From the IMG/VR virus record IMGVR_UViG_3300013936_000013, positions 77,246 through 141,245 of that record: a DNA stretch of 64,000 nucleotides; one strand, given 5' to 3'. Within the stretch, counting starts at the first letter, position 1, and each line of letters starts with the position of its first letter. The position numbers and the translations under genes are program-made. The DNA comes from a virus (taxonomy: Duplodnaviria > Heunggongvirae > Uroviricota > Caudoviricetes). The notes below the pieces were generated by a model, which searched no databases, had not been told where the DNA came from, and saw nothing but the letters and a program-made list of their open reading frames with translations. Positions 1 through 64,000 of this stretch are shown piece by piece.

Positions 1-1
1 C

Positions 2-364
2 ACTGGTGCCGTAAAAGATATGGGTTATGCAAATAATAACAGTATTCGTGATGTAGAATCTATGGTTCAAGCAAATGGTTATGAGCTAGGTAAAGGTTTC
101 TGCAATATGGCACAGGCTATTGATGGAGTAAAATATGATAGCTTGTTAAATACTCAAAATATTATGCATAATGATTGCCAGAATACTCAAAAGATTCTTG
201 ATGCTATTGCTGGTAATAGAATCGCTGATATGCAGAATCAAATTAATAGCTTACAGTTGCAAGCTGCTCTTTGCGGTGTCGTAAGATATCCGCAGGCAAC
301 TACTTATACTGCGGGTTACGCACCTTTTATTGGTAATACACCAAATTGTTGCGCAGGATATTAA
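2..364 (+). CDS. hypothetical protein, 5' end cut by window edge (Asn/Gln-rich, C-terminal CCAGY)
   Basis: Frame of ORF 20..364 is open back to position 2; TAA at 362-364; no recognisable motif. Confidence 0.4.
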   Translation, partial: TGAVKDMGYANNNSIRDVESMVQANGYELGKGFCNMAQAIDGVKYDSLLNTQNIMHNDCQNTQKILDAIAGNRIADMQNQINSLQLQAALCGVVRYPQATTYTAGYAPFIGNTPNCCAGY

Positions 365-377
365 TAGGAGGTAAATA

Positions 378-800
378 ATGGAAATTACAGCAAATGCTGT
401 TTAGACTGTTTTGTCTAATCAAGATGTTCTTTATACTGAAACCGCTGTAACTGGAAATAACTGTTCCATTTTGCATAGATAGGGCAGCGGTTTAGTTACA
501 TTGAGGGGACTAACTTCTCAATGTAGAGCTCGTTTTAAAGCTTATTTTTCTGGTAACATTGCGGTTCCGGCTGATGGGACAGCAGGTCCAGTATCATTAG
601 CTTTTACCTTAAATGGAGAGCCAATAGCAACAACAACTATGATAGCCACTCCTACTGCGGTTTCCGCATTTAATAATGTTTCTGATATGATTTATATTGA
701 TGTTCCTGCAGGATGCTGTTCTTAGGTAGCTGTAAGAAACATAGGAACAGCCGCAATTCAAGTTCAAAATGCAAATTTAATAGTTGAACGGGTAGCATAA
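378..800 (+). CDS. C1q/TNF-like (BclA C-terminal-like) jelly-roll domain protein; 3 in-frame TAG read through
   Basis: AGGAGG at 364-369, ATG 378; in-frame TAG at 402, 480, 723; frame continues to TAA 798-800; product ...FSGNIAVPADGTAGPVSLAFTLNGEPIATTTMIATPTAV...NANLIVERVA resembles BclA/C1q C-terminal domains. Confidence 0.45.
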
Positions 801-811
801 GGAGATAAATC

Positions 812-1021
812 ATGGAAAAATTAAAACATATTAAATGTGATTTAGAAGATTTAGTTTATAAAGAAATAGAAGCAAATGAAGCAACTAATTTAAGACATCT
901 TAATACACATGAACTTGGGGAAGTTATCGATATGATTAAGGATTTGTCTGAATCTATTTACTATTGTTCTATGACAAAAGAGACTGGAACTGATTTACAT
1001 ACTCAGTCAACTAAATCTTAA
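812..1021 (+). CDS. hypothetical small protein (69 aa)
   Basis: AAGGAGA RBS then ATG 812; intact ORF; followed by terminator hairpin. Confidence 0.5.
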   Translation: MEKLKHIKCDLEDLVYKEIEANEATNLRHLNTHELGEVIDMIKDLSESIYYCSMTKETGTDLHTQSTKS

Positions 1022-1027
1022 TAATAA

Positions 1028-1067
1028 TGGGATTCTTATTTAATTATAAGAATCCCATTTTTTTTTG
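1028..1067. terminator. bidirectional rho-independent terminator between convergent genes
   Basis: Inverted repeat gggattctta...taagaatccc followed by T-run. Confidence 0.7.
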
Positions 1068-1577
1068 TTACTCCCAATTAATTTCATTATTCTATTTAGA
1101 CCAGTAAGCATATCCAATACCTATGGCATCTGCTTCATCATCATTGACAACAATACCATAAGTATCTTTCACAAAATCAATATCTGCTTGTTTAAGAGAT
1201 TCACGATAGGTTCCTCTGCCAGTTTTAATTCCACAAGTCTATCGCCAAGAACTGGGATATAAATATTCAATTTTAGTATTTTTGCTATTATCATGTAACA
1301 TAAAGATAATACTTGCTTGAAGCCACATTAATACTTTATGCGTATGAATATTACCAGGTCCAGTCTAACCATTTTCAGGTCTAACTTCTTCCAACACAAC
1401 AGTAGAAATATCTGTATATTTTAAAAAGATATTTTTAACTTCTTCAGTAATCTTATAAATGCGGGAAATGACATCTGTGGAAGAAGCAGTGATACAGCCA
1501 TGTGCTTCTAGTCCCTTATCATTAAAAAGACTCCAACCTGTACTCTTAGTAGATAAATCCAATGCTAAAGTTCTCAT
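1068..1577 (-). CDS. ruvC: RuvC-like Holliday junction resolvase; 3 in-frame TAG
   Basis: N-term MRTLALDLSTKSTGWSLF (RuvC motif); ORF 1365..1577 ends in TAG and the same frame continues through two more TAG to TAA at 1068; C-term ...VNDDEADAIGIGYAY matches RuvC. Confidence 0.75.
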
Positions 1578-1672
1578 TATTTCACCTCTTATTCTAGTAT
1601 ATCATAAAAAAAGTATTTTGTCAAAAAAAATAAGAGAGTAGTTTTTATAACTACTCTCTTATATATTATCTA

Positions 1673-2113
1673 TTAGGTTCCAGTATGACCAAAACCGCCA
1701 GTTCCACGTTCAGTATCTTCTTTATCAAAAGAAGTAACAAAAGTAGGAATAACATTTAAATAAGGCTGAATTACCAACTGAGCAATGCGGTCTTTAGGAT
1801 AAATATCCTGATATTCATTAGAATCATTATGAAGCGGAATACCCACTTCACCGCGATAGTCAGAATCAATTACTGCAACACAATTAGCAAGACGTAAGCC
1901 ACGTTTAGTAGAAAGACCAGACCGGGGATAAATTGCTCCAAAACATCCATTAGGAATTTCCATTGCTAATCCAGTTGGAATCATTTTAGTTTCATGTGGA
2001 GCAATAGTAACAGTATTTTGGATAGCTGCATATAAATCCATGCCTGCAGAATCTGCGGTTCCTCTAGTAGGCAAAACCGCATAATCATTCAATGCTTTAA
2101 TTCCAAGTTCCAT
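1673..2113 (-). CDS. dut: dUTP diphosphatase (trimeric dUTPase)
   Basis: Motifs AGMDLYA, IPTGLAMEIP, RSGLS, GHTGT in the 146-aa ORF. Confidence 0.85.
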   Translation of the reverse strand: MELGIKALNDYAVLPTRGTADSAGMDLYAAIQNTVTIAPHETKMIPTGLAMEIPNGCFGAIYPRSGLSTKRGLRLANCVAVIDSDYRGEVGIPLHNDSNEYQDIYPKDRIAQLVIQPYLNVIPTFVTSFDKEDTERGTGGFGHTGT

Positions 2114-2361
2114 TAGACATCCTCCGCATCATAAGTAACAGTAGTCTGAACAGAAGGCTCTTTAATATCAGTGAAGCTCTTGGTCAAAGTAACCTTATAA
2201 TATTCTTCAATAATTTCGCCTTTTTGCTTTTTTTCTTTATGCTCAGTAGAATACTTAGTTAGAATAAAATTGCCATCTTTCTTAGCATCTTCAATAAGCA
2301 TCATTGCTTCATTTTCAGTATCTACGCGATGGACTTCAGTTGTACTAATAAGAAATTTCAT
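2113..2361 (-). CDS. hypothetical protein (82 aa)
   Basis: Intact ORF overlapping ATGA junction with dut. Confidence 0.5.
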   Translation of the reverse strand: MKFLISTTEVHRVDTENEAMMLIEDAKKDGNFILTKYSTEHKEKKQKGEIIEEYYKVTLTKSFTDIKEPSVQTTVTYDAEDV

Positions 2362-2368
2362 ATAATCC

Positions 2369-2629
2369 TCACAAAATAGTATAATTAATAGTATTGTTAG
2401 AATAAGTTTTTAATTCATGCTCTTGAAGTTTTTTAATTAGACCTTGCAGATAGACTTGAGGTCCAGCAAAAGCTATATCAGTAATTGAATATTCTTTTGC
2501 TTTTTCAGGTAATGTAGTCAGAAAAGTCAAAGTATCTAATGAAAAAGTATCTACAATTTCATGGTCTTCTACGATATCTAGCTTTTGTTTTGCATCAAAA
2601 GGAGCAATCATACATACAATTTTACGCAT
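2369..2629 (-). CDS. hypothetical protein (86 aa)
   Basis: Intact ORF in operon. Confidence 0.5.
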   Translation of the reverse strand: MRKIVCMIAPFDAKQKLDIVEDHEIVDTFSLDTLTFLTTLPEKAKEYSITDIAFAGPQVYLQGLIKKLQEHELKTYSNNTINYTIL

Positions 2630-3009
2630 TAAATCTCAATCACTCCTCTGTCATAAGGGAAGAAGAAATATGCGTGCATTTCATGGTCGTCATAATTCTT
2701 AACCCAAATTTCGATTACATCATCTTCATTTTTAGTAATATCATAAATGCAGCCTAAATCAGTCTTAACCAAATCTACAATATCTTCTGCAGTTTTTAGA
2801 CCAATATTTGCATGAAGCAATCTATGAGAAAGATGATATAAAGTATAATAATTATATTCGCGGCAAAGCAACATAAAGTAATCCTTGCCTGCATTAATGT
2901 AAGGAGCTAAAACCTCATTAATTCCTCTCTGGATCTGCTCTTTAGTCAAAGGCGGAAGTTGAGCGTATAGGTTCTTATTAGCTTCATACATAGTTAATTT
3001 TGCATCCAT
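2629..3009 (-). CDS. hypothetical protein (126 aa)
   Basis: Intact ORF in operon. Confidence 0.5.
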   Translation of the reverse strand: MDAKLTMYEANKNLYAQLPPLTKEQIQRGINEVLAPYINAGKDYFMLLCREYNYYTLYHLSHRLLHANIGLKTAEDIVDLVKTDLGCIYDITKNEDDVIEIWVKNYDDHEMHAYFFFPYDRGVIEI

Positions 3010-3049
3010 TTTTTCACACTCCTTATATAAAAGTATAACATATTTTATT

Positions 3050-3550
3050 TTAAAAATCTATTCCTTTATAAAGGATTCTTTGATTTGATGAGCCACGAAG
3101 ATAAAGAGTTAAATCTCGTTTATCCTGCTCAAATCGCCCATCAATAAGAACATCTATATCACGAAGAATAGAACCTATATAAATGCTTTTAATAGATTTA
3201 AGTTCTTCTAAGGTATATCCAGACCAAAGAAAGATTTTAATATTAGGATATTCTAAACGAACTTTTCGGATAACTTCCATAGTTAAAGCACTGTTTTGAG
3301 GAGCCATAGGTTCTCCGCCTAAGATAGAAAAATTTCTATGAATTCCATTAGCTCCAATAGCCGCAATTATTTCATTAGTTATTTCATCTATTGTGGCGGT
3401 TTTGCCTTTTGTAAAATCCCAAGTCTCAGGATTATGGCACCCAAGACAGTGATGAGGACATCCTTGTGTCCAAAAACTTACGCAAATTCCTTCCCCATCT
3501 ACAATATCATTTTTTTTGATAGTGGCATAATGACATAACAATTCATTCAT
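3050..3550 (-). CDS. nrdG: anaerobic ribonucleotide reductase activating protein (radical SAM)
   Basis: CxxxCxxC radical-SAM motif GCPHHCLGCHNPETW; directly downstream of nrdD. Confidence 0.8.
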   Translation of the reverse strand: MNELLCHYATIKKNDIVDGEGICVSFWTQGCPHHCLGCHNPETWDFTKGKTATIDEITNEIIAAIGANGIHRNFSILGGEPMAPQNSALTMEVIRKVRLEYPNIKIFLWSGYTLEELKSIKSIYIGSILRDIDVLIDGRFEQDKRDLTLYLRGSSNQRILYKGIDF

Positions 3551-3561
3551 TTCTATATTCC

Positions 3562-5841
3562 TTACTCATCGAGATGAACCACGCGATCTGCAATTTCTTG
3601 AGTGCGACCAAAATTCCATTGATTCGTCCCAATGTATCCGCAGGTGCGTCTCGCAATATTTAACTTAGTATGGTCTTTACATCCACACTGAGGACAATAC
3701 CATTCCATATCTGAAGTTAATTGCATTTCTCCATCATAACCACAATTCTGACAATAATCAGATTTGGTATTTAATTCTGCGTACATGATATTATTATAAA
3801 TGAATTTGATAACTTCATATACAGCTTCAATATTATTTTGAAGATTAGGAGTTTCAATATAGCTAATAGCTCCGCCAGGACTTAGTTTCTGGAATTTTGA
3901 CTCAATAGCTAACTTAGAAAAAGCATCAATCTTTTCAAACACAGGCACATGATAACTATTAGTAATATAGTTTCTATCTTTGCCATCTAGTTTTACAAAA
4001 ATATCATCACCAAAACGCTTTTTTAAACATTTTGCGAATTTGTAAGTAGTAGATTCAATAGGCGAACCATATAGACTATAATCAATATCTTCCGCGGCTT
4101 TCCACTGCGCGCACTTATCATTGAGAGCCTGCATAATTTGGAGTCCGAATTTTTCACCTTCACCGCCATCAGTATGAGAATGTCCAGTCATATATTTTAC
4201 GCATTCATATAAACCTGCATACCCAAGGCTAATTGTAGCATAGCCATGATGCAGCAATTCAGTAATAGACTCGTGGCGGTCAAGACGTGCAAACGCGCCA
4301 TTTTGCCATAGGATAGGAGCTACATCTGAGGTAATACCTTCGAGTCGTTTAATACGAGTTTTTAATCCTCTATGGCATAATTCAGTTCTTTCTTCAAAGA
4401 GCTTCCAGAAAGTATCAAAATTACCTTCAGAAGAAAAAGCAATATCAGGAAGATTAATAGTGGTGACACCCGCATTAAATCTACCATAGTATTTGCCTTT
4501 TGTTGCATCATAGTTTAGGGCTCTTGCCCAGTTTTTTGTAGTGCGGTCTGGAGTCAGGAAGGATCTGCATCCCATACAAGGGTAAGCCTCGCCCTGATTG
4601 GTAGAAGGATTGATTTTAAGTTCCTTCATCTTCTTTTCAGAAATATAATCAGGAACCATTCTCTTAGCGGTGCATTCTGCAGCCTTCCATGTTAGATAAT
4701 AATACTTAGACTGAGGATAAATATTATCTTCCTCAAGTACATAAAGAAGTTTAGGAAAAGCCTGAGTGATATAGACTCCAACTTCATTCTTCATGCCTTG
4801 CTTACGTTGTTCAAGAAATTCTTCAATTAACATAGCAAGTTCTTCTTTATATTCATCTGTTTCATTTAGATACATACAGACAGAAACAAAAGGTGCTTGA
4901 CCATTAGTTGTAGACATAGAATTAATTTGATAATTAAAGGTCTGAACAGCATCACGAACTTCTTTCTTTAGACGCTTCATAGCAAATTTCTTTACCATTT
5001 CTTCATCTTCAATACCAAGTTCTTTTAATTCATTTGTAACATCATTTAAATAAAAATCATAACTCATACGAACAAAAGGTGCAAGATGAGTTAAAGAAAT
5101 GGTACAACCGCCATACTGAGAACTAGCTACTGCGGTAATAATTTGAGTAGAAACAGTAGTAGCAGTTAGAAGTCGATGCTGAGGATCAATACGAATACCA
5201 TTAATAACAGTACCATTCATTAGCATATCTTCCAAATTAATAAGGCAACAATTAGTTAATGCATTCTGAGCAAGATAATCAAGGTCATGCATATGAAGAA
5301 TGCCTTCATCATGCGCATCTCGAACATCTTCATCAAGTAAGAATCTGCGGCTAATATCAGTACTAACAATACCTGCCATATAGTCGCGCTGAACAGTTAC
5401 AGTATCAGCATCTTTGTTTGAGTTTTCTCGCTTCCAGTACTCATTGGTTCCTGCAAGTAATTCAAGAACAGTCTTATCAGTTAAATTACCCCGCTTTTGA
5501 TTACGTTCATTTCGATATAAGATATAGGCTTTTGCAACATCTTTTCGTTTAGTTGCCATTAAGCCTTTCTCAACTAAATCTTGTACATCCTCAACAGTGA
5601 AATACATATCATCATGGTTAAGGGGAAATCTATCTCCTTTAGGAATTTCTTCCCAATGAGAATAAACTTGACGTTTATGCTCTTTTGCTTTTTCAAGAAC
5701 GTAATCTGCAATATTATTAGCTTTTAGAATAGCATAATCAGAAATACTTCCATCTACTTCCTAAAAAGCAGCGCAAACAGCATCAATAATTTTGCCTTTC
5801 TCAAATGGTACGATTCGACCATCACGCTTAATAATTTTCAT
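3562..5841 (-). CDS. nrdD: anaerobic (class III) ribonucleoside-triphosphate reductase with N-terminal ATP-cone; 1 in-frame TAG
   Basis: 681-aa ORF has glycyl-radical C-terminus and Zn Cys cluster (CPQCGCKDH...RTCGY); upstream in-frame extension through TAG (~5760) adds ATP-cone MKIIKRDGRIVPFEKGKI with AGGAGG RBS before ATG 5841. Confidence 0.8.
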
Positions 5842-5913
5842 ATAAAACCTCCTAAGTAGTTAAATATTTTTAAGGATTCTTAATTTATATGATTATTTAC
5901 TTTATAAAATTAA

Positions 5914-6507
5914 TTAATTTAGACCAGTAACAAAATTCTTTACAGCTGGAATATTATGAACATTAAAAAAGTCTCCATCCCCATCATTGATATAATAAGG
6001 AATGTTAAAATCATTTTTCATATTATCCTTTGGATCTTCATACTCAAAGAAATCATGCTCGTCAGCAAGAAATCTGCGGCAAATCTCTGCGTAACTAGGA
6101 TTCTGTTCTCTCATAATGCTACGAAGCAGTCGAGTTTTAGGCGAAGCATAGATATAGATAGGTAGAATCTCGAAACGAGGATCCCGCTTCATAATTTCTA
6201 ACATGGTCAAATTAAAAGCGCCAATATTGATTTGATTCTTTTTTAGTGTTGCAATGTCAATGCCATAATTCCAGCTATTGAACTGAGAAGCTCCAACAAT
6301 TTGGTCATTACCCATTTTAGAAAAGAAAACTTGATCAGAAATAAAATGATAATTAATATGATTTTTTTCATAGCTACGCATAGGACGAGTAGTAGTTAGA
6401 ATAATTTTATTAAAATGATATTCAGGAAGATTAGACGCCATCCAGTCAACGATGGTATCCTTACCCGCACCACTTTTACCAATAAGCGCAAGAATTTTAA
6501 TTGCCAT
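5914..6507 (-). CDS. deoxynucleoside monophosphate kinase (T4 gp1-like P-loop kinase)
   Basis: Walker A GKSGAGKDT at N-terminus; 197 aa. Confidence 0.6.
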   Translation of the reverse strand: MAIKILALIGKSGAGKDTIVDWMASNLPEYHFNKIILTTTRPMRSYEKNHINYHFISDQVFFSKMGNDQIVGASQFNSWNYGIDIATLKKNQINIGAFNLTMLEIMKRDPRFEILPIYIYASPKTRLLRSIMREQNPSYAEICRRFLADEHDFFEYEDPKDNMKNDFNIPYYINDGDGDFFNVHNIPAVKNFVTGLN

Positions 6508-6532
6508 ATATTAAGCTCCTTTATATTTTTAC

Positions 6533-6554
6533 TATTATATTATAACATAAAAAA
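6533..6554 (-). promoter_or_regulatory. conserved extended -10 promoter (TGTTATAATATA with upstream A-tract) for dNMP kinase operon
   Basis: Minus-strand reads aaaaaaTGTTATAATATAat; one of >=17 copies of this motif upstream of minus-strand genes. Confidence 0.6.
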
Positions 6555-6583
6555 CGTCATTTATCAATAAATGACGTTTTTAC
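6549..6583. terminator. terminator hairpin downstream of DNA polymerase gene
   Basis: aaaacgtcattta / taaatgacgtttt inverted repeat flanked by A/T runs. Confidence 0.65.
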
Positions 6584-6588
6584 TTAAA

Positions 6589-9500
6589 TTAATTTACTGA
6601 GTAGCGTTCATGCTCAAGTTCAATATCACCATCATGGATAGCCATAATTTGATATAACTGATGAGTTTTTGTATGCTTATAAGTTTTAGTCTGGAACATG
6701 TCATCACGTCTAAAGCCAGTTACCATGATTTTAGTTCCTCGTGTAAACCAGCTCTTTTCAACAACTTTCTTACTGCCATCAGGCTGGACTTCAGAAAGTT
6801 GTCTATTGTACATTGCAAAATATTCTTTTGTAAATTTAACATTTACAACACCATCAAGAGTTAGCAAAGAAATAGAAGAACGAGTATCATTTTTTCCAAT
6901 TACAGTACCTATAATTTTGTAAGTTTTATAAATAGGAATATCTTTACCATTTCTCTTGAAAGTTGTTTCAATAACAGGAGTAGTAGGAAGTTCAAAGAAA
7001 TTACTTAAGCCATATTTAACAGTATCAACAGAAGCTAATACATGTTTATGATAATAGAAACACAAACTTTCCATTTCCCAATCAGAAATGCTACCTAAAG
7101 CATATTTATTCCAACTTTCCATGAAAAGCATAGTGTTTAATTGATTAAGAACTTCATTCTGATTATCTTTTAACCAATTTCTGGCATCATCCATAACTTT
7201 CTTATAAATTTTATCCCATGTAGATTGAAGAATACAGGTACAACCATTAATTACAGACAGATTTTCTTCACTGAAATAATCATTATAAAAAGCCAAGCAA
7301 TTATCATCAAAAAGATAACATTTATCTACTTTCTTTTCTTTCAGGTATTTATTAAAAGCAAAAACTCTTTTCTGTAAGTCTAATTCATCAGGAACTAATC
7401 CTTTTTGCATTAGAGTGCTAAAGTTTTGTAGATTTAACTTAGTTTTACCTTCATATACAGACAGAATATAAAAAGCCATAATTGCAAAACGCGGTTCTGC
7501 ACAAATTTCTTTTGCCCAATGTTCATCAACCTTATCAAAAGCTCCTGCTTTAATTAAAGAAATCATAACAGTTTTATTAAGTGGGCAGCGTCTCATAAAA
7601 TCTACAATTCCAGAATAAGGACGTCCAGCAATGATTGCATCAATAATCGGTCCACCAACCTTATTAACACCCTTCATGCCAAACAAAATTTCATTATTTT
7701 CAGGATCAGGTTCAAAACTATAACTAGATTTGTTAATATCAACTAAAGAGATTTTAATACCACGAGAACGAATATCTCCAATAGCTTTAGCTAACTTACC
7801 ATAATCAGTAGTTTTGTCTTTCTTATCGGTTGCATCTTCATCATCATCTTCTTCAGATTCAAGAGATGCACTATTAATAATTAAACAGGCGGTGTTCCAA
7901 TAAATTGGATTCCAACGAGTTGCAATATAAATAGTCTGAAAACCGATGAAACTATAAGCCAATGCGTGTATGACGGAAAAAGAGTAACCTAGCTGGGGAG
8001 CGACACCACACTTCCAAATATACTTACCCAAACAAGGACTTTTTGCTTGCTTAAGAACTTTATCTCGAAGCTCAGGAATCTTAGACATTTGTTTCTTACC
8101 AACAATTTTGCGGGCTGCATTAGCTTCAGCGAGCGTGAAACCGCAAATCTTCTCATCCATTAACATTTTCATCAGCTGCTCTTGGCTTGGCGGGACACCA
8201 TAAGATTGTTTAAAATAAGGTTCAACTGTCTTTTGCTCTTCTTTTGTCAAACCATACTCATTCATTTCTCGATACCACAGATTAATATTATTCTTAAAAC
8301 GGATATATTTTTCCATAGGTGTCTCTTCGCCTTTTTCTGAGGTCATTAGTCTCATCAAGCCATTGGCGTCTGCCATCTCAAAGATGCTGTTCGGTTTAAT
8401 CTTTTTCGCCGCCTGACTTCCGACATCAGAATCAAACTGAAAGATATTCAAAACAGAGTTATCATGCAGAACGTTCCAATACTTCTGGTCATTAATAGGC
8501 AAAACCGCAGGATGAAAATATTTATTATAGACTTCTTTCAAAGAGAGTTCAGGTTCAATTTCACCATGCTCTTGTAAAAGATGGATAGCCTCGACCAATT
8601 TATCTTGGACCTCGGTAACAAGAAAATCATACTTAGTCATTCCAGCGGCCTCGCACATATGGAGGTCATATTGAGTGATAACCTCTCCTTTCGGAGTCTT
8701 CATAAAACATCCAAATTCATACGGGTCTTCATCAAAAAGAATAACACCAGATGCATGAGAGCTGCGTTTATTAACCAGACCCTCAATAGCAATCATAATA
8801 TCCATCAGACCTGGATACTGATTCACTTCCTTTAAAAAAAGCTGATTAGGCTTTCTATCTTTATCAGGATTACCATTAATAACATCTTTCAGCGGCCACA
8901 GGAAACCACGTTCACTAGGAATCAAAGAGGAAATATACTGAGCTGTATCGCTATCAATACCTTCAGGAAACTCTTCGCTACGATAACCGCGGCAAGCAGT
9001 AAGAATTGTGCTTCGAGTACCTTCAGTACCGAAAGTTGCAATTAGAGTGCAACCTAAGTTCTTGCGAGACAGCTCATCAATATTTGCATTAAATTTCTGA
9101 CCACGCTCTTCTTTAATCTTTTTAAGAATTAGAGGACGCTTACTAGGACAGAGATCCAAGTCAATATCACCTAGTTCTGTACGTTCTTTATTCAGATAAC
9201 GCCAGAATGGGAGCTCATACTTAATCGGATCCAACTGAGTAATACCAAGAAGATAATGATTTAAACCAGAACAACTTGAACCACGACCCGCACCAACAAT
9301 ACTACCACAATTCCAAAACAAATCAACATAATGCTGAAGAGTTACAGGATAAGCAAACATATTAGTTTCGAGCTTTTGTCCAATAGTTCTTTTAATATCG
9401 GCTTCCTCTTCTAGTCTTGCCACATAATCAAGATGGTCAAAAGGTGCACCAATATTTTTAATTAAAGAGTTCCAACATTCATTAATCCAATAACGCTCAA

Positions 9501-10551
9501 TCTTATCATCAGACGTAAACATAGATTTAAGAACTGGATAATTTTCAATCTCATCTCTATCAGAATTATTCACGCCAAAAGAACGCTTAGGATAATCACG
9601 AACTTCAACTTTAGGAATAGTTTGTTTATGGAGCAAACTATAATTCTCAATTTTGCTCCAAATTTCCATAGAATTTTGAAACATTTGATTGATAAACAAA
9701 GAATCAAAATTAGATTGGCTTAAATTTTGAAAGATTTCTTCATTGCTCTGAAGATAAGCATACTCATAGAAGTCATCGACCTCACGCTCACCGCCTTTAG
9801 AATTAAGATATGCCTTATGAACATATCTATCTTCTTTCCTTAAATAATGAGCATCAGTACCAATAACCATTTTAAGACCAAAACAATGCGCAATAGAAAC
9901 AAGTCTTTGATTAACCTTAATCTGGTCGGTGGAGCAGCCAGGAGCACACTCAATATAAAAATCTTCTCCAAAGAGTTCCTTGCACATAAGAATAAAATTC
10001 ACAATATCATTATGTGCTTCGACTTTTGAGTTTTCATCATTATGTTCTTCTGCTTTAATTAGATTTAAAGTTTGACTAGATACTTCACCGCCTAAGCAAG
10101 CAGTAGTAGCAATTAAACTATTTGGATATTTATGAACGATTTCTTTCAAATCATCATAAAGAGTAACAACACGCTCCATACCACGGTCATAATAACTATT
10201 CATCCATGCGCGACTAGACAACTCCCGCAAAGCTCTATGACCAGTTTTATTTTTTGCAATCAAAATAAAATGATAATATTTCTGTCCCATTTCGCGAGAA
10301 GGACAAAGATAAATCTCATTACCAAGAGCTACCTTAAAATCAGGATATTTCTCAGCAATCTTTTGAGCATAAATATTAACTTCCATGTGAGCGCAAAGCG
10401 CATCATGGTCAGTAATAGCAATACCCGCCAGACCTAATTCAATCGCTCTATTGATAAGATATTCTGCTCGATTAATGCAATCCAAGAGTCGAATATTCGA
10501 GTATTCTGTGTGCGAATGAATTTCAAACCTTTGGTTTAAAACTTTCAGCAA
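6589..10551 (-). CDS. dnaE: DNA polymerase III alpha-type replicative polymerase with N-terminal PHP domain (TTG start)
   Basis: 1320 aa; PHP motif HSHTEYSNIRLLDC at N-term; no in-frame TAG. Confidence 0.8.
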   Translation of the reverse strand: MLKVLNQRFEIHSHTEYSNIRLLDCINRAEYLINRAIELGLAGIAITDHDALCAHMEVNIYAQKIAEKYPDFKVALGNEIYLCPSREMGQKYYHFILIAKNKTGHRALRELSSRAWMNSYYDRGMERVVTLYDDLKEIVHKYPNSLIATTACLGGEVSSQTLNLIKAEEHNDENSKVEAHNDIVNFILMCKELFGEDFYIECAPGCSTDQIKVNQRLVSIAHCFGLKMVIGTDAHYLRKEDRYVHKAYLNSKGGEREVDDFYEYAYLQSNEEIFQNLSQSNFDSLFINQMFQNSMEIWSKIENYSLLHKQTIPKVEVRDYPKRSFGVNNSDRDEIENYPVLKSMFTSDDKIERYWINECWNSLIKNIGAPFDHLDYVARLEEEADIKRTIGQKLETNMFAYPVTLQHYVDLFWNCGSIVGAGRGSSCSGLNHYLLGITQLDPIKYELPFWRYLNKERTELGDIDLDLCPSKRPLILKKIKEERGQKFNANIDELSRKNLGCTLIATFGTEGTRSTILTACRGYRSEEFPEGIDSDTAQYISSLIPSERGFLWPLKDVINGNPDKDRKPNQLFLKEVNQYPGLMDIMIAIEGLVNKRSSHASGVILFDEDPYEFGCFMKTPKGEVITQYDLHMCEAAGMTKYDFLVTEVQDKLVEAIHLLQEHGEIEPELSLKEVYNKYFHPAVLPINDQKYWNVLHDNSVLNIFQFDSDVGSQAAKKIKPNSIFEMADANGLMRLMTSEKGEETPMEKYIRFKNNINLWYREMNEYGLTKEEQKTVEPYFKQSYGVPPSQEQLMKMLMDEKICGFTLAEANAARKIVGKKQMSKIPELRDKVLKQAKSPCLGKYIWKCGVAPQLGYSFSVIHALAYSFIGFQTIYIATRWNPIYWNTACLIINSASLESEEDDDEDATDKKDKTTDYGKLAKAIGDIRSRGIKISLVDINKSSYSFEPDPENNEILFGMKGVNKVGGPIIDAIIAGRPYSGIVDFMRRCPLNKTVMISLIKAGAFDKVDEHWAKEICAEPRFAIMAFYILSVYEGKTKLNLQNFSTLMQKGLVPDELDLQKRVFAFNKYLKEKKVDKCYLFDDNCLAFYNDYFSEENLSVINGCTCILQSTWDKIYKKVMDDARNWLKDNQNEVLNQLNTMLFMESWNKYALGSISDWEMESLCFYYHKHVLASVDTVKYGLSNFFELPTTPVIETTFKRNGKDIPIYKTYKIIGTVIGKNDTRSSISLLTLDGVVNVKFTKEYFAMYNRQLSEVQPDGSKKVVEKSWFTRGTKIMVTGFRRDDMFQTKTYKHTKTHQLYQIMAIHDGDIELEHERYSVN

Positions 10552-10570
10552 TCTTATGCCCCCTTACTTT

Positions 10571-10596
10571 ATATAATATATTATAACATATTTTTT
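10571..10596 (-). promoter_or_regulatory. conserved extended -10 promoter (TGTTATAAT) upstream of polymerase gene
   Basis: Motif copy tatattataacatatttttt on plus strand. Confidence 0.55.
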
Positions 10597-10855
10597 AGAT
10601 AATTGCAGAAATAGGTCTTAGATTAAATCCTGTTTGAGGAAGTTTCAAAGATTGAATTAAATATCTACAATACCATCCTTCTGAGGTTTCATATAAATCA
10701 GATTCTTTAAAACCATTCTACTTTGCCCAATCATAAGCTAATTCTTTAGCTGTTGGTTTATGGTCAAATTCAGAAACAACGTATAAAATATAATTTTCAA
10801 AACCTTCTGTTCCTGTCTCTGCAGTCTAAATTACATAAGATAAATAATAATACAT
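10595..10855 (-). CDS. hypothetical small protein (86 aa); 2 in-frame TAG
   Basis: GAGG RBS + ATG 10855; open through 2 TAG to TAA 10595. Confidence 0.4.
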
Positions 10856-10862
10856 AAAAACC

Positions 10863-12038
10863 TCATTTCTTAACAATAACTACTTTATCACTTGCGCGGG
10901 TTACTGCCGTATAAAGCCATCGAGCATGTTCTACAATATTAAAAGGAAACTTCTCTTCAATAACTAAAACCTTAGGCCACTCGCTGCCTTGGGACTTGTG
11001 ACAGGTGATAGCGTACCCGAACGTAAATTCCATTGGAACGAGTCCTTTAGTCTTTTCATTCTTACTTAGTTTAAAAGCTAATTTAGAATCAATGCCTTTC
11101 TCACCAGTGAGAATCATACTCTTATCCATTGAGAGTCTACCAAAGTCCTCATTACTGTCAGAAATAAATTGAGTATTAATTGCGGGAATACTACCTCCAC
11201 CGCACCAGTAAGGTAAGTATTTTGGAGAATTAACAGTGTCATGTAAGTAACCAATAGTACCATTAGTCAATGCTCCGCCCTCATTAGAGAACGTATCCCA
11301 ATAATTTCTAAGGCAAATAACTTTATCACCATCTTCAGGCATATTTCCTCTACCAAGTAGTGACCGCATCTGGTTATTAACTGCAATGCGGGTAGCATTA
11401 GTTCCAACAAGCACCTGATCCGCCCACATAAGCATACCCGTATTTAAGTCTGCTTTGTTAAAAACTTGTACTTCATTACCATGCATTTCTACTAGAGGTT
11501 TCATTGCACGAATATCCATACTAATTCTAATAATTTCTGATTCTGCGGCTTGCCGCATAATTTCATCCAAAAAGACATGAGGGTGGTCAAGTAGATGATT
11601 ATTGCTATTAGGGTCAATAGTAGGAAGTTGAAAAGGGTCTCCCAAACAAATAACATAAATATTCTTATAACTAAAAAGCAAGTCAATTAAGTCCTTACTT
11701 GCCATAGATACTTCATCTACAACGACAAATTTATAATCAATCATGGCTTTTGGTTTCTTATAAAAAGTACCATCGCCTTTTGGAAAGCTATCATACAAGA
11801 GCTTATGCAGAGTCATTGCATTTTTATTTCCCTTTTTGTGCAATACTTCTGCGGCTTTGCCTGTAAAAGCCGTATAGACTACGTCATCTTCGTCTGCATC
11901 TAGAGCCTCAATAATAAAACGGACTAGAGTTGATTTGCCTGTGCCCGCATACCCACTGATAACAGTGAACTTTTCTCCTGCAAGATATCTATCTAGAGCA
12001 ATCTTAAGTCCTTCAAGCTGTTTTGTGGTAAGAGTCAT
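10863..12038 (-). CDS. SF1B DNA helicase (Dda/RecD-like)
   Basis: Walker A GYAGTGKST, Walker B VVVDEVSM, C-terminal helicase motifs. Confidence 0.7.
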   Translation of the reverse strand: MTLTTKQLEGLKIALDRYLAGEKFTVISGYAGTGKSTLVRFIIEALDADEDDVVYTAFTGKAAEVLHKKGNKNAMTLHKLLYDSFPKGDGTFYKKPKAMIDYKFVVVDEVSMASKDLIDLLFSYKNIYVICLGDPFQLPTIDPNSNNHLLDHPHVFLDEIMRQAAESEIIRISMDIRAMKPLVEMHGNEVQVFNKADLNTGMLMWADQVLVGTNATRIAVNNQMRSLLGRGNMPEDGDKVICLRNYWDTFSNEGGALTNGTIGYLHDTVNSPKYLPYWCGGGSIPAINTQFISDSNEDFGRLSMDKSMILTGEKGIDSKLAFKLSKNEKTKGLVPMEFTFGYAITCHKSQGSEWPKVLVIEEKFPFNIVEHARWLYTAVTRASDKVVIVKK

Positions 12039-12295
12039 TCATCTTCACCTCGAAATTCTTTATCTAAATCTGCTAGTTTCTTCTTCCAACGCCGCAATCT
12101 AACTTTCTTTGTTCTATTTCTTATACGAGTCTCTTCTTTTGACTCATTGCATTTTCTTCTCGAAAGTTCATCATCTCTGTACCCATAACCACAATGGTCA
12201 CAGTTGCCGCAAATACAAAATTCATTTTCTTTTTCAATATTTTCAATGACAGATTTTATAGCGTTTCTTCTAATTTCATATTCATTTTTATCCAT
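12035..12295 (-). CDS. small Cys-rich Zn-ribbon protein (86 aa)
   Basis: CxxC...CxxC pattern; intact ORF with GAGGT RBS. Confidence 0.5.
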   Translation of the reverse strand: MDKNEYEIRRNAIKSVIENIEKENEFCICGNCDHCGYGYRDDELSRRKCNESKEETRIRNRTKKVRLRRWKKKLADLDKEFRGEDE

Positions 12296-12339
12296 TTTTT
12301 ATACCTCTATATTATTATACTATAAAATAATAAAAAAAT

Positions 12340-12385
12340 CAAAAGTCAATTTTTGAATTGAAAAACTCTAAACTGACTTTTGATT
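12340..12385. terminator. terminator hairpin
   Basis: tcaaaagtca...tgacttttga inverted repeat. Confidence 0.55.
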
Positions 12386-12419
12386 TTAATATACGATAGA
12401 GTGCGCTACAAGCATCTCA

Positions 12420-13573
12420 TTAAAAGAAATATTTACTGCTATCAATTACTTGATAATCACTAATAATTAATTGAGGATACTTTCTACCATTCCAATTATT
12501 CTCACAACATTTACATACTGCTTCAATTTCTTTCCAGCCAGTAGTAGTAAATGCTTCAATATCTTCTTCAGTTCCTGCAAATTTAATAAGAGATAAACCA
12601 TTATTTAAAGTAATCTTAAGAGTTTGCTTTGCCATAACTGCAAAATTAGAATTGGTTACTTTAAATTTCATTACTACATAAGGACGTTCAACATCTTGAC
12701 CCCAATAACTATTCATTTCAGCAATATCAAAAATTACATTATTTTCAACCGTTGCTTCATCAAAAAGATAATCAACTTGATACATAGGTTCATGCGGATA
12801 CTCATCAATAATAGCGTCCACAGTTGCCATAAACTCATCTATACTATCTGCACGAATACCAAGACCTGCAGCATTTTCGTGTCCCTGACAATATAATGTT
12901 CCTGCGCATTGATCTAATACTTCTTTAAAATTCATTAAACCAAATTTAGTATATCCACGCATAGAACCTTCATATGAAGGAATTTTTTTACTATCTTCTG
13001 TTGTATAAATATTCTTAGTTAAAATACAACAAGGACGTTGATAAACATTAATAAATTTATTAGCAATTAAGCCACGAATTTCGGAAGGTAGCTCATTAGC
13101 ATCTTCAAGCAGGAAGAGTAAGAAGTTATGTTCATTAAGCATATCTTCTTCTTCAATTTTTTTCTTAAGGCGCTCCATGCCTGCTTCAACCGCTCTGTCT
13201 TGATGATTTTTAGTATTATTAACTGCTCTCATGGCGTTAAGAACAAGCAAATCTTCTTGCCCTTTAGCTCCTCTCTTGTTTGAAGGAACTTTATTAAATG
13301 CCTTAAAATTAAGCATTGAATTAAATAAAAGCTGTTTGTCTTCTGGTGTACCACTTCGAGTCATTGCATTGACAAAAGGAACAACAAAGAATGCAGCTCC
13401 ATATGAAGTGCAAGCTAATTCTTTTTCATAAGGGATATAATCAGTTTTAGAAAGAGGAAAACTATTTTTATCAAGCATATACTCAATAAAGGGGTTCTTG
13501 ATATTTTCTTTTCTAAAACCTTTGTTAATAAGATATTTTGTTTCAATAGATAATAGACTCATCATATCTGCGT
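12420..13573 (-). CDS. recJ: RecJ-like ssDNA exonuclease, exon 2 (DHHA1 domain, GHENAAG motif)
   Basis: DHHA1 motif CQGHENAAGLGI; proposed 3' splice site leaves exon 2 starting agacgcagatATG... so the join reads DLVALGL|DADMMSLL (cf. RecJ DLVALGTVADVVPL). Confidence 0.65.
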
Positions 13574-14645
13574 CTCGTATAGCTCCAATATTTCTATTGG
13601 TACTGACTATATTTTAATAACTTGAAAGTTATTATATCTCTTTCGGTTTTCATAGGCTTCGTTTCCTAAAACCTAGCTACATACTAATAGTAACCCTACT
13701 CCCCAGCATTTCAACCTAAGGGATAGTCGATACAGGCTTCATTATTTTATATATGTCCATGTCTCTCTTTTACAAACTCTTCTAATAGAATTTTTATTTA
13801 CAAATGGAAAATCTTTACTGATAGAACCAACTTTTTCTCCATTATCATATCTTTTTCTAATGGCTTTAACATCATTTTCAGTAAGTTTTGCTTTGTTATT
13901 GTTTTCTCCTCTATTGGCTATTGAGGAATATTCTTGTCTACTAATTTCATTTGTAGGTATTATAAACTCTTTTCCTATGTGAGGAAAACTTTTTCCTAAC
14001 CATATTTTTTCAAAAGTACCAAAAGATTTATCTGAATAATCTTGATAAACATCAATTTTTCTTTCTCCTGCAAATCTTCTTTTTCTAATTTCTAAAACTT
14101 CTTCGTTAGAAAAAACTGAATTTGGATTGTCCTCTCCTAATAAGGCTTCTCCGCCAGGAGTTAGATTATATCCAATACTCTTCTCATTTGAATGAAATTT
14201 ACTTATCCAATACTATTCTCTTTCAGATAACAAGGAAGGGTCTTCTACGTATTCTAAAATTTCTATTTCTTCAAATCTTCTATACTTTTGAATAGCTAAA
14301 TCACAAGGCGTATTATAATGATTTTTTAAACGATTTGTGTTATTATGTTCATACATTCTTCGTTTTATATCATTACTTAAACCTATATAAATTTTTCCAT
14401 TTGGAAAATTAAGTTTATAAATACCTGAGACGCCATTTTTTAATTCTTTTATTTTCATATTCATGTTTCATGTCTATCCTTTCTGACATGATACATATAT
14501 TTCATAATGATTCCCACGGTATTTTCATATCATCATAACATCATGTCATAATAACTTAAAATTCACCGTTAGCATATTATTTTATACTGTCCAAAATAAT
14601 ATACCCCGCTAGTAAACGGAAAAGATATATTAGCCCAAACACTTC
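13574..14645 (-). mobile_element. group I intron (1072 nt) interrupting recJ-like gene, carrying a GIY-YIG homing endonuclease ORF
   Basis: 5' exon ends in U (GGCCU) able to pair with intron IGS GGGCU; intron ends in G; P/Q-like elements (GCUAACGGUG...UACCGUGGGAAUC) in 5' part and R/S-like elements (CGACUAUCC ... AAAAUAUAGUCAG) in 3' part; paralogous to intron at 29084..30177. Confidence 0.65.
13742..14464 (-). CDS. GIY-YIG homing endonuclease with NUMOD-like C-terminal repeats (intron-encoded); 1 in-frame TAG
   Basis: GIYKLNFPNGKIYIGLSNDIKRRMYEH; C-terminal GENNNKAKLTENDVKAIRKRY / GEDNPNSVFSNEEVLEIRKRR repeats; ORF 14213..14464 ends in TAG and frame continues to TAA ~13742. Confidence 0.75.
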
Positions 14646-15292
14646 AGGCCTAGCGCTACAAGGTCGATATAACTATCTGCGTAATGTTGATGAATCATTT
14701 TATCAAAATATCGACAAAACTGCCAAGCAACTCCAACACCAGACAATTCTTTATTTGGATAATTACTTAATTGATTATTAATTACGATAGCATCTGTGCT
14801 AATCTTATCTGCAAGATGATGGTCTAAAATAAGCGTTTGTCCACCATATTCTTTAATAATCTGATGCTCTTTAAAATCATTAGAAGAAGAATCAGGACAG
14901 ATAACTAAATCAAATTTATTCTATTTAATATAATTGATACAATCATTTAACCCATGCTGCTTGCCATCATGCAAATAAACACTTAAACTATTAGAGACCC
15001 AAGAAGGAAAAACATCATAAAGATAATTTACAATAAGAGCACCTGAAGTATAGCCGTCACAGTCACAGTCAACTACAACTAATACAGTTCCATTTTTGTT
15101 TACAGTTTGAAGAATTGCGGCAAGTCCAGCTTTAAGATTCTCTTCCCCTAAGCCTTCAGGCGGATTAATGCAGCTGTCATCCGCATTAATATAGTTTTCT
15201 AAGTCGCTCATTTTAAGTCCTCTATTGACTAAAACCTGTTCAAGTGGGCTTAAACTAGGACTCATATATTCATTAATTAAAGTATATTTCAT
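14646..15292 (-). CDS. recJ: RecJ-like ssDNA exonuclease, exon 1 (DHH domain); 1 in-frame TAG
   Basis: DHH motifs VVVDCDCDGYTSGALI and LILDHH; reads through TAG at 14921; in-frame stop only after proposed 5' splice site. Confidence 0.65.
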
Positions 15293-16378
15293 TTATAAAA
15301 AAATCCTTTCTTGAAAGAGTTCTAAGAAAAGTTCTGGACCTTGATCTATTGGACTAGCTTTATATTCAAGACGATGTTGGGTATCAAAAATAAAAGACAT
15401 TTGGCATAAACTTTTATATTTTTCATTAATAGCTTCAAGTTTATGAGTCCATCTCTTAAAATCTTTATCTCCAATTTCTTGATACTGTCTATCAAAAGCA
15501 ATAATAATTTCAGTAACACCTAAAGATAATAGTAGATTAGCTTGATAAGAAATAAAATTACTTCCACAACAAGCTACACTAATATCATTATCTTTACCAA
15601 AATAAGAAGCATATAACAAAGTAGATTTTTCACTTTCAAACACTATTGCTTTATGAATAATCTTAATTGCTTCTTTACTATTATTTAAATTATAAAGATT
15701 AAAGCCAAGAGGATGATTGTACATTACACCATTAATAATTGCAGGGCGATATTTACCATCTGCTTCTTCTTCTTTTACCATAGTCCTCTCGCGGATTCCA
15801 ATAAGATTTCCATCAATATCATAATGAGGAATTATGATACCTTGAGCTACTGGGTCATATTTAATACCATGATATTTCATTACCTCTGTATCAATATGCT
15901 CTTGTTCCCAAGGGGTGATTCGCGGAGTAGGCAAATATTGAAGAATTTTTTCTGGATATGTTTTCAATTCAACAATTTGTTTATCATTGATGGAATTGAT
16001 TCGGCTGTAATTATTAAAGATTTCCCAATCAGGAAGTTTTTCTTGTAAATCAGAAAAATCATCATTATACAGCTCATAGCCAAAATATCTCGCTACATAA
16101 TTAATAGCTCTAGGCAAAAGCCACTCTTCATTTAGCTCGCGAGATTTAACTTTCATTACAAGCTGATAAATGTCAAATGAGTCCTCTGGACATTGAGTAT
16201 AACACTTAAAAAGATGAGTATTATTATAATAATACAGCTTATGCGAATCGCCATCATGACATATGGTTCGTGAAACAAAAGAACCATTGCCCATACGCGG
16301 ATCTCCGCCTAATTCCGCGACTAATCCAAATACTTGGTCTATTGTTAATTCATTTTTTAATGTATCTTTATCAATCAT
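15293..16378 (-). CDS. dnaG: DNA primase (DnaG-like, CHC2 zinc finger + TOPRIM)
   Basis: CHDGDSHKLYYYNNTHLFKCYTQC zinc-binding region near N-terminus; adjacent to dnaB. Confidence 0.6.
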   Translation of the reverse strand: MIDKDTLKNELTIDQVFGLVAELGGDPRMGNGSFVSRTICHDGDSHKLYYYNNTHLFKCYTQCPEDSFDIYQLVMKVKSRELNEEWLLPRAINYVARYFGYELYNDDFSDLQEKLPDWEIFNNYSRINSINDKQIVELKTYPEKILQYLPTPRITPWEQEHIDTEVMKYHGIKYDPVAQGIIIPHYDIDGNLIGIRERTMVKEEEADGKYRPAIINGVMYNHPLGFNLYNLNNSKEAIKIIHKAIVFESEKSTLLYASYFGKDNDISVACCGSNFISYQANLLLSLGVTEIIIAFDRQYQEIGDKDFKRWTHKLEAINEKYKSLCQMSFIFDTQHRLEYKASPIDQGPELFLELFQERIFL

Positions 16379-16380
16379 AA

Positions 16381-17925
16381 TTAAAATGCACTCGCTTGAA
16401 TCTTAGGATTAACATTAATCTTCAAATCTTCAATTTCAATTAGCTTATACTGAAAATCGGTCATAAAAATAGGTTCAATGCGGCAAGTGCCTCTATCTGC
16501 CCTACACCAAAGAAGAACATTCTTCCATCTACCACGACGATTTTTATATACTGAAATCTTAATTTCAGGCATCGGGATATCAGAACCTAATACAGTTTCC
16601 AATGCTTTTTCATCATCAGGTGTTGTTTGTAACATAATCATACCTACGTCAATCTTATCTGCAATAGATTTTGCTCCTCGTAGAAGATTCTGATCAGGAG
16701 TAGAGCTAGTTTGATAATCGCTATTTAACTGAGTTGCAGTCATAATGAATACACCATACTCATTGCACAAATCCTTTAACCGTACACTAATCATAAATAG
16801 AATGTTATCTTCACGCAGATTTTTGACGCCTGCTTTTGAGCTGATTTCAGACAATATCTTCAAAGAGCTATGAATGTAATCAAAAAAGATATATCTAACT
16901 CCCCATTCACGAATTGCATATTTGATACAATTTTCAATATCTTGAAGTGAAAAATCAGGCAACTTTTTAATATATAGAGGACTTTTTTCAATTAGATCTG
17001 CTGCCTTAAGGACTCTTTCTTCTTCGCCCTCGCCATACTCACCAGTTAGAATATGTTCCTCATTAACCGCAGAAAGAAAAGCTAGCATCATAGTTTGAAT
17101 TTCTTCTTCGTCCTGCTCTGTTCCAATAAATAAAGCTGGCTCTTTAGTCCCATTAGGGATCCAATCTCTTTTATTCACATCATAAATTTCATCACAAGCA
17201 ATATTACAAACATCTGCAATCATTGCACGAGTTTTACCAACGCCAGTCGCGGCAGACCGCAAGTAGAATTTCTTAAGACGAGCTCCTCGATGAATTGTAT
17301 TAACAAGAGGTCCATAAAGAGGATAGCCAATTTCTGGTGTATCTTTTAATCTCTGGATAAGATCTCTAATGCCCTCGCCCGCCTGACAAAAATCATCATC
17401 AGAATTATCTACATACTTAAGACGAATATCTGTAATCTTTTTATCAATTAAGTCTGCAATTTCATCAATAGGAGTATTATCTAACCATTCTTCCTGCTTT
17501 TGCTTTTTCTTTAAATCAAGAATATTATCAATATCATAAAGCCACTTTAAGTCCATACCAATAGATTGATACATTCTTAAAAGTGTCATTTTCTTCATCT
17601 TTTGATAATAATAATCAAAAGCAGTTATCTGAACATTATTTATAAGGTTCTGAAGATATTCAGAACCTTTATTAGTTTTATATACCGCATATTTCTTAGG
17701 ACGTTGTTCCAAATAATCTTCAATTACTGCGGGAGTGATGTCTTTCGCGCCTAACTGATGAAGATTAAAAATTGAACCAAAAAGAATTTTATGAAACTCT
17801 TCTGGGAAATCTTCTTCATAAAAAGTATATTTATCTTCCATGTCAAGCAATGATGGATTTGTATAAATACCACCAATTACTTGAACAATCGAAGGCGTGT
17901 CTACATATTTACTCATTTTCGTCAT
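16381..17925 (-). CDS. dnaB: replicative DNA helicase (DnaB family)
   Basis: Walker A SAATGVGKT, DnaB C-terminal RecA-like domain; 514 aa. Confidence 0.8.
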   Translation of the reverse strand: MTKMSKYVDTPSIVQVIGGIYTNPSLLDMEDKYTFYEEDFPEEFHKILFGSIFNLHQLGAKDITPAVIEDYLEQRPKKYAVYKTNKGSEYLQNLINNVQITAFDYYYQKMKKMTLLRMYQSIGMDLKWLYDIDNILDLKKKQKQEEWLDNTPIDEIADLIDKKITDIRLKYVDNSDDDFCQAGEGIRDLIQRLKDTPEIGYPLYGPLVNTIHRGARLKKFYLRSAATGVGKTRAMIADVCNIACDEIYDVNKRDWIPNGTKEPALFIGTEQDEEEIQTMMLAFLSAVNEEHILTGEYGEGEEERVLKAADLIEKSPLYIKKLPDFSLQDIENCIKYAIREWGVRYIFFDYIHSSLKILSEISSKAGVKNLREDNILFMISVRLKDLCNEYGVFIMTATQLNSDYQTSSTPDQNLLRGAKSIADKIDVGMIMLQTTPDDEKALETVLGSDIPMPEIKISVYKNRRGRWKNVLLWCRADRGTCRIEPIFMTDFQYKLIEIEDLKINVNPKIQASAF

Positions 17926-18418
17926 CTCCTAAATCAAAGAGTCGTGGCGGTTTTACGTAGACCCGCGGAGACCCAATTTCTATTTCTTTTGTTTTAAAAG
18001 TAGTTACTTTCTTATCAATATTGCTCATTTGCGCAAGATACAAAGCATAATAATATTCACAAGCCTGCTTATAAGCGAAAGGAATAATACCAATACCGCC
18101 ATTAGCCTTTTCTATTGAATTGTTCTTTACCTCATACCACCAAATTAATGTTTTAAGCATACCGCTATAAGTATAATTATATTTCTCTTTGTATTCATTA
18201 ATTTGTTTTCTTACTCTTGCATTTACAAATGGTTCATCAAATAATTTCATTATATATTGTTCAAGAGCTTCAAGGTCTTTTTGCTCTTGAGTTTGAACTT
18301 CTTCTTTATGCTCAGCGCATTCTGGATGAGCATATCTGCGGGCATTCACTTTTACCATAGGAACTTTATCTCTATCGACCTTTTTCCCGCAATAAAGACA
18401 AGTTACTAAATGTGCCAT
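17909..18418 (-). CDS. hypothetical Zn-binding protein (169 aa)
   Basis: N-terminal CxxC...HxxC; intact ORF. Confidence 0.45.
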   Translation of the reverse strand: MAHLVTCLYCGKKVDRDKVPMVKVNARRYAHPECAEHKEEVQTQEQKDLEALEQYIMKLFDEPFVNARVRKQINEYKEKYNYTYSGMLKTLIWWYEVKNNSIEKANGGIGIIPFAYKQACEYYYALYLAQMSNIDKKVTTFKTKEIEIGSPRVYVKPPRLFDLGDDENE

Positions 18419-18445
18419 ATCAACAACTTCTCTTTCTTATAATTC

Positions 18446-18476
18446 TTATATATTATAACATAAAATATAAAAAAAG
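18446..18476 (-). promoter_or_regulatory. conserved extended -10 promoter (TGTTATAATATATA)
   Basis: Motif copy tatatattataacataaaat followed by A-tract. Confidence 0.55.
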
Positions 18477-18505
18477 TCAAGAGGTATTTCTCCTCTTGAC
18501 TTTTA
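18474..18505. terminator. terminator hairpin
   Basis: gtcaagagg...cctcttgac inverted repeat with flanking A/T runs. Confidence 0.6.
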
Positions 18506-18508
18506 AAA

Positions 18509-19549
18509 TTAGGATTCAGTTTTTGCAAGGTCTTTCAGTTCAGTAACAATCAAATCAAGTGCTTCTGTCTGGTCACGAGAACACTGATTAACTTTCTGCC
18601 CCTTGCCCAAATACTTTTCAGTAATTTGGACGATACGTGGCTGATAATAAGATACGAACTTATCTTCAGGAATCTTTTCAATCATACCATTAACGATTTC
18701 ATTGAAAGAAGTAATCAGCTCATCAAAATCAGGAGTTTCAGTTTCCTCATAAGTATTGATTCGAGCATCAGTAAAATACTCTGTACCATCTTCAGCCATC
18801 TGCTTATCAATAGCATCTCCAATAGCCGCGACAAGACTTGGATAATTAAAATCAATTACTTCAGGAGTATATTTAAAACGAGAACCTGCCATATATCTTG
18901 GCGTACCGCGGATAAAGAGCTTAGTAACAACAGAGCCATCATCATTCTGAATTGCTCTTGAATAACCAATAATATCGCACAAACGAGATACAATATTACG
19001 AGCACGCTTATCAAGAGTAGGAACAATCTGATTAAACTCCTTACCAGTCTCATCAGTAAAGGTTTTATCAACAGCATGGCTAATCAAAACCAGACCATAG
19101 TCAAGCTGAACAATCGCACGAAGACATTCATCGAACTCTTTTGCAACCATTCCATAGCCCTTACCGAAAGGAATATCTGCGATAGAATCAACGCCAAAAC
19201 CGCCACCCTGCTCCTTAGTACGAGGAGCATTTGCACAAACATATTTTTCACAATAGTCATATGCAATATCTGCGGTATCAACGATAATAGTCTCAAATCG
19301 CTCCTTAACTGCGGGATCCTTCAGCTGACGAAGAACCTTACGGAAATCACTCCATGAGTTAATAGGCTGAGCCATTACGCCCGGAATAGCTGAATAGCCT
19401 TTCTCGAAAGCAAGAAGCAGATGATGCGGGAACTTAGTTGCAGTAGTTGTCTTACCGCTCTTAGGGTCTCCATACAGAAAGACCGAATATCCACGAAGGT
19501 CACGGCTGACCTGATGTGGAGCCAAATTAAGCAAATCAATTCCAGCCAT
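18509..19549 (-). CDS. RecA-superfamily ATPase (Sak4/AAA_24-like recombination ATPase)
   Basis: Walker A GDPKSGKTT, Walker B IIVDT; 346 aa. Confidence 0.55.
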   Translation of the reverse strand: MAGIDLLNLAPHQVSRDLRGYSVFLYGDPKSGKTTTATKFPHHLLLAFEKGYSAIPGVMAQPINSWSDFRKVLRQLKDPAVKERFETIIVDTADIAYDYCEKYVCANAPRTKEQGGGFGVDSIADIPFGKGYGMVAKEFDECLRAIVQLDYGLVLISHAVDKTFTDETGKEFNQIVPTLDKRARNIVSRLCDIIGYSRAIQNDDGSVVTKLFIRGTPRYMAGSRFKYTPEVIDFNYPSLVAAIGDAIDKQMAEDGTEYFTDARINTYEETETPDFDELITSFNEIVNGMIEKIPEDKFVSYYQPRIVQITEKYLGKGQKVNQCSRDQTEALDLIVTELKDLAKTES

Positions 19550-19567
19550 TAATATAAACCTCCAAAA

Positions 19568-20542
19568 TTAAAAATTAAAAGATGCGGTTTTTGCAGGTGC
19601 TGCTGGAGATGCAGTAGTTGCTTTATTGTCAGCAAAATTCACTGTACCACCCTTAGCGAGTGCCTGAGAAGCCTTATATTCATCACTACGCTTCTTAATT
19701 TCTGCCCAGTGAATCTCACGATCCTGACAGCCCTTCATAACCTCTTCTGCGGTAAGAACTTTCTCATCACCGTACTCATAAGGAACCTTAGCAGTGCCAG
19801 TCACAAGCCACTCACGAGATTTAGTTTCTGCAATACGAACCTGAGCTTCGCCCCAAGCAGAATCTTCACGATATTCACGCTTGATGGTCTTGCAGTTAAT
19901 ACGACCCCACAACTTAGTGAAAGTAGGATTAGCATCAGATGCATCCATGTCCATAAAGTACTCCATACCGCCCTTATTGCGAATTACAAACTCCACAGGC
20001 AAAATCTCATTGCGGAAGTTAAATACAATGCCAGAAACAGTGCAATAATCTTCCTCAATATGCTTCTCAGGATTTGCTTCGATATGACGAACCTTAGTAA
20101 TTAACATATCCATCTGAAAAGTGTTACGCTCATTCTCAGGACACAGTTCAGTTACAAAACTAACAAAGCCGCCCTCATTACGCTTTGCAGAAACTCGACT
20201 GCCATCATTAGCAATAAAATCATTCAAAGCCAGTGCAGTATCGACTTTAATCTTAAAGGCTGCATCCTTACCGCCAGCAACCCAAGTCTTATCAGGTTCA
20301 GCAATCAACTTCTCCAGAACCGCATAAGTTGCATTCTTCTTACCCTGAGAAGTAGTTGCAGTTACATAGGTAAAATGAACTGTAATAACATTCAGAGCTT
20401 CCTCATCCACAGCAATCTCCAAATCACCAGAAATAAAATCCTGACCAAAATTCTTAGACTGCTCATTCTTAACCTGCTTTACTGTCAGACTATGCTGATA
20501 AACATAACCTTCCAGATGCTCTGCATTTACACATTTACGCAT
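19568..20542 (-). CDS. hypothetical protein, possible ssDNA-binding/annealing partner of Sak4-like ATPase
   Basis: Intact 324-aa ORF next to Sak4-like gene; Ala/Pro-rich tail ending FNF; function inferred from context only. Confidence 0.3.
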   Translation of the reverse strand: MRKCVNAEHLEGYVYQHSLTVKQVKNEQSKNFGQDFISGDLEIAVDEEALNVITVHFTYVTATTSQGKKNATYAVLEKLIAEPDKTWVAGGKDAAFKIKVDTALALNDFIANDGSRVSAKRNEGGFVSFVTELCPENERNTFQMDMLITKVRHIEANPEKHIEEDYCTVSGIVFNFRNEILPVEFVIRNKGGMEYFMDMDASDANPTFTKLWGRINCKTIKREYREDSAWGEAQVRIAETKSREWLVTGTAKVPYEYGDEKVLTAEEVMKGCQDREIHWAEIKKRSDEYKASQALAKGGTVNFADNKATTASPAAPAKTASFNF

Positions 20543-20603
20543 ATATTATTTTTCTCCTTTAATTTATGTTACTTAATTATTATACACTATTTTTAATAAA
20601 ATA

Positions 20604-20969
20604 TCAACTATTATAACTCTTACCTAAATCAGTTAGAGCATACATAACAGGGTTTGCATTTTGTCTTACAACGTAACCACAAGTAATAAGTTTACGCATC
20701 GCACCAGACACTGACCGTGAACTCATAAAAAGTCCTTCACCAATTTCTTTTGTGGTCATTGCATTCTCGCAAGTCTGCATAAACTGAAGAATCTTCTGAC
20801 CAAGTTCAGTCATTTCTCCAGTATTCTTACTCTTGTCGGTTTTATTAAATTCATTCCAATAGCTTACAATATCTTCCCAATCTTCATCATTATAAATTTC
20901 GATATAGACTCCTGCTCGGTCAAAAATCTCTTTTTGAACACATTGAATAAATTTTTCTCTTTTTGTCAC
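20604..20969 (-). CDS. winged-helix (MarR-like) transcriptional regulator
   Basis: C-terminal MTTKEIGEGLFMSSRSVSGAMRKLITCGYVVRQ HTH. Confidence 0.5.
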   Translation of the reverse strand: MTKREKFIQCVQKEIFDRAGVYIEIYNDEDWEDIVSYWNEFNKTDKSKNTGEMTELGQKILQFMQTCENAMTTKEIGEGLFMSSRSVSGAMRKLITCGYVVRQNANPVMYALTDLGKSYNS

Positions 20970-20987
20970 GTTTAATAAAACCTCTTT

Positions 20988-21012
20988 TTCTTTTGATATT
21001 TTATTATATCAT
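20988..21012 (-). promoter_or_regulatory. conserved extended -10 promoter (TGATATAAT variant)
   Basis: Plus tttattatatcatattttt = minus aaaaatATGATATAATaaa. Confidence 0.5.
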
Positions 21013-21067
21013 ATTTTTAATTAAACGTCAATTAAGAGTTTTCTTTCTTAGGTTTTCTACCACAAGA

Positions 21068-21703
21068 CTAATGTTCAATACAAAAGCCACAAACCTCACA
21101 CTTAGGAACAAAATATTCTTCAGTAATTTCATTCCATTCATCTGAATATGCGGCAAGCGCATTTTTAATATCATTCATTAACTGTCTAAATTCCCAATAA
21201 GCACGAGAACAAAGACGCTGATGTGACATATCAATTAAATTACGCATATTGGTACGAACAACAACCTTAGTAGTCATACCAAGAGGAAGAATATTTGCGA
21301 CATCTTCTTTCTTTACACCCATAGCTAACATATCTTTATAGGCTTCAGAAATCTGATACATTGCATAATCATATTTTTCTTTCTGTTCTGCGGTTAAGCC
21401 TAATGGAGTAATATAATCAAAATCACCATATTGAATATAGCGAGTTGAAGATTGAAGACGAGTAGGAGCTCCTCCGATATGAGTATAAAACTCACGCATC
21501 ACTCGCGCAGAATAGCCATCAAGAATCATATATACTTGAGGATACTCCATTACGCGACCATGACCATCAGCCGCAATGGTCTTGCCGCGCTTATAATTTT
21601 TTTCATCATTATCAATAGGAGTTCCATAACAAATGCCTGCGGTTTTGCCCATAAGAGTATAAGGCTTTAAAGTAGTTTCATTCAAAATAGTAACAATTCC
21701 CAA
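21068..21703 (-). CDS. thyX: flavin-dependent thymidylate synthase
   Basis: ThyX motif RHR..SxR (HQRLCSRAYWEFR), 211 aa; TTG start with AAAGGAGGA RBS. Confidence 0.8.
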   Translation of the reverse strand: MGIVTILNETTLKPYTLMGKTAGICYGTPIDNDEKNYKRGKTIAADGHGRVMEYPQVYMILDGYSARVMREFYTHIGGAPTRLQSSTRYIQYGDFDYITPLGLTAEQKEKYDYAMYQISEAYKDMLAMGVKKEDVANILPLGMTTKVVVRTNMRNLIDMSHQRLCSRAYWEFRQLMNDIKNALAAYSDEWNEITEEYFVPKCEVCGFCIEH

Positions 21704-21704
21704 A

Positions 21705-22643
21705 TTAGCTTCCTCCTTTGGTGCTATTCATACCATAAATATTGCTTTGATATAATTCAATCCACAATTTTTCTTTTTCATTTAACTAATCTCTTGGGCA
21801 TTCTTCAAGAACCTCAAAGGTAAAATTCCAAATACCATCTTGTTGCATTGAAGTATAAAGTTTGTTAGATGCTGAAGCCCCAATGCCGCAACCGCACTTA
21901 CAATGTTGTTTAAAACGTTCTCCAATAGAAACACTCTAACCAATGTAACACTGTTGCGTTTTTAAATTAGTAATTTTATAAATACCAGTTTTATCAGTTT
22001 TACCTACAATTCTAGTACTCATTTCAGATACTTTCTTTTGTAAGTATTCAGACCAAATAAGTTTATTTAAAACTGTAACATTCCTAAAGCTGCTTCTTAA
22101 ATTGAATAGTAAGTTAATATCATTTAATTCATTTTCGCTCAAGGTAATTTTATAGAAGTCAAGTTTCTTTTTCTTTTCTTCTTCTCTTAACTACGCTTCA
22201 ACGCCTGCGGCGAGTGATGCTCTAATCTTACTTAAATCTAATTCAGCTTGTTTCTTTTGGACTTGTAAATTCAAGATATATTTATCAAAATCAGATTCCT
22301 TTTTAGAATACTCATTATCAAGAGTCTCCATATAAAAATGTGCGGCATCCTCTGCTGTGCGCTTATAGTCTAAGGCTTTTTTCGCTTCAGCCTCAGCTTC
22401 TTTCTTCTAATTAGCTAAAACCGCATATTCATTGCCGAGACTATCTAATTCTACCGTTAAATCAAGAATTGAATCATGTAATCTCTATTCTTCTGAAGTG
22501 TCTAGCTCTTGTTTCTTTTTTAATTCTTCCTATAAAGAATTTATCTTATCACATTGCTAGTTATGCTAATAAACTAAATAAATAATAATTCCTGAAAGAA
22601 ATAATAAGCTAAATACAACGAGACAAATAATAAATACTTCCAT
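21705..22643 (-). CDS. free-standing GIY-YIG endonuclease fused in-frame to N-terminal TM/coiled-coil region; ~10 in-frame TAG
   Basis: GIYKITNLKTQQCYIG[TAG]SVSIGERFKQH and LNEKEKLWIELYQSNIYGMN motifs; ATG 22643 to TAA 21705 is open apart from TAG codons; region shows no long ORF under the standard code. Confidence 0.6.
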
Positions 22644-22654
22644 ATCTATCTCCG

Positions 22655-22697
22655 AAAAAAGGGCTAATCAATTAAGATTAGCCCTTATAAAATACTT
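22655..22697. terminator. terminator hairpin
   Basis: agggctaatc...gattagccct inverted repeat. Confidence 0.55.
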
Positions 22698-22701
22698 TTA
22701 C

Positions 22702-22983
22702 TTACTGTGCTACACGAGGGTCGAAAGCGCGACCTGCGTCAGTTAAACGAATGAACTTTACAGGCTTATGGGTACCATCAGCCAGCTCAATCTCTGCGGG
22801 AATACGCTCCATCAGTGGCTCAGGATTACCCTCAGTATTCTTATGACGCTGGAAAGAAGAAGTCACAATACCATTAACAGAACGGACACCCAGACCAACA
22901 CCATCAGCAATATCCTGTGCGGTAAACTGCTCACCATCATGCTGCTTCACGAAATCATAAACAAGAATAGAATTTTCCTTCAT
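22702..22983 (-). CDS. hypothetical small DNA-binding-like protein (93 aa)
   Basis: Intact ORF; helix-turn-helix-like segment FTAQDIADGVGLGVRSVNGIV. Confidence 0.4.
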   Translation of the reverse strand: MKENSILVYDFVKQHDGEQFTAQDIADGVGLGVRSVNGIVTSSFQRHKNTEGNPEPLMERIPAEIELADGTHKPVKFIRLTDAGRAFDPRVAQ

Positions 22984-23047
22984 AATATATAAATCTCCTT
23001 AAATCTTTTTAATATCTTTATTGTATTATAATTATATCATAAAATTT

Positions 23048-23218
23048 TTATTTATTCAACATCTTATTTCTTATGATATAGTCATCAATTTCTAACATCT
23101 CATCCACAGAAAGATTTTTAATGAGTTCCATCATTTGATACTCTTTATCTTCCTTAGATGTTTTTAGATTTTCAAGCTGAACAATCTATTCAGCAATTTT
23201 TTTTAATCTCTTTTTCAT
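23048..23218 (-). CDS. hypothetical small protein (56 aa); 1 in-frame TAG
   Basis: ATG 23218, TAG read-through, TAA 23048. Confidence 0.3.
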
Positions 23219-23242
23219 ATTATTATTTTACCATAAAAATTT

Positions 23243-25225
23243 TTATAAATCAAATTGATTCATAAAATCTTCCTCAGATATAATCGGAATGTTAGCTGCC
23301 TTAGCCGCATTATTTTTAGCACTATTACTATTGATGTCATTATTGATAAGATAATTAACTTTCTTAGAAATAGAGCCTACGACTTTACCGCCATGAGATC
23401 CAATTTCATTAACTAAAGCATCTCTATTTTTATAATGCTTCAATTTACCAGTAATAACAAAAACCATATTTTTCATAGTGTCATTACTCTCTTGGTTATT
23501 CTCTGTCTTAAAAGAAAGATAATGAGCACATTTATCTGCTTCTGTAAAATCAAAAGCCTTAATATAGTTATGCATTTCCTCTCCAAAACCATCAAGAGTA
23601 AAGAAATGGTAAGTGTCATCTTCTACCGCGTCTCTAAAAGAAGCCCAATCGTTAAATTTTTTAGCTAGAATCTTAGCGACATTTGGACCAATTTCAGGAA
23701 TGCCAATAGCAGAGATAAATTGCCATAATTCACAATTTTTACTTGCTTCAATAGCATCAAGAATTTTAGTTACAGATTTCTCACCAAAACCCACTTTCTT
23801 TTTCCAGTCTGCGGCAAAGGTGTTAAGAGTATAAATATCTGAAGTTTTATTAATCCAACCCCAATCAATTAATTTCTCTAATGTAGCTTTTGAAAGACCT
23901 TTAATATCAAGTCCTTTCTTGCTACAATAATGGTCAATAATATTAATTAATTTACCTTGGCAATTAGGATTATCACAATAAAGCTGCTCTGTACCTGTAT
24001 CAGATATAATTACTCTAGTGGCTCCGCCGCAAATAGGACAAATAGAAGGAATCTCAATTTTTTCTCCATAAAATTCTTCTACAACGCCGCTGACCTGAGG
24101 AATAATCATGTTAGCTTTGAAAATAGAAATAGTGCAATCTTTCTCTTTAATGCCTAAAGCCTTCATAGTATTAATATTATGTAAACTAGCTCTTGATACT
24201 TCAGAGCCTTCAATATCTAGCGGGTCAAAGATTGCCACAGGAGTTAGAACACCAGTTCTACCCATCGTCCACTCAATATCTCTTAAAGTCGTTTCATAAG
24301 TTTCATCATAAAACTTATAAGCCAGACCTCCACGGAAGTGATGATTAGTCGCGCCAAGAGACTGATAATATTCACAATCATTATATTTAAAGACAATACC
24401 ATCAATAGGATAAGAAAGAAGCTGAGTATCTTTTTTTAAAGTATCAATAGTTTCCTTAATGGTCAGTTCATCTTTATTAGTGAAATATGGAACAGAAAAA
24501 AATCCTCTCGTTACCAACCAGTTTAATTTTTGAGAAAGAGTTTTAAAATTGCTAATTGAAGAGGTGATAATATCCCAAGCGACAAAAGTTAAATCACGAG
24601 TAACACATTCTTTAGAATCCAAAAGTCTAATACTACCTGCGGCGAAGTTTCGAGGATTCATATAACCATCAGCATCACGCGGATCAGCCTTTTTAAAACC
24701 TTCAAAGTCCTGATAGGTACAAATAATTTCACCATCAACAACTAAATCAATATCCATACCTAATCGCTTAGGAATAGAATCAATAACCATTGCATTATGA
24801 AGAATATTTTCTCCAATTTCTCCATTGCCGCGGGTCTCAGCTCCTACGAGTTTACCATGTTCATACTTCAAAGAGCAAGTAAGACCATCCATCTTTGCCA
24901 TAGCAATCCAAGGTTTATCTCCAATAAAAGATTCAACCGCATTAACGTCTTTAGTTTTATCCAAAGAAAGCATAGGATGATTATGTTTAACCTTTTCCAA
25001 TTTGCTTACTTTTGTAAAATGAATAATTTGAGTCGGAGAATCTTCACACCAGTAATGACAAGCATCTTCAGCTCGTTTAAGCCAAAAATACTTTTCATCC
25101 CATTCTGCATCAGTCATAATAGGATGACCTGCATCATATGCAGCAGTAGCATCATTAAGCTCTTTCGTTACTTTAATAATTTGTGCAATAGTATTTTCAA
25201 AATCATCTGCTTTTAATTCTATCAT
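23243..25225 (-). CDS. ligA: NAD-dependent DNA ligase
   Basis: Adenylation motif KMDGL, OB/Zn-finger/HhH and C-terminal BRCT-like region; 660 aa. Confidence 0.85.
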   Translation of the reverse strand: MIELKADDFENTIAQIIKVTKELNDATAAYDAGHPIMTDAEWDEKYFWLKRAEDACHYWCEDSPTQIIHFTKVSKLEKVKHNHPMLSLDKTKDVNAVESFIGDKPWIAMAKMDGLTCSLKYEHGKLVGAETRGNGEIGENILHNAMVIDSIPKRLGMDIDLVVDGEIICTYQDFEGFKKADPRDADGYMNPRNFAAGSIRLLDSKECVTRDLTFVAWDIITSSISNFKTLSQKLNWLVTRGFFSVPYFTNKDELTIKETIDTLKKDTQLLSYPIDGIVFKYNDCEYYQSLGATNHHFRGGLAYKFYDETYETTLRDIEWTMGRTGVLTPVAIFDPLDIEGSEVSRASLHNINTMKALGIKEKDCTISIFKANMIIPQVSGVVEEFYGEKIEIPSICPICGGATRVIISDTGTEQLYCDNPNCQGKLINIIDHYCSKKGLDIKGLSKATLEKLIDWGWINKTSDIYTLNTFAADWKKKVGFGEKSVTKILDAIEASKNCELWQFISAIGIPEIGPNVAKILAKKFNDWASFRDAVEDDTYHFFTLDGFGEEMHNYIKAFDFTEADKCAHYLSFKTENNQESNDTMKNMVFVITGKLKHYKNRDALVNEIGSHGGKVVGSISKKVNYLINNDINSNSAKNNAAKAANIPIISEEDFMNQFDL

Positions 25226-25257
25226 ACTATTTCTCCTATTATTTATTTTCTATAAAT

Positions 25258-25283
25258 AATTATACCATAATAAATAAAAAAAG
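25258..25283 (-). promoter_or_regulatory. conserved extended -10 promoter (TGGTATAAT variant)
   Basis: Plus aattataccataataaataaaaaaag. Confidence 0.5.
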
Positions 25284-25310
25284 TCAATATAGGATTATCC
25301 TATATTGACC
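25276..25310. terminator. terminator hairpin
   Basis: gtcaatataggat / atcctatattgac inverted repeat. Confidence 0.6.
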
Positions 25311-25316
25311 TGTTAA

Positions 25317-27686
25317 TTAAAGTTTTACAATATAATTAACTTCACTCTTAGTCATAATATTACCTAAGCTAGTTCTTACTAATTCAGGAATGTCAGTAGA
25401 AGAAATACAAATTGAATTAGGCTTACCAATCAATAGAATATTATCTTCCTTAGAAACCATTGCGGCTCCAACTAACTCTCCCGTAGAAGCAACTGCTTTA
25501 TAGCAAACTACGCCTTTTCCCGCACGACCCTGATATGGGAACTCACTTAATGCAGTTTTCTTTGCATAACCTTTTGAAGTAAAGAATGCGATATAATCAT
25601 TCTCATTATGGATTGGCAATCCAATCAAAACCTCATCATCGTCATCTAGTTTAATAGTTTTTACGCCTGCGGTGACTCTGCCAATAGGATTGATAGAAAC
25701 TGTGTCAAAATGGATACTCATACCTTTTCGAGTAATAACCACAATCTCTTCATCTTCAAGGAAAGTTACATTAGCAATAGAATCGCCATCGTTTAATTTA
25801 ATCGCCTGAATGCCAGTACTCTTCTTTACTTTCATATATTCAGAAAGCTCAGTTTTTTTTAATAGACCTTTCTTAGTAAAGAACACAACATACTTTGCTG
25901 TTGACTGACGATAAAGAGAAGTCATTGCAATAACTTTTTCATCATCATCCATAGTGATTAGAGAACTAATTCTTGAACCCTTAACTGTATTAGTTCCAAC
26001 AGGCACATTATCTACAAGCAGTCGATACATCTTACCCTTATTAGTAAAGAACATCAAAGTATCAACTGTATTCGTAGAAATGGTATCAAGAATTGCATCA
26101 TCCAAAGTTTTTACGCCCTTGCCATTTCGCTTTTGAACTTTAAAGCTCTTAGTAGGAACTCGCTTAATGTCTCCATTTTGAGTAAGCACAACAACAACGT
26201 CTTCAGGAGTTACTGTTGCAATCTCTTTCTCTTCAGGAGCAACATTAATTTGAGTAAGTTCTGTGCGACGAGCATCACCATATTTAGTCATTAATGCTGT
26301 TAATTTATTTTTAAGAACGATTTTTTGCTCATCTTCACTGTTAATTAAAACAGTCAAATTTTTAACAGATTCATCCAATTCAGCTTTTTCATTTTGTAGC
26401 TCAATTTTTTCCAAGCCAGCCAATTTACCAAGCTTCATATCAACAATAGCTTTAGCCTGATTAATAGTAAAACCATGGATTGAAGTTAAATTAGACACAG
26501 CATCCGCAGAACTCTTAGACTTTTTGATTAGAGCAATGATATTATCAATATCTTCAAGAGCTTTCAAAAGACCATCAACAATCTCTAATCGAGCTTTTGC
26601 TTTGTTAATATCAAATTCTGCTTCTCTCTTGATACACTCAAGATTATGTTTAATGTAAATCTTAATACAATCTACTAAGCCCAACTCAACAGGAGATTTA
26701 TCCACAAGAGCTACCTGATTGTAAGAAATTGAAGTCTGCAAATCAGTCTTTGCAAAAAGTTTTTTTACAACCGCATCAGGATTAGCATCCTTTTGGCATT
26801 CAATAACAATGCGGATTCCCTTTTTGTTACTTTCATCTCGAATCTCAGAAATACCTTCAACCTCTTTAGAGTCACAAACTTCTCCAATTTCAGTCATAAG
26901 GCCTTCAAGAGTCAACCCATAAGGAATCTCATAAAAGATAATTTTCTGCTTCTCAATGGTATATTTGCCACGAACTTTTACACTACCATGACCTGTTTTC
27001 ATAATTACGGGAATGTCATTTTTATTGATAATAATACCACCCGTAGGGAAATCAGGACCAGGTAAGACTGGTTCTTTTCCATCCATGTAATCAATAATTG
27101 CGGTTCCGACCTCGTTCAAATTGTGCGGGAGCCAGCTACAAGCCATCGCCACGCCGATACCTGTATTAGGATTACACAACAGATTAGGAAAGACAGAAGG
27201 CAAAGTTACAGGCTCTTCATCATTTTCGTCATAGTTAGGAATAAAATCAACAATCTTTTTCTTTAGACCATTGAGCATTCCATCTTCAGAAATCTTTGCC
27301 AATCTTGCATTAGTATAACGATAAGCTGCAGGTCCATCACCACCAATATTACCCATATTACCATGGAAATCAATCAGCGGATAACGCATTACCCAAGGCT
27401 GAGAAAGATGAACAAGAGCGCCATAAATTGAACTGTCACCATGCGGATGCCAATTGCCCATAACATCACCAACAATTTTTGCACATTTTGCGTACTCTTT
27501 ATTTGAAGCATAACCGCCGTCATAAGCGCCCCAAAGAATGCGGCGAGCGACAGGTTTAAGTCCGCTTCGAGCATCAGGTATACTTCTGTCCAAATTTACA
27601 GCTGCCGCATATTCAATAAAATTTTTACTTAATTCATATTGAAGGTCATTAATTTGATATTTATCTTTTAATTCAATATTATTCAA
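25317..27686 (-). CDS. type II DNA topoisomerase subunit A (GyrA/ParC-like; T4 gp52-like); TTG start
   Basis: ARSGLKPVARRILWGAYDG (GyrA N-terminal motif), 789 aa. Confidence 0.8.
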   Translation of the reverse strand: MNNIELKDKYQINDLQYELSKNFIEYAAAVNLDRSIPDARSGLKPVARRILWGAYDGGYASNKEYAKCAKIVGDVMGNWHPHGDSSIYGALVHLSQPWVMRYPLIDFHGNMGNIGGDGPAAYRYTNARLAKISEDGMLNGLKKKIVDFIPNYDENDEEPVTLPSVFPNLLCNPNTGIGVAMACSWLPHNLNEVGTAIIDYMDGKEPVLPGPDFPTGGIIINKNDIPVIMKTGHGSVKVRGKYTIEKQKIIFYEIPYGLTLEGLMTEIGEVCDSKEVEGISEIRDESNKKGIRIVIECQKDANPDAVVKKLFAKTDLQTSISYNQVALVDKSPVELGLVDCIKIYIKHNLECIKREAEFDINKAKARLEIVDGLLKALEDIDNIIALIKKSKSSADAVSNLTSIHGFTINQAKAIVDMKLGKLAGLEKIELQNEKAELDESVKNLTVLINSEDEQKIVLKNKLTALMTKYGDARRTELTQINVAPEEKEIATVTPEDVVVVLTQNGDIKRVPTKSFKVQKRNGKGVKTLDDAILDTISTNTVDTLMFFTNKGKMYRLLVDNVPVGTNTVKGSRISSLITMDDDEKVIAMTSLYRQSTAKYVVFFTKKGLLKKTELSEYMKVKKSTGIQAIKLNDGDSIANVTFLEDEEIVVITRKGMSIHFDTVSINPIGRVTAGVKTIKLDDDDEVLIGLPIHNENDYIAFFTSKGYAKKTALSEFPYQGRAGKGVVCYKAVASTGELVGAAMVSKEDNILLIGKPNSICISSTDIPELVRTSLGNIMTKSEVNYIVKL

Positions 27687-28578
27687 TTAAATATTCATCT
27701 CCTAACAACATTTCTAATGTAATCTAATCTCTTTCCCAATAAGGAATTCGTACTAATGGTATATTATTTTCTCTACAATATTGATTTTTAATTTTATCAT
27801 TCTTCTAAATAGATTCTAAATCATAGGTAAAAAAATTCTATTCTTTAAAATGTTGTATCCCATCAAATTCAATCAATCTAATTAATTTTTCCTTTTGATA
27901 AATACCAAAATCATATCTTAAAGGTTTAATATTTTTTAACTCTTTAAAAGTAACTTGCTTTTTATATTCAATATGATTAATTTTTAATATATTTTCAATA
28001 TTAATTTCACCAATAGAAGTTGATATGCATCCACAAGACTACACAGTTCCGTCTTTCAAATGAGAACTGGAAACTTCATGCTATTTTCCACAATCACATT
28101 GACAAACCCAATACATATGAGAACCATCTTTCATTGAGGTTGGATACATTGCAATTAATTTACCAAATCTTTGTCCTTTTAAATTTTCAAAAGTTTTATG
28201 ATAAGGACAATTCACTTTACCACAACTATTAACAGAACCTCCATTTAAATTATTTGAAGTTACTTCATGTTCATTTCCGCAATCACATTTACATTCCCAA
28301 ATAATACTTCTATGAAGTCGTTTTCCAGTATCTTTTATTACAGTTAAATGTCCAAATCGCCTTCCGACTAAACGAGTACTTAATTCAACTTCCTTCTTAG
28401 GAGGAATTAATTTTTTATCAATAATTACTTGATAATCTGGATTAGGCCAACTTCCTGTTTTAGTTACAATATATCCTTTATCTCGCATAGCTTTCTAAGT
28501 TCTACCAAAGCTAGTTTTTAAAGTAGAAAGACTATAACCATACTATTTACTAAATTCTTCTTTAGTCATATTAGTCAT
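27679..28578 (-). CDS. putative nuclease: tandem Cys-rich zinc-ribbon repeats + C-terminal PD-(D/E)XK (Vsr/DUF559-like) domain; 4 in-frame TAG
   Basis: Two repeats of W.C.CDCG.EHEV.S..L..G.V.SCG; C-terminus YDFGIYQKEKLIRLIEFDGIQHF...NIPLVRIPYWE resembles the Vsr-like endonuclease fold; GGAG RBS + ATG 28578; sits between topo II A and B genes. Confidence 0.5.
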
Positions 28579-28683
28579 AAAAAACTCCTTATATTATATA
28601 TTATATTTTATTATAATAATATAAAAAATTATTATGCTTATTTTGTTACTATTGACCAAAATAGTCTATAAAAAATTAATTCA

Positions 28684-29083
28684 TTAAATGCCATAAGTTG
28701 CCTCCTGTGAATGCTGTTTAATAAATTCCTTACGAGGTGCGATTGCAGTGCCCATTAAGTCATCGAATAAAGTATCTGCAGCTATTGCATCCTCGACAGT
28801 AATCTGCCGAATATTGCGAAGCTCTGGATTAACAAGAACATCGGTCTCATCTACATCCATTTCACCGAGTCCCTTAAGGTGTTTCACGACATACTTTTTA
28901 CCAATATTCTTAGTTCGATACTCTTCTAAAGCTGCATCATCTTTTAGATAAATAAATTTATCTTTGCCTTCAGTTACTTTATATAGTGGGGGGACACCTG
29001 CATATACATATCCATCTTTGATAAGCTGCGGACAGAACGTCCAGATAAAAGTATAAAACAAGTTCTTGATATGCGCGCCATCA
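28684..29083 (-). CDS. type II topoisomerase subunit B (GyrB-like), exon 2 (C-terminal Toprim tail)
   Basis: DGAHIKNLFYTFIWTFCPQLIKDGYVYAGVPPLYKV aligns with GyrB [36 protein letters not shown]; C-terminus ...LMGTAIAPRKEFI matches GyrB end. Confidence 0.75.
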
Positions 29084-30177
29084 CGTGTCACTCCTATGTT
29101 TCCATAGGCACTGACTAACTTTTACTCTCTTAGAGAGGAAACCATTTCGGTATTTCATTAGCTTCGTTTCCTAAAACTAAACTGCGTATCAATAGCAGCC
29201 CTACTTCCCTGCCCAGAAGACTTAGGGAATAGTCGATACAGGTTCAAATATTTATCCATTTCTTTTCTTTTTTCTTATAAATAGGAAGATTTTTATAACT
29301 TCTCCCCCAAAGCATTGCTTGAAATGCTTGATATGAAATTCTACTCTTATAGTCTTCATAGATTTGCCGAGCATTTTCATTTACATATCTTTGTCTAATG
29401 GCAATAACTTCTTCATTGGTGAAAACTGCCGAAGCTCCATTTTCGCCACAACTGTTTTGATAAATATAATATTTTTTATTTTCTTCTGTAAACACTTCTG
29501 GCATTATATGTGCCCAAGATTTTCCTTGCCACACAGCTTGAAAAGTTCCAAAAGAAACTATATCTTTATATTTCTCATAAACATCTTTTTGCTTCAAATG
29601 ATTGTTATATGCTTTTCTTATTTCAATAACATCTTGTTCTGTCAGTTTTGAACGTCCATTATTTTCACCAATGGATTGCTGATCTCCGCCTTCAGAGCAA
29701 TTATATCCTTTCTCAATAGAATTATAATATCGAATCCAATAAGATTCTCTTTCATTCAATTTTTCTATTGAACACTCTTCAATTACTTCATAAGTAAAAG
29801 CATCTTTTCCATACTTTTTTATTGCTACGTCAACAGGAATTCGACTAGACTCTCCTTTTGTCTAATGTTCTTTAAAACGACGCTCACAATCATTTGATTG
29901 CCCAATATAACATTTGCCATTTTCTTTTTTTGTAATTTTATAAATTCCTACCATTTTTATTCTCCTTCATTCTATAAAAATTTTATTTGAAAGAGAATGG
30001 ATAAATATTAGTTTCCCACGGGATTCCCATGCCTTTCAGTTTAGGGTTCCCCGTTAGCAAAATTCTTTTTCTCTTTCATATTTATGTGAGAACCGTATGG
30101 GTCACATAAATATGTCCTGTCCAAAAAAATTTTACCCGCTTGATCAAGCGTAAAGTTTTTCATACGCCGAATAGTTG
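29084..30177 (-). mobile_element. group I intron (1094 nt) in topo II subunit B gene, carrying GIY-YIG homing endonuclease ORF
   Basis: 5' exon ends ...GACGU, intron ends ...GACACG, exon 2 starts UGAUGGC; join gives DADVDG Toprim motif; P/Q elements (UGCUAACGGGGAACC...GGAAUCCCGUGGG) and R/S elements (CGACUAUUCC...AAAGUUAGUCAG); exon-1 frame hits TGA 45 nt into the intron. Confidence 0.75.
29244..29954 (-). CDS. GIY-YIG homing endonuclease with NUMOD-like repeats (intron-encoded); 1 in-frame TAG
   Basis: GGAGAAT RBS + ATG 29954; MVGIYKITKKENGKCYIGQSNDCERRFKEH[TAG]TKGE...; C-terminal repeats GENNGRSKLTEQDVIEIRKAY and GENGASAVFTNEEVIAIRQRY. Confidence 0.75.
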
Positions 30178-31685
30178 ACGTCTGCATCACTCTCAATAAT
30201 GATCTTGCCATAACGAAGATCTTCAGGTCGGTAAGTAAGTTTCATAGTTTTCATGTCTACTGAAAGACCAAATGCTTCAATCATTGTCATAATTTCTGCA
30301 TTCTTTTGAATCTTATCAAGACTTGCCTTACGAACATTAAGAATCTTTCCTCGAACTGGCATAATTGCTTGATAGGCATTGTCTCTTGCCATTTTGAGGT
30401 TGCCCGATGCCGAATCGCCCTCGGTCACATAAATCTCACACCTAGACCGATCCTTCCCATTGCAATCCGCCAATTTACTATCAAACTTAAGAACCTTTTC
30501 TTTCTTTTTCTTCTGATTCTCACGAACTGCTTCTCTAGCTTTCTTCGCTGCATCTCTAGCTTTACGCGCATTAATCGCCTTATCCGCAATTACCTTGATT
30601 TCTTTCTCATTATTATTCAACCAATACTGAATATGCTCAGTTAAAACAGAAGTAAAAGGAGTCATATCAATCTTAACGATTCGACTCTTGGTCTGAGCAT
30701 CATAAGAAATATTCGGTGCAGTAATATTAAATACAATTAACATACCTTCCTGAATATCATCGCCGCTCAGATTTTCGTCCTTCTCTTTTAGCCACTTCTT
30801 ATCTCGGAAGAATTTATTAAACTCACGAGTAATAAGAGTCTTAATTTGGGTGATATGCGGACCGCTATCAGTCTCACCAGTATTAACATAAGAAACCATA
30901 TTCAAAGCATACTTATCGGTATAAGTAAGAATAAAATCTAATTTATTACGACCCTGCTCGTACTGAATCTTAAGTCTATTGCTCAGAATTTCATTATCTT
31001 TTGCAATATCTGTAACCAAATCATTCAGACCATCTTTCGATACAAAAGAGATAGTATCTTTTCCATCATGGGATAAGTTTATTGTTAGACCTGGACATAG
31101 ACATACAAGAACCTTAAACAGTTCTTTAATTCGATTAACTTCAATTCCTGCATTAGTGAAAAATTCTTCACTGGGAAGCCAATGAACAATAGTACCAGTA
31201 TGATTAGAACCCTGCTCTCCTGTCTTTCGAGAATCAAAAACACCTTCCTTAAAGGATACTGACTCCATTTTACCATCTCGATAGGTAGAAACTTCCAGCC
31301 AATGAGAAAGATAATTTGTCAGCTTACTACCAATACCATTCAAGCCAAGCGCAGTACCTTCATAAACACCATCATCAGTAAACTTACCAGAAGTATTTAA
31401 GACATCAAAAGATGCCTGAAGAACAGTTTCCCCATCTTCACGCATTACATTAACTGGAAATCCCTGTGCAAAATCTTCAACTGTACATTCACCAGAATCC
31501 TTATAATCAACATTAATTACATTGCCATGACCTGCGGAAAATTCATCAATAGCATTAGAAACAATCTCAATCAAAAGCTGAGTACTATATTCAGTACTAC
31601 CACAATAAACTCCCGGACGAAGTCTTGTAAACTCTAATGGGCTAAGCGAAGCAATAGAATCTTCTGTATATAACTTATCGCTCAT
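30178..31685 (-). CDS. type II topoisomerase subunit B (GyrB-like), exon 1 (GHKL ATPase + transducer + start of Toprim)
   Basis: 513-aa ORF with GHKL ATPase N-terminus; ends ...YGKIIIESDADV at proposed splice site. Confidence 0.75.
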
Positions 31686-31710
31686 TATTTTCCTTCTTTC
31701 TTTTTATTAC

Positions 31711-31735
31711 TATATATATTATATCATATTTTTAA
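31711..31735 (-). promoter_or_regulatory. conserved extended -10 promoter (TGATATAATATATA)
   Basis: Plus tatatatattatatcatattttt upstream of topo B start. Confidence 0.5.
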
Positions 31736-32251
31736 TTGTACGTCAATATTTAATTTTAAAGATAAGTCTATATTGTTTGCTAAAATAATCTCTTCAAATT
31801 TTGCTGAATTATGTGTTGCAAGAGCATCCGCAAGTTCATTACCAATTAAATCTTTATGTCCTCTACATTTATTAACTTGACACATAAAAAAATCTGTGCT
31901 AAGATATTTATATAAGGCTTTTACATAATTGATATTTTCTACTTCTTTCTTTTTACTATTTTTCCAATTATTTCTTACCCATGTATAAATCCAATTATTA
32001 CAAATATTTACACAATAGGCAGAATCAGAATAAATAATACAAGGCTCATTTGGATGATATTTAGTAGCATATTCAAAAGCATAAAGAATTGCTCTTAATT
32101 CCATTTGATTATTAGTAACGTGTTTAAACTACTCTTGGTAACAGTGAATAATCGCGGTTTCCTTAGCTCCATCGCATTGATAAACCACAATTCCAAAGCC
32201 TCCAAGACCTGGATTCCCGCGGCTGCTTCCATCTGTATAAATATGAATCAT
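31724..32251 (-). CDS. rnhA: ribonuclease H; 1 in-frame TAG
   Basis: AGGAGG RBS + ATG 32251; MIHIYTDGSSRGNPGLGGFGIV then TAG, then TNNQMELRAILYA...; ORF track only shows the portion after the TAG. Confidence 0.75.
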
Positions 32252-32267
32252 AGTTATATTCCTCCTT

Positions 32268-32296
32268 TATAATATATTATAACATAAAAAAATAAG
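32268..32296 (-). promoter_or_regulatory. conserved extended -10 promoter (TGTTATAATATATTATA)
   Basis: Motif copy; terminator hairpin aagagcaggttaa...ttaacctgctctt immediately upstream (32294..32324). Confidence 0.55.
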
Positions 32297-32328
32297 AGCA
32301 GGTTAATTATTTAACCTGCTCTTTATTA

Positions 32329-32691
32329 TTATTCTTCGTTATTTTTAATATAATCCTTAATTGCAATATTTTCATCCATTTGCTTTTGCATCCAATCCAA
32401 TGCAATCTTTACTAGATTATTAAACTGGTCAAAAGTCAAATAAGTAGCAACCCAAGGGAACTTAGTAATTGCTGCATTGTAAACTACACGAAGTTTTAGT
32501 TCACCAGTACCACCGCCAAGTGCTTTTTCAGCTTCAGCAACCTGACCTTTTAGCCACTCCTGTAAACCTTGAATTTGCTCATCTGTTGGCTTCTTTGCAA
32601 AATCTATAACTTTTAATACCACCAGAATAATAGCTCCAATGATAGCTACTAATGGTAGAAAGTTATGAACAATAAAATTAAGAATATCCAT
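32329..32691 (-). CDS. putative holin-like protein (N-terminal TM segment, 120 aa)
   Basis: Single hydrophobic N-terminal helix; start overlaps RBS at end of endolysin gene; assignment by context. Confidence 0.4.
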   Translation of the reverse strand: MDILNFIVHNFLPLVAIIGAIILVVLKVIDFAKKPTDEQIQGLQEWLKGQVAEAEKALGGGTGELKLRVVYNAAITKFPWVATYLTFDQFNNLVKIALDWMQKQMDENIAIKDYIKNNEE

Positions 32692-32705
32692 AAATTATTT
32701 CCTCC

Positions 32706-33353
32706 TTATAAAGTCAACCAAGTTTTTTCTCCAACAATGCCATCTGCGGTTAAACCGTGGTTCTTCTACCAAGCTATAACTGCGGCTTCAGTTGTAGCTC
32801 CAAATATACCATCTGGATTTTTAATACCTAAATGACGCTATAAAACAGTAACTGCATAGCTCGTAGTACCTCCATCCCGCATACCTTTTTTTAAAGTTGG
32901 CATTAGTTCTGGAGTTGAAATGTATGTAGTGCCTACCTTACTAATCCATCTACTCTTGTAGGTTCGTACATCAACATGAACAAAGCCCGCATAGATACCA
33001 GTGCTTCTATCATATAAACCAATACCGCCACGATTCTTAAAAAAAGGCAATGATTTAATATAAAGAGCAAGCTATAAAGGTTCTACTCCTTCAATTCTAA
33101 TATCTGCGGCGGTTCCTTTGCAATGCTAACTCTATGAACTACCACCAATACTCTTGTTATATGCTACTGTTCTATATGCACTATTGATTAAAATAGGCTT
33201 TTTATAATGGTCACGAATAGTCTAAAGAACTTGAACTAATTCATTATCAATTAAAATTTCATCCGCACCATTTTTACATCTAAATTCTTTTACTGTAAAA
33301 TTAATTGATAGCTTTAAATTTCCCTAAGTTTTATATGAATATTTACTTACCAC
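32706..33353 (-). CDS. endolysin: peptidase M15 + C-terminal peptidoglycan-binding domain; 8 in-frame TAG
   Basis: Zinc-site motifs S.HCKGTAADI and GGIGLYDRSTGIYAGFVHVDVR; C-terminal ...DGIFGATTEAAVIAW[TAG]KNHGLTADGIVGEKTWLTL matches PG_binding_1 with TAG at the conserved Gln; start codon uncertain (GTG 33353 or TTG 33383). Confidence 0.7.
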
Positions 33354-33591
33354 AAGGATCTCTTCTTTCTAATTCAGACTCAATGTTATTTAAAACATTG
33401 GTTAAAATATCCTTAAAAGATTTTAGTGGAAAAATAAAACGTAGCCAACTAGCATTTTGAGTTACTAGATTATAAACATATTGCAAATCAGTTGCATTGC
33501 TTTTGAGATAAAGCAACATTCCCTAAGTAACAATTTTCATTAGATGAATGTTACCATGAGAAAGTTCTTCAAGTAATACTTTTTCATCCAT
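33343..33591 (-). CDS. hypothetical small protein (82 aa); 1 in-frame TAG
   Basis: AAAAGGAGAG RBS + ATG 33591. Confidence 0.4.
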
Positions 33592-33689
33592 TTTTAAGTT
33601 CTCTCCTTTTGAAAATTGTATATAATAAAAGAGCTGTAATTAACTTACAACTCTTCAAAAACTATTTTATGATTATTTTATCGTTTCAA

Positions 33690-34937
33690 TTACAAAAGTT
33701 GTGCCAATTCAGCAATACGGCTTCTATGCACCTTACGAAGAGTAACTTCGCCATATAGGTCTTCACCGCGGAAGACTTCACTCACTCGCCGCATACCATT
33801 ATTAACACCAGCATACTGAGCTAAATCAACCTGAGCATCAGAGTCACCATCAAGAATCATAATACAATCATTACCAACGCGCTCAAGAGCAAGTTTCATA
33901 AGTTCAATATCCATGTTCTGAGCTTCTGTAATATATACGCCAGCTTTCATGCCCGATGTATCATATCCGCGGATATCAGACATAGGAAGGAAGATTAGCT
34001 TATGCCCATCAATTAATGCTTGAACAGCTTCTTTATCTCCCAACTTACTAGCGAACAAATTACCAATCTGTGCATCAATTAGCTTCTCATCCTTAGTGCC
34101 AGGATAGAATCCAAGTCTTGCAGAACCTGCAGTCGCAACTGTATTACAAAATACAACAATCTTATCAATTCTACCCTTTTCCAGCTGAGAAAATAGATAA
34201 CTAAAAGCAAGGAAAGATTTACCACTACCTGCTTTACCACGAAGCATAGTAATCTGATTTCGATAGAGCGAATCCATTGCACAAGCCTGTTCAATATCAA
34301 GAGGTTTAATGCTGCCGAACATTTGACTCTCAAAAGTCAAATAATGAACATGAGTTAATCCGTTTTCAGTCCATTTATAAACTTCATTCAAAAGTTCTCC
34401 ATTATGGCGAATAAGCAGATATTCATTTAAATATAATTCAAAAATATTATCTTCTCTGATGGAATCAAAATCAGAATAAAAATCTGCAAGCTCCTTATCA
34501 TTCATATCTACTTCTTTATAGCCTGTATAAGTGTCTTCATCAGAAGCAGAAAGATAAATAGTAGAAAGTCCGATTGCGGCTGCTAGCTCTTTGCAGCATA
34601 AGTCCTGAGTTACAAAAACTACACCATGCTCAAAGTTCTCAATGGCATAAGACTGTGCCTGAGCAATAATTTTACTATCATTAGTTCCTTCAGGAAGCAT
34701 AGTCAAATATCGCGCAGTATCTAGGTCATCCGCATGAAACAAATCAACCTTATATTTATCTTCATTCTCATCCAAGAGATGAATTAGCTTTCGTGCTTTA
34801 TATTTAGTTGCTTCATCTTTTGTAGCAGAAGTCTTAATATGTTCAAGCTCTTGAAGGGTAATAGAACTAATTACGAAAAAATCCTCAAAAGCCTTCTGCT
34901 GTAAAGTCAGGAGTGCACAAGTATCATAATAATACAT
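33690..34937 (-). CDS. phoH: PIN-domain + PhoH-like ATPase
   Basis: Walker A GKAGSGKSFLA; N-terminal PIN-like acidic residues; 415 aa. Confidence 0.7.
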   Translation of the reverse strand: MYYYDTCALLTLQQKAFEDFFVISSITLQELEHIKTSATKDEATKYKARKLIHLLDENEDKYKVDLFHADDLDTARYLTMLPEGTNDSKIIAQAQSYAIENFEHGVVFVTQDLCCKELAAAIGLSTIYLSASDEDTYTGYKEVDMNDKELADFYSDFDSIREDNIFELYLNEYLLIRHNGELLNEVYKWTENGLTHVHYLTFESQMFGSIKPLDIEQACAMDSLYRNQITMLRGKAGSGKSFLAFSYLFSQLEKGRIDKIVVFCNTVATAGSARLGFYPGTKDEKLIDAQIGNLFASKLGDKEAVQALIDGHKLIFLPMSDIRGYDTSGMKAGVYITEAQNMDIELMKLALERVGNDCIMILDGDSDAQVDLAQYAGVNNGMRRVSEVFRGEDLYGEVTLRKVHRSRIAELAQLL

Positions 34938-35037
34938 TTGGTATTAGGTCTCTCCTTTGTTAATAAAATAATCTTTGTTTAATATAAATATATTTTATAT
35001 TACAATATATTATAAAAAACAAAGATAATAATTTAAT

Positions 35038-35484
35038 TTAATTTGCCCGTGGCTTAAGTTTCTTCATGGTCTTTTCCATAAGCTGACATTTAAGTGTAAC
35101 GGTCTCATAAGCAGCTTTGATAAATTTATCATAAGCCATGACCTCTTCATTGCATTCATAAATCATTCTTCGTGCTTTTGACATTGCGGGATCCTTAGCA
35201 TTAAAACTTGTCATACCTGAAACAATATGATAATACTCACTCATCATCTTATATTTATCGACAGCGTGACGACGCTTCTCTTTTACATATTTAATACAAG
35301 CACGAATTTCAGCAATTTCACCACCAAAAATTTTAGATTCCCATTCATAATCTCGCTTATGACAAGTAGCAGTACCAACAAACAAGCCACAATCAGTGCT
35401 AATAGTAACAAAAGCCGTATGAGCGTTTTCATCATATCGAGAATTAATAATAGTATATTTAGGCTTTACAGACATGAATAGCAT
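35038..35484 (-). CDS. hypothetical protein (148 aa)
   Basis: Intact ORF. Confidence 0.45.
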   Translation of the reverse strand: MLFMSVKPKYTIINSRYDENAHTAFVTISTDCGLFVGTATCHKRDYEWESKIFGGEIAEIRACIKYVKEKRRHAVDKYKMMSEYYHIVSGMTSFNAKDPAMSKARRMIYECNEEVMAYDKFIKAAYETVTLKCQLMEKTMKKLKPRAN

Positions 35485-36017
35485 TCCTCAACTTTCTTAT
35501 TAAAATCTGCCATAATCTCTTCAAGAGAAACAGGATAGCAATTATGAGAATCAACACCTACATGATACATATAGGGCTTATCATTATAAAAATTAGTAGT
35601 CTGATGAGTATGACCATAAAGATTGATGACTGCGGTTTTAGGATCTGCTTCTAGATTACTAGTTTCAGTAGGATAATGCGAAAGATAAAATCTATGCTTC
35701 GCCGCATCAAGAATATTAGCATAAGTCACATCATCAGAAAGAGTTTTATAAAACTTAACTCTATTGCTATTGTCGTGGTTGCCAATAATAAAATGCTTTT
35801 TACCGTTAAGTGCGGCTACCAGTGGCTTACTTTCTTCCAACTTACCAAGCATAGTATCGCCTAACAGATAAAGGTCATCTTCAGGCTTAACTAAAGAGTT
35901 AAAATGCTCAATAATAGTCTGGTTCATTTCTTCCAAAGTCTCAAAACCGCGCGCCTGATAAATGAACTCTCTGTTGTGATTGAGGTGTAGGTCTGAAGAA
36001 AACCAAATATTAGACAT
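35466..36017 (-). CDS. calcineurin-like metallophosphoesterase
   Basis: Motifs DLHLNH, GDTM, GNHD, GHTH. Confidence 0.65.
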   Translation of the reverse strand: MSNIWFSSDLHLNHNREFIYQARGFETLEEMNQTIIEHFNSLVKPEDDLYLLGDTMLGKLEESKPLVAALNGKKHFIIGNHDNSNRVKFYKTLSDDVTYANILDAAKHRFYLSHYPTETSNLEADPKTAVINLYGHTHQTTNFYNDKPYMYHVGVDSHNCYPVSLEEIMADFNKKVEECYSCL

Positions 36018-36327
36018 TTGTATTCTCCTTTCTTATAATCATTTTGAATTGTCCATAAGGATTCTTTCTATTGCCATCTACGTCAAAATTTCCATTGTCA
36101 AATTCAAAACGAAAATCTTCAAGTCGATAAGCTCCAAATGGACGAATTTCTACGTGATTATGCTCTTCACGACAATGTGGGCAATAAAGATTTTTAAGAT
36201 GCCCTGCTTCTCGCTGCTTTTTCTTAGCTCTTGGAAGTGACATACTTAGATTTCCGCATTTAGTACAATAAAAATCACTCATATAAAACTGATTATTCAT
36301 CGAGGAGTCACCTGCTCCTTCTCCCAA
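36010..36327 (-). CDS. Zn-ribbon protein (105 aa)
   Basis: CTKCG...CPHC motifs. Confidence 0.45.
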   Translation of the reverse strand: MGEGAGDSSMNNQFYMSDFYCTKCGNLSMSLPRAKKKQREAGHLKNLYCPHCREEHNHVEIRPFGAYRLEDFRFEFDNGNFDVDGNRKNPYGQFKMIIRKENTNV

Positions 36328-36572
36328 GAAATAAAGATTCGATAAGCAGTTTCTCCATATTTCATAATCATGGATTCTCCATGCTTATATTCTACTTTTG
36401 TACACAGATATCCTGCTTGAGTAAGAATTGCCGAAATAGCTCTAACTTCATCGTCAGTATAAAAACTTACCGTAGTGGTTTCTAAATAGCCACTTTCTGC
36501 GGCAGTGATAATTTCCTGTTCAACCTTGCCAAGCAACTGTGCTTTTTCTCTTGCCATACTTGCAGTAATCAT
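36297..36572 (-). CDS. hypothetical protein (91 aa)
   Basis: Intact ORF. Confidence 0.45.
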   Translation of the reverse strand: MITASMAREKAQLLGKVEQEIITAAESGYLETTTVSFYTDDEVRAISAILTQAGYLCTKVEYKHGESMIMKYGETAYRIFISWEKEQVTPR

Positions 36573-36596
36573 ATTTTACATATCCTTTCTATTTCT

Positions 36597-36664
36597 TATA
36601 TTATAATTATATCATATTTTATAAAAAAAATCAACGATGGATTTTTAACTATCCATCGTTGATT
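36597..36664 (-). promoter_or_regulatory. terminator hairpin + conserved TGATATAAT promoter cassette
   Basis: aatcaacgatgga...tccatcgttgatt hairpin then tatattataattatatcat motif. Confidence 0.55.
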
Positions 36665-36670
36665 TATTAT

Positions 36671-37906
36671 TTATGCCTTTTTCTTCTCCAAGAACTTGTT
36701 AGATACGTTCTTGAAACTAAAGCTACCATCATTAGGGTCTCGATAAACGATGCCTTCACGCAGAACAGCAGGATTTACAACAGACTTACCATCTGCCAGA
36801 GCCTTCATCTCTTCCATGGTATCAGGATTAACCCACTCAGTAGACAAGATAGGAACCCACTTCATATCCCAACTCTTCAAAATCTCTTGACCCTCAAGAG
36901 AGGAAATACGACCTACATCAGAACGAATGAAATTGAAACCGTAGAAATCATTTTCCTTCAACTTCAGCGGATTGCCCTGCACATTGCCAACAGACTCACC
37001 CTGTACGCAAACATACTTCAACTCAGGATTATCCTTCAGATACTGCTTCAAATGATTCTCAATATCATACTTAAATGCCATCTCCCAATAAATGTTATCA
37101 TCGTGATAGCACTCCTGCTCAGGAGTCAGCTGACGAACATTGCGGGAAAGCACATAAAACTCAAACTTATTGAAAGGCTTACGCTCCAGAATATAGGTAC
37201 TAGAAGTACCATCCAGCTTTTCACTAGCAATCAGCTTACGCTTATCCTTCAATACAAAAGGCATATTCTCAACGCGCTCTTCATCAGTCTTATGAATATA
37301 CTCAAAATGGGTCGGAAAATGAGTAGGAATCTTATCTCGCTTCTTACCGAAGAAAACAAACAGAATCTTACGACCCCAAGAAGTCTTCATCAGCTTACGG
37401 AAAATAGGCTTCTTAAACAGCTTAGCATTACGCTGCGCCATTGCCTTATACTTCTGATTTGGGTCTGCGGTAACATTAGCCTTTCGCGCATTATCTGCGG
37501 CATCAGCATAAGTTACACCCAAAATTTCGGTAACACCATCACCCAGATGCAGCTCAACACCCTTATCAGTCTTAATGGTAGGCTCGCCACCAACAGGAGT
37601 AACAACAGTCCAACCATCAAAATCCAGCGGATGCATCAGCAAACCCTGAGACAAAACCTTGCACATTCTCTGAGTCTTAATCTTATATTTCTTAGACTCA
37701 AGGAAAGAAAACTCTTCAGCTGCAGGAACCTGACTATCTACCTCAAAATAGATAGCAATATCGCCAACCTTAAACTGGTCTTTCTTTACAACACACCACC
37801 AACCATTAGTACGAGCATACTCAACTCGGTCATAATTAGGAATAGGCTTAATCTCATCAACAGTAACCAAATAAGCAAGCTCACGCTGACCATTCTTATT
37901 CAACAT
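36671..37906 (-). CDS. ATP-dependent RNA/DNA ligase-like nucleotidyltransferase
   Basis: Motif I KLDGTS within 411-aa ORF; family assignment tentative. Confidence 0.5.
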   Translation of the reverse strand: MLNKNGQRELAYLVTVDEIKPIPNYDRVEYARTNGWWCVVKKDQFKVGDIAIYFEVDSQVPAAEEFSFLESKKYKIKTQRMCKVLSQGLLMHPLDFDGWTVVTPVGGEPTIKTDKGVELHLGDGVTEILGVTYADAADNARKANVTADPNQKYKAMAQRNAKLFKKPIFRKLMKTSWGRKILFVFFGKKRDKIPTHFPTHFEYIHKTDEERVENMPFVLKDKRKLIASEKLDGTSSTYILERKPFNKFEFYVLSRNVRQLTPEQECYHDDNIYWEMAFKYDIENHLKQYLKDNPELKYVCVQGESVGNVQGNPLKLKENDFYGFNFIRSDVGRISSLEGQEILKSWDMKWVPILSTEWVNPDTMEEMKALADGKSVVNPAVLREGIVYRDPNDGSFSFKNVSNKFLEKKKA

Positions 37907-37924
37907 ATAGACATCCCTCCAAAG

Positions 37925-38278
37925 TTAAATCATAGAACTGTAATAAGTTTCTTCTTCGTACTCGCGACGTTCCTGCTCCTCGCGAGTCCCGCAGAACTCA
38001 TAAAGCATCCCCGCAGACTCAATAGTAACTTCATTACCGCCTGCGGTGTTGATATGAATGGTTTCTCCGACACAATAATCAAAAATCATTTCGACAGAAG
38101 CATCATCAAAGTAATTACAAAAAATATCATTTGCGGCTTCCCAGAAAAAATCAATGTAATTATCTCTATTGATGTTAATGCCGACTGCATCTAGCGCATT
38201 ATCAATCTCCAAATCCTGAGCCACACTCTTTTTAAGATTTTCAACAATCACAATAAAAATTTCTTTTGTCATTTTCAT
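37925..38278 (-). CDS. acidic hypothetical protein (117 aa)
   Basis: Intact ORF. Confidence 0.4.
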   Translation of the reverse strand: MKMTKEIFIVIVENLKKSVAQDLEIDNALDAVGININRDNYIDFFWEAANDIFCNYFDDASVEMIFDYCVGETIHINTAGGNEVTIESAGMLYEFCGTREEQERREYEEETYYSSMI

Positions 38279-38336
38279 TTCCCCTTTCTTTATATATATT
38301 ATATCATTTTTTTAATAAAAAATAAAGATACAATTT

Positions 38337-38528
38337 TTAAATTGAGTAAAAATGAAATTGTACCATAACTACCCAATAGAAAAAGGTTAAAAGTGAAGAA
38401 AAAATAATACCAATAGCATAACAAAAATCAGGTTCATTAGGATGATAACTTTTACAAAAATTAGTTGCTAATCTTCTAGTGATAAAACAAAAAACGCATC
38501 CAATGATAAAAATAATATAATTAAGCAT
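38337..38528 (-). CDS. small membrane protein (63 aa)
   Basis: Two hydrophobic segments. Confidence 0.35.
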   Translation of the reverse strand: MLNYIIFIIGCVFCFITRRLATNFCKSYHPNEPDFCYAIGIIFSSLLTFFYWVVMVQFHFYSI

Positions 38529-38537
38529 TTTGTTTCC

Positions 38538-38735
38538 TTAACCAAAAAAAGTTCGCATAATGAAATATAAAGCACAAACATCACCTAGCATTAGGTTATA
38601 AATATTAACATTTACATCCATACTAGAATCATTCTTTGTCTGATGCATTTTAACCATCAGATAAATTTCAACACAGCAAAAAGCAAGCTGAATAATACTA
38701 TAAATAATTTCACCCATTATGAATAACCTCCTCAA
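38538..38735 (-). CDS. small membrane protein (65 aa)
   Basis: Hydrophobic. Confidence 0.35.
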   Translation of the reverse strand: MRRLFIMGEIIYSIIQLAFCCVEIYLMVKMHQTKNDSSMDVNVNIYNLMLGDVCALYFIMRTFFG

Positions 38736-38979
38736 TCTTCATACCCCATACTTCAAAATGCTCAGTGTGAGAACCAACATCAATAGTAATACAATTTTCT
38801 TTAGTGGAATAAAGTCGTTGATAATAAGAATGATAATTATGGTCTGCAAGAAAACCCATAATAATTTTCATGCAATCTTGCCATTGCGCGGCATCGCCTA
38901 TCTGCCGCAACGTACCTAAGCTATCACTAAAATATACAGATGCCATTAACAATCCTCCAAAACATAAGTTGCTTTGCAC
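38710..38979 (-). CDS. hypothetical protein (89 aa)
   Basis: Intact ORF. Confidence 0.35.
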   Translation of the reverse strand: MQSNLCFGGLLMASVYFSDSLGTLRQIGDAAQWQDCMKIIMGFLADHNYHSYYQRLYSTKENCITIDVGSHTEHFEVWGMKIEEVIHNG

Positions 38980-39191
38980 TTTTGAATTTTAATTGTCGGA
39001 CTCAAATCTGCTTTATTTTTTGCGATAAAAGACTGTGCTGCTTCATATGAATAAAACTGTTCAGCCCATTCCACCTTAGAATACCAGATAAAAGCAAAAT
39101 TATATCCATCCCATTCAGGATAAAGATAAGAGCCATTGTCAGTAATTACATAAAATTCACTGTTCACTATTGTCTGTCCCATCCTCTCCAT
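38946..39191 (-). CDS. hypothetical protein (81 aa)
   Basis: Intact ORF. Confidence 0.35.
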   Translation of the reverse strand: MERMGQTIVNSEFYVITDNGSYLYPEWDGYNFAFIWYSKVEWAEQFYSYEAAQSFIAKNKADLSPTIKIQKCKATYVLEDC

Positions 39192-39369
39192 AATAAGCCT
39201 GAATCAAAGCAACAATAATATCTCCTACAATCTCATAAAGGATTTCCCATGCAATAGGAATAAAAATTAAATTCCAAGGTGCGTTAATAAAGCCAAGAAT
39301 TTTAAGATATGCCGCAATAAAAAACATACCTTCAAAAATTACATTCATGCACAAATCTCCTTTTTCCAA
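39157..39369 (-). CDS. small membrane protein (70 aa)
   Basis: Hydrophobic. Confidence 0.35.
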   Translation of the reverse strand: MEKGDLCMNVIFEGMFFIAAYLKILGFINAPWNLIFIPIAWEILYEIVGDIIVALIQAYYGEDGTDNSEQ

Positions 39370-39935
39370 TTACCGCCATAGCATTTACCATCACTAGACA
39401 TTTTTTTCTTAATTCTTTTTACAATAGTAGCATAATCATCAGAAACACCATATTTATTAATGACAAATGCAACCACTTCTTCCCAAGAGTCAAAAATAAT
39501 TTTATTACTACCATCTTTAGGAGAATACTTAATAATAAAAGGAAGAACACTCTTCTGCACTACTTTTACACGCGGCTTCCGAGTCTGGCGAACATCAATC
39601 ACTTGCTCGTAGTCTGCTTGAGCCCGCCGCATATTTTCTTCTTTAGTAACCCATTCAAGATTTTTAACAGAATTATCTCTTTTGTTGTGGTTCAGATGGT
39701 CAATAGTCATTTCTTTAGGGTTGTCACAAGGAATCCAAGTCAATGCTACAACACGATGAGCAAGCTGACCTTTAACTCGGCAATAACCATTACTTCCAAT
39801 TTTAATAGAAACAATTTTATTGTCTTTATTTTTGAAATGCCCTTGATTAGACACCCAAAGCTGAAATTCTTCATTCCAACGCCACCGCTCAATATTCAAA
39901 GTAAAACTCGGAAGCATAATTCCAAAAAGCATCAT
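39345..39935 (-). CDS. HNH endonuclease (HNH_3 type, homing-endonuclease-like)
   Basis: GQLAHRVVALTW...DHLNHNKRDNSVKNLEWVTKEEN. Confidence 0.7.
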   Translation of the reverse strand: MMLFGIMLPSFTLNIERWRWNEEFQLWVSNQGHFKNKDNKIVSIKIGSNGYCRVKGQLAHRVVALTWIPCDNPKEMTIDHLNHNKRDNSVKNLEWVTKEENMRRAQADYEQVIDVRQTRKPRVKVVQKSVLPFIIKYSPKDGSNKIIFDSWEEVVAFVINKYGVSDDYATIVKRIKKKMSSDGKCYGGNWKKEICA

Positions 39936-39977
39936 TAAGCAACAACCCTTTCTTTTGTTTACTTTTTTCCTTTACTG

Positions 39978-40046
39978 TATATATATTATATCATTTTTTT
40001 AATAAAAAATAAAGAGGTAATTTTCCTTTTGAGAAAATACCTCTTA
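39978..40046 (-). promoter_or_regulatory. conserved TGATATAAT promoter + terminator hairpin cassette
   Basis: ctgtatatatattatatcattttttt motif; aaagaggtaattttcc...gagaaaatacctctt hairpin. Confidence 0.55.
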
Positions 40047-40053
40047 TAGTTAA

Positions 40054-40893
40054 TTACTTATTATTATTAAGCACAGGAATCGCGGTTTCCCCACCTACAT
40101 ATTGCGGCAGTTCTCCATTCCACTTCTGCATCTCCTGATAACGAATCAAAGCATCAGAAAGACTCTCTGCAAGCATTTTGTTAGCATTAGCCTGTGCTTC
40201 TGCTTCAATCGCAGTCTTTTGAGCTTCAGCTTCTGCGTTAGTGATTGCTACCTGCTTGTCTGCTTCTGCCTTAGCAATAGCGGCTTCGTTTTCAATCTTC
40301 TGCTTAGCCGCATTCTGCTGAGCAATAGACTTTTCCTGAATGGCAGTATTATATGCATCCTCAAAATCCATATTGTTAATTACAACCTTATTAACAAAAA
40401 CAACATCTTCACCATACTTCTGATTCAGAGACTCTGCCAACTTAGTCTGGACAAGAGGTTCAATCTTAGTACGGTTGGTGACGTCCTGCGGAGAGAGCTC
40501 ACCCATAGCAGACTTTACCGCAGAAGCGACAAGTGCATCACTAACTAGATTTTTAATATCAGTTACGTTAGTATAAATCCAAACAGACTTTTCAGGCTGA
40601 ATCTGGTAAGTAACAGTAAGATCAGCCGCATAAACAGGAGTCTTATCATTAGTTTCGCCCCAAATCTGAGACTCAATTTTCTTATCCTGCTGTTTGTTGT
40701 TTACCTTTGCAATAGACTGGACAAAAGGAATAGTGAAATTAAGCTGTCCACTCTTAATCTCAGTCTCTTGAACCTGACCAAAACTAGTTTTAACGCCAGT
40801 ATAGCCAGTAGGAATGATAGTAATATTAGTAATTGCAATGACAAGAATCAAAACAATAGCAACAATACTACCAATAGTCTTAAATTTTTTCAT
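40054..40893 (-). CDS. SPFH/band-7 (prohibitin-like) domain membrane protein
   Basis: N-terminal TM then TGYTGVKTSFGQVQETEIKSGQLNFTIPFVQSIAKV SPFH core, C-terminal Ala/Glu-rich coiled coil. Confidence 0.65.
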   Translation of the reverse strand: MKKFKTIGSIVAIVLILVIAITNITIIPTGYTGVKTSFGQVQETEIKSGQLNFTIPFVQSIAKVNNKQQDKKIESQIWGETNDKTPVYAADLTVTYQIQPEKSVWIYTNVTDIKNLVSDALVASAVKSAMGELSPQDVTNRTKIEPLVQTKLAESLNQKYGEDVVFVNKVVINNMDFEDAYNTAIQEKSIAQQNAAKQKIENEAAIAKAEADKQVAITNAEAEAQKTAIEAEAQANANKMLAESLSDALIRYQEMQKWNGELPQYVGGETAIPVLNNNK

Positions 40894-41630
40894 TACATAC
40901 TCTCCTTTGTTTTTACCATAAATGCGGCTGCTTGAGCCAAAAACTCACGCCAATATGTCCGACTATCCATATAATTTTCAGTAAAATATTTTACTAAAGT
41001 AGGATTAGTACTTTCGCACTCAAGCAGAGTCAAATCTGTACCAGAAAAAACTTCATCGCTACATTTAGTTTCAACCCATGCGGATGCTTCATCGTCAGGA
41101 ATCCACATAGCATCACTATAATCCTCACCTGCGGCAAGCTGTTGAAGCAATCGAACTAATCGACAACAATGAATATACTGTTTACCAGTCAAGAAATCTC
41201 TTCGAGTCATGGCTTTAATCATAGCTCGAATTTTATCATAGAAAACTGCAGGACAAGCTAAAGCAATTTCTTGAGCATAGTTCTGATAATAACTTTGATA
41301 AATATCTTTATATTTATTATTAATCCATTCCCATTGAGAGAATAAAGGCTCAACTGCCATAGGAGAAAGAGTTAAAAGATTTTTGTTAAAGGCTTTCAAG
41401 TCTTTCACTACAATATGATGGTCTTCCAACTCATAAGTAGTACTGACTTCTTTCTCACAAAGAAGAGATTTAATACTTGGAACAAGGACAACTACAGAAT
41501 CTACGTCGCTATTATCTGTATCCAAATTATAGTTCTGAGAACCATAAAGAAAAGCTCCAAGAACATCATAATTAGGATATTTCTCTTTGATAAATTCAGC
41601 ATCAGCCATTAAAGACTTGATATAATTCAT
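40893..41630 (-). CDS. Pol-beta-superfamily nucleotidyltransferase domain protein
   Basis: LYGSQNYNLDTDNSDVD (GS...DxD) motif; ATGA overlap with SPFH gene. Confidence 0.55.
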   Translation of the reverse strand: MNYIKSLMADAEFIKEKYPNYDVLGAFLYGSQNYNLDTDNSDVDSVVVLVPSIKSLLCEKEVSTTYELEDHHIVVKDLKAFNKNLLTLSPMAVEPLFSQWEWINNKYKDIYQSYYQNYAQEIALACPAVFYDKIRAMIKAMTRRDFLTGKQYIHCCRLVRLLQQLAAGEDYSDAMWIPDDEASAWVETKCSDEVFSGTDLTLLECESTNPTLVKYFTENYMDSRTYWREFLAQAAAFMVKTKESM

Positions 41631-41651
41631 CTATTCTTTTCTCCTTTTCTT

Positions 41652-41713
41652 ATGTATATATTATATCATAATTTTTATAAAAAATAAATAGCTAATTTTA
41701 TTAATTAGCTATT
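41652..41713 (-). promoter_or_regulatory. conserved TGATATAAT promoter + terminator hairpin
   Basis: atgtatatattatatcat motif; aatagctaatttt...aattagctatt hairpin. Confidence 0.5.
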
Positions 41714-42634
41714 ATTCATTACAATTTTAGTACCTTTTACTCCCATATTGGTTACAGTAGCAATATGATACTTTTCCATTTTTTCCATCACTGACTTATA
41801 GACTGTGCGGCTGATGCCAGTTTCAGTAATGATTTTAGATATAGATATGATGCATTCATTGTCCTTCAACCGCGCACAAATCTCATTGTATGCCATCTTC
41901 TCTGTTGAAGTCAAAAATTCTAAGATGTCAACCCCTTCCACCGTACTTTGAAAAGAATCGCGCAATAACGCTACAACGCCCTTCTCTGCTAAATAACTAA
42001 TATTTGCATTAGGCTTGCTATCTGGTATCTGACGATAAAAGCCTTTAACTTGGTCTTTTGTATTTTGGACAATAGCAGGAATGTCTAATACATTAGGGTC
42101 AGTACTAAGACAGTCTGTTAAGAAATACTTCACATAATCATCTGTTGGATGAAAAGCATCTTTATAAGAAGAACCCTGTGAAACCATTTTAGTAATAGTA
42201 AATAGTTTCATTAATTCAAAATACTCTGCGGTTGTCTCTGGATTCCCTTGCGGCATCCGCCCATAAATATCTGAAATGAAATGCTTTTTAATATAAAGAG
42301 AATTTTTAATAGAGTCTTGGAAAAATTGATTATTAAAGCATTTGTTATAAAGACCTTTATATCTTTCATTTACCTTTTGATATGAAGAATAAAAAGTCTC
42401 TAGCTAAAATGAATATCCGTTCATCAAATCATAAGGAAGTTCTTTAATTGATGAAAGAACAATATTGAATTGATAATCATTATAAGTAAAATATAAAGTC
42501 TTTTCTTGCTTTACATCTTTATCTCTTTTGCATAAATCTTCAAAAGTAGGAAGATAATAACCAGAGAAAAAGATTTCTTTATAAGATTGAGCGAATCCAT
42601 AATTAGCATTACCAATTATAGATAATAAAAACAA
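41705..42634 (-). CDS. hypothetical protein with C-terminal helix-turn-helix (possible transcription regulator); 1 in-frame TAG; TTG start
   Basis: ORFs 42404..42634 and 41705..42256 are joined in-frame by a single TAG; AGGAG RBS before TTG; C-terminal ...ISKIITETGISRTVYKSVMEKM looks like an HTH. Confidence 0.45.
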
Positions 42635-42680
42635 ACGTGGCTCCTAATCAATAGCAGCATGATAAGCAGCATTAAAAATA

Positions 42681-43421
42681 TCAGTTATCTCTGTTGCAGT
42701 TAATAGTTGAATCATAAAAATAAGTCACCATCCATGTGTCAAGATTTAAAAGTGCGGCAACCCCAGATTCAAAGCTCATTAAATCTATGTCTACTTTATG
42801 ATTGTCGCAATAATTATAAATTTGAAATTCTTTTTGCGTTTTTGGTACTGAACCAGTTAAATAAGGAACAGGTGTATGTCCATGAACAATATAGACATCA
42901 TCAAAGCCTGCGGGCCATGAGTCATCTACATGATCTCGATCCCAAAAAATTTTCCATGAATTTCTAAGTTCAGCCCACTCTTTACTCGTCCAATTCTGAT
43001 TAGGGGTGAAACCCGCATGACTTAAATAAATAAGTTGACCTTGTTTATTGCGATATGGAATAAGAGTATCCATATCAAAGATAAAGTCAAGAATTTCATC
43101 TTGACTTTTTTTCTTAAATTTAGTCCAAATTTCTGCGGTTTCTTTTCCACCATTTAGCAACCAATCGTTGATAAAAAGTTCTACAGTCTTTGGGTCTTCT
43201 TCATAACCGCCAACCGCGCCAAAAAGAATATCTTCGTGATTACCCAAAAGACAAGTTACTCTTGAATCATTCATCATTTCTTTAAGAATAGTTAATCCAT
43301 GTGGCTGGCGGTCAATAGCATCACCTAAGAAAAAGAGTTTATCTTCAGGTTTAAGAAATGCTTGAATTTGCTTCCAAAGAGAATAACAACCATGTAAATC
43401 AGAGCAGCAATAAACGCTCAT
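42681..43421 (-). CDS. Ser/Thr protein phosphatase-like metallophosphatase (lambda PPase/ApaH-like)
   Basis: DLHGCY, GDAIDRQPHG, GNHE, HGHT motifs; TGA stop. Confidence 0.65.
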   Translation of the reverse strand: MSVYCCSDLHGCYSLWKQIQAFLKPEDKLFFLGDAIDRQPHGLTILKEMMNDSRVTCLLGNHEDILFGAVGGYEEDPKTVELFINDWLLNGGKETAEIWTKFKKKSQDEILDFIFDMDTLIPYRNKQGQLIYLSHAGFTPNQNWTSKEWAELRNSWKIFWDRDHVDDSWPAGFDDVYIVHGHTPVPYLTGSVPKTQKEFQIYNYCDNHKVDIDLMSFESGVAALLNLDTWMVTYFYDSTINCNRDN

Positions 43422-43437
43422 AGAAACACGTCCTTTC

Positions 43438-44100
43438 TTAATCTTCTTTCCAATGATGATTACGCCAATAGGCTAAAGTATGTGTGGGTTCAAACATTTT
43501 CTCTGTTGATATTTCTAAAGTGAGGCGGGAAGCAATATCTTTATCGCTCTCTAAGGCTGAGGTTAAAGTTTCAACGTCTTTATCTTGAAGAGATTGAATG
43601 TAATTAGTTAATTCTTTAAGATTTGCAATCTGATTATCTCTAACTTCTCTATCTCTTTTATTTTCTTTTTCATTATCTCTTTGGATATGAGCTTGAGAAG
43701 CATATTCACAAACTTTGCAATAGTCATAGAATGTTGCAGGATTAAAGATAATTGCATCATATGCAGCTTCAAAACTTAAATATCCATGAGCCTTATTGTA
43801 AATATTATTATACCATGAAATAAAACCTTCATGCTTTTTAAAATCAGACCAATAGCAACAAACAAAATAATTATAAGGTATTGATTGAACCTCTAAAGCA
43901 TAAGCATGAATTTCATCAATAGACAAAAGTGAAATGATTTGAGAATAAGACGCGGGTGGCATGACATAGTTGCGCACAAAGTCTTTAGCTATAACGTCTC
44001 TATACTTCTCGAATCCCGCGCGTGTAGGTTGATATAATAATTTTCTATATTTAAATTCATAGAATTTGTCTTTAATAAAATTTAGCAGTTTCAATATCAT
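43438..44100 (-). CDS. hypothetical protein, paralog of next gene
   Basis: Shares IIFNPATFYDYCKVCEYAS-like block with 44072..44968 product. Confidence 0.4.
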   Translation of the reverse strand: MILKLLNFIKDKFYEFKYRKLLYQPTRAGFEKYRDVIAKDFVRNYVMPPASYSQIISLLSIDEIHAYALEVQSIPYNYFVCCYWSDFKKHEGFISWYNNIYNKAHGYLSFEAAYDAIIFNPATFYDYCKVCEYASQAHIQRDNEKENKRDREVRDNQIANLKELTNYIQSLQDKDVETLTSALESDKDIASRLTLEISTEKMFEPTHTLAYWRNHHWKED

Positions 44101-44968
44101 ACCCCTCTTCAGTGGCTTCTTTCACAACTTGATTAAGAGCTTGCAAGAAGCTATTGTTATTTTCTTTGTTTAATCTTTCTGCGATTTCAGTATCTTCTTT
44201 AGCTACTTGAGTCATTTGTTTAGTAGCTTCGTCTTGAGCTAATTGTAAATCATTTTTTAGATTATTAAGAAGTTTAATTTGGCACTCTCGAAGTTCATAT
44301 TCTTTTTTTCTTTTAATTTTTAATACAGCCTGTCTAGTTTCTTCTTCTTTCTTTTCACGAGCTTCTTTGATAAATTTAGAAAAATAACTACAAAGAAGAG
44401 CATAATCTCGAAAGGTCTTAGGATTGAAGAAAATAGGTAAAATTAAAGAACCGAAACCAGTGTTATAAGAATGAAAATCTGCATATTCAGAAAAAAGAAT
44501 CGTTCTGGTTTCATCTTCCCAATAATAAAAAAGATTTATTGCATCATTTAAGTTTGACTTATATCCCATTTCAACATCTTTTTTATAGGCTTCAAAGGTA
44601 TATCTTTTTTGATAATATTTATCAAAAAAGTTACGTCTAAAATTTAAAGGATACTTAAGATTGGCAGGAGAAAGAAAAACTTCAGAAAAGAAAGGACGAA
44701 AAGTATTAAGACCTTCAATAATAGCAATGATTTGTTCATACGTCATTTCAGGAAGAATTCGTTTAGGAAAACAAGTATTTAGATATTCTTTAGATTTTTT
44801 ATAAGTATCATAGCGAGCAGGTAAATCATTTTTATAAGTAACAGCAGTATAATAACGAATAGTGTCTTGATGAGTAGGATTCTGTTGATACCAAGTTTCC
44901 ATATCAGGAGTGCCATAAATTAATCTAGTCCATAAACTCATTCTATTATCCCATCTTTCTTTTTTCAT
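44072..44968 (-). CDS. hypothetical protein, paralog of previous gene
   Basis: IFFNPKTFRDYALLCSYFS block; first gene of the long minus-strand block. Confidence 0.4.
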   Translation of the reverse strand: MKKERWDNRMSLWTRLIYGTPDMETWYQQNPTHQDTIRYYTAVTYKNDLPARYDTYKKSKEYLNTCFPKRILPEMTYEQIIAIIEGLNTFRPFFSEVFLSPANLKYPLNFRRNFFDKYYQKRYTFEAYKKDVEMGYKSNLNDAINLFYYWEDETRTILFSEYADFHSYNTGFGSLILPIFFNPKTFRDYALLCSYFSKFIKEAREKKEEETRQAVLKIKRKKEYELRECQIKLLNNLKNDLQLAQDEATKQMTQVAKEDTEIAERLNKENNNSFLQALNQVVKEATEEGYDIETAKFY

Positions 44969-44970
44969 TT

Positions 44971-44998
44971 TGTATATATATTATAACAAATTTTTATT
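44971..44998 (-). promoter_or_regulatory. conserved TGTTATAATATATA promoter at head of minus-strand block
   Basis: Plus ttgtatatatattataacaaatttttat. Confidence 0.5.
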
Positions 44999-45029
44999 AA
45001 AATTTCAATAGCTAATATTCTATGCGGGT

Positions 45030-45058
45030 TTGCTAAAAGAAAAATATTATGGTATAAT
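45030..45058 (+). promoter_or_regulatory. sigma70-type promoter for plus-strand DGR island (TTGCTA-17 nt-TGgTATAAT)
   Basis: -35 TTGCTA 45030-45035, 17-nt spacer, extended -10 TGGTATAAT ending 45058. Confidence 0.55.
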
Positions 45059-45177
45059 AGAATGATTGAAAATAAAGGAATTGTCTTATGGACGAAAATA
45101 AATAATATTTAAGATTTATTTTTAATATTTAAATAGATATATTATATATCTAATAAGGAAAGAAAAGGAGTTTTTAT

Positions 45178-46857
45178 ATGCCAACAAACAATGAAAATAT
45201 TGCGGTTCTTTGGTAGGGTAAAAGCTGGACAGTTCTTGACAAAATTTTAAAGCAAATGAATAATGATATTGCGGAGGTAGCAGCTCAAGTGAATACGGGT
45301 TTAAATGCTCTAGTTGCTTCTCAGTTTGCAGCAGCTAGAACTGGTAAAGTTTTTACAACTAAGTTTCCACGATATGAAATTTCAACAAGTCCAACTGGTA
45401 TTAAGATGGATGATAATGAAGGCATGGTATGCATCCCTTCAACTCCTACTTCTAAGAATACTAATGACTATGAAAGTGAACCAATGTTCCAGATTTTGGA
45501 ATGTAACTGGGAACTAGATAATGCGGGTAATATTAATATTACTGCAATTAAAGGTTTGAACAGTGAGTTCGCTCGTGATGGCTCAAATGGACAAGTAGGT
45601 ATTATTAATATGCCTTGGTATGTAAAGAGCTGGGAAGATGAAAATTACTGGTATATTTCAGTATCTGATACTCAATATTCTGGTTATCAACCTCTTGGTG
45701 AATGCATTAAACCAGATGGTAGTCTTCAGGGCTTTATGGTTCATGCTAAGTATGCTATGGTTGAGATTGAGGGTAAGCCATATAGCGCTTCTGGCCGTAG
45801 ACCATGCGCGGGAGGACAGCAACCTACTAATGTTTTTCATGTAGAAGGTGGAGACGATGTAACAGAGAAACCTACTATTGTAGCTCCATCTTATAGTGGA
45901 TTAATTAACTATTGTCATAAGCATAGTAATTTCTATTGTGCAGAAACTAGTAATGATGTTTTCTTTATGCAATTACAGTATATGATTAAATATGCAACTT
46001 TAAATTCACAGAGTGTATTGAATGGTTGTTTTAATTATAGCTATAATTATAAATGCACCGTTGCAGAAAAGAAAACTAGAGGTATTATTATTGCCACATC
46101 TAATGCTAATAATCTAGTAGTTGGTTCTACTTGCTCTATTGGTACAGTAAGTGGAGATAGATATTATGCCACTCAAAATGATATTCTATATAGCAGAAGA
46201 ATTAGTAAGATTGAGCAGTATGATGCTAGTAACTCTAAAGTTTGGTTTGAAACTGATTTGCCTGAAGGTTATAGTTTTGATACTGACACTACTTATTATT
46301 TAATTACAATGCCTTGGTATACTGGTAGTTGTGATAATGTTTTAGGTATGGATGGTTCTGCGGGTAATCCCACTAATGGTAAATATCCTGCTCTGATTGG
46401 TGGTATGGAATATTTTGTAGGTGGATTTGAAACCTTGGGCAATGTAGTAATGGACATTCAAGCAGAAGAAGGTTCTACTGTTCGTCGTGATTTCTATATT
46501 GCGCATGATGCTACTATTCTCACTACGGATATGACTATTGTTAAGTCTAAGTTTAAAAAGAGTAAATATACTCGACCTGGTTATGACTTCTGGATTGCTA
46601 AGCATGGTATTGATTTGGATAATGGAATGATGATTCCTACTTTAGGTGGCGCTTCTGACCATACCGGATTCTGTGATTATTCTTGGGCGGATTAGGCTAC
46701 TAGTGGACAGAGAGAAGCTCTATTCTTCGGGCGTCTGGGCTATGGCTCCTGGCGTGGTGCTTGGAGTCTGGATGCGGACGGTGGGCTCGGGCTCACCGGG
46801 TGGAATCTCCTCTCCCGTATAAGCCCGAATGGTATGTATGGAAATTTAAGCACTTAA
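45178..46857 (+). CDS. DGR target protein (559 aa) with C-terminal variable region; 2 in-frame TAG
   Basis: AAAGGAG RBS + ATG 45178; TAG at 45217 and 46693; VR lies in the last 55 codons; stop TAA 46855. Confidence 0.7.
46724..46816 (+). repeat. DGR variable repeat (VR)
   Basis: 93-bp match to TR with 16 mismatches, all at positions that are A in TR. Confidence 0.8.
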
Positions 46858-46875
46858 AACAATAGGAGGTAAGTT

Positions 46876-47229
46876 ATGGTAGAATTAAGATCTTGTGAAA
46901 AACAACCTGAATTCTAGTACTTTCCTCTCCCTGACACTGATTTAGCAGATGTAATTATTTGTCGCAATGAAAGAACTGAAGAGGTAGAAAATTCTAATGG
47001 ATTAGAGTCTAATGAAAAAAAGATTACAATAATGTATGTTTATGACTCTAATTCTTTTAGAACAACTTTGGACAAATCTGTTATAGAGGAAAACTTAGAT
47101 TTTTATATTAATTATGAAGAGACAAAACCAGATTATCCAAAAGAGATTGATGATTTGAAATCTCAATTAATGGATACTCAAATGGCTTTATGTTCTATTT
47201 ATGAAGCGATGGAGGCGCTAAGTTCATGA
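46876..47229 (+). CDS. avd: Avd-like DGR accessory protein (117 aa); 1 in-frame TAG
   Basis: AGGAGG RBS + ATG 46876; between VR and TR as in canonical DGRs; identity by position and size only. Confidence 0.45.
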
Positions 47230-47345
47230 TTATGGCAAAAATTTATTACAACTTAATCAAGAATGGTCTAAAAACCATCGATGATGTGCCCGAAAAATTG
47301 CGGGCAGAGGTCCAGAAGTTGCTGGACAAAGATAAGAAAAACTAA
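47226..47345 (+). CDS. hypothetical 39-aa protein
   Basis: ATGA overlap with avd-like gene; MIMAKIYYNLIKNGLKTIDDVPEKLRAEVQKLL. Confidence 0.3.
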   Translation: MIMAKIYYNLIKNGLKTIDDVPEKLRAEVQKLLDKDKKN

Positions 47346-47414
47346 TTTTAATAACAATACAAACTTTTGATTAAATAATAAATAGCAAAAAATAAGGTTT
47401 TATACTTCGAGAGG

Positions 47415-47507
47415 TCTTCGGGAATCTGAACAATGGCTCCTAGAGTGGTGCTTGGAATCTGAATGCGAACAATGGGCTCGGGAACACCAGGTGGAATATC
47501 CTCTCCC
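47415..47507 (+). repeat. DGR template repeat (TR)
   Basis: A-rich copy of VR; in target frame encodes many AAY codons (AAT AAC AAT ... AAC AAT). Confidence 0.8.
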
Positions 47508-47511
47508 TTTT

Positions 47512-47578
47512 CTCTTTTGAGTTTAGAATATCAAAAGAGTACTGGCGGCTATAAGCCGCCAGTATATTTTTGTTTTTT
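47512..47578 (+). terminator. two hairpins immediately 3' of TR, second GC-rich with T-run
   Basis: ctcttttga...tcaaaagag and tactggcgg...ccgccagta followed by tatttttgtttttt. Confidence 0.5.
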
Positions 47579-47777
47579 ATATGTAGCTTTAGATATTCTT
47601 TTAAAGTATAAAACACCCTAAAAAGGTCTTTGCTTAGAGTATTTTACTCGAAATTTGCAATGATTAATCTAGTTCCATTGGAGGACTAGTTATAATGAGG
47701 TCAGTAAATTATTATCTATTAGAAAGGATGATGATTAAAAGCGTTGTTAATTAATCAAAAGAGAAAGAAGGCTAGCA

Positions 47778-48980
47778 ATGGCAGTTCACTCTTACTGCAA
47801 GAATAAAGACATTTCAGATGTCAAGTTTATTTATTATTGTGCAAAAGATTGTTTACATGATAAATGGCGTCGTGATGACGTAGTAAGATTTTTAAACGAA
47901 TATAACCCATTGTTCACTAGAAGACAGATTCTCGAACAAATTAATAAGGATAAATCTGTATTTGACTCAACTTTAATGAGAGTCGCAGAAGAACTTAGTA
48001 ATGAAATAAAAACAAAAACAGTCCACTTTAGACCGATTCGTTATAAAGAAAAATATGATGCTAATTCCAAAAAATTAAGGATTATAGGCATCCAATCTGT
48101 TAAGTAGCAAATATATGATTATGTTGCGGTTAAAGGTGCCCAAGAAATGTGGGATTGCAAAATTGGTTATTACCAGTGCGCATCACTGCCAGGCCGCGGT
48201 CAAGTATATGGTAAAAGCATGATTGAAAAATGGATACGTTCTCCAAAAACAAGAGACAAATGTATTTATGTTGTTAAAGGAGATATTAAAAAATGCTATC
48301 CTTCAGTATCTATTCCAATCATTAAAAAACTATTGAAAAAAGATATTAAAAATGATGATTTACTATATCTAATATTTACTTTAATAGATTCTTTTGATAG
48401 AGGACTATCAATAGGTTCCTATCTTAGTTAGTATCTCTGTAATTATTATCTTTCTTATGCTTATAGCTATATGGATAATGAATTAAGAAGATATTATTCT
48501 TTTAAATTATTTTATATGGATGACTTCATTATGATTGGCGAAAATAAAGAATAGCTTGTTAAAGCTATGCAGAAATTCATTTCTTATATAAAAGAAAAAT
48601 TAGATTTGACAGTAAAACCAAACTGGGAAGTCTTTCCTATTGATTATATAGATAGCCACAAGAAACGGCATGGTAGACCCATAGATATGATGGGCTATGT
48701 TATTTATCGAGACCACACAACAGTTAGAGCTTGTATTTTTCTATCAATTAGACGTTCTTATTTGCGTGCGGCTAAGCGATATGTTGATGTTAGACCTAGA
48801 AAAAGGATACCTGTGGAAGCTGCCCATAGATGCGTTTCTTATTTTGGATGGCTAAAGAATTCAAGCTCAGGAACTTTTATATTTAATTATAATGTAAAAG
48901 TAATTTTTTCCTTAGCTAAATGGTCGGTTTCTAAATTTAATAGAGACAAAAATCAATGTTCTGAAAAGCGAGGTACATAA
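47778..48980 (+). CDS. DGR reverse transcriptase; 3 in-frame TAG
   Basis: ORFs 47778..48107, 48147..48431 and 48567..48980 share one frame and are joined by TAGs; motifs RIIGIQ, YVVKGDIKKCYPSV, LSIGSYLS[TAG] (DGR GxxxSQ hallmark) and YMDDFIMIG. Confidence 0.8.
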
Positions 48981-48981
48981 T

Positions 48982-49512
48982 ATGCCTTCTATTAACCATG
49001 GTTATCAAAAGCAAGAAGATGGGTCAATGACCCTCGTTGATTTGGCGGTTAAAGCAGAAAATGCCATTATGCCTGATGGCTCAACAGTAGAAGAAAATAT
49101 TGGTAATACCAATGATACTTTAAACAAGATGTTTAAATCTTTAACTACTACGGCAAAAAATATTACTCAAGCAGATACCATTACTTTAGATTCTAATATT
49201 ACTAATTAGGATTTCAAATATCTTATTATTTATGCAAAGTTAAATGATATTTTACTTGAAACAAAAGTAATTCCTATGATTAACCTATCAACCTCACCTG
49301 CGGTTGTTACTTATCATATTGTAGATGCGGCGGGAGCCACCTAGAAGACACTTTAGTATCAGGTTCAAGTTTCTGGAACTAATAAATTAGTTATTTCTAA
49401 TTTATATTGTCATACCATCCATGCAACAGAAGAGGAACTTACGTTCCAGACTTTGACCACACTTGGCGATGATACTTATACTATTACTGGAATTTATGCC
49501 AGTGTAAAATAA
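48982..49512 (+). CDS. hypothetical protein (176 aa); 3 in-frame TAG
   Basis: ATG 48982; reads through TAG at 49207 and two more to TAA 49510. Confidence 0.4.
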
Positions 49513-49514
49513 AA

Positions 49515-49556
49515 AATTGGGAGTTATTCGTAATTGAATAACTCCCAATTTTTTTA
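49515..49556. terminator. bidirectional terminator between plus-strand island and late minus-strand block
   Basis: aattgggagttattc...gaataactcccaatt then T-run. Confidence 0.7.
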
Positions 49557-49683
49557 TACATAGATATTATTTGCGGCAAGGATTTTTTTAACCTTATCTT
49601 TTAGTAAGCGAGGAACCTCCTCGAAAGTGCGTTCACCCGCAATAATTTTTTTTGCCCATAATTCAGCAATCATATTAAATACC

Positions 49684-50160
49684 TCATTGATATACTATTT
49701 CACTTAGCTCTAGAAGACAATCTTCTAAAGTTTTATTTGACTCATTTAGGCTTTTAACTTGCGCGGTCAATTCTGAATTAAGATTTTTTAATTCATCGTT
49801 TTCTTCTCCCAAAGTGTTTATTTTTTCTTTTAATTGATTGATTTCAGTTCTTTCACCAGTAGTAAATTCATAAACTCTTTCATTAGGATTCCCACCAGAA
49901 TATTTTTGAGTAGTGGCTACCCGCAAGTTTTTATTTTTTCGCATTTTAATCTTTAACTATTGATATTCTTTCTATGAAATACCAAGCAAAGAATACTCAT
50001 TTAGATCATAGACAGTATTCTAATCAGATGATAGCACTCCTTGAGCTTCATCCTCTTCGCAAAATAGCTTAAGATTATATTCCTCTTGATATTTAATCCA
50101 AGATGGATTTTTTAATAGGTCAACAATAAGACCTTTATGAATGACTTTATAGTACAACAT
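49684..50160 (-). CDS. hypothetical protein (~158 aa); 3 in-frame TAG
   Basis: GGAGATTAT RBS + ATG 50160; joins ORF 49684..49944 through TAGs. Confidence 0.4.
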
Positions 50161-50183
50161 ATAATCTCCTTATATAAAAAGAA

Positions 50184-50213
50184 AAATGGGAGCGCATAAT
50201 GCGCTCCCATTTA
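50184..50213. terminator. terminator hairpin after giant gene
   Basis: atgggagcgc ataa tgcgctcccat with flanking A/T runs. Confidence 0.65.
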
Positions 50214-50214
50214 A

Positions 50215-53200
50215 TTATTTCTTGCCAACAAAAATTGCAAAAGCGCAAGGGAAGTAAGAGTAAGCTGGATAGTTACTATTCCATTTACCTTCGCTATTGA
50301 CTGCACCGAAGCCATTAGGATAACTAATGAACTCTTGATTATCTTCATCTACATACTCAATATATGTAGAAGCTAACCAATAGTGCTAATTATCTATATT
50401 AACAGCTTCTTCTGGACGTCTACGAACTCTTGAAGGATCGTCAGTAAAGACTGCAAAAGTAGAACCTTCTTGAGCGTAGATTGGATATCTATCAACATCC
50501 ATTGCAATCTTAGAAATTTCTGCATTATTTGGAATCCAAACTTTATCCATATCAGTAATGAATGTAGAAGTATTATTCATTTTAATTGTAGTTCCAGTAT
50601 TACTGTTACTCCAATAATCATTAAAGAACTTTTCTTCATCAGACTCTGCGGCTAAGCTAGTTCCGCCAGTTACCTGAATTTCAGCGTAGTTACCAACTGA
50701 GCTCTTACGAGATTTAGGACTGATAACTGCCTGAACTAAACCAGGCAATAGATTATAAATATCATTATTAGCAATATCTCTTAGCTCACTGTACCACCAA
50801 CCGCCATTATTCCAAGATTCTCCTTTTAAGAAAGTATTGATTCTAACAGTTGCTCCTTTAACAACAGGGATTGTTAATGTTGCATCTTCAGTTAGCTCAG
50901 TAAAGCCTGCGGCGTTCCATACTGCGTCGCCATTATTCTTAGTCAAAGTAACTCCAGAAGATAGCTTAGATTGAGTTAAATCATAAACAACAGAAGTCTC
51001 ATCTGGAGAGGTAACTGTAATCTTTGTAAGTAATGGACGACCTAATCTATCTACATTATTAAAAGTTGGAGCAATAGTTACAGAAGTAATATCTTCAGTA
51101 TGCTCATATACGAAATTATCACTATCAGCATCAATATTACCAATTTTATAGCAATATGCTTTTCTTTCTTGACTATTCATTTGATATGCTTTCAAAGATA
51201 GCATATTAGTCAATAGAGTGATACCAGAAGCAGACATATCGGTTAGAACCAGCTGTTCTGTTTGTTTTACACCACGCTCATCAGGATTTAAAGTAACACT
51301 CTTACCCTAACCGAGCTTCCAACCATAGTCTGAATAACTCTTCGTACCTGCGGTGACCGTGTTAACTACCGCTTGGATCTAACCCCAAGAGCAATCAGAG
51401 AACTCCATGGGCTCTGCACTAGGTAGTTCAATCTTAGAAGCAACTGCAAAGCAGTAGATGGTACCATCAACCGCATTAACGCTTAGAGACTCCATATTAT
51501 CCAAAGAAGCAAAGTTTTCAGGGAACTTAAAGGTATCTGTTCTCCAACCAGGCACTCTGACTATTGTCCATCCACCTTTTAGCCACTTGCTCAAATCTTC
51601 ACCCTTTAACGGGTCTTCAACTGTGCTCATATTTACATTAGCTCCATATGCTATTGCAGTAGAAGGATTACCAGAAGCATCTTCTTCAGTACCTGTAATA
51701 GAGAAGTATGGAGTTGCAGAATTTAGATTTTTAACAGCTGTATCATAATCCTGTTTAAAGAAATAAATGTTATAGTGACGTAGCTTAGGTGTATAAGTTG
51801 CAGTTAAAGTGCGGTCTTCAGTTACTTTTAGATAACTACCGTTCCAAGAGCTATAATAATAATTGTACTGAGCATCTGTTGGTTTAGTAGGAGTATCAAT
51901 TACCACATAATCTAATCCACCAAAATTATTTGGGTCATATGCTGTTCCATCTGCATTATAACCATTAAAGTTGATTGGATTATAGCCATCTTCTCCACCA
52001 ATAATTTGATAAGAACATAAAGTAGTTCCATCATAATTCTTAAATGTTACGGTATATAGATGACGACCATATAGAATACTAATATTAGGCATATAGCGTT
52101 TATAAGCTGCCATCGCCGCATCTTCAATTTGAGCAACATCAATAGTACCAGAAATGTATGGATTAGTGTTACCATTATAAATGATACCAGCTTCATCCAA
52201 TCCTTTACAGCTTAAAAGTTGGTTAAATACTTCTTCACCATTGCCATCAAGATGCCATTGAATATCAATTAATCTCAAAGTCTAAAGGTTCTTAGCTTGT
52301 TTGATAATATTTACCAATAGCTAGTCTGCAGATGGATCACATTCCTCAACTGTAATAGTTGAAAGACTATCATAACCTTGCAAGGTTAATACGCTCAAAT
52401 GCGATAGATTCTATAATTTAATATTAGTAATTGTTTTAGGCAATTTTAAAATCTCAATATTGCTATTAGCTGCAAGAGTGACAGAAGGAATATTAGTATT
52501 CTCTGCATAGAAGTATCTTAATGCAATACAGCTATTTAGTCCAATAGTAGTGTTTAAATAGGTTAAACCAGTTAGAACAATCTTCTTTAATAGATTACTA
52601 TTAAAGGAAATGTTAGTACCGTTAGCCCAAGCATTATTTTCATAACCTTCAACTTCGCTACCTAATAGAACTTCTTGCAATTTCTTAGCTTGAGAAATAT
52701 CCAACCAACTTAAATACGCGGGAGCCAGGTCTCCTAAGCTAGTAATCAGAGATGCATTGTAGACATAAGTCTCAACACCGCCAGAACCAGTTGAAGTAAA
52801 GTCAGGAGCTTTAACTGTTGTAGGAACTCCTCGCTTAGCTTTTGTTCTAATATAATCACCATTGCCATATTTTACTAAGATATACATATCAGAGTAAGGA
52901 GTAATAGTTAAATCTTGGTTAGGTGCAACAACTTTATTTTCAGTAGGCTTAGTGATACGCATCTGAATAGCATCGCCTACTGCGGTTGGACCTTCATACT
53001 TAGAACTCATATAGCGGTCTTGATAGAATAAGAACCAGTCACGTTGTAGTTGCTTATTTCCTAGCATCATAGAAATATAAGTTCTATCATTATCATTTAA
53101 GTATGGATTGATATATTTCTTAAACATATCTTCAATCCAAATAGCTTCACACCAGTTAGCTTGATAATCAGAGAATTTTTTACTTAAACGAAATGCGTTA

Positions 53201-56200
53201 AATGCACCTTCATTTTCTTTCTCTTGAACCATTTTCTTGATATCATCAGCAAAGCATTGTTCTAGATTAATCCATAGAACTGAGTCTTCGCCACCATATG
53301 CTTCACTACCATCGCGATATTCAATACCATAACTATGGCTTAAACGACCAATGTTATCAATACCGAGAGCAGTATCATTATCGTAGTCATATTTAAAGTG
53401 CCAATGTTTACCATCATCAGTTGCCATAAATACGTTTTTAGCACGGTTATCAACCATCAGATGACGTTCAGTAAAGATGTCTAGCCAAATGGCAGAATCT
53501 TTGATAAAATAATCTTCAAATTCAGCTTTAAATTTAGCTAATCTATATTCAGCAGTATCTGCGGTGTAGGTTTTTCCATCATAAACAACAGCCTAAGGTA
53601 GCGTATTACCTGTAGCCGCCGCAGTATCAGTTGAATTAACCCAAGCTACAACTCTATGCAGATTGTCAATATCAGTTTGAGTATAGCCTTTCTTTGGAAA
53701 TCTAAATTCAAATCCTTCTTCCCAAGCATCGTTACTAAAATCTGCAGATTTAAAAGAACAAAGGGCAGATTCATTAGTCAGGAACTCAACGCAGCATTGC
53801 TCAGGATATTTACTTCTATCTTGACCGAAAACATTATAATTAGTTTTATCATTATTCATGTTTGCTTTTGCATAGAAAGTTAATTCAGGGTTAGGGTCTG
53901 CTGTATTTCTATGGAAAATAATGATAGGTTGACCTTCAATGGTGCCACGAATTTTATTGGTAAAACCTTGATTGTGAAGTTCAGTAATTAGCTCATCACG
54001 TTGAGTTGTGCGGTCAGCCTTAGGCTCATAGCCTTTTGCCGCAGCCATTTCAAGCAATTCATCAAGCTGAGGATCAGAGATGTAAGGATCATAAATATTA
54101 TATTCATCTGTCAAAAGAACATTATTTGCCCCTTCAGAAGAAGCAACGTCAACTTTCATACAGAAGTAATCTACACCCAAACTCTTATCAGATATTGCAA
54201 AGGTGGCTTCTTTAGCTCCTGTGTCTGCATGATTAAAACCATCAACTTGGAAATCCATATTTAGGTTTAGAGCTGCTCGACCATAACCCGCAGAAGAAGT
54301 ACCTTGCATACCAATACCAACATTTTTAGAGGTGAAACTCTTTCTGTTGTTATTAGGATCTACATAAGTAACATCGCCACGAACAGGCGGATTGTTTCTA
54401 TCTTTAATTTTAGAAGTAGGGAAAATAAATGGATACTGACTAGAGTCAGAATTAATAATCATATATTTAGACTGTAATTTATCAAGAACAATGTTATGAT
54501 AAGCGTCATATATATTATTTCTCTGATAACGAGCAATAATTTCATCAGATGTTGGAGCATCAAGAATAAAATTATTTAAGACTTCATATTGGTCAAGAAC
54601 TTTATTGTAAGTCTTAATTAAATAAACATCTAAGTCACATTCAGAAGAACCTAGAGTAATACTAACAGGATTAGTCTGAATGAATAAGTCGTCATTCTCA
54701 TAGATTGCGGCAGAGCAAGGAATACCTTGTAGATACCATAGAATCAAACTCTTTTGAGTTGAAGGATAAACAACTAAATCCATTTCAATATAAGAATCTT
54801 CCTTATAAGGAACTTCCATTTCAATATCACGAGAATTAAAGACACCGCGGTTGGCAAATAATCTTAAACCAACATTACTTGATTCATCAAAACAATTAAT
54901 AATTTCAGTATCATAGTTAATACTATTTCTGCACTTAAAAATCATTTTAATTGCTTTACCACTATTTTTAAAGTCCTATCCAAATAGTTTTAGTGGAATA
55001 GTAACTTTATCATTACTTGCCTTAATTCTTAGGACTGTTGCTCCATCTTCATCAGACTACCAGCCACCATTAACCCAGTCAAAGCTAGTTGGGAACTCAG
55101 TAGAATAGCCATTAGAAGTCCAAGAATTATAATTAGACTGCGCATTACTTCTACCAACAGCAGAAAAGTTTGCTTCAAGACTATTTGTAATAGGTTTAGC
55201 ATCAATTTCAAGTGCATTGACCTTCAATTCAATAGTTCTAGATTGAGTACCACATCTAATAATTAAGCGGCGGGCGTAGGTATTAGTAAACTTTAAGGTC
55301 CAGTGTTGTAAAGTTCGATCTGGATTAATAGCAATTGAACTAGCTCTTACCCATTCACCTGCACCATCATTAGCGTCAGTATTAAAATACCATTCTTCAA
55401 GTGAACACTGTCTATTATTGTTATTATTAGCTGTACTGTAATTTGGATCCCAGATTAAATAAGGGATAGAAACATTATCATATTCAGTAACCTCGGTCTA
55501 AGCAAAAGAAGAAGCAATAATAGGAGTTCCATTACCGCGACTAACAAAGATAATTTCATAATATAGTTCATTACTAATTAACTCTGCGCCATTTAAATTT
55601 GCGGTGACCCAGACTTTTAAAGGATATGCGCCATGTCCTTTGAAAGGAATATCCTGAGTTGAAATGCCACCAGAAGTAGAACTGATAATATCTTTAGACC
55701 AAATGACAGTTTTATTAGTTCCTGCGGAATACAATTCAAAGTGTACTGTCTTTTCAAAGCTACCGCCCGCAGTTACAGTATAGGTGAAAACCGCATTATC
55801 ATAGTATGCTTGATAGGCGTTAAAAGTAGAAGTCAGTTCTAGAGATACTGTTGTAATAGTCCATCTTAAACTTCTTACATTACCAGCATTATCAGTTAAA
55901 ATAACCTGAACTGAGTTACTACCACGAATTAGAGAATCAGTAATATCATAAGAATAATAACCTTGAGTTACATTAGTATTCTAATCTACTTTAACTCCAT
56001 TAACATTGATAACAATAGAACCATTGCCTGTTGATGCTCCATCGTCACTATATACAGAAGACCAGTTAAAACCAATATAAGTTTTTTCTTCACCTTTGTA
56101 AATAGTAGTCATGCTTGACGGAATCTCTGGGTCGTAGGTCATTTTGAAAGTAATACCATTACCGCCAGAACCGCCACCTGTACCTTCAATAGTAATAGTA

Positions 56201-56793
56201 CCTAGGGGAACCGCATCACCTTTTTTATACCATGAAAGCTCATGTGTAGTATTATCAAATTCAATATCTAAGTCTTCAAGAGCATTTAGATTTGCTACTG
56301 TTTCTTTTAATGCGGCGAGGTCATCGGCGGAAGCATAGTTAGGTAAAATACCATTAACTTCATCCTTAGTATAATAACCAGATAAGTCGGTCGCAATGGA
56401 TACACCACCAGTAATTCTTTCACCATTGCTTAGTAGATAGAATTTACTATCATCATCAATTTCATAGCCATCTGCTTTCTTTTGGGTGTTCTAATCTAAA
56501 GTATCTAGATAATCTAGAATTAGACTCAGCTGAGTTCTAACTGCAGTACCCGCAGATGTATATTTTTCGCCATTAAATTTATCAAATTTTTCATTAGTTA
56601 AGCCTTGACGAATATCCTCTAGTTCAGTTTGGCGATTATTACTTGAAAAAGTAGGATATTTAGTTAAAAGATTGTCAACTCTATCATTCAGAGTCTTCAT
56701 TGAATCTGACAGATTTCCGCCAGTCTCACCGACATATTCTTTGTTTGCTTCTGCTAGTAGGCGCAAGGCTTCTACAATAGATATTTTACTCAT
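50215..56793 (-). CDS. giant 2192-aa structural/adhesin-like protein (Ig-like and LRR-like regions; probable tail fibre or host-recognition protein); 12 in-frame TAG
   Basis: ORFs 56491.., 55498.., 53593.., 52411.., 51379.., 50386.. all share one frame; every gap between them was translated by hand and holds only TAG codons, no TAA/TGA; TAA in-frame just upstream of ATG 56793; stop TAA 50215. Confidence 0.7.
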
Positions 56794-57404
56794 ATCTGTT
56801 TACCATAGACCTCCTATAACATTTGTTTTACTTCAAGGTCATCTACAAAAATTAGCTCAAAACTCGCAGAATCTTTAATTTTTTCCATGTCATCTACATC
56901 AGGATTATATAATCCATCGCCAATAGAAAGATTAGTATTGATTGTAGAATTCCACCTATAACATTCTGTATTAGTGGTAGTATCTACATCAATAAAAATT
57001 AAAGAAAATTGAATGCGACCAGGAGCAGTAGTAATTGAGCCTTTAATTATCCAAGAAAATTCAACCATATCAGGATTATCTTCCATGACTTGCATATCCT
57101 CAATTGGGTAGAATCCATCTACCTTAGCTCCCGCATTATACCATTTTACTAATTTAGATGAACATTTTAAAATATCATATCCATCAATAAATCTAGGGCA
57201 ATTAAAAGTGATTGCATTAGAGTTATGGTCTGTGCGGATACCTACAACAGAATGAAATCCAGGCTGTAAAGTAAATGTACGAGTTAATGCATCTACAAGG
57301 ATAGGCGGTTCCTCATCTTGGAGAAAATTAGAAGTATCATTATTTATAATAGTGTCAAGACTTTGAGTAGAAATATCATTGATTAGTGATAAATAATCTG
57401 TCAT
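56790..57404 (-). CDS. hypothetical structural-module protein (204 aa); 1 in-frame TAG
   Basis: AAAAGGAGAG RBS + ATG 57404; reads through TAG 56814 to TGA 56790, overlapping start of giant gene. Confidence 0.5.
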
Positions 57405-57856
57405 AAAGTCTCTCCTTTTATCTCTTGTTTAATTCTTTCACAATCTTGAAGAATTTGATTACACAACATTGCATATTTCTAACACGCTTTGGTTAGTTGA
57501 GTAGAGGTATCTTCAGCAGGATTGTTTACAATATTGCTTGTGTAACCTGATTGTTTAATAAAAACTGTTTCAGCATTTGTAGTAATTAAATCACCACAAT
57601 AAATACTAACTTCAAAACTAGGACTTTTAATAACTTCTGCAGGAATATAACATTGATTATCTTTAAGACCATCTAATCCTAGTGTCTATTGATAAGTTTT
57701 CCCTTTATATGTAAATAAAGCAAAAACTGGATTTACCCATTCAGAAGTTTTAAAATTAAATGTTGCAATAAGATAGTTTTTACTACCTGCAACAAAATAA
57801 TCATTTGTAGTTTCTTTAGTTAGTTTTTGATGTGAAACATTAAAACGAATTTCCAT
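57401..57856 (-). CDS. hypothetical structural-module protein (151 aa); 2 in-frame TAG
   Basis: AAAGGAGGTAAAAGG RBS + ATG 57856; ATGA overlap with next gene; no ORF visible under the standard code. Confidence 0.45.
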
Positions 57857-57965
57857 AATCCTTTTACCTCCTTTATTATTCTATTAAAAATTAAAATATT
57901 ATTTTTATGATTTCCGCCCAAAAAGAAAAGAGGTTGAGATAAACCCAACCTCTAAAGAATAAATC

Positions 57966-59501
57966 TTAGACAACCTGCTGATAGCGGTCAGCCATCAGGG
58001 TTTCAACACAGAGATCCCAACCAGTCTTTCCAGTCAGAACACTCTTAAAGATAACAGGAGAGAAACCACTCACGAAAGAAACATCAGGACCTGCATCCAG
58101 AATGTTCGCATCACCGCGAGCATTAACATTCCAGTAAACCAGCTTAGGCAACCTCTTGCCATAAGCAGCCCACTTCCGACGAATCTGCTCCATCTCAGTA
58201 GAAGCAGACTCCTGAGTCCACCGCTTAGAATAATCACTCCAAGAACCAGTACCCTGATCAATCTGCATATCACTAATGACTACGATAGTCTTAGGAATGT
58301 CAGACTCCTTAACACCGGGAGTCAGAGCGGTATTCAACAGCAGGTCAAAAACAGCTTCCAGATTGGTGTTATCGCACAGATTAGTACGATAAATGCGGCG
58401 GCACTTATCAACAAAATCAATGCCCTCAATCTTAATCAGCTGAGGCTTACTAGCAAAGCTAATGTAATGATTGTGGAAAGGACCTCCGATTCGCTCTGCG
58501 CAATACATACCCAGAGAAATTGCCACATTCATAGGTGCGCTAGCTTCACTACCAGTCATAGAACCAGAAGTATCAACAACACACATCATAGAACAATCCT
58601 TACCATTCAGGTAGTCAGGCAGATTAGCCCAATACTTATTAATCATTGCACGGTCAACTTCATCCAGAGAGCTGTTGCCCCAGTAATCACAGCCCTTAAC
58701 CGCCTTAGCTACGACCTCATAAGGATACAGAACAGAAGCATTCACGCTCTTGGTGGTATCCTTAGCAAACTTCTCATACTTCTTTGCGATAATGTCACGA
58801 CGGGCAAATGCATTCTTATAGATGAAACCCGCACGAGAAGGAATCTTATCAAACTCAATCTCATCCCAACGGTTCTCAGACATCAGACGCTCAACAATAT
58901 TGATACGACGACGCAGCTCAGACAGAGTCTTACGATACTCCTTATGAGACAGACCCAAATCCTTGCGGATTCGAGCGGCAGCCCACTTAGTCTTTGCAGA
59001 AGAAGCATTCTCAGAAGGCATCCACTTACCCAGCAGGGAAGGAGTCTTACACTGAATATCCAGACGCAACTGCTTCTTAATCAAATTCAGAGCACTCTGA
59101 TAAACAGGAGTATCAATAGTGGAATAAATCAAGTCATCCCAACGTCCATACTCAGAAACGTTATCCAGATTAACCTCTGCACGAGCAGGGTCATTCTGAC
59201 ACAGCCAATTAAAACAAATACGGAAGAACTCACGCTCACCCTGACCACCGCGGCAATCACGCAGATAAAACAAGCACTTCATTGCCAAAGTAGCATCCTC
59301 TTCATAGGCGTTCTTAAACAGAAGAATCTTATCTGCAGCACCGCGCTTACGATAAGCGCCACCCAGCGCAAACATATCATAAACTGCGGAATTGGTAGTC
59401 TTATGAGCCAATGCGCCATTCTCAGTACGGGTAAAGTTAGAAGCGTTAGACAGAGTATTCATAAAAGTATTCATCATATATCTCCTTTTTTCTCTTAACA
59501 A
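57966..59501 (-). CDS. von Willebrand factor A (vWA) domain protein, DUF2828-like
   Basis: MIDAS motif CVVDTSGSMTG; 511 aa; locally higher GC and different codon usage than neighbours. Confidence 0.6.
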   Translation of the reverse strand: MLREKRRYMMNTFMNTLSNASNFTRTENGALAHKTTNSAVYDMFALGGAYRKRGAADKILLFKNAYEEDATLAMKCLFYLRDCRGGQGEREFFRICFNWLCQNDPARAEVNLDNVSEYGRWDDLIYSTIDTPVYQSALNLIKKQLRLDIQCKTPSLLGKWMPSENASSAKTKWAAARIRKDLGLSHKEYRKTLSELRRRINIVERLMSENRWDEIEFDKIPSRAGFIYKNAFARRDIIAKKYEKFAKDTTKSVNASVLYPYEVVAKAVKGCDYWGNSSLDEVDRAMINKYWANLPDYLNGKDCSMMCVVDTSGSMTGSEASAPMNVAISLGMYCAERIGGPFHNHYISFASKPQLIKIEGIDFVDKCRRIYRTNLCDNTNLEAVFDLLLNTALTPGVKESDIPKTIVVISDMQIDQGTGSWSDYSKRWTQESASTEMEQIRRKWAAYGKRLPKLVYWNVNARGDANILDAGPDVSFVSGFSPVIFKSVLTGKTGWDLCVETLMADRYQQVV

Positions 59502-59542
59502 GCGGTTATTATCATAACCTTTTTAATTAGGCGTTTTTATTC

Positions 59543-60043
59543 TTAACGACGATTGATAACATCATAATCCATTTCAGTATCAAATGGCATCACAATAGAG
59601 ACATTCTTACCATAATTCTCAGAGCGACTATCATTCTTAGCTGCAGCAACATCATGCTCCAACTCAGCATCAAGCAGCATTGCAGCAAACTCATTTGCGG
59701 CAGGATAACAGTGAGCCATTGCGGCAGCCATATCCTTATGATAACTACGAAGCAGCCGCTGACGTGCAACCCGCATACCCTCAGTCAGATTGAACTCATC
59801 ATCTGCTGCGCAATAAGCAACGCCATGATAAGACTCTTCCATCGCGGGGACACCATGCATAAAAATAACGCCGACTTTATCGCCAAGAGCTCGAATCTTA
59901 TTCCAAGCATCCGACCGAGTATTCTTCATAACTGCGGTAACAATGCCCTTATAAGGATAGCCATTAAAAATACCAGTACGTTCTGCATCATAGTAATAAC
60001 CAATCTTAGAACCATTACGGGGTGCAATATAAGTCATAGCCAT
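59543..60043 (-). CDS. hypothetical protein (166 aa) in GC-richer island
   Basis: Intact ORF, GC-richer. Confidence 0.4.
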   Translation of the reverse strand: MAMTYIAPRNGSKIGYYYDAERTGIFNGYPYKGIVTAVMKNTRSDAWNKIRALGDKVGVIFMHGVPAMEESYHGVAYCAADDEFNLTEGMRVARQRLLRSYHKDMAAAMAHCYPAANEFAAMLLDAELEHDVAAAKNDSRSENYGKNVSIVMPFDTEMDYDVINRR

Positions 60044-60075
60044 AATTAAATATTTCTCCTTTTATCTCTTAAAAA

Positions 60076-60489
60076 TTACTGCATCATTTTTGCAATAACA
60101 GAATTAATCATCTTACCGTCCGCCTTACCCTTTAGAGCCTTCATAGCAGGCGGAATTACCTCTTTCTTATTCATGGACTTAATATCTGTAAACATTTCAG
60201 AAATAAAATTCTGAATTTCATCTTCAGACATCATCTTAGGAAGGAACTGAGAAACAAAAGCAATCTCAGATGTAAGTGCGGTTTTCTCAGCTTCATTGCG
60301 CGCATAGCCTAAGGTCTCCCGCAATGCCTTAACTTCTTTTTGGAAAGTTGCGATTACTTTTGCTTCATCACCACCATCTTTAATTACCTTCTTAGCTACT
60401 GACAAAAAGTAGCTTGCATGATTTTCAACCTGCTTATCACCGCTCTTTAGAGCTGCAATCCGCATTTCATTTAGAGTATCAATAATCAT
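60076..60489 (-). CDS. yqeY: GatB/YqeY-domain protein
   Basis: 137 aa, all-helical with KALRETLGYARNEAEKTALTSEIAFVSQFLP...AMKALKGKADGKMI pattern typical of YqeY/GatB C-terminal domain. Confidence 0.5.
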   Translation of the reverse strand: MIIDTLNEMRIAALKSGDKQVENHASYFLSVAKKVIKDGGDEAKVIATFQKEVKALRETLGYARNEAEKTALTSEIAFVSQFLPKMMSEDEIQNFISEMFTDIKSMNKKEVIPPAMKALKGKADGKMINSVIAKMMQ

Positions 60490-60512
60490 TTTTCTGTTTT
60501 CCTTTCCCTTAT

Positions 60513-60540
60513 TGTATATATATTATAACATTTTTTTAAG
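60513..60540 (-). promoter_or_regulatory. conserved TGTTATAATATATA promoter
   Basis: Plus attgtatatatattataacatttttttaag. Confidence 0.5.
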
Positions 60541-60689
60541 AAATAATCAATAAGTAATTTTTAGACATAAAAAAATGAGCAAAAATTTAAATCAATATTA
60601 GAAATAAATCCTTGCTCTATTGTTTAAAAGAACAAGATAACCATGAATCCAAAACCAAGCGGATTAATTGCTGTTGTTATCTTTACTAT

Positions 60690-60764
60690 TGGAGCAACAG
60701 ATGGGAGTCGAACCCACATCATCGACTTGGAAGGACGATGTACTAGCCGTTATACGACTGCTGC
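60690..60764 (-). tRNA. tRNA-Gly (anticodon UCC), CCA encoded
   Basis: Acceptor GCAGCAG/CTGTTGC, T-arm GTGGG-TTCGACT-CCCAT, anticodon loop CTTCCAA; one mismatch in anticodon stem. Confidence 0.55.
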
Positions 60765-60884
60765 ATATCTAGCGAATTACGTATCGCTAATGCGGATTGA
60801 ACTCCGGTAGTCCGCACGAAGATTCATCAGGTAAGAGAACCCGCAACCTTTGATACTCTTTTATCTCTTAATCAAGTATCCTGT

Positions 60885-60961
60885 TGGTGCTGGAGATAGG
60901 ATTTGAACCTACGGTCTATGGATTACAAAGCCATTGCATTAGCCAGCTATGCTACTCCAGC
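60885..60961 (-). tRNA. tRNA-Thr (anticodon UGU), CCA encoded
   Basis: Acceptor GCTGGAG/CTCCAGC, D-arm GCAT/ATGC, loop TTTGTAA, T-arm GTAGG-TTCAAAT-CCTAT. Confidence 0.6.
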
Positions 60962-61070
60962 ATATAAAAACAAGAGACATCAAGTAAAAGCAAACTTGTA
61001 ATTAATAAATATGGAGCTTTAATTTTGAAATTGCTGTACGTCTCTTTTAATATTTCACTAGGCTTTTATT

Positions 61071-61141
61071 GATATTGTTTGGACTCGAACCAAAAATCTT
61101 AGATTTACATTCTAATGCTATACCCATTTAGCTACAAAGGC
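61071..61141 (-). pseudogene. degenerate tRNA-like element (anticodon loop ATGTAAA = GUA, Tyr-like) with poor acceptor pairing
   Basis: Good D-arm (GCTA-AATGGGTA-TAGC), anticodon arm (TTAGA/TCTAA) and T-arm (TTTGG-TTCGAGT-CCAAA), but acceptor strands GCCTTTG vs CAATATC pair at only 4 of 7. Confidence 0.3.
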
Positions 61142-61186
61142 GAAGCCGCCTACCTTATTTTGCTGTAAAAGCCTATTATTTAATTT

Positions 61187-61540
61187 TTAATCTTCAAACA
61201 GATAAGAATAAGCATCATAGTCGAAGCCATAATTCTCACAAATTTCTTTTAATTCATCGAGATTATGAATTTCTTTTGCCCAGTACTGAATCCAAGATTC
61301 AATAGCATCCATATAAGCATCTTCCAGTTCAGATTCTCGATAATCTTCTGAAAGACCATACTCTTCTGGATTATCCATAATCATTCCTCTGTCAGGAAGA
61401 CCATGATAGCCTTCATAAGACTGATAATCTTCAATAGCACAATCATATGCGGCTTCGGTTGCTTCTTCCACAGACTCAAATTCTGCGATGTCATAAACAC
61501 AAGGTTCATTACAAGAACCAGCAAAAAGAGCAAAAATCAT
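61187..61540 (-). CDS. highly acidic hypothetical protein (117 aa)
   Basis: Intact ORF, Asp/Glu/Tyr-rich. Confidence 0.4.
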   Translation of the reverse strand: MIFALFAGSCNEPCVYDIAEFESVEEATEAAYDCAIEDYQSYEGYHGLPDRGMIMDNPEEYGLSEDYRESELEDAYMDAIESWIQYWAKEIHNLDELKEICENYGFDYDAYSYLFED

Positions 61541-61563
61541 ATTAAAACCCTTTCTTTTATGCG

Positions 61564-61638
61564 TGGAGCGGTTACAGAGAATCGAACTCTGATCTAGTGC
61601 TTAGAAGGCACTTGCCTTGTCCTTTGGGCTATAACCGC
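61564..61638 (-). tRNA. tRNA-Arg (anticodon UCU), CCA encoded
   Basis: Acceptor GCGGTTA/TAACCGC, anticodon stem AGTGC/GCACT, loop CTTCTAA, T-arm CAGAG-TTCGATT-CTCTG. Confidence 0.8.
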
Positions 61639-61643
61639 AAACC

Positions 61644-61847
61644 TTAAACGTGAAAAACGTAAATTGCTTTTTCGCTCAAAGGAGTAACGGTAGTAAATAC
61701 TTTTACAATTTCACAATCGGAAAAGTAATCATAAGCATCTCTTCGAGCTTCCTCTTTTGATTCTGCAAAAAGAATTACTTTATGAGAAGTAGTATTATAT
61801 TTATCATTAATACGCGAACGAGTAACAAGAAAAACTTGATAAAACAT
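61644..61847 (-). CDS. hypothetical small protein
   Basis: AAGGAG RBS before second ATG (61847). Confidence 0.35.
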   Translation of the reverse strand: MFYQVFLVTRSRINDKYNTTSHKVILFAESKEEARRDAYDYFSDCEIVKVFTTVTPLSEKAIYVFHV

Positions 61848-62035
61848 TATATCTCCTTCAAACAATCATTAATTCGCTTAACATCTACATCAGTTAAGTC
61901 ATCCTCGGAAAAACGATATGCTCGAAGAATATCTTGTACAATTTCTTCTGCATATTCTTTTGAGTTTTTTCTAAGAGCTTTAATAATCTGATTAGTAATC
62001 AAATTACTCTCTTGCATATAAGCTATATTTATCAT
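61847..62035 (-). CDS. hypothetical small protein
   Basis: AAAAGGAG RBS + ATG 62035; longer upstream ORF start would overlap tRNA-like element. Confidence 0.35.
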   Translation of the reverse strand: MINIAYMQESNLITNQIIKALRKNSKEYAEEIVQDILRAYRFSEDDLTDVDVKRINDCLKEI

Positions 62036-62044
62036 ATAGACTCC

Positions 62045-62102
62045 TTTTAATAGCGGTAGCACGAAGAATTGAACTCCGGCTACTAGCGTATTAACCACTC
62101 TA
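62045..62102 (-). pseudogene. truncated tRNA-like element (58 nt; acceptor + D-arm + T-arm, no anticodon arm)
   Basis: GGTAGCA...TGCTACC acceptor, D-loop AGTGGTTAA, T-arm CGGAG-TTCAATT-CTTCG, but only 9 nt where the anticodon arm should be. Confidence 0.25.
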
Positions 62103-62194
62103 CTATGCTACCACATAAAAACAAGATGAATATTTTATACATATCTTTTTCTTGTAAGAATTATAAATATTATATTGCTGTATTCATCTTTAAC

Positions 62195-62268
62195 TGGTTG
62201 AGCCAGCAGGATTCGAACCTACGATGGAGGAGTCAAAGTCCTCAGCCTTACCACTTGGCGATGGCTCA
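62195..62268 (-). tRNA. tRNA-Gln (anticodon UUG), CCA encoded
   Basis: Acceptor TGAGCCA/TGGCTCA (U1-A72), anticodon stem GAGGA/TCCTC, loop CTTTGAC, T-arm GTAGG-TTCGAAT-CCTGC. Confidence 0.8.
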
Positions 62269-62274
62269 ATATAT

Positions 62275-62346
62275 AGGACTATTTGGATTCGAACCAAAAA
62301 ATACTTGTGTCAGAGACAAGTGCCTTAACCATTTGGCAATAGTCCT
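62275..62346 (-). tRNA. tRNA-Gln (anticodon CUG)
   Basis: Acceptor AGGACTA/TAGTCCT, anticodon stem ACTTGT/ACAAGT, loop CTCTGAC, T-arm TTTGG-TTCGAAT-CCAAA. Confidence 0.75.
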
Positions 62347-62418
62347 TCAAAACAAAGCTAGATTTATTTTTAATCAAGCTATTAAAATATTTTTAATTGC
62401 AGTTCTAGCTTTTAGATA

Positions 62419-62517
62419 ATGGTTGGGGATGAGAGACTCGAACTCTCACACCATCCGTCAGAGGGATGGGCTCTGGTGGTTTTAGAGACCACTGCTTTAA
62501 CCGTTAAGCAAATCCCC
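62419..62517 (-). tRNA. amber-suppressor tRNA (anticodon CUA), tRNA-Gln-like acceptor, ~96 nt (99 with encoded CCA), with 28-nt extra region
   Basis: Acceptor TGGGGAT/ATCCCCA (U1-A72, as in tRNA-Gln), D-arm GCTT-AACGGTTA-AAGC, anticodon stem GTGGT/ACCAC, loop CTCTAAA (U33, CUA, A37), then 28-nt insertion containing hairpin CCATCC-CTCTGAC-GGATGG (Gln CUG-type loop), T-arm GAGAG-TTCGAGT-CTCTC, A73, CCA. Confidence 0.7.
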
Positions 62518-62682
62518 ATTATCTTTATTTCTCTTAGATTGCTTTGCGTTATATCGCTTAGCCGCCTTGCAATTTGAACATCCATGTTTATTTTTGCAAT
62601 AACAAAGACAATAATCTTCTAACCAAAAATGGTATGGAATTGAAGGTTTAATTTTACGACGAGGAATCTTTTTACCTTTCAT
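62497..62682 (-). CDS. hypothetical basic Zn-ribbon protein (61 aa), overlaps 5' end of suppressor tRNA by ~20 nt
   Basis: Intact ORF with CxxC...CxxC; reality uncertain because of tRNA overlap. Confidence 0.25.
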   Translation of the reverse strand: MKGKKIPRRKIKPSIPYHFWLEDYCLCYCKNKHGCSNCKAAKRYNAKQSKRNKDNGDLLNG

Positions 62683-62726
62683 AATTTTATTATACCTTAT
62701 TTTTTATGAAAAATCAATTTTTCTAT

Positions 62727-62800
62727 TGGCAGGTCTACTCCGAATCGAACAGAGACACGATGTTTTGGAGACATCAGTACTACCATTATACGATAGACCC
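62727..62800 (-). tRNA. tRNA-Trp (anticodon CCA), CCA encoded
   Basis: Acceptor GGGTCTA/TAGACCT, anticodon stem GATGT/ACATC, loop CTCCAAA, T-arm CTCTG-TTCGATT-CGGAG. Confidence 0.75.
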
Positions 62801-62857
62801 ATAAAATGGGGAACCAACCGAAGCCAATTCCTTGAAAGCATTTCTGCTTTTGTGCAC

Positions 62858-62935
62858 TGGTACTTCTGAAGGGACTTGAACCCTTAGAAAAGTTGAGTTT
62901 GAATCAACCGCGTCTGCCAATTCCGCCACAGAAGC
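62858..62935 (-). tRNA. tRNA-Leu (anticodon CAA), short variable arm, CCA encoded
   Basis: Acceptor GCTTCTG/CAGAAGT, long D-loop GAATTGGCAGA, anticodon stem GTTGA/TCAAC, loop TTCAAAC, T-arm AAGGG-TTCAAGT-CCCTT, A73. Confidence 0.65.
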
Positions 62936-62938
62936 ATA

Positions 62939-63012
62939 TGGAGGGCAGCCGGGGAGTTGAACCCCGCTCCTTGGATTAACAGTCCATTGCACTACCGATG
63001 TGCTAGCCGCCC
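62939..63012 (-). tRNA. tRNA-Asn (anticodon GUU), CCA encoded
   Basis: Acceptor GGGCGGC/GCTGCCC, D-arm GCAC/GTGC, loop CTGTTAA, T-arm CGGGG-TTCAACT-CCCCG. Confidence 0.7.
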
Positions 63013-63022
63013 AAAATGAGGT

Positions 63023-63160
63023 TTATGTAACCTCAAAATCAAGAACAATATAATTGCGCTGGTAAAAATTCAACTCAATCAGAGTATGAACTACACACCA
63101 ATGCTTGGTGTTATAATCATCAAGGTAAATAATAGTGATAGTCAAATTAGCAGTAGTCAT
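63023..63160 (-). CDS. hypothetical small protein (45 aa)
   Basis: AAAAGGAG RBS + ATG 63160; terminator-like hairpin gaggtt-acataa-acctc at its 3' end. Confidence 0.3.
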   Translation of the reverse strand: MTTANLTITIIYLDDYNTKHWCVVHTLIELNFYQRNYIVLDFEVT

Positions 63161-63202
63161 AAACAAACTCCTTTTTAACTTTTCTATTTGTTTTCCTTTA
63201 TT

Positions 63203-63230
63203 ACATATATATTATAACATTTTTTTAAGA
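63203..63230 (-). promoter_or_regulatory. conserved TGTTATAATATATA promoter
   Basis: Plus ttacatatatattataacatttttttaag. Confidence 0.5.
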
Positions 63231-63251
63231 AAAAATCAATAGATATTTTTC

Positions 63252-63596
63252 TTAACGCCTATAAAAGTAAGGATACCAATACTTTTTAAGAAATTCCTCT
63301 TCAGACAGAGCCGCCATTTTTTCATACCATGACCATCCTAAAGTTTTTGCTTTTTCACAGTAGCTAGCATATCTAGCTTTTGCTTCATCAATAGACTCAT
63401 AAGAGATATAATCAGTAATATCCCAAGAGTCATTAAACTTTTGATAATCATTTTTTGCGCGAGGAGCGGTTTCCTCAGCTTCTATGCTTCTATTAAGCAC
63501 ACGTCTATATCGCCGATTAGCTCGGATTCGCGCTTCTTTATTACTGCCATGCCGCGGATGCTTACAAATAGGATGTTTCTTATAGCTTCTACTCAT
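63252..63596 (-). CDS. hypothetical basic protein (114 aa)
   Basis: Intact ORF, Arg/Lys-rich N-terminus. Confidence 0.4.
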   Translation of the reverse strand: MSRSYKKHPICKHPRHGSNKEARIRANRRYRRVLNRSIEAEETAPRAKNDYQKFNDSWDITDYISYESIDEAKARYASYCEKAKTLGWSWYEKMAALSEEEFLKKYWYPYFYRR

Positions 63597-63613
63597 AGTA
63601 CCCTCTCCTTTTA

Positions 63614-63688
63614 GTATGTCCTTTGAGACTTGAACTCAAACTCTATTCCGTATGAAGAAATTGCATTAACCAATTATGCTAAGGACAC
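63614..63688 (-). tRNA. tRNA-Met (anticodon CAU)
   Basis: Acceptor GTGTCCT/AGGACAT, D-arm GCAT/ATGC, anticodon stem ATTTC/GGAAT, loop TTCATAC, T-arm TTGAG-TTCAAGT-CTCAA. Confidence 0.7.
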
Positions 63689-63879
63689 ATATTCAAGGCG
63701 AATATATAATCACTAGTCTTTTAATTAAATCATTAATATTAAAAATATCAGTACATTATGTTATATATTTGCTGTATTCGCCTTATTTTCAACAAGACCA
63801 TTAATATTATTACATCTTCTTAAATCCCAAATTTAATGATTTTTAATAAATAATATTTTGCTGTGATGGTCTTTACTAC

Positions 63880-63954
63880 TGGGGGTGAGTAAGAGAATCG
63901 AACTCTTATGAAAGGAACCACAATCCTCCGTTCTACCATTGAACTAACAAACCC
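63880..63954 (-). tRNA. tRNA-His-like (anticodon GUG) with extra 5' G and two acceptor-stem mismatches, CCA encoded
   Basis: D-arm GTTC-AATGGTA-GAAC, anticodon stem GAGGA/TCCTT, loop TTGTGGT, T-arm AAGAG-TTCGATT-CTCTT, C73 with possible G-1; acceptor GGTTTGT/ACTCACC has U-C and U-U mismatches. Confidence 0.45.
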
Positions 63955-63971
63955 ATAAGACTAAAACGTCT

Positions 63972-64000
63972 TGGTAGAATGTGTCAGATTCGAACTGCTC
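63972..64000 (-). tRNA. partial tRNA (3' half only; cut by window edge)
   Basis: tgg-t-agaatgt-gtcag-attcgaa-ctg... = CCA, acceptor, T-arm CAG..-TTCGAAT-CTGAC. Confidence 0.4.

Follow-up and report, generated by a model that had tools for sequence, protein, structure and literature searches.

We find that the window (the whole 64,000-nt stretch of phage DNA analyzed here) uses TAG as a sense codon and that its amber suppressor tRNA carries, on a long variable arm, a second hairpin with a glutamine-type anticodon loop. The whole is best explained by a code-15 phage that translates TAG as Gln through its own tRNA(CUA), with recoding uneven among its genes and a pseudo-anticodon arm on the suppressor; we put the probability of this reading at roughly 90%. 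TAG = Gln as a phenomenon is already known from crAss-like, Lak, and Phass-1 phages, and genetic code 15 reportedly goes back to work by Ivanova in 2014. A natural suppressor with a second, Gln-type anticodon hairpin is a recurrent and apparently undescribed design. We take the phage genome to be ∼135 kb, because IMG/VR contigs of 134–137 kb hold an identical tRNA with identical flanks. Features of the window are given in Table 1.

Table 1. Coordinates of recoded genes, tRNAs, and tRNA elements in the window
Feature	Position	Strand	Details
RuvC-like resolvase	1068-1601	-	3 TAG; PHROGs E 8e-16
NrdD	3562-5859	-	1 TAG, in N-terminal ATP-cone
Replication block (DnaE-like polymerase, RecD-like, RecJ-like, primase, DnaB-like, AAA_24)	6589..20545	-	almost TAG-free
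GIY-YIG gene	13742-14467		1 TAG; Pfam GIY-YIG
GIY-YIG homing endonuclease gene	21705-22667	-	8 TAG; Pfam GIY-YIG
HNH-type homing endonuclease gene	27679..28593	-	7 TAG; between GyrA and GyrB C-terminal part
GIY-YIG gene	29244-29966		1 TAG; Pfam GIY-YIG
RNase H	31724-32266	-	1 TAG; Pfam RNase_H
Endolysin (Peptidase_M15_3 + PG_binding_1)	32706-33389	-	8 TAG, 7 within homologue-aligned part; Pfam; start codon uncertain
DGR cassette	45157..49512	+	target gene 2 TAG, Avd-like 1, TR, RT 3, downstream ORF 3-4
DGR RT	47751-48980	+	3 TAG; Pfam RVT_1
2,192-codon structural gene	50215-56799	-	12 TAG; full-length homologues P0121-P0124
Two small structural-module genes	56790..57883	-	1 + 2 TAG; TGA ends both
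YqeY-like protein (homologous to GatB tail domain)	60076..60522	-	Pfam PF09424, E 1.3e-10; adjoins tRNA array
tRNA-Gln(UUG)	62195..62268	-	next in tRNA array
tRNA-Gln(CUG)	62274..62346	-	adjoins suppressor tRNA
Amber suppressor tRNA(CUA)	62420..62518	-	99 nt, CCA encoded; Rfam tRNA 55.5 bits
Variable-arm hairpin (proposed pseudo-anticodon arm)	62449..62471	-	GCCCAUCC-CUCUGAC-GGAUGG(U)G; MFE fold; RNAalifold
Proposed pseudo-anticodon CUG (Gln)	62459..62461	-	loop positions 3-5
Real anticodon CUA	62483..62485	-	loop CUCUAAA, 5-bp closing stem GUGGU/ACCAC

TAG as a sense codon

There are 64 in-frame TAG codons in the window, mostly in late, lysis, DGR, and homing-endonuclease genes, a pattern far beyond chance. 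An earlier note on this DNA had claimed genome-wide reassignment of TAG to Gln (code 15). Coding density, Gln-enriched alignment columns, and codon comparison support the claim, although recoding proves uneven, and all of the note's TAG counts (for RuvC, RNase H, NrdD, endolysin, GIY-YIG genes, RT, and the 2,192-codon gene) were reproduced. All 50 curated genes terminate in TAA (39) or TGA (11); as the note had held, these codons still act as stops, TGA ending ORFs at 42681 and 56790, and also at 30144. With a greedy ORF caller, coding density rises from 0.80 (code 11) to 0.92 when TAG is sense, most strongly in the late region at 48–56 kb (0.73 to 0.99 under table 15). Taking TGA as sense gives 0.81; taking TAA as sense gives 0.89, yet strand coherence drops from 0.84 to 0.70.

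The 64 TAGs fall in conserved, full-length, syntenic genes, none of which is interrupted by TAA or TGA, and the phage encodes its own, conserved tRNA(CUA). The pattern is repeated in two independently assembled recoded relatives (L005 and L006), and the same suppressor tRNA also occurs on two further contigs (L012 and L020). These observations make it extremely improbable that the TAGs are real stops produced by pseudogenes, assembly errors, or low-level programmed readthrough, even though the greedy caller still reaches its density of 0.80 with genes fragmented under code 11.

TAG use differs greatly among gene classes: 0.64 per 1000 codons in replication genes, 7.9 in late genes, and 15.7 in homing endonucleases. 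In the late genes, where TAG appears, CAG is depleted. The scarcity of TAG in the replication block makes it compatible with the standard code as well as with code 15, and the genes of the DGR cassette require TAG as sense throughout. An unmodified host could translate the replication genes, and the suppressor would be needed for lysis, structural, DGR, and homing-endonuclease genes. As has been suggested for other phages with code 15, the uneven use of TAG may work as a gate on the timing of translation. Three TAGs sit 7–11 codons ahead of TAA or TGA (in the RuvC-like gene, ThyX, and gene 56790-57428) and could stop translation early in infection; the TAG of gene 56790-57428 aligns to CAG in L007, an unrecoded relative.

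In these respects the window phage resembles the crAss-like, Lak, and other gut phages in which code 15 has been described (Borges et al. 10.1101/2021.08.26.457843) and proven by proteomics (Peters 2022, PMC9523058). In those phages, too, TAG clusters in structural and lysis genes, early genes can be read with the standard code, tRNA(CUA) is phage-encoded, and TAA and TGA terminate. The window phage belongs to another lineage. Its DnaE-type polymerase shares 40% identity with the polymerases of SPbeta-like Bacillus phages, no nucleotide match to the window was present among 50,697 phage records, and the window holds no RF2 gene.

The residue inserted at TAG

Sequence comparison indicates that the window phage translates TAG as glutamine (code 15), TAA and TGA being its probable sole terminators. 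Replacements between TAG and other codons involve CAA or CAG in 22 of 25 cases in L005 (92% amino acid identity) and in 25 of 43 in L006; of 27 TAG positions, the 92%-identical relative retains TAG at 17 and has Gln codons at the others. For the 2,192-codon gene, CAA or CAG occurs in at least one relative at nine of the 12 TAG sites. Across 118 endolysin homologues, seven TAG columns contain 49% Q against a background of 3.1%, and four of them reach 63%–96%. The earlier note had placed TAG at a conserved Gln in two motifs, and both are as quoted and align to Q: in the RT hallmark LSIGSYLS[TAG] (TAG at 48429-48431), the TAG aligns with Q of the solved Bordetella DGR RT and is CAA in two relatives, and in the PG-binding motif AVIAW[TAG]KNHGL (TAG at 32766-32768), the FQ position is Q in solved structures.

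Could TAG encode another residue? A class-II-like long arm might be usable by SerRS, LeuRS, or TyrRS, giving Ser, Leu, or Tyr; unconverted Glu would result if ND-GluRS charges the tRNA and GatCAB fails to convert it; and pyrrolysine is a further candidate. The suppressor's variable region is indeed 28 nt long, ARAGORN outputs "Pyl(cta)" for it, and at TAG sites in unrecoded L007, E ranks second among the aligned residues (Q 9, E 7, T 3, Y 2, and four singletons; thus 7/25). An empirical-substitution likelihood nevertheless strongly favors Q (log-likelihood −152), with E next at −348, S at −448, and Y and L lower still. In relatives, TAG swaps mostly with CAA, which is two mutations distant, whereas its one-step neighbors (GAG, AAG, TAT/TAC, TCG, TTG, TGG) are nearly absent (GAG twice; AAG and TAT a few times). 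Together with the endolysin columns, a Gln-type acceptor stem, and an arm loop that matches the Gln anticodon and is unlike the short Ser-type loop, this makes any other residue very unlikely. The "Pyl" label merely reflects ARAGORN's codon table; the suppressor lacks every feature of tRNA-Pyl, and the window showed no pyl genes.

The suppressor tRNA and its variable arm

The suppressor is a 7/5 cloverleaf with acceptor stem UGGGGAU/AUCCCCA and discriminator A73, and its MFE fold is a five-arm cloverleaf. Its anticodon is CUA, since the Rfam tRNA model shows the loop CUCUAAA; the default ARAGORN label, "???(taaa)", is a miscall, and ARAGORN -i gives cta. The note's description of a CUA tRNA with a Gln-like acceptor holds: the acceptor identity set (U1-A72, G2-C71, G3-C70, and G10) is that of bacterial tRNA-Gln, and the gene lies 14 kb from the DGR RT. 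Despite diverged flanks, 97 of the 99 nt are identical in L006.

The long extra arm had been overlooked in the earlier note. CM alignment shows a 25-nt insertion in the variable region. The 7-nt loop of the arm, CUCUGAC, has the same sequence as the anticodon loop of the neighboring tRNA-Gln(CUG) and reads as a complete Gln anticodon loop (C32 U33 C34 U35 G36 A37 C38), and we propose that the hairpin is a pseudo-anticodon arm. Class II tRNAs (Ser, Leu, Tyr, Sec) and the allo-tRNAs with long variable arms (Mukai 2016, PMC5389517) share the five-arm cloverleaf and base-paired variable arm, but their arm loops are short (3–5 nt) and not conserved.

The arm defines a recurrent class. Scans in which it was not specified returned ∼50 distinct phage tRNA(CUA) sharing this design, located in TAG-recoded loci. 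In two sets of 27 and 23 distinct long-arm tRNA(CUA), the hairpin tip bears CUG or UUG in 26/27 and 21/23, respectively. The loop consensus is [C/U]-U-C-U-G-A-N, with U33 in 22 of 26 and A37 in 25 of 26, and a triplet-anchored analysis finds the closing pairs of the arm intact in 26/26, 26/26, and 20/26. More than 15 different arm stems occur, with CG/GC swaps, and stem length ranges from 2 to 8 bp; for 17 homologous tRNAs, RNAalifold predicts the arm with six to seven double compensatory changes per pair. As a negative control, only five of 109 Leu, Ser, and Tyr tRNAs of the same loci have their own anticodon in such a loop. Loci with long-arm tRNA(CUA) increase in coding density from 0.66 to 0.84 when TAG is sense (27 of 28 gain), compared with 0.881 to 0.888 in control loci (two of 29 gain). 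Opal suppressors show the corresponding feature: 12 tRNA(UCA) carry GUCCAAA or CUCCAAA, with the Trp anticodon CCA, in the same arm, and the tRNA-Sec hits of that scan lack CCA in an anticodon-type arm loop.

Many recoded phages have an ordinary short-loop tRNA(CUA) (35 distinct sequences), and the arm is therefore unnecessary for recoding; in many phages both suppressor types stand in tandem. One of these is Phass-1 (OQ749652; NCBI "Caudoviricetes code 15 clade"; Babkin 2023, PMC10607447), which resembles the window phage: its genome is about 136 kb, it has a DNA polymerase III alpha subunit, a class III RNR, dUTPase, PhoH, and a large tRNA array, and it reads TAG as Gln in about 40 ORFs, with Clostridia as its predicted host. 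One annotated Phass-1 tRNA-Sup-CTA, of 88 nt, has the same CUG variable-arm hairpin. Phass-1 shows no nucleotide similarity to the window, the two suppressor bodies differ, and the window has the long type only. The arm is not mentioned in Babkin (2023, PMC10607447), and no description of a pseudo-anticodon variable arm in such tRNAs was found in the searchable literature, including the searched text of the code-15 phage papers.

Possible roles of the arm

No phage synthetase is present in the code-15 gut phages or in the window phage, so host charging is assumed. By the account of Borges et al. (10.1101/2021.08.26.457843), charging of phage suppressors is an open question and noncanonical tRNAs are expected. 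The pseudo-anticodon arm may explain how host enzymes charge these tRNAs. The phage's own tRNA(CUA) would decode TAG, and the pseudo-anticodon would be an identity or affinity element recruiting the cognate anticodon-reading synthetase. Within the host's Gln-charging enzyme (GlnRS, or a nondiscriminating GluRS followed by GatCAB), the arm may bind the domain that reads the anticodon and so make up for the real anticodon having A in place of G36.

E. coli supE, a tRNA-Gln(CUA), is of ordinary build, 75 nt long with a variable loop of 5 nt, and its loss of G36 weakens recognition by GlnRS. The window suppressor has the same CUA anticodon and Gln acceptor set, but its second hairpin restores a CUG loop. 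Its discriminator A73, in place of the G73 of E. coli tRNA-Gln, counts against the proposed role of the arm. An engineered parallel exists: in amber suppressors built by Mukai (2020, PMC7590224), a cognate anticodon stem–loop at the V-arm tip raises aminoacylation and specificity. Those tRNAs are synthetic, with an allo-tRNA (9/3) chassis, a His anticodon, and a synthetase to which an additional anticodon-binding domain was fused; the suppressors described here are natural and 7/5 and would rely on unmodified host enzymes.

That the engineered system needed the fused domain counts against a charging role, as does the fact that the variable arm of a normal L-shaped tRNA does not reach the anticodon-binding domain. 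The variation in stem length makes it unlikely that one synthetase molecule holds the CCA end and the arm in a fixed geometry, and no known structure shows a synthetase holding a V-arm. Short-loop suppressors function without the arm, on their own or in tandem with the long type. It is thus possible, if doubtful, that the arm has no part in charging and is either a relic of origin (a tRNA-Gln or tRNA-Trp gene that gained a second anticodon arm) or a binder of something else: a modification enzyme, a phage protein, or, as a decoy, a host anticodon nuclease. A relic would be expected to degenerate, yet this loop hardly changes among tRNAs that differ widely in their acceptor, D, T, and V stems, and the arm stems covary. 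Gln and Trp are both charged by class I enzymes for which the anticodon is a major identity element, and the triplet tracks the inserted amino acid twice independently (CUG/UUG with CUA suppressors and CCA with UCA suppressors), which favors charging. A decoy for another reader of Gln and Trp anticodons remains among the noncharging roles.

The CUG hairpin might also work part-time as the anticodon arm, the five-way junction switching which hairpin is stacked under the D stem; the synthetase would then meet CUG and the ribosome CUA, or the one tRNA would serve CAG as well as UAG codons. The two hairpins are adjacent in the junction, and both have the full anticodon-loop signature (7-nt loop, U33, and A37). 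In all members, however, the canonical 5-bp stem, the single nucleotide 26 ahead of it, and normal D-arm spacing belong to the CUA arm alone; using the CUG hairpin would leave a variable loop of 0–7 nt and a stem of 2–8 bp, and the association with TAG-recoded loci requires CUA decoding. We consider such switching improbable.

The YqeY-like gene is kept in the same place in L005 and L006, and its product may be an accessory factor of Gln-tRNA formation.

In-frame TAG and the genetic code of the window

The window has a G+C content of 34%, with nearly all genes on the minus strand, and from its gene content it reads as part of a phage genome. A replication block (DnaE-type polymerase, RecD-like helicase, DnaB-like helicase, GyrA/GyrB, NAD ligase, NrdD/NrdG, dUTPase, and ThyX) is accompanied by a lysis pair, a DGR cassette, a very large structural gene, and an array of 12 tRNA genes. 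The 50 genes that we curated contain 64 in-frame TAG codons, spread over 20 genes. Conserved genes of the window are broken by these codons alone and become continuous once TAG is read as sense. Every in-frame TAG count reported in the earlier note was reproduced, and its family assignments were upheld by Pfam and PHROGs.

Coding density was calculated for each code with a simple greedy ORF caller. Reading TAG as sense (table 15) raises the density from 0.80 (code 11) to 0.92. That TAA and TGA still terminate, as had been claimed, is borne out by the curated gene ends (39 TAA and 11 TGA) and by a density with TGA as sense of 0.81 vs. 0.80 under code 11. Reading TAA as sense yields 0.89 but destroys strand coherence, as expected if an AT-rich genome is deprived of its most frequent stop codon. 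Both the observation and the interpretation of the earlier note (TAG as Gln, code 15) are correct, and annotation of this genome and its relatives requires table 15; without it, lysis, structural, and DGR genes look broken.

The use of TAG differs greatly among gene classes: 0.64 per 1000 codons in replication and early-type genes (33 genes), 7.9 in late, lysis, and DGR genes (13 genes), and 15.7 in homing-endonuclease genes (four genes). Out of frame (frames 2 and 3), early genes hold about 13 TAG per 1000 codons, and in-frame TAG is therefore depleted ∼20-fold in these genes. The data show that TAG is avoided by early genes and relied on by late genes. The Gln codons vary as well: Early genes prefer CAG over CAA (192 vs. 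142), late genes have 109 CAA vs. 38 CAG, and the homing endonucleases 32 vs. two. CAG occurs at 7.5 per 1000 codons in late genes, where TAG is present, vs. 17.5 in early genes, and TAG seems to have displaced CAG in the recoded genes. Following the published model for code 15, the suppressor tRNA would build up during infection, and the late and lysis genes would then become translatable.

Coordinates of features discussed in the text (positions within the window)
Feature	Position	Strand	Remarks
RecJ-like gene halves	14630-15292 and 12420-13613		Split by GIY-YIG ORF 13742-14467
GyrB-like gene halves	30144-31703 and 28684-29121		Split by GIY-YIG ORF 29244-29966
Endolysin	32706-33389	-	
RNA ligase (PF09414)	36671-37924		
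Nucleotidyltransferase-like protein	40893-41660		
DGR target gene	45157-46857		
DGR variable repeat	46724-46816		3′ end of target gene
Avd-like ORF	46873-47229		
DGR template repeat	47415-47507		
DGR RT	47751-48980	+	
Structural gene	50215-56799	-	2,192 codons; 12 in-frame TAG
DUF2828/DUF7788 protein	57966-59522		
YqeY-like protein	60076-60522	-	GatB C-terminal tail homologue, directly beside the tRNA array
tRNA-Tyr(GUA) call	61070-61141	-	72 nt
Suppressor tRNA(CUA)	62420-62518	-	

The amino acid inserted at TAG

Judged from alignments, TAG is shown to be a Gln codon in this phage, and we put the probability that it encodes Gln and is decoded by the tRNA(CUA) of the window at about 0.9-0.95. 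Two motifs had been proposed to place TAG on a conserved Gln, and both hold: The TAG at 32766-32768, in the PG_binding_1 motif of the endolysin, falls on the Gln of FQ, which is Q in five out of five PDB chains, and that at 48429-48431, in the DGR RT hallmark, falls on the Gln of SQ in an alignment with the Bordetella bRT (8ub7). The other two of three TAGs in the RT gene correspond to D and E of the solved RT, and the TAG of RNase H sits in a variable loop that carries no information on the residue. Alignments to one structure each are too thin as a residue test.

Searching with the endolysin yielded 120 homologues, with Q as the top residue at four of seven TAG columns (115, 87, 85, and 76 of 120). 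The two closest were rejected as proof of Gln and left out because their Q calls are circular, being their own TAG translated by code 15; after this exclusion we relied on homologues sourced from NCBI or JGI and on codon-level comparison. Among the other 118 homologues the TAG columns are 49% Q compared with a background of 3.1%, an enrichment also seen in the subset sourced from NCBI and JGI.

The strongest residue test is a codon-level comparison with relatives found via the 2,192-aa protein. Two of these are recoded, L005 (92% amino-acid identity) and L006 (79%); the third, L007 (58%; JGI 3300035501 Ga0376455_0000012, a 139.6-kb contig), is syntenic and free of in-frame TAG in all aligned genes, the proteins being 58-63% identical to those of the window. 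Window TAG codons are matched in L005 by 17 TAG, nine CAA/CAG, and one GAA, and reciprocally the TAG codons of L005 are matched in the window by 17 TAG, 13 CAA/CAG, and two GAA. The corresponding codons in L006 are 10 TAG, 12 CAA/CAG, and seven others, and the residues in L007 are Q (nine), E (seven), T (three), Y (two), H, G, S, and K (one each), and one gap. The profile of the relatives at TAG resembles that at the window's own CAA/CAG codons. Scoring candidate residues by substitution frequencies from the same alignments gives a log-likelihood of -152 for Q and -348 for the runner-up, E, a lead of about 195 units; taken alone, L007 puts Q 11 units ahead of E. CAA, two mutations distant from TAG, accounts for most of the replacements, and one-step neighbors of TAG are rare, the pattern expected of synonymous drift between three codons for Gln.

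Code 15 has been predicted repeatedly in phages, with proteomic proof, the detection of Gln at TAG, in crAss-like phages only (PMC9523058), and the NCBI taxonomy contains a "Caudoviricetes code 15 clade." Taken alone, the recoding adds a new phage lineage to a known phenomenon.

Suppressor tRNAs with an anticodon-like variable arm

ARAGORN labels the suppressor gene "???(taaa)" by default; the "3-nt intron" that it gives with the option -i is an artefact. The Rfam tRNA model matches the gene with 55.5 bits and aligns an acceptor stem UGGGGAU/AUCCCCA, an anticodon stem GUGGU/ACCAC with the loop CUCUAAA (the anticodon is therefore CUA), and a variable region enlarged by a 25-nt insertion. The proposal of a CUA tRNA with a Gln-like acceptor stands: The anticodon is CUA, and the weak pair U1-A72 together with G2-C71, G3-C70, and G10 matches the tRNA-Gln identity set; the discriminator is A73 rather than the G73 of that set. 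The gene adjoins tRNA-Gln(CUG) and tRNA-Gln(UUG). A tRNA-Gln anticodon is YUG, with U35 and G36, and the real anticodon here, CUA, lacks G36; a CUG loop is found in the variable arm. The minimum-energy fold is a five-arm cloverleaf with a variable arm GCCCAUCC-CUCUGAC-GGAUGG(U)G, whose 7-nt loop has the same sequence as the anticodon loop in the adjoining tRNA-Gln(CUG). This phage-encoded tRNA(CUA), with its Gln-type acceptor stem, is shown to be the window's sole candidate decoder of TAG.

Other identities for such a molecule were considered. A long variable arm is a SerRS determinant, and a serine-type class II tRNA or allo-tRNA would share this feature; allo-tRNAs have acceptor/T stems of 8/4 or 9/3, and the 7/5 architecture found here, together with TAG columns that are not Ser, rules them out. 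In tRNA-Pyl the variable loop has 3 nt, the anticodon stem is 6 bp long, and the D loop is small, and pylS/pylBCD genes accompany it. This identity is ruled out by the 28-nt variable region and 5-bp anticodon stem, and we found no pyl genes among the annotated ORFs of the window. Nor can the extra arm be an intron, as its length falls short of that of bacterial group I introns and its place is outside the anticodon loop. Elsewhere in the array, the drawing by ARAGORN of the tRNA-Tyr(GUA) call has three acceptor-stem mismatches; bacterial tRNA-Tyr is normally class II, and this gene may be degenerate or unusual.

We scanned IMG/VR for similar tRNAs, leaving the variable arm unspecified. The first scan required only UGGGG at the 5′ end and the loop CUCUAAA, followed after a long gap by the T loop; with a structural filter afterwards, it yielded 28 distinct tRNA sequences with 27 distinct variable regions of 18-28 nt. 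The tip of the hairpin presents a Gln triplet in 26 of these 27 (25 CUG and one UUG). The lone exception is a tRNA(CUA)-like gene on a 607-kb contig (L037, IMG/VR UViG_3300046665_000548) with an 18-nt variable region, GGCGGCCAAAAGCCCGGC, lacking a Gln triplet; it may be another kind of suppressor in a huge phage. A second scan without an acceptor constraint found 23 further long-arm tRNA(CUA) with quite different bodies, 21 of which have CUG or UUG at the tip.

In a triplet-anchored alignment, closing pairs 1, 2, and 3 are intact in 26, 26, and 20 of 26 sequences, with CG/GC/UA swaps, and the pairing is destroyed when the 3′ partner is slid. The loop follows (C/U)32-U33-C34-U35-G36-A37-N38 (U33 in 22 out of 26, A37 in 25 out of 26), which is an anticodon-loop signature. 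RNAalifold independently predicts the same five arms for 17 of these tRNAs, and three variable-arm pairs show double compensatory changes in seven, six, and seven sequences. As a control, only five out of 109 Leu, Ser, and Tyr tRNAs of the same loci have their own anticodon in such a loop. Reading TAG as sense raises the coding density of the long-arm loci from 0.66 to 0.84 (a gain in 27 out of 28), compared with 0.881 to 0.888 (a gain in two out of 29) for control loci of chance hits. Both controls support the link of the arm to recoded loci.

Short-loop tRNA(CUA) are also present (35 distinct sequences). The first pair is U1-A72 in 22 out of 28 long-arm tRNAs, 20 of the 28 having G73; in the short-loop class it is a U1·C72 mismatch in 11 out of 28, G1-C72 in seven, and U1-A72 in five. 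The two classes may be two routes to Gln identity. A short and a long suppressor are paired in the phage Phass-1 and in loci L010/L016, L078, L210/L261, and L212.

The same pattern with the loop CUUCAAA was used to search for opal suppressors, and detected 12 tRNA(UCA), all with G73 (loci L290, L302, L343, L369, L351, L364, L331, L339, L275, L316, L346, and L329). Their variable-arm loop is GUCCAAA or CUCCAAA, with GUCCAAG and GUCCAAC once each; this is the loop of the Trp anticodon (CCA). At several of these loci the coding density rises when TGA is read as sense. The tRNA-Sec genes caught by the opal pattern do not have CCA in an anticodon-type loop. The extra hairpin displays the anticodon of the exact residue inserted, Gln in amber and Trp in opal suppressors.

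Possible role of the arm, relatives, and other genes

Gln and Trp synthetases belong to class I, and the anticodon is a major identity element for both. The anatomy of the variable-arm hairpin suggests that it may offer a pseudo-anticodon to the enzyme by which Gln anticodons are read, which would be GlnRS or, in hosts without GlnRS, a nondiscriminating GluRS followed by GatCAB. We infer such a role because the loop is conserved while its surroundings vary, because in each of two independent reassignments the triplet agrees with the amino acid inserted, because both synthetases are class I and anticodon-dependent, and because an engineered variable-arm pseudo-anticodon improves charging (Mukai, PMC7590224). 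The molecule would be a natural bipartite tRNA, in which CUA or UCA reads the stop codon and an arm with CUG/UUG (Gln) or CCA (Trp) faces the host synthetase; we give this reading even odds, and a function of the arm in charging is a proposition we hold with about equal belief and doubt.

The main difficulty is geometry. The stems vary from 2 to 8 bp and with them the distance from loop to CCA end, so that a rigid complex with one enzyme is less plausible than tethering or avidity, a second enzyme molecule, or a hairpin switch under the D arm. U1-A72 is needed by GatCAB, and its retention, together with the YqeY-like gene, may speculatively hint at a transamidation route. This gene has the same position in the recoded L005 and L006; the unrecoded L007 has a distant copy elsewhere. 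An Asp/Glu-tRNA amidotransferase-like protein has been reported in a Zeta crAss-like phage (PMC12386605).

How phage suppressor tRNAs are charged by host synthetases is an acknowledged open question (Borges et al., 10.1101/2021.08.26.457843). The interest of the suppressor architecture is that it recurs, covaries, follows the amino acid, and bears on this question, which can be reduced to a direct experiment on one loop. If the pseudo-anticodon reading is true, the arm would represent a tRNA identity element of a new class, would explain the mislabeling of such genes by standard tRNA finders, and would offer synthetic biology a ready-made natural template for orthogonal suppressor tRNAs with a preserved amino-acid identity. 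In the full texts searched, we found only the engineered version of a pseudo-anticodon arm described; coverage of subscription papers was poor, and an earlier description of a natural one is possible.

Among described phages of this kind, Phass-1 (OQ749652) comes closest. Its 136-kb genome encodes a Pol III alpha-type polymerase, a class III RNR, and a large tRNA array; it reads TAG as Gln, and its predicted host belongs to Clostridia (PMC10607447). By megablast of 18.7 kb of the window, it has no nucleotide sequence in common with the window, the suppressor tRNA likewise being unmatched, and the window phage is therefore a new member of this kind, outside the proposed genus Phassvirus. At 62445-62610 Phass-1 has a tandem tRNA-Sup-CTA pair 6 nt apart, an ordinary 72-nt gene (L385:2923-2994 in our locus coordinates) and an 88-nt gene with a CUG arm (L385:3001-3088). 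The paper does not mention tRNA structure, the gene being merely annotated "tRNA-Sup-CTA" (PMC10607447).

The tRNA array of L007 has no suppressor, with only tRNA-Gln(UUG) at the corresponding place. Since this relative is unrecoded yet syntenic, recoding was gained or lost inside this phage clade. The suppressor of L006 is identical to that of the window at 97 of 99 positions, while flanks and proteins have diverged; IMG/VR contigs of 134-137 kb with identical suppressor and flanks are probably the same species as the window phage or a sister species. A search from a 169-aa fragment gave distant relatives only. Among 50,697 phage records, neither 18.7 kb of the window (megablast) nor the full length of its suppressor tRNA found a match. 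Among the matches listed in a scan of genome contigs, which are otherwise chance hits, there is one valid tRNA, on a 2.2-kb contig (L184) binned with an Acutalibacteraceae MAG; a Clostridia host is weakly indicated. The L007 locus also codes for a Thg1-like protein and a major-vault-protein-like protein.

Among the other genes of the window, the RuvC-like protein was identified by PHROGs, was missed by Pfam, and had nothing significant in a PDB sequence search. The topo B gene had been described as intron-split: Its GyrB-like halves do flank a GIY-YIG ORF, but Rfam finds no group I intron in this gap or in that of the RecJ-like gene, even at E ≤ 0.1. Three RNA-handling genes near the tRNA array or in the accessory region have zero in-frame TAG after their start codons. 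The DGR repeats (93 nt each) are 83% identical, with the mismatches visible in the alignment located at template adenines, and the template has a TAG triplet where the variable repeat has TGG.

Follow-up and report, generated by a model that had tools for sequence, protein, structure and literature searches.

A predicted mobile group I intron of the phage IA2-like kind in a RecJ-like exonuclease gene

The Interrupted RecJ-Like Gene

The window, by which we mean the whole 64-kb stretch of phage DNA that was analysed, contains an interrupted RecJ-like gene at 15292..12420 on the minus strand, and all elements of this locus described below lie on that strand. Exon 1 (14646..15292, 647 nt) encodes a DHH domain and terminates in ...GCGCUAGGCCU, and exon 2 (12420..13575, 1,156 nt) encodes DHHA1 and RecJ_OB domains and opens with AGACGCAGAUAUGAUG. 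The 1,070 nt that separate them (14645..13576; first base G14645, terminal G13576) are very probably a mobile phage group I intron (IA2-like) inside a gene for a RecJ-like ssDNA exonuclease. The ORF listing and translation give three ORFs at the locus. The exon 1 ORF runs from 15292 to ...IDLVALGL and then meets a stop; a GIY-YIG homing-endonuclease ORF of 240 codons plus TAA occupies 13742..14464 within the insert; and a third ORF begins with MMSLLSIETKY... and finishes at 12420. A first-pass annotation of this DNA had seen DHH and DHHA1 exons flanking the insert, and this was borne out for an insert of about 1.07 kb, with DHHA1 being weak.

Excision of the insert yields a 1,803-nt ORF with a product of 600 residues, in line with the approximately 600 aa that had been predicted. 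All three domains are present in this one spliced polypeptide: Pfam finds DHH at residues 70-215 (E=8.7e-13), RecJ_OB (E=4.7e-8) and, at residues 386-472, a weak DHHA1 domain that scores 22.2 bits and stays below the cut-off of 25.9. PHROG 2484 (‘RecJ-like ssDNA exonuclease’) matches the spliced product from end to end (E=2e-125). Both exons are needed for the enzyme, since exon 1 supplies the DHH motifs and exon 2 the GHxxAAG motif. Over 4,000 homologues of approximately 590-600 aa are contiguous; they match the spliced protein at 100% coverage and span the junction. The host site is the most conserved block of the RecJ-like gene, DLVALG|L-DADMMS, and the residues that flank the junction (D210-G215 and D219-S222) are invariant in the homologue sample. 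The junction DLVALGL|DADMMSL that had been proposed was confirmed.

The 5' splice site is preceded by U (T14646) and the last base of the intron is G13576. With exon 1 ending at T14646, the reading frame survives only if exon 2 begins at 13575, and therefore the insert is 14645..13576, 1,070 nt. The 3' splice site had originally been placed 2 nt off; an exon 2 starting at 13573, after an insert of 1,072 nt, contains 70 stops. In the spliced junction, ...GCGCUAGGCCU would form the 5' side and AGACGCAGAUAUG the 3' side. The same 3' boundary was found with a covariance model of the intron (R1, see below), whose match stops exactly at 13576.

An intron-less allele also defines the boundaries. The best homologue of the spliced protein, P0001, has 95% identity and comes from L002, a contig of 98 kb that is approximately 92% identical in DNA to, and syntenic with, 9000..21000 of the window. 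Its uninterrupted gene has 1,803 nt, which is exactly the sum of exon 1 (647) and exon 2 (1,156), and aligns with the joined exons without gaps. The intron boundaries are therefore exact. The intron-less site of the L002 type reads GCGCTTGGAAATGACGCAGAT. Substitutions between the two alleles cluster just 5' of the insertion site, where 9 of 22 positions (-21 to 0) differ, compared with approximately 9% gene-wide. At this place the intron-less allele has GGAAAT, whereas the intron-bearing allele has GGCCT|A, and therefore the guide-pairing GGCCU is specific to intron-bearing alleles. GGCCU was also kept in three divergent intron-bearing relatives.

Secondary Structure of the Intron

From its 5' end, the insert consists of the 5' splice site, the P1 loop, the guide GGGCU, the P3 5' strand, two hairpins (X and Y), CUAA, P4, P5 and P4'. 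This part is followed by P6/P6a with the ORF in its loop, GUAUC, P7, P7.1, AGUA and P7.2 around P7.2a and a hairpin Z. The 3' part consists of GAAA, P3', P8, AAAAU, P7', P9 and the terminal G. The P4-P6 and P3-P7-P8 domains of a group I core and the P3/P7 pseudoknot are present, with covariation support.

The final 5 nt of exon 1 (GGCCU, 14650..14646) make up the exon side of P1 and pair with the internal guide sequence GGGCU (14632..14636), which is the 3' strand of P1 (cognate test of exon and guide, p=1e-5). The pairing has an energy of -7.0 kcal/mol and places a U•G pair at the 5' splice site, so that the 5-bp P1 of the first-pass annotation is indeed present. Just 5' of the guide is GUUU (14640..14637), a candidate P10 partner of the exon 2 start AGAC. 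The P3 5' strand AUAUCUUUU (14620..14628) follows and has its partner at 13642..13634 (cognate test, p=1e-5). Between it and J3/4 are hairpins X and Y (14573..14619 together), of which X (CCGU/GCGG) covers 14619..14606 and Y, with 11 bp, 14603..14573. P4 (ACGGUG/UACCGU) encloses P5/P5a at 14516..14569. The 5' strands of P6 (GGG) and P6a (UCAUUAU) are at 14504..14515 and pair with 13745..13734 (cognate test, p=1.3e-5). On the other side of the ORF, and after the J6/7 sequence GUAUC, comes the P7 5' strand GACUAU (13723..13728), which pairs with 13610..13605.

The region between P7 and P3' (13645..13722) is a block of extra helices in which both partners of every pair vary among family members. 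It contains P7.1 (13722..13701), P7.2, in which GG at 13696..13695 pairs with CC at 13646..13645, the inner hairpin P7.2a (13694..13676) and hairpin Z (13675..13653) with the loop UUUUAGGAAACGAAG. The P3 3' strand AAGAGAUAU (13634..13642) is positioned as P3' of the td and Twort introns. It is followed by the P8 hairpin (13616..13633; six pairs, all covarying), by J8/7 (AAAAU) with the P7 3' strand AUAGUC (13605..13615), and by the P9 hairpin (CCAAUA-GAAA-UAUUGG) with the tail AGCUAUACG and the terminal G (13576..13600). The P/Q and R/S strings quoted earlier were all found: P and Q correspond to P4, R includes the P7 5' strand, and S corresponds to J8/7 with the P7 3' strand. When the ORF-deleted intron is folded without constraints, the minimum free energy structure contains X, Y, P4/P5, P6/P6a, P7.2a, P3, P8 and P9.

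Intron Family and Covariation

A 15-nt string that is common to both introns of the window (the second one interrupts a topo-B gene, see below) and to the intron of Enterococcus phages EF1/EF5 was used as a search pattern. It retrieved approximately 45 related introns in viral contigs, several of which are ORF-less. R1, a covariance model of the 3' domain, was built from 10 sequences and recovers 66 copies from 50 sources. Exactly two matches fall in the window, at 13576..13736 (170.7 bits, a seed of the model) and at 29084..29242 (134.2 bits, non-seed). It also matches the 3' domain of the T4 td intron at the right place (E=5.5e-7) and all three introns of Twort orf142 (E=2.5e-8, 1.5e-4 and 2.1e-4).

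In the R1 alignment 95.5% of the paired cells are occupied by pairs, compared with 69.3% in shuffled alignments (reached in 0 of 500 shuffles) and at most 43% with slid partners; the alignment was fitted to the model structure and so favours that structure, for which the slid-partner control is a partial remedy. Changes on both sides were seen for 28 of the 34 R1 pairs, and P7 is invariant in 59 of 59 family members. That the Z loop does not vary is in part an artefact, because its string had served as search pattern.

Helices that span the ORF or involve the exon were also examined with a cognate test, in which the duplex energy of an intron's own strands is compared with that of strands taken from other members. 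Cognate strands pair better for P1 (-6.3 vs. -3.5 kcal/mol, p=1e-5; 24 family members in different genes), for P3 (-5.1 vs. -2.2 kcal/mol, p=1e-5) and for P6/P6a (-7.4 vs. -2.6 kcal/mol, p=1.3e-5). P4 is fully paired in 28 of 28 members and has two covarying positions; the recJ intron has a compensatory double change of its own in P4 (G-C to U-A) that is unique to this copy. In several members the outer two base pairs of P7.2 are CC/GG instead of GG/CC. A MAFFT alignment of 28 ORF-deleted introns (A2) showed one-base register shifts near P7.2/P3' and misaligned the topo-B group with its long Y, and it was therefore replaced, for P3, by the covariance-model alignment and the duplex tests. Judged from these sequence comparisons, the insert is a group I intron with every core helix, covarying across a large phage family.

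The Rfam model Intron_gpI (RF00028) gave no match in the 64-kb window, neither at gathering score nor at E<=10. The T4 td intron, which served as positive control, reaches 40.3 bits and is itself below the cut-off of 50, and because of this the missing Rfam match is not evidence of absence. We conclude that RF00028 is insensitive to the td-type class of introns. An ORF-less relative (L035) scored 29.5 bits (E=5e-4), with P4-P6, P7 and P9 aligned as expected. That the inserted ORF causes the miss was rejected, since ORF-less relatives also fail at gathering score. R1 thus detects introns that the curated model misses. The first-pass annotation had recommended aligning the two introns of the window with each other and with Rfam models; the two are 73% identical in the 3' domain. 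Its main assignment, a group I intron with a GIY-YIG endonuclease in a recJ-like gene, is supported by the intron-less allele, the covariation and the similarity to td and Twort.

Placement of P3 and Subgroup

The P7.1 and P7.2 helices between P7 and P3' are a trait of IA2 introns such as td and Twort. Both are present in the recJ intron, both covary, and R1 aligns them to those of td and Twort. A second IA2 trait, P2 between P1 and P3 with the P3 5' strand abutting J3/4-P4, is not seen in the recJ intron. Here, and in the family, the P3 5' strand comes directly after the guide sequence and two hairpins precede J3/4. A P3 5' strand in the textbook position just 5' of J3/4 was tried as well and rejected, as it has no cognate signal with P3' (p=0.8 vs. 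1e-5). In addition, P7.2 of the recJ intron is opened into a three-way junction. No description of the P3-X-Y-P4 arrangement was found in the literature that was searched.

The Intron-Encoded GIY-YIG Endonuclease

The ORF at 13742..14464 is located in the P6a loop, as the GIY-YIG ORF inside the insert that had been reported before, and its stop codon overlaps the P6a 3' strand. It matches Pfam PF01541 (E=2e-11) and PHROG ‘homing endonuclease’ families. There are 233 homologues at E<=1e-5, with approximately 240 aa among the matches listed, and they are conserved over the full length, also downstream of an in-frame TAG (see below). Among the catalytic residues, Y16, Y26, R35/R36, H40 and N100 show no variation and E83 very little. 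A NUMOD label had been attached to the endonuclease as well, but neither NUMOD/IENR nor any other Pfam domain was detected in the C-terminal half, even at E<=10; this half contains a repeated module of approximately 55 aa and has a weak PHROG HTH match. The intron ORF is a full-length, conserved GIY-YIG endonuclease.

Recoding of TAG

One in-frame TAG each was found in recJ exon 1 (14923..14921), in the endonuclease ORF of the recJ intron (14215..14213) and in the endonuclease ORF of the topo-B intron; the first two are on the minus strand and had been overlooked in the first pass. Under the standard code they would truncate both the RecJ-like protein and the endonuclease. At 50215..56799 (-) an ORF of 2,195 codons contains 12 TAGs and no TAA or TGA, and other long ORFs with many TAGs and no TAA or TGA are found at 21705..22667, 32706..33389 and 27679..28593 (all -) and at further places. 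Many replication genes of the window phage are without in-frame TAG. A 99-nt tRNA at 62420..62518 (-) could not be typed by ARAGORN and has two tandem hairpins that resemble anticodon arms. The loop of the first is CUCUAAA, with the anticodon CUA of an amber suppressor, and the loop of the second is CUCUGAC, which is the anticodon loop of the adjacent tRNA-Gln(CUG) (62274..62346). This tRNA may be a suppressor with a long extra arm that derives from a duplicated Gln anticodon arm. Homologue alignments were uninformative about the amino acid at TAG, as the TAG positions are variable, and L002 has a TAG at a position that is CAG in the window.

The window phage resembles the phAss-1 or ‘Phassvirus’ group of gut phages, which have contigs of approximately 132-141 kb, read TAG as Gln and possess CUA suppressor tRNAs. 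Recoding of TAG to Gln and suppressor tRNAs have been published for this group, which is distantly related to phage EF1, in which TAG is not recoded (PMC10607447). Introns have 0 mentions in the same paper (PMC10607447). Because of the long TAG-rich ORFs, the CUA tRNA, the TAG/CAG exchange in L002 and the likeness to the phAss-1 group, we do not regard the TAGs as signs of decay; the phage reads TAG as a sense codon, probably for Gln. Since exon 1 and the endonuclease ORF have one in-frame TAG each and a tRNA with the anticodon CUA is encoded, the synthesis of full-length RecJ and endonuclease probably depends on TAG being read as sense. Should decoding of the endonuclease TAGs have to await expression of the suppressor tRNA, homing activity would be tied to the recoding programme of the phage.

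The TAGs within the reading frames of exon 1 and of the two intron ORFs, and likewise the missing Rfam match, could also be taken to mean that the insert is a dead group I descendant that no longer splices, in a locus where recJ and endonuclease are decaying. We consider this very unlikely, since recoding accounts for the TAGs, the endonuclease is conserved before and after its TAG, P4 has its compensated double change and the identical allele occurs in at least 18 contigs; moreover, the core score of 170.7 bits is among the best of the family, though this copy is itself a seed of the model.

Proposed Splicing and Homing

The reading that we prefer is an active, mobile intron. The guanosine-dependent splicing mechanism of td-type group I introns is established, and from the anatomy described above the recJ intron is expected to follow it. 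In the pre-mRNA, the exon sequence GGCCU would pair with the guide GGGCU to form P1, with U•G at the cleavage site. A free guanosine held in P7 would then attack after U14646. Next, the terminal G13576 would take the same site in P7 and the freed exon 1 would attack after G13576. Ligation of the exons as CU|A would create a Leu codon and thus the message for the enzyme of 600 residues. The endonuclease made from the ORF in the P6a loop is predicted to cut intron-less recJ alleles of co-infecting relatives, and repair of the cut allele would copy the intron into it, which constitutes homing.

Free-standing endonucleases are known to split phage genes, and gene callers in public assemblies give three ORFs of 220, 240 and 381 aa at this locus, the last from an ATG (13565) that sits three codons past the junction; yet that DHH and DHHA1/OB are made as two polypeptides around a free-standing, intron-less GIY-YIG gene, with nothing being spliced, is likewise very improbable, since a complete, covarying group I core flanks the endonuclease, precise removal of the insert gives a gap-free match to the uninterrupted gene, the guide fits the exon here and in other host genes, and the ATG is part of the invariant DMM motif that intron-less homologues have too. 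The first-pass annotation had itself named an exon 2 that starts at its ATG as an independent protein as the case that would speak against an intron; the >4,000 contiguous homologues span the junction. Because gene callers split the gene into three ORFs and Rfam is silent, the exonuclease is mis-annotated in the window phage and in many of its relatives.

Mobility and Relation to the Topo-B Intron

The second family member in the window is an intron of 1,094 nt in the topo-B (gyrB-like) gene (30177..29084, -), which splits the Toprim motif as DADV|DGAHI and scores 134 bits with R1. It has a GIY-YIG ORF of its own, with the in-frame TAG at 29864, and belongs to the same RNA family as the recJ intron. 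Between gyrB exon 2 and gyrA lies a Cys-rich ORF of 135 aa (28081..28488, -), which extends to a frame of 305 codons with seven TAGs (27679..28593) if TAG is read as sense.

An identity of about 75% to the core of the topo-B intron had been given for the recJ intron in the first pass. The likeness holds but the value does not, as blastn gives 71% over 167 nt and the aligned 3' domains are 73% identical. The endonucleases of the two introns share 40% identity. Each intron is nearer to introns of other phages: the recJ intron is closer to L089, which occupies the recJ site of a different phage (87%), and to L094, an intron in dnaB that has no ORF (86%), and the topo-B intron is closest to a topo-B-site intron (L032, 87%). 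Endonuclease relatives at 77%, 66% and 55% identity are all encoded between DHH and RecJ_OB ORFs, at the same splice junction. The two introns of the window are therefore old paralogues that belong to site-specific lineages. Recent homing between the two replication genes, which the first-pass annotation had suggested, is contradicted by these sequence relationships.

On shorter time scales the introns are likely mobile, as far as can be judged from their distribution. The identical intron-bearing recJ allele was found in at least 18 public contigs, the approximately 92%-identical L002 phage is without the recJ intron, and so closely related phages exist with and without it. L002 has a GIY-YIG intron at 12546..13797 in its DNA polymerase III alpha gene (R1 match at 13672..13797), and the window has an uninterrupted DNA polymerase III alpha gene, an ORF of 1,325 codons at 6589..10563. 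The intron content of the two phages differs in both directions.

Other insertions were observed in related phages. In DnaB-like helicase genes, family introns are found near each other (L035, 3147..3654; L094, 980..1644), and in L035 only an exon of approximately 35 nt separates two introns. In L132 a faint LAGLIDADG ORF (1029..1880) is found where recJ exon 1 is expected, 5' of the GIY-YIG intron, and may represent either another intron of this gene or an insert that resembles an intein.

Comparison with Known Introns

No description of a group I intron in a recJ-like gene was found in the searched literature. The recJ-like intron is an established kind of mobile element at a gene and site that we did not find described before. 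It is conceivable, but we would not call it likely as a whole, that the recJ intron and its relatives (at least approximately 50 IMG/VR copies) are a branch of the phage group IA introns that stands apart in structure, with the P3 5' strand right after the guide, two hairpins between P3 and J3/4 and a P7.2 three-way junction with the UUUUAGGAAACGAAG-loop hairpin, and that in TAG-recoded phages both the endonuclease and the host gene are gated by amber suppression, with homing timed by the suppressor tRNA. Beyond annotation, a possible and specialist interest is limited to this structural variant of P3 and to the TAG-gated endonuclease.

In an annotated phage collection, the sole match to the recJ intron was the intron of Enterococcus phages EF1/EF5, with 74% identity over the 3' 165 nt. 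This intron is a member of the family (137 bits with R1) and has the same ending ...ACACG|A, but its host is the DNA polymerase III alpha gene, which is intron-rich, and it carries another intron ORF.

The introns in orf142 of Staphylococcus phage Twort belong to group IA2 and include a ribozyme of solved structure. Twort intron 1 has a near-identical string at P3, GAAAAACUUUUC...UAA-P4, and Twort also shares a near-identical string at P3', CGAAAUGG.... As read from the Twort sequence, P2 comes before P3 and P3 abuts J3/4, whereas approximately 50-110 nt (hairpins X and Y) separate P3 from J3/4 here. Twort introns 2 and 3 have no ORF, in contrast to the recJ intron with its endonuclease ORF.

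The T4 td intron (I-TevI, group IA2) has the same core order of P7, P7.1, AGUA, P7.2, GAAA, P3', P8 and P7', and likewise a GIY-YIG endonuclease ORF in the P6a loop. It differs in that P2 precedes P3 and P3 abuts J3/4, whereas in the recJ intron there is no P2 before P3 and two hairpins follow, and P7.2 is a three-way junction with the extra hairpin Z. The endonuclease of the recJ intron differs from I-TevI by an in-frame TAG and by a C-terminus without detectable NUMOD or I-TevI DNA-binding domain. Both introns reside in a phage gene of DNA metabolism, which is thymidylate synthase in T4 and a recJ-like gene here, and the recJ-like gene and its site are an addition to the phage genes that are invaded by group I introns.

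Follow-up and report, generated by a model that had tools for sequence, protein, structure and literature searches.

A probable td-like group I intron with a GIY-YIG endonuclease gene in a phage topoisomerase II B-subunit gene

In the phage genome studied here, the gene for the B subunit of a type II topoisomerase is broken inside the codons of the metal-binding DxDxDG motif of its Toprim domain, which raises the question of what the inserted sequence is and how a whole enzyme could be made across it. The insert occupies positions 29084..30177 of the window, by which we mean the whole 64,000-nucleotide stretch of DNA that was analyzed; this and all other features described below lie on its minus strand. 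We conclude that the 1,094 nucleotides very probably constitute a mobile group I intron that is td-like (T4) and belongs to type IA2; this gut phage intron is a well supported case of a classic phage selfish element, if a fairly ordinary one.

The interrupted gene and its intron-less relatives

Exon 1 of the GyrB-like gene (30178..31685) covers residues 1-502 and the first two bases of the Val503 codon, and is collinear with the uninterrupted gene of a relative, L123. It ends in ...IIIESDADV with gac gu (31685..30178 in reading direction), and exon 2 (28684..29083; 133 codons including the stop) opens at 29083 with the third base of Val503 and continues as DGAHIKNLF... (u gau ggc). The insertion point thus follows GAC GU, and the intron runs from C30177 to a terminal G at 29084, the segment that is missing in intron-less relatives. 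At the predicted junction, ...GCAGACGU on the exon-1 side meets UGAUGGCGCG on the exon-2 side; joining the exons restores DADVDG (gac guu gau ggc) and a frame that stays open to the stop at 28684. The initial annotation had proposed these exon ends and the DADVDG join, and both hold when read directly and from the list of open reading frames. It had also called the joined product a GyrB-like protein of 636 residues; the family is borne out by Pfam matches to DNA_gyraseB, Toprim and DNA_gyraseB_C, and the length is corrected to 635 amino acids (636 codons with the stop).

Over 100% of its length the joined protein matches uninterrupted 635-aa proteins of many contigs at 98-100% identity, and the relatives that carry them are about 92% identical. 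Among them, L123 (92%) is collinear up to 30177 and again from 29082, without just the 1,094 bases; its junction reads GATGTCGATGGC, and the L123-type intron-less sequence is GAGAGCGATGCTGATGTCGATGGCGCG. The segment is also absent from L125, L126 and L127 and present in L128, so the insert is polymorphic among close relatives. The agreement goes far beyond chance: the same protein as the spliced one is encoded elsewhere without a break, and one relative lacks exactly this segment. The boundaries are fixed by the intron-less relative together with the end of the resemblance to an intron that splits the DNA polymerase gene of Enterococcus phage EF1; similarity to the EF1 and Lak introns ends exactly at G29084. 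Between the exons and L123 there are 129 nucleotide differences and only three amino-acid differences, with four synonymous differences near the insertion site, a pattern that points to strong purifying selection on the exons.

Homologous introns interrupt the same gene within the same motif in 12 related contigs. They occupy three sites in the DxDxDG codons, all within 12 nt and staggered at -5, 0 and +7 nt, and seven IMG/VR contigs have the insertion at the same site with the same boundaries. One copy (L092) lacks an open reading frame and is 347 nt long. In all 13 homologues the 5' splice site retains its U·G pair and the intron its terminal G, and the guide sequence is matched to its own exon at each of the three sites (GGCGU, GCCG/GCCA and UUGGC). 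A core motif is common to more than 119 viral contigs. On its own, the exon-1 product of 513 aa forms a database cluster of 125 sequences, and no annotated phage relative of the host gene product exceeds 38% amino-acid identity. Gene callers break this essential gene into a 513-aa fragment, an endonuclease and a short C-terminal part; once the intron is recognized, a single 635-aa subunit is restored. The literature searched, the coverage of which was incomplete, yielded no report of a phage topoisomerase or gyrase gene with a group I intron. The topoisomerase II B subunit would be an addition to the phage replication genes that such introns have invaded.

Ribozyme structure and covariance model searches

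A td-like IA2 structure of 96 pairs was built by hand from 13 sequences, with open reading frames excised by anchor motifs. Across these sequences 92.3% of the modeled positions are paired, compared with 40-47% in slid controls, and 39 pairs show compensatory changes, a number reached in none of 500 shuffles (0/500). Most helices were recovered independently by RNAalifold. Folding z-scores are -5.5 and -5.7, the latter for the version with the open reading frame deleted.

The fold begins with P1 (30164..30181), in which ACGU of the exon and the first intron base C (30181..30177) pair with the internal guide GGCGU (30168..30164), placing a U30178·G30168 wobble at the splice site. The initial annotation was right that the 5' exon ends in U, that the intron ends in G (29084) and that a P1 forms, and its P1 of 4 bp is extended here to 5 bp. 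P4 (ACGGGG 30054..30049 with UCCCGU 30023..30018) is invariant and near-identical to the td P4 region; P5 (CCC 30046..30044 with GGG 30028..30026) covaries. P6 (GGG 30017..30015 with CCU 29242..29240) continues into P6a (30009..29998 with 29258..29247), the endonuclease reading frame filling the P6a loop within a P6/P6a region that spans 29240..30017; in the ORF-less L092 the P6a strands are joined by a loop of 8 nt. The 3' catalytic core (29113..29234) is 78% identical to that of the EF1 DNA polymerase intron and follows the td order of motifs. It opens with P7 (GACUA 29234..29230 with UAGUC 29117..29113), followed by the IA2 hallmark helices between P7 and the 3' strand of P3, namely P7.1 (29229..29224 with 29210..29205; 4/6 pairs covary), then AGUAGGG, and P7.2 (29198..29195 with 29185..29182; 2/4 pairs covary). 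An optional hairpin with a conserved loop, UUUUAGGAAACGAAG, and with covariation (29180..29158) precedes CCGAAAU, the P3 3' strand GGUUU (29143..29139) and P8 (29137..29133 with 29129..29125), which also covaries and leads into J8/7. The intron closes with P9 and a 3' tail (29084..29108), the P9 hairpin CCUAUG GAAA CAUAGG (29108..29093; 4/6 pairs covary) being followed by the tail that ends in G29084. By eye, little or no P10 can be seen between the guide and the 3' exon. The P4 and P7 strands proposed in the initial annotation are present where it had placed them, and the core helices are supported by covariation; both helices are invariant within the 13-sequence set, and P7 is GGUCA/UGACC in Lak-B1. 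The Twort intron is another that we take to belong to the td-like IA2 subgroup.

The placement of P3 is unusual. Its 5' strand, AAACU (30154..30158), pairs with 29139..29143 and lies directly after P1, not adjoining P4, and P3 and P7 cross as expected of the group I pseudoknot. Two peripheral elements with compensatory changes (30057..30150) separate this strand from P4. The first is the hairpin CGCUU/AAGCG (30150..30137); the second is a helix formed by 30135..30127 and 30065..30057, with a long hairpin inside it. The canonical IA2 order P1-P2-P3-J3/4-P4 is therefore not followed, as both elements come after the P3 5' strand and ahead of the UAA in front of P4. In the P3 column pair 36/374, GC occurs seven times, AU four times, and CG and UA once each. 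EF1 and Lak-B1 have the strand in the same position after P1, with different sequences, and so does the second intron of the window. A crude and noisy scan of 77 family members, given no weight as evidence, suggested that the P3 partner lies mostly 35-130 nt upstream of P4 and in a few members adjacent to it. We infer from one varying pair in the gene set and three other lineages that a P3 5' strand directly after P1, two helices before P4, is likely to be a departure from the consensus order. A pairing of AUUUUG with CGAAAU adjoining P4 was considered as P3 and dropped: the 5' strand varies freely and CGAAAU is invariant, and the pairing is rejected because the AUUUUG-side strand covaries with an upstream partner instead. 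A GGAAAC/GUUUCC pairing was likewise dropped as a general feature, EF1 and Lak retaining the GGAAAC loop without the partner.

Searches with the Rfam group I intron model RF00028 gave no group I match in the whole window at the gathering score or in 28900..30400 at E<=10, the only matches in these two runs being chance ones to U4 and mir-14; at the gathering score on six loci of the family, the model found only an unrelated intron in L020. The initial annotation had named this search as a check and the lack of a group I core as grounds against an intron, and taken literally the outcome is negative. We judge it uninformative because the ORF-bearing T4-type td intron, used as a control, also scored below threshold (42.5 bits against a gathering score of 50), while the ORF-less L092 was matched, below the gathering score, at 24.2 bits (E=4e-4). 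RF00028 is thus low-powered for ORF-bearing IA2 phage introns, and since it misses a family of more than 100 viral contigs, a family-specific model would improve phage annotation.

The endonuclease gene and stop-codon recoding

The reading frame in the P6a loop (29244..29954) encodes a GIY-YIG homing endonuclease of 236 aa, with an ATG start at 29954, a TGA stop at 29246..29244 and a Shine-Dalgarno sequence, GGAG (29965..29962), 7 nt upstream of the start. The codons at its end (..KKEKKWINI) also form the P6a 3' strand. The family assignment comes from Pfam GIY-YIG (PF01541; 6e-10, 39.7 bits against a cut-off of 22.6), from the I-TevI catalytic domain (PDB 1MK0; E=5.6e-9, with GIY, YIG, R, H, E and N aligned) and from the homing endonucleases of PHROG 7168 (3e-32), and these matches together with the GGAG uphold the earlier claim of a GIY-YIG frame with its own ribosome-binding site between the P4 and P7 regions. 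No similarity was detected between the C-terminal part and the I-TevI DNA-binding domain. Orthologues in related introns are 234-240 aa long, and the frame is intact in most copies.

Codon 31 of the endonuclease is an in-frame TAG (29864..29862), where the standard code would truncate the protein; the initial annotation does not mention it. This genome reads TAG as glutamine. Many long reading frames stay open only if TAG is read through, at three sites relatives have CAA (Gln) in place of TAG, and a suppressor tRNA with anticodon CUA, which reads UAG, and a Gln-like acceptor stem is encoded at 62420..62518 (Rfam tRNA, 55.5 bits). This tRNA was mis-parsed by ARAGORN and was identified by reading the sequence. 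It is presumably needed to translate the endonuclease past codon 31. In a phage that reads TAG as glutamine, a TAG at this codon implies that the endonuclease should be made only once the tRNA(CUA) is active, and we infer such an effect on timing here.

Alternative explanations and known systems

The gene might be expressed in pieces without splicing, an endonuclease insertion having produced two polypeptides that reassemble, as in T4 gp39/gp60 or Aeh1 NrdA. A break in the Toprim domain of the same enzyme is indeed tolerated in T4 and its relatives, and a GTG at 29091 could start exon 2; AGGA abuts this GTG with no spacer, however, the conserved terminal extensions of the T4-type split are all missing, and the break would separate D-x-D from D-G of the metal site. 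A free-standing insertion would also have no need of a complete covarying ribozyme core with exon-matched guides, and we regard this explanation as highly improbable. Decay of the intron into a form that no longer splices, leaving the B-subunit gene a pseudogene or the enzyme dispensable, is very unlikely. It is favored by the failure of RF00028 to find the intron and by the viability of T4 topoisomerase mutants described in the literature; against it, the exons bear the mark of strong purifying selection described above, the core helices keep their pairing through compensatory changes, the endonuclease frame is intact in most copies and intron-bearing alleles are common.

Removal at the protein level, as an intein, has practically no chance of being correct. 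Inteins also favor conserved motifs of replication proteins, according to PMC4760082, but stop codons refute one here. The initial annotation had already set an in-frame TGA and the ribosome-binding site of the endonuclease against an intein, and the exclusion stands with the TGA (30146..30144) ending 34 nt, not 45 nt, past the exon-1 boundary. In addition, the endonuclease frame is its own and has its own Shine-Dalgarno sequence, GIY-YIG is the only domain, with no Hint domain found by Pfam, and an ORF-less version of 347 nt exists at the same site. The window is probably a metagenomic assembly, and a chimera could in principle create a false insertion; the same insertion with the same boundaries recurs in independent assemblies (L128 and the seven IMG/VR contigs), which makes an artefact extremely unlikely.

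On the group I intron reading, transcription would run through the intron and the RNA would fold into P1-P9. Free guanosine would attack after U30178, within the U·G wobble of P1 with the guide GGCGU, and the terminal G29084 would then direct ligation of the exons to give DADVDG and the 635-aa protein. The free-standing I-TevI-like gene in the P6a loop would be translated from its own ribosome-binding site, its production waiting for the active phage suppressor tRNA(CUA). The endonuclease may then cut intron-less alleles of co-infecting relatives, in a site-specific manner, near the sequence coding for DxDxDG, and repair would copy the intron in. These expectations for splicing and for the activity and target of the endonuclease derive from sequence, with indirect support for splicing from the purifying selection on the exons and for cleavage from the intron being present in some close relatives and absent from others.

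Among known systems, T4 td with I-TevI shares the main features: a host gene of phage DNA metabolism, an intron of ~1 kb and a GIY-YIG frame in the P6a loop, whose N-terminal domain here matches the I-TevI catalytic domain. The P4 strands are near-identical (ACGGGGAA / AAUCCCGUG), and the 3' core has the same order of CGACUAU, P7.1, AGUAGGG, P7.2, UCGAAA, P3', P8 and AUAGUC. The two differ in host gene, in the P3 5' strand, which directly follows P1 here whereas UCUAUC of td abuts J3/4, and in the extra hairpin with the UUUUAGGAAACGAAG loop and the recoded TAG of the endonuclease gene found here. The closest annotated relative of the ribozyme is the DNA polymerase intron of EF1 (MF001358), with 78% identity over the 3' 160 nt; its own relatives are in phage VRE9_3 and the Lak megaphages. 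It has the same helices, the unusual P3 placement and an endonuclease frame in the same loop, and differs in host gene and guide; the EF1 record calls the pieces 'hypothetical protein' and annotates no intron.

The mobA/gene 60 bypass cassette of T4 has no sequence relationship to the intron and strikes the same enzyme at the same target, the metal-binding DxDxDG of the Toprim domain. It too is endonuclease-driven and present or absent among close relatives. The cassette carries an HNH endonuclease, and T4 has a split protein and ribosomes that hop over 50 nt, whereas here a ribozyme would remove the insert at the RNA level and leave the protein whole; the sequence of the insert, as read, has no take-off/landing GGA pair flanking a 50-nt gap. 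The initial annotation had contrasted the protein-level split of gp39/gp60 with an RNA-level split here, an apt parallel that understated the case, as the gene 60 gap falls at the same glycine codon. The take-off glycine of gp60 (DADHDG) aligns with the G of DADVDG, which is site B of the intron family; on its 3' side the cassette ends immediately after D490/G491, and the +7 intron site coincides with the codon of the cassette. The metal-binding motif is in this sense struck repeatedly: a single intron family occupies three adjacent positions in it, and the T4 cassette sits at the same glycine codon. We tentatively suggest, rating its chances a little below even, a broader reading in which the 12 nt encoding DxDxDG in phage topoisomerase II are a landing pad common to unrelated selfish elements, one intron family with a rearranged core order, missed by the Rfam model, having moved among -5, 0 and +7 by re-tuning its guide, with its endonuclease gated by the genetic-code switch of the phage. 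If so, the locus would offer a natural setting in which to study the joint acquisition of new sites by an intron and its endonuclease.

A precedent for such gating comes from the Agate phages, in which an intron endonuclease with recoded stop codons lies inside a standard-code early gene, and the authors proposed that recoding delays the endonuclease to late infection (Borges et al., bioRxiv 10.1101/2021.08.26.457843). In that case TGA is read as tryptophan, whereas here TAG is read as glutamine. The present intron would thus be a second example, of the TAG type, in which an intron-encoded endonuclease needs a recoded stop codon for its translation.

Junction of the split topoisomerase gene

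The N-terminal region of the GyrB-like protein is encoded by an ORF starting at 31685 (-) that reads ...GKIIIESDADV up to the exon boundary, stays open for ten further codons and meets a TGA at 30146..30144 (-). A second frame runs from 29083 to 28684 (-), where it stops, and reads (V)DGAHIKNLFYTFIW...PPLYK.... When 30178 is joined to 29083, the junction becomes gac gu/u gau ggc (slashes mark exon boundaries), which encodes DADVDG, in a product of 635 aa with Pfam matches to DNA_gyraseB, Toprim and DNA_gyraseB_C. Examination of the minus-strand sequence, the ORFs and the joined frame showed the coordinates and motifs of the initial annotation to be right, while its 636-aa product is one residue too long and its stop, placed 45 nt past the boundary, in fact ends 34 nt past it. 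Dozens of contiguous 635-aa proteins match the in-silico spliced protein at 98-100% identity over the full length, and the 513-aa exon-1 product forms its own cluster of 125 sequences.

The related contig L123 (139.6 kb), which encodes such a contiguous protein and is ~92% identical to the window DNA, is collinear with it up to 30177 and resumes at 29082, lacking only the proposed intron, with GAT GTC GAT GGC at the junction. Its exons differ from those of the window at 129 of 1,908 bases yet at only 3 amino acids, which indicates strong purifying selection. The insert is also missing from the relatives L125, L126 and L127 and present with identical boundaries in L128, so the element is polymorphic among closely related phages of about 135-140 kb. 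Between the intron-bearing window allele and the intron-less L123 allele, four synonymous differences (coding-sequence positions 1497, 1503, 1506 and 1509) fall within 13 nt of the insertion site (window 30166..30181, L123 7497..7509), compared with ~0.9 expected from the gene-wide divergence of 6.8%. A co-conversion tract, or variation in resistance to cleavage, might account for this cluster.

Group I core, exon-matched guides and P3

The Rfam group I model RF00028, proposed in the initial annotation as a check, gave no match in the window at the gathering score and none at E ≤ 10 on 28900..30400. This silence is not a refutation, because a T4-type td intron, the classic example of a self-splicing phage intron carrying an ORF in P6a, itself scores 42.5 bits, under the 50-bit cut-off, and L092, an ORF-less relative, aligned to the model over its full length (24.2 bits, E = 4e-4). 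A blastn search of annotated phages gave a 78%-identity match between the final 160 nt of the insert and Enterococcus phage EF1, in which the counterpart DNA falls between fragments of an interrupted DNA polymerase gene, and weaker matches to phage VRE9_3 and Lak megaphages. In alignments with introns of other phages, similarity ends exactly at the predicted terminal G. A conserved core 21-mer is present in more than 119 viral contigs, 12 of which have a homologous intron interrupting this GyrB-like gene. In EF1 (MF001358) the DNA polymerase III alpha gene is annotated as three pieces with one HNH 'phage intron' noted; the second interruption is a relative of the window intron, its parts labelled only 'hypothetical protein'.

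The 12 homologous introns of the GyrB-like gene occupy three staggered sites within one motif, a finding of moderate specialist interest. Site A, that of the window, is shared by L077, L024, L033, L092, L035, L023 and L084 (exon 1 ending GAC GU/; offset 0), site B is used in L031, L014 and L016 (GAY GGU/; +7 nt) and site C in L096 and L012 (GAU GCU/; -5 nt). The final exon base is U and the final intron base G in all cases, and at all three sites a guide near the intron 5' end pairs with its own exon, the U lying in a U·G wobble: GGCGU with ACGU/C at site A, GCCG with CGGU at site B, or GCCA with UGGU where the site B exon has GAU instead of GAC, and UUGGC with GCU/AA at site C. A guide retuned to match its exon is a requirement of group I chemistry, and such a pattern would not be expected of a plain insertion.

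For structural analysis, the ORF was removed from each of 13 introns (the window and 12 related loci) before alignment. RNAalifold, unaided, recovered P1, P4, P5, P6/P6a, P7, P7.1, P7.2, P8, P9 and two peripheral hairpins, with compensatory change in 34 of 82 pairs. In the hand-refined structure of 96 pairs, 92.3% of cells are paired and 39 pairs have changed on both sides; sliding the 3' partners by 1-3 columns lowers pairing to 39.6-46.8%, and none of 500 shuffles matches the structure on any of five measures. The ORF-deleted RNAs also fold far better than shuffles (z = -5.5 for L092, -5.7 for the window). The 3' core follows the td order (CGACUAU, P7.1, AGUAGGG, P7.2, UCGAAA, P3', P8, AUAGUC, then P9 with a GAAA loop), and the P4 strands are almost identical between the two introns. 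P7 is invariant in the topoisomerase set (GACUA with UAGUC); Lak-B1 has GGUCA with UGACC. In L092, a 347-nt copy at site A, an 8-nt loop joins the two P6a strands, so the loop of P6a is where the other copies carry the endonuclease ORF, the same arrangement as td has; the final ORF codons (..KKEKKWINI) make up the 3' strand of P6a.

The strand directly 5' of P8 (GGUNU) pairs with ANACU right after P1, and not with P4-adjacent sequence; the N/N' pair occurs in all four Watson-Crick forms (GC 7, AU 4, CG 1, UA 1). The same placement is found with unrelated sequence in EF1 (AAUGGUU with AGCCAUU) and Lak-B1 (UGUGCU with AGUGCA), and in the window's second intron (AUAUCU with AGAUAU). The P3 5' strand thus likely lies directly after P1, away from P4. 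The P3 strand of td directly adjoins J3/4, whereas in this family two helices, a hairpin and a second helix that both covary, intervene before the UAA preceding P4. This odd placement, which probably contributes to the poor RF00028 score, is of moderate specialist interest as one that defeats the standard model; our survey of P3 position in the wider family was crude and noisy. An optional hairpin at 29158..29180 (-), between P7.2 and the P3 3' strand, has a covarying stem and a strictly conserved 15-nt loop, UUUUAGGAAACGAAG. It also occurs in L024, L033, L016, EF1 and Lak-B1; because it is either present with this loop or cleanly missing among family members, it may be a tertiary-contact module.

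Taken with the relatives' junctions, the exon-matched guides and the covarying structure support the group I reading of the initial annotation, with a GIY-YIG homing endonuclease carried in the GyrB-like gene. An intein, against which that annotation had argued correctly, is excluded by the stop codons, the lack of a Hint domain match and the ORF-less copy. If the gene were instead divided at the protein level as in T4, with no splicing, the covarying ribozyme and exon-matched guides would be unneeded, and the break would part DxD from DG. A dead intron that no longer splices is disfavoured by the conserved pairing, by exons that are intact and under selection, and by how common intron-bearing genomes are. 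An assembly artefact is excluded, since independent assemblies show the same boundaries.

A TAG-recoded endonuclease and neighboring insertions

The endonuclease ORF, 29954..29244 (-), lies between the exons, and a GGAG precedes its ATG by 7 nt. Its matches to Pfam GIY-YIG (6e-10), to 1MK0, the catalytic domain of I-TevI (E = 5.6e-9; GIY, YIG and the residues Arg, His, Glu and Asn all align), and to PHROG 7168 'homing endonuclease' (3e-32) bear out its initial assignment, which had overlooked an in-frame TAG at codon 31, where related endonucleases have Q or K. Many long window ORFs are open only with TAG read-through, including one of 2,192 codons with 12 TAGs and an RNase H ORF with one; examples, all (-), are 50215..56793, 32706..33383, 21705..22643 and 31724..32251. 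At three positions, TAG in one genome is CAA (Gln) in a 92%-identical relative. The window genome reads TAG as a sense codon (Gln). A tRNA at 62420..62518 (-), labelled '???' with anticodon 'taaa' by ARAGORN, lies directly upstream of tRNA-Gln(CUG) and tRNA-Gln(UUG). Its anticodon loop is CU-CUA-AA and its acceptor stem (UGGGGAU..) resembles that of tRNA-Gln, so that it reads as a UAG suppressor; its variable arm (CCAUCC-CUCUGAC-GGAUGG) is unusually long for the Gln type.

TAG density is highest in the PG-binding (lysis-type) gene, endonuclease-like genes and the 2,192-codon ORF. The topoisomerase exons contain zero TAG codons, which, with the TAG in the endonuclease, points to a recoded endonuclease housed in an early gene that keeps the standard code. 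The same pattern in TGA-recoded Agate phages is read, in a preprint account, as a delay of endonuclease synthesis (Borges et al., bioRxiv 10.1101/2021.08.26.457843); by analogy, synthesis may be delayed in the window phage.

A second intron of the same family, at ~13577..14647 (-), splits a DHH/RecJ-like gene (exon-1 ORF 14630..15292 (-), Pfam DHH 9e-14). It carries its own GIY-YIG ORF, 13742..14464 (-), with one in-frame TAG, and the sequence shows its core motifs, a guide pairing of GGCCU/ with GGGCU, and ...ACG/ at the end. Between B-subunit exon 2 and the A-subunit gene lies a free-standing 299-aa ORF, 27679..28578 (-), with 7 in-frame TAGs and matches to PHROG 'HNH / homing / intron-encoded nuclease' families (1e-36 to 5e-21); the ~1 kb segment containing it is missing from L123, L126 and L128, whose A- and B-subunit genes overlap. 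In L125 and L127, a ~1.2 kb insert, 6424..7661, divides the A-subunit gene into parts of 181 and 609 aa; it encodes a GIY-YIG protein and is probably a further intron. At the matching point, about 27152..27166, the window is uninterrupted. The topoisomerase operon of this phage group has therefore received at least three independent endonuclease-associated insertions, in differing combinations.

A target shared with T4 gene 60

Other essential gut-phage genes are well documented hosts of group I introns. A literature search of partial coverage yielded no earlier description of such an intron in the topoisomerase gene of a phage, and the B-subunit gene and its motif, here in an uncultivated, TAG-recoded phage, are a new host for a GIY-YIG group I intron. 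Like td with I-TevI, the window element is an IA2-like intron with a GIY-YIG ORF in P6a and a phage DNA-metabolism gene as host. Like the T4 mobA/gene 60 cassette, it targets the Toprim domain of the same enzyme. That cassette always inserts in the Toprim domain, where it divides a key metal-binding site; the 50-nt bypass, at its 3' end, comes immediately after D490/G491. BLASTP aligned T4 gp60 ...IMTDADHDG with ...IIESDADVDG of the window; on this alignment the bypass would fall on the glycine codon corresponding to site B in the window's intron family. One stretch of conserved DNA thus serves two unrelated elements, each driven by an endonuclease, and this common hot spot is of moderate specialist interest. 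The T4 element is tolerated through ribosome hopping and protein reassembly, whereas that of the window is predicted to be tolerated through RNA splicing.

Follow-up and report, generated by a model that had tools for sequence, protein, structure and literature searches.

The endolysin gene at positions 32706..33353 (minus strand) of the DNA analysed here, a 64,000-nucleotide stretch of the IMG/VR virus record IMGVR_UViG_3300013936_000013 (hereafter the window), is placed inside a block of replication genes, adjoining PhoH, and contains a series of in-frame TAG codons. This raises the question of why TAG is found in some genes of this phage and not in others, and whether it has a part in timing lysis. 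A sequence-only reading of the window had claimed that TAG is concentrated in lysis, structural and nuclease genes and nearly absent from core replication genes, and that this fits the proposal, made for other stop-recoded phages, that the availability of a suppressor gates the translation of lysis and late functions.

To judge from its sequence, the phage reads TAG as glutamine (genetic code 15). Pfam domain matches run across TAGs in the endolysin, GIY-YIG and RT genes, and the ATP-cone of NrdD, RNase H and RecJ each have one in-frame TAG that is flanked on either side by homologous sequence. An ORF of 2192 codons contains 12 TAG, and no TAA or TGA. Genes in the window end in TAA (52) or TGA (16), never in TAG. 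Under table 11 ThyX seems to stop at a TAG, but a 98% ortholog has Gln at this position; the gene is therefore counted with one sense TAG, at codon 212 of 223, where the earlier count had been zero. TAG is found near ortholog ends in 1 of 461 cases in recoded relatives, as against 30 of 293 in non-recoded ones. All four TAG sites that are changed in close orthologs have become CAA or CAG. Summed over 25 TAG columns, BLOSUM scores are best for Q (41, compared to 19 for K and 16 for E), and the TAG at endolysin residue 205/206 aligns with a conserved Q of PG_binding_1 in all four PDB matches.

The predicted decoder is an amber-suppressor tRNA(CUA) at 62420..62519 (minus strand), identified from its Rfam tRNA score of 55.5 bits, its cloverleaf fold and its alignment with neighbouring tRNAs. 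Immediately downstream are tRNA-Gln(UUG) and tRNA-Gln(CUG) (62195..62346, minus strand). The anticodon loop is CU-CUA-AA, whose anticodon ARAGORN misreads as 'taaa'; the acceptor stem is Gln-like, with pairs U1-A72, G2-C71 and G3-C70, and the extra arm is about 28 nt long. A type II suppressor, with a long extra arm and TAG translated as Ser, Leu or Tyr, was considered and rejected, as the alignment columns and codon swaps favour Gln. Copies that are identical or 98% identical are found in loci L177, L183 and L119, and exact matches to its anticodon arm led back to this tRNA in no relatives but the closest, and turned up in many unrelated phages as well. No gene for a release factor or an aminoacyl-tRNA synthetase was seen in the window. 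The suppressor tRNA sits in a TAG-free block (tRNA array, YqeY-like and Ro/TROVE-like genes) behind sigma-70-type promoters (63211-63239 and 62689-62717) that belong to the extended -10 class described below. The block is closed by a strong terminator (57929..57953, minus strand), beyond which lie the first TAG-containing structural genes.

TAG codons were counted in 69 genes (19,131 codons, with TAA and TGA as sole stops), obtained by curating automatic code-15 ORF calls by hand. Curation removed spurious N-terminal TAGs in DnaB, orf126 and the second metallophosphatase (42681..43421), and dropped the ORF 36659..38368+, which is antisense. The 67 in-frame TAGs that remain are not uniformly distributed: the G-test value lies above all 100,000 multinomial simulations (p<1e-5), the four nulls being codons, Gln codons, position-specific T1*A2*G3 composition and out-of-frame TAG counts. 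The replication and nucleotide class has 6 TAG in 8,279 codons and the structural, lysis and homing endonuclease class 52 in 5,465 (Fisher p = 3e-15). After GC has been taken into account the class effect persists (Poisson likelihood ratio p = 3e-10, rate ratio ~10), so that the per-gene density does not become uniform, the outcome that the sequence-only reading had named as telling against its claim. The pattern across gene classes is thus real and statistically strong. GC has an independent effect in the same model, lower gene GC going with higher TAG density (Spearman rho = -0.48), and CAA is favoured over CAG in the TAG-rich genes too.

The direction of the effect is clearer when counts are set against a rough neutral model, in which TAG is expected to make up about 0.44 of Gln codons. 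Replication genes have a TAG share of 0.024, about 20-fold lower. Structural genes, at 0.19, are also under the neutral value, as are late genes in general (0.19-0.29). Set against this rough value late genes are therefore not enriched, and the solid signal is the exclusion of TAG from early genes. Only the endolysin (7/8 or 8/9, depending on the start codon) exceeds it, with p = 0.007-0.015, uncorrected, among 69 genes; compared to the 19% in structural genes, p = 1.4e-5. No 5' bias in TAG positions was found (KS p = 0.35). The TAG data do not establish a selected lock on lysis.

Among the replication genes, the DNA polymerase III alpha (6589..10551, minus strand; PHP, DNA_pol3_alpha, finger and HHH_6 domains) has no TAG in 1320 codons, 44 of them Gln. 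It is related to YorL of SPbeta, at 40%. TAG is likewise absent from the primase (phrog_47) and DnaB-like helicase (15293..17925, minus strand), the NAD-dependent DNA ligase LigA and GyrA (23243..27686, minus strand), both parts of GyrB, PhoH, NrdG and dUTPase. NrdD, RecJ (in its N-terminal part) and RNase H have one TAG each despite belonging to this class. Except for ThyX, these are the values originally given.

The endolysin call itself, an error in which had also been named as undermining the proposal, is well supported. Pfam identifies a Peptidase_M15_3 domain (residues 28-127, E = 1.7e-20) followed by PG_binding_1 (residues 187-222, E = 3e-10), both matches covering TAG positions; PDB alignments agree, and the motif aligned to the 1lbu carboxypeptidase is present. 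From the GTG start, which follows a purine-rich run resembling a ribosome binding site, the gene has 215 codons, and its Gln codons are 7 TAG, one CAA and no CAG, the first TAG being codon 10. The eight TAGs originally counted for about 215 codons are reached only from an alternative TTG start at 33383 (225 codons), with the eighth at 33371. Orthologs with about 90% nucleotide identity keep 7 of 8 TAGs.

Just upstream, and overlapping the endolysin, is an ORF of 82 residues (33343..33591, minus strand) with a strong RBS and one TAG. It has 95% orthologs in L081, L082, L085 and L086, and no PHROG match. Directly downstream is a holin-like candidate of 120 residues (32329..32691, minus strand; phrog_6918 holin, E = 2.5e-5), with one N-terminal transmembrane segment (residues 11-29), no Pfam match and no TAG; its family has 3 TAG in 70 Gln codons in the recoded relatives. 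Between PhoH and this cassette lies a terminator-like hairpin with a weak T tail (33628..33656, minus strand), with no TGNTATAAT promoter after it. The cassette ends in a terminator with a 13-bp stem (32294-32323), after which comes the TGTTATAAT promoter of RNase H (32275-32284); together they occupy 32275..32323 (minus strand).

The nuclease genes are a mixed group. A RuvC-like Holliday-junction resolvase (1068..1577, minus strand; PHROGs 159 and 827), which follows a terminator, has TAG at 3 of its 5 Gln codons, the number of TAGs noted earlier. Another gene (21705..22643, minus strand), preceded by a hairpin and then a T run, encodes a 312-residue protein that has a transmembrane segment near its N-terminus, a GIY-YIG domain at its C-terminal end and, in addition, a coiled coil. 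The gene has TAG at 8 of 20 Gln codons, rather than the approximately 10 first reported, and its ortholog in the closest relative, L086, has 11, with TAG/CAA and TAG/CAG swaps. The free-standing homing-endonuclease-like ORF between GyrB-C and GyrA (27679..28578, minus strand; PHROGs 559, 374 and 9084) has TAG at 7 of 14 Gln codons. It is not present in L086, and a 64% ortholog in the non-recoded L094 has no TAG, which suggests that the TAGs arise in place. It is thus the free-standing ORFs that are TAG-rich, as had been claimed for homing endonucleases in general. The claim does not extend to the intron-like GIY-YIG ORFs within the insertions that split RecJ (13742..14464, minus strand) and GyrB (29244..29954, minus strand), with one TAG each, nor to an HNH_3 endonuclease (39345..39935, minus strand), which has its own TGATATAAT promoter, no TAG, and is a counter-example. 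Rfam found no group I intron in the RecJ and GyrB insertions, and the ORF at 29244..29954 is missing from the closest relative, whose GyrB is intact.

The presumed virion genes at 50215..57856 (minus strand) comprise the giant 2192-residue ORF and two small ORFs upstream of it, with 1 and 2 TAG. The giant ORF matches only PHROGs of unknown function and has no Pfam match, so the label 'structural' is a presumptive one. A diversity-generating retroelement (DGR), consisting of orf559, VR, TR, RT and orf176, is found at 45178..49512 (plus strand). Its target is the tail-like orf559 (2 TAG), which has the variable repeat (VR, 46724-46816) at its C-terminus; the giant ORF, also considered as target, was rejected for this reason. 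The template repeat (TR) is at 47415-47507, and all 16 mismatches between TR and VR fall at TR adenines. The RT (47778..48980, plus strand; RVT_1 in Pfam) and orf176 have 3 TAG each. For the RT and the giant ORF the recount agrees with the original figures.

The motif TGNTATAATW occurs 21 times in the window compared to 4.8 expected. Fifteen genes have a host-type extended -10 promoter (TGNTATAAT; TGnTATAAT) directly in front of them; these contain 3 TAG in 4,891 codons, and the remaining genes 64 in 14,240, although gene by gene the association between promoter and TAG presence is not significant (p = 0.12). The polymerase has a TGTTATAAT promoter at 10579-10588. By contrast, the endolysin cassette, the 312-residue GIY-YIG gene, the RuvC-like gene and the structural block each begin right after a hairpin terminator, without a TGNTATAAT promoter. 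One gene runs against this split: orf559 has a TGGTATAAT promoter 128 nt upstream.

The same distribution recurs in the IMG/VR relatives, which include 41 recoded loci. The relatives come from human-gut and rumen samples, and the closest have genomes of 134-137 kb. Gene order is conserved in the clade, which includes recoded as well as standard-code members. The polymerase has 2 TAG in 1,721 Gln codons (37 recoded relatives) and is lower in TAG than the rest of its locus in 56 of 57 paired loci. Counts for the helicase, primase and DnaB are 0/466, 1/396 and 4/508, so that TAG makes up no more than 0.8% of Gln codons in replisome genes. In lysins the figure is about 25%, with a within-locus median of 0.28 compared to 0.064 for the rest of the locus (paired, p = 4e-5); representatives of this family are peptidoglycan hydrolases according to Pfam. 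The RuvC-like gene, which is syntenic and vertically inherited, is the most TAG-biased conserved family, with 152 TAG in 260 Gln codons (~55%; within-locus paired Wilcoxon p = 9e-9). Shared ancestry makes the relatives non-independent, so that the Wilcoxon p-values err on the optimistic side. PHROG annotation of the most TAG-biased clusters is mostly uninformative, and two of these clusters were rejected as antisense artefacts. The division between replication and late genes is imperfect: the RuvC-like gene is TAG-rich, as are RecJ and dUTPase in relatives.

On the basis of these observations, we propose that TAG is probably kept from early genes and tolerated in late or dispensable ones, with a translational delay as the result. 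The source would be a Firmicutes-type phage of about 135 kb, using code 15 and its own tRNA(CUA). Purifying selection would clear TAG from genes that need the unmodified host translation machinery, namely the replisome, topoisomerase, ligase and most others directly behind host sigma-A-type extended -10 promoters. Later-acting or dispensable products (the tail/DGR block, M15 endolysin, RuvC-like resolvase and free-standing nuclease ORFs) would tolerate it, their genes lying behind terminators and lacking such promoters. Synthesis of full-length endolysin would be blocked by its seven TAGs, from codon 10 onwards, until the suppressor tRNA outcompetes host RF1. Three elements of this are inferred: early expression of the genes with these promoters, an increase in suppressor activity as infection proceeds, and an influence of the delay on when lysis occurs. 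The suppressor gating originally suggested is partly supported: it gains from the tRNA, the promoter and terminator layout and the recurrence in recoded relatives, and loses from the TAG-free holin-like gene, the lack of 5' bias and the position of late genes below the neutral value.

A more tentative suggestion, and one that we doubt, is that amber recoding serves less as a lysis clock than to hold back, as a general safety catch, enzymes whose early synthesis would be dangerous. This would fit the order of TAG content, with the RuvC-like family above the lysins and the free-standing nuclease ORFs next, and the holin-like gene and intron-borne GIY-YIG ORFs remaining TAG-poor. The catch would be layered on terminator-insulated units and served by an unusual tRNA-Gln(CUA) with its 28-nt extra arm.

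It is also possible, though in our view unlikely, that the distribution has no regulatory role. Where selection is weak, as on selfish nucleases, accessory genes and fast-evolving tail and lysis genes, CAG-to-TAG transitions would drift passively to an AT-biased equilibrium, and constrained or highly expressed core genes would purge TAG because suppression is inefficient. The pattern would then mirror constraint and expression level, not timing. The independent effect of GC, the preference for CAA, the late-gene fractions below neutral, the lack of 5' bias and the TAG-free non-recoded ortholog of 27679..28578 are all as such drift would have them, but the class effect that persists after GC correction is not, and neither are the 12 TAGs of a long and presumably abundant structural ORF. 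Drift also fits poorly with TAG-free status following one promoter class and TAG-rich genes following terminator-insulated positions, and with values at or above equilibrium for the endolysin and, across the clade, for RuvC.

It is improbable that the TAG-rich islands in the replication block (the endolysin cassette, the homing endonuclease at 27679..28578 and the 312-residue GIY-YIG gene) are recent imports from more recoded phages that have kept the codon usage of the donor. The islands are AT-rich, two nuclease ORFs are missing from the closest relative as described above, and PhoH-adjacent lysins differ in domain architecture across the clade. Nevertheless, the PhoH-lysin synteny is kept in 40 loci, the endolysin is about as similar to its closest relatives (93% amino acid identity) as are LigA (94%) and PhoH (95%), and the most TAG-rich family, RuvC-like, is not imported but inherited. 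Finally, it is hardly credible that the TAG-containing ORFs are pseudogenes or miscalled genes of a standard-code phage: they do fragment under table 11, and several N-terminal TAGs were indeed spurious extensions, but domain matches cross the TAGs, a suppressor tRNA gene is present, TAG terminates no gene in the window and is rare near ortholog ends in recoded relatives, and TAG sites are conserved in orthologs or swapped with CAA/CAG.

The pattern has precedents. The pattern appears to match that of the recoded gut phages of Borges et al. [quoted passage not shown] Common to both are TAG in structural and lysis genes, standard-code replication machinery, a phage suppressor tRNA, a lysin among the most TAG-biased genes, and recoding that is patchy among close relatives. 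Jade phages have a 'code change module' ahead of their recoded lysis cassette; much like it, the standard-code block with the suppressor tRNA lies in the window immediately upstream of recoded genes. The window differs in its lineage (as indicated by the distant polymerase match and the lack of a near match in INPHARED), in having the lysis gene by PhoH and not with the structural genes, in its TAG-free holin-like gene, and in that neither a release factor nor a synthetase gene was seen in it. Agate phages have a strongly recoded intron endonuclease (Borges et al.), whereas here the intron-like ORFs are TAG-poor and the free-standing ones TAG-rich. The RuvC-like resolvase, the most TAG-biased family here, goes unmentioned in the text of Borges et al.

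The proposed 'Phassvirus' (phAss-1) is a group of TAG-recoded human-gut phages of ~133-138 kb, with TAG as Gln, tRNA-Sup(CTA) genes, many tRNAs, and about 28% of ORFs interrupted by TAG, lysis genes included (Babkin et al. 2023, PMC10607447). Genome size (that of the closest IMG/VR relatives), decoding and suppressor tRNA are similar; however, a megablast search of cultured and deposited phages (INPHARED) with 25 kb of the window gave no match, and the best polymerase matches are SPbeta-like, at 40%. Peters et al. (2022, PMC9523058) used metaproteomics to validate the reading of TAG as Gln in code-15 crAss-like phages, where it is mostly late genes that contain such codons. To judge from its sequence, the window resembles these in both respects, but they have Bacteroidota hosts, another replication module and an unrelated genome architecture.

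The window would thus add an independent Firmicutes-type lineage in which early genes are written in the host code and later genes in a private one. The current picture is unchanged, because the phenomenon and the proposed mechanism have already been published. With its conserved gene order and its members of both codes, the clade is a good natural comparison set for asking if selection favours TAG in lysis and nuclease genes or simply tolerates it. It is worth adding that calling genes in the standard code would fragment the endolysin, tail genes, RT and resolvase, and that the suppressor tRNA escapes ARAGORN.

The window is rich in AT, with a GC fraction of about 0.34, and the minus strand carries most of its genes. 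When only TAA and TGA are taken as stops, fragmented ORFs join into long ones, such as those of 2192 codons (12 in-frame TAG), 312 codons (a GIY-YIG gene, 8 TAG), 299 codons (7 TAG) and 225 codons (the endolysin, 32706..33383, 8 TAG). Searches of Pfam and PHROGs identified a Pol III alpha polymerase, DnaB, primase, an SF1 helicase, an AAA_24 protein, GyrA, NAD-dependent ligase, a split GyrB and a split RecJ, NrdD, NrdG, dUTPase, PhoH, RNA ligase, a DGR reverse transcriptase, a RuvC-like resolvase and several ORFs resembling homing endonucleases. YorL of SPbeta shares 40% identity with the polymerase. Megablast against deposited phages found no close relative of the window; many relatives are present in IMG/VR, and two contigs of 134 and 137 kb are the nearest of them.

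The phage is indeed recoded, and alignments show that TAG is read as glutamine. TAG terminates no gene in the window, and across 25 alignment columns containing TAG the best-fitting residue is Gln. In orthologs 90–94% identical, all TAG differences from the window are swaps with CAA or CAG (endolysin codon 86; GIY-YIG codons 231, 246 and 299). In alignments with four solved structures, the TAG at endolysin residue 205/206 falls on the conserved PG_binding_1 Q, and the apparent TAG stop of ThyX lines up with Gln in a 98% ortholog.

ARAGORN listed no CUA tRNA in the window; its 'tRNA-??? (taaa)' at 62420..62518 actually bears the anticodon loop CU-CUA-AA. This amber-suppressor tRNA (62420–62519, -) folds as a cloverleaf, scores 55.5 bits with the Rfam tRNA model, and adjoins tRNA-Gln(UUG) and tRNA-Gln(CUG). 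Its acceptor stem (U1-A72, G2-C71, G3-C70) resembles that of E. coli tRNA-Gln. The extra arm is nonetheless long, at about 28 nt with a 6-bp stem and 7-nt loop; elsewhere in phages, Sup-CTA tRNAs sharing this anticodon arm are mostly 72–77 nt, a few 87–94 nt. Identical or 98% copies occur in only three IMG/VR contigs (L119, L177 and L183).

The distribution of TAG was analysed in 69 curated genes (19,131 codons), in which glutamine is encoded by 67 in-frame TAG, 324 CAA and 262 CAG. The sequence-only reading had proposed that TAG is concentrated in lysis, late-structural and homing-endonuclease genes, and TAG is indeed far from uniform. Four null models took the expected counts from codons, from Gln codons, from positional base composition or from out-of-frame TAG, and in none of them did any of 100,000 simulations reach the per-gene G statistic. 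Replication and nucleotide genes contain 6 TAG in 8,279 codons, against 52 in 5,465 for structural, lysis and homing-endonuclease genes (Fisher's test, p = 3e-15). TAG density falls with gene GC, and in a Poisson model a class effect of roughly 10-fold persists after GC correction (p = 3e-10), so density is not uniform even then.

A rough neutral estimate, using first-position C/T usage in the leucine codons TTG and CTG as a stand-in for TAG versus CAG, with the observed CAA/CAG ratio as a second arm, predicts about 44% TAG among Gln codons. The observed fractions are 0.024 in replication genes, 0.19 in structural genes, 0.29 in homing endonucleases and about 0.88 in the endolysin. The endolysin excess reaches p = 0.007–0.015, uncorrected for 69 genes, and what is firm is therefore that early genes strongly exclude TAG; in the endolysin, TAG may have been positively selected as a lock on lysis.

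The earlier TAG counts were correct overall, with three exceptions. The 8 given for the endolysin, whose identity is borne out by its Peptidase_M15_3 and PG_binding_1 domains (Pfam), are reached only from the longer TTG start, there being 7 within 32706–33353; the 312-codon GIY-YIG gene has 8 rather than about 10; and ThyX has 1 rather than 0, since its table-11 TAG stop aligns with Gln. The description of homing endonucleases as TAG-rich holds for two free-standing nuclease ORFs and fails for the GIY-YIG ORFs inserted in RecJ and GyrB (1 each) and for a promoter-bearing HNH gene (0). The 312-aa gene itself (21705–22643, -) falls outside the classic homing endonucleases: its product combines an N-terminal transmembrane segment with a long coiled coil, and the GIY-YIG domain (residues 219–301) is C-terminal. 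The holin-like gene beside the endolysin (32329..32691, -) has no TAG and is TAG-poor throughout the clade. TAG positions show no 5' clustering within window genes.

RuvC-like, RecJ and dUTPase are exceptions to a simple replication/late split. The single TAG of NrdD (3562–5841, -) is codon 27 and falls within the N-terminal ATP-cone; read with table 11, the ORF begins again from an ATG 78 codons into the gene. The single TAG of ThyX (21032–21703, -) lies 12 codons before the end. Both could give largely intact enzymes without suppression, which may be why TAG is tolerated in these nucleotide-metabolism genes.

The window has 21 copies of the extended -10 motif TGNTATAATW (4.8 expected), chiefly in minus-strand intergenic regions, often with a TTGAC-type -35 box and right behind a terminator hairpin. 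A motif no more than 150 nt upstream was used as a proxy for expression class. The 15 promoter-proximal genes so defined contain 3 TAG in 4,891 codons and the remaining genes 64 in 14,240 (Fisher p = 8e-6); tested gene by gene over the 69 genes, promoter presence was not significantly associated with TAG presence (p = 0.12). TAG-rich genes lack the motif, the sole exception being orf559 (motif at 128 nt). Five units start directly after a hairpin terminator: the lysis cassette (orf82b, endolysin and holin-like gene), the 312-aa GIY-YIG gene, the RuvC-like gene (1068..1577, -), orf158, and the structural block from orf151. Between many TAG-free genes there is a recurrent unit consisting of a long hairpin terminator, a TTGAC-type -35 in its 3' side or tail, and then TGNTATAAT (for example 25258–25311, 32275–32323 and 36605–36665, all -), which suggests many short transcription units, each with its own promoter.

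The suppressor tRNA block is TAG-free, with early-type promoters upstream and a strong terminator (57929–57953) at its end, immediately past which the TAG-containing structural genes begin. It comprises the tRNA array and, between the array and the structural genes, three genes (57966–60489, -) of GC 0.38–0.45, above the rest of the window: a YqeY/GatB-like protein (PF09424), a 166-aa ORF (orf166), and a Ro/TROVE-like RNA-binding protein (DUF2828 + DUF7788, phrog_850). Gln-tRNA in many Firmicutes is made by transamidation via GatCAB, and therefore the GatB-tail-like protein adjoining the suppressor tRNA-Gln might relate to its charging.

The anatomy of the window fits a mechanism based on suppressor-tRNA timing, which we consider most likely. 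Host RNA polymerase and the host standard code would express the TAG-free genes and the tRNA array, and accumulating suppressor tRNA-Gln(CUA) would then make TAG-containing messages translatable; without suppression, endolysin translation would end at codon 10. These messages seem also to require terminator read-through or an unrecognised late promoter. The same mechanism was put forward by Borges et al. (bioRxiv 10.1101/2021.08.26.457843).

Loci around polymerase and PhoH were collected from IMG/VR, 94 first and then 80 additional PhoH-centred ones. The clade is a mixture of recoded and apparently standard-code members; TAG directly follows ortholog ends in 30/293 cases in non-recoded loci versus 1/461 in recoded loci. 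Of the first 94 loci 41 are recoded, and in these TAG accounts for 2 of 1,721 Gln codons in polymerase, 0 of 466 in SF1 helicase, 1 of 396 in primase and 4 of 508 in DnaB, for 152 of 260 in the RuvC-like resolvase, and for 31% in dUTPase, 21% in RecJ and 18–25% in homing endonucleases. In paired within-locus tests, whose p-values are optimistic because shared ancestry is ignored, replisome genes fall below the rest of the locus nearly everywhere. In the enlarged set a peptidoglycan-hydrolase gene lies directly 3' of PhoH in 40 loci, and thus the placement of the endolysin among the replication genes is conserved in the clade. The domains of these lysins vary (Phage_lysozyme2, Amidase_2, M15, Glucosaminidase, SH3); their median TAG fraction is 0.28, versus 0.064 for the rest of their own locus (Wilcoxon, an optimistic p = 4e-5). 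Relatives of similar polymerase identity include both recoded and standard-code loci, intermingled with each other (L001–L094 and L197–L268); at about 71% identity, for instance, the TAG count over about 4,600 aligned codons is 0 for some loci and 17 for others. The clade therefore seems to have gained or lost recoding repeatedly.

Much of this has precedent. Borges et al. (bioRxiv 10.1101/2021.08.26.457843) described standard-code replication genes with recoded structural and lysis genes, one lysin and one intron endonuclease preferentially recoded, a standard-code code-change module upstream of recoded genes, and recoding that is patchy from one relative to the next. In crAss-like phages, proteomics supports code 15 (PMC9523058). 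The literature also includes TAG-recoded gut phages of about 135 kb (PMC10607447), but they are not close to the window (megablast of 25 kb of the window; its polymerase best matches are SPbeta-like). The lineage is new, the phenomenon known. Less familiar are the TAG-free holin-like gene against the TAG-rich lysin, the correlation of TAG with promoters and terminators, the long extra arm of the suppressor tRNA, and a RuvC-like resolvase as the most TAG-biased family, which is absent from the text of Borges et al.

The DGR is complete (45178–48980, +; RT 47778–48980). TR (47415–47507) and VR (46724–46816) differ at 16 positions, 16/16 at TR adenines. VR forms the C-terminus of the 559-aa tail-like protein orf559, the DGR target, which rules out the giant 2192-aa ORF in that role.

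RecJ (12420–15292, -) and GyrB (28684–31685, -) are each interrupted by a 1.0–1.1 kb insertion with a GIY-YIG ORF. Long invariant blocks run through their non-coding flanks, which are homologous between the insertions, suggesting that these are related self-splicing introns; an Rfam search found no group I intron in either. In the closest relative, L086, GyrB is intact at 635 aa.
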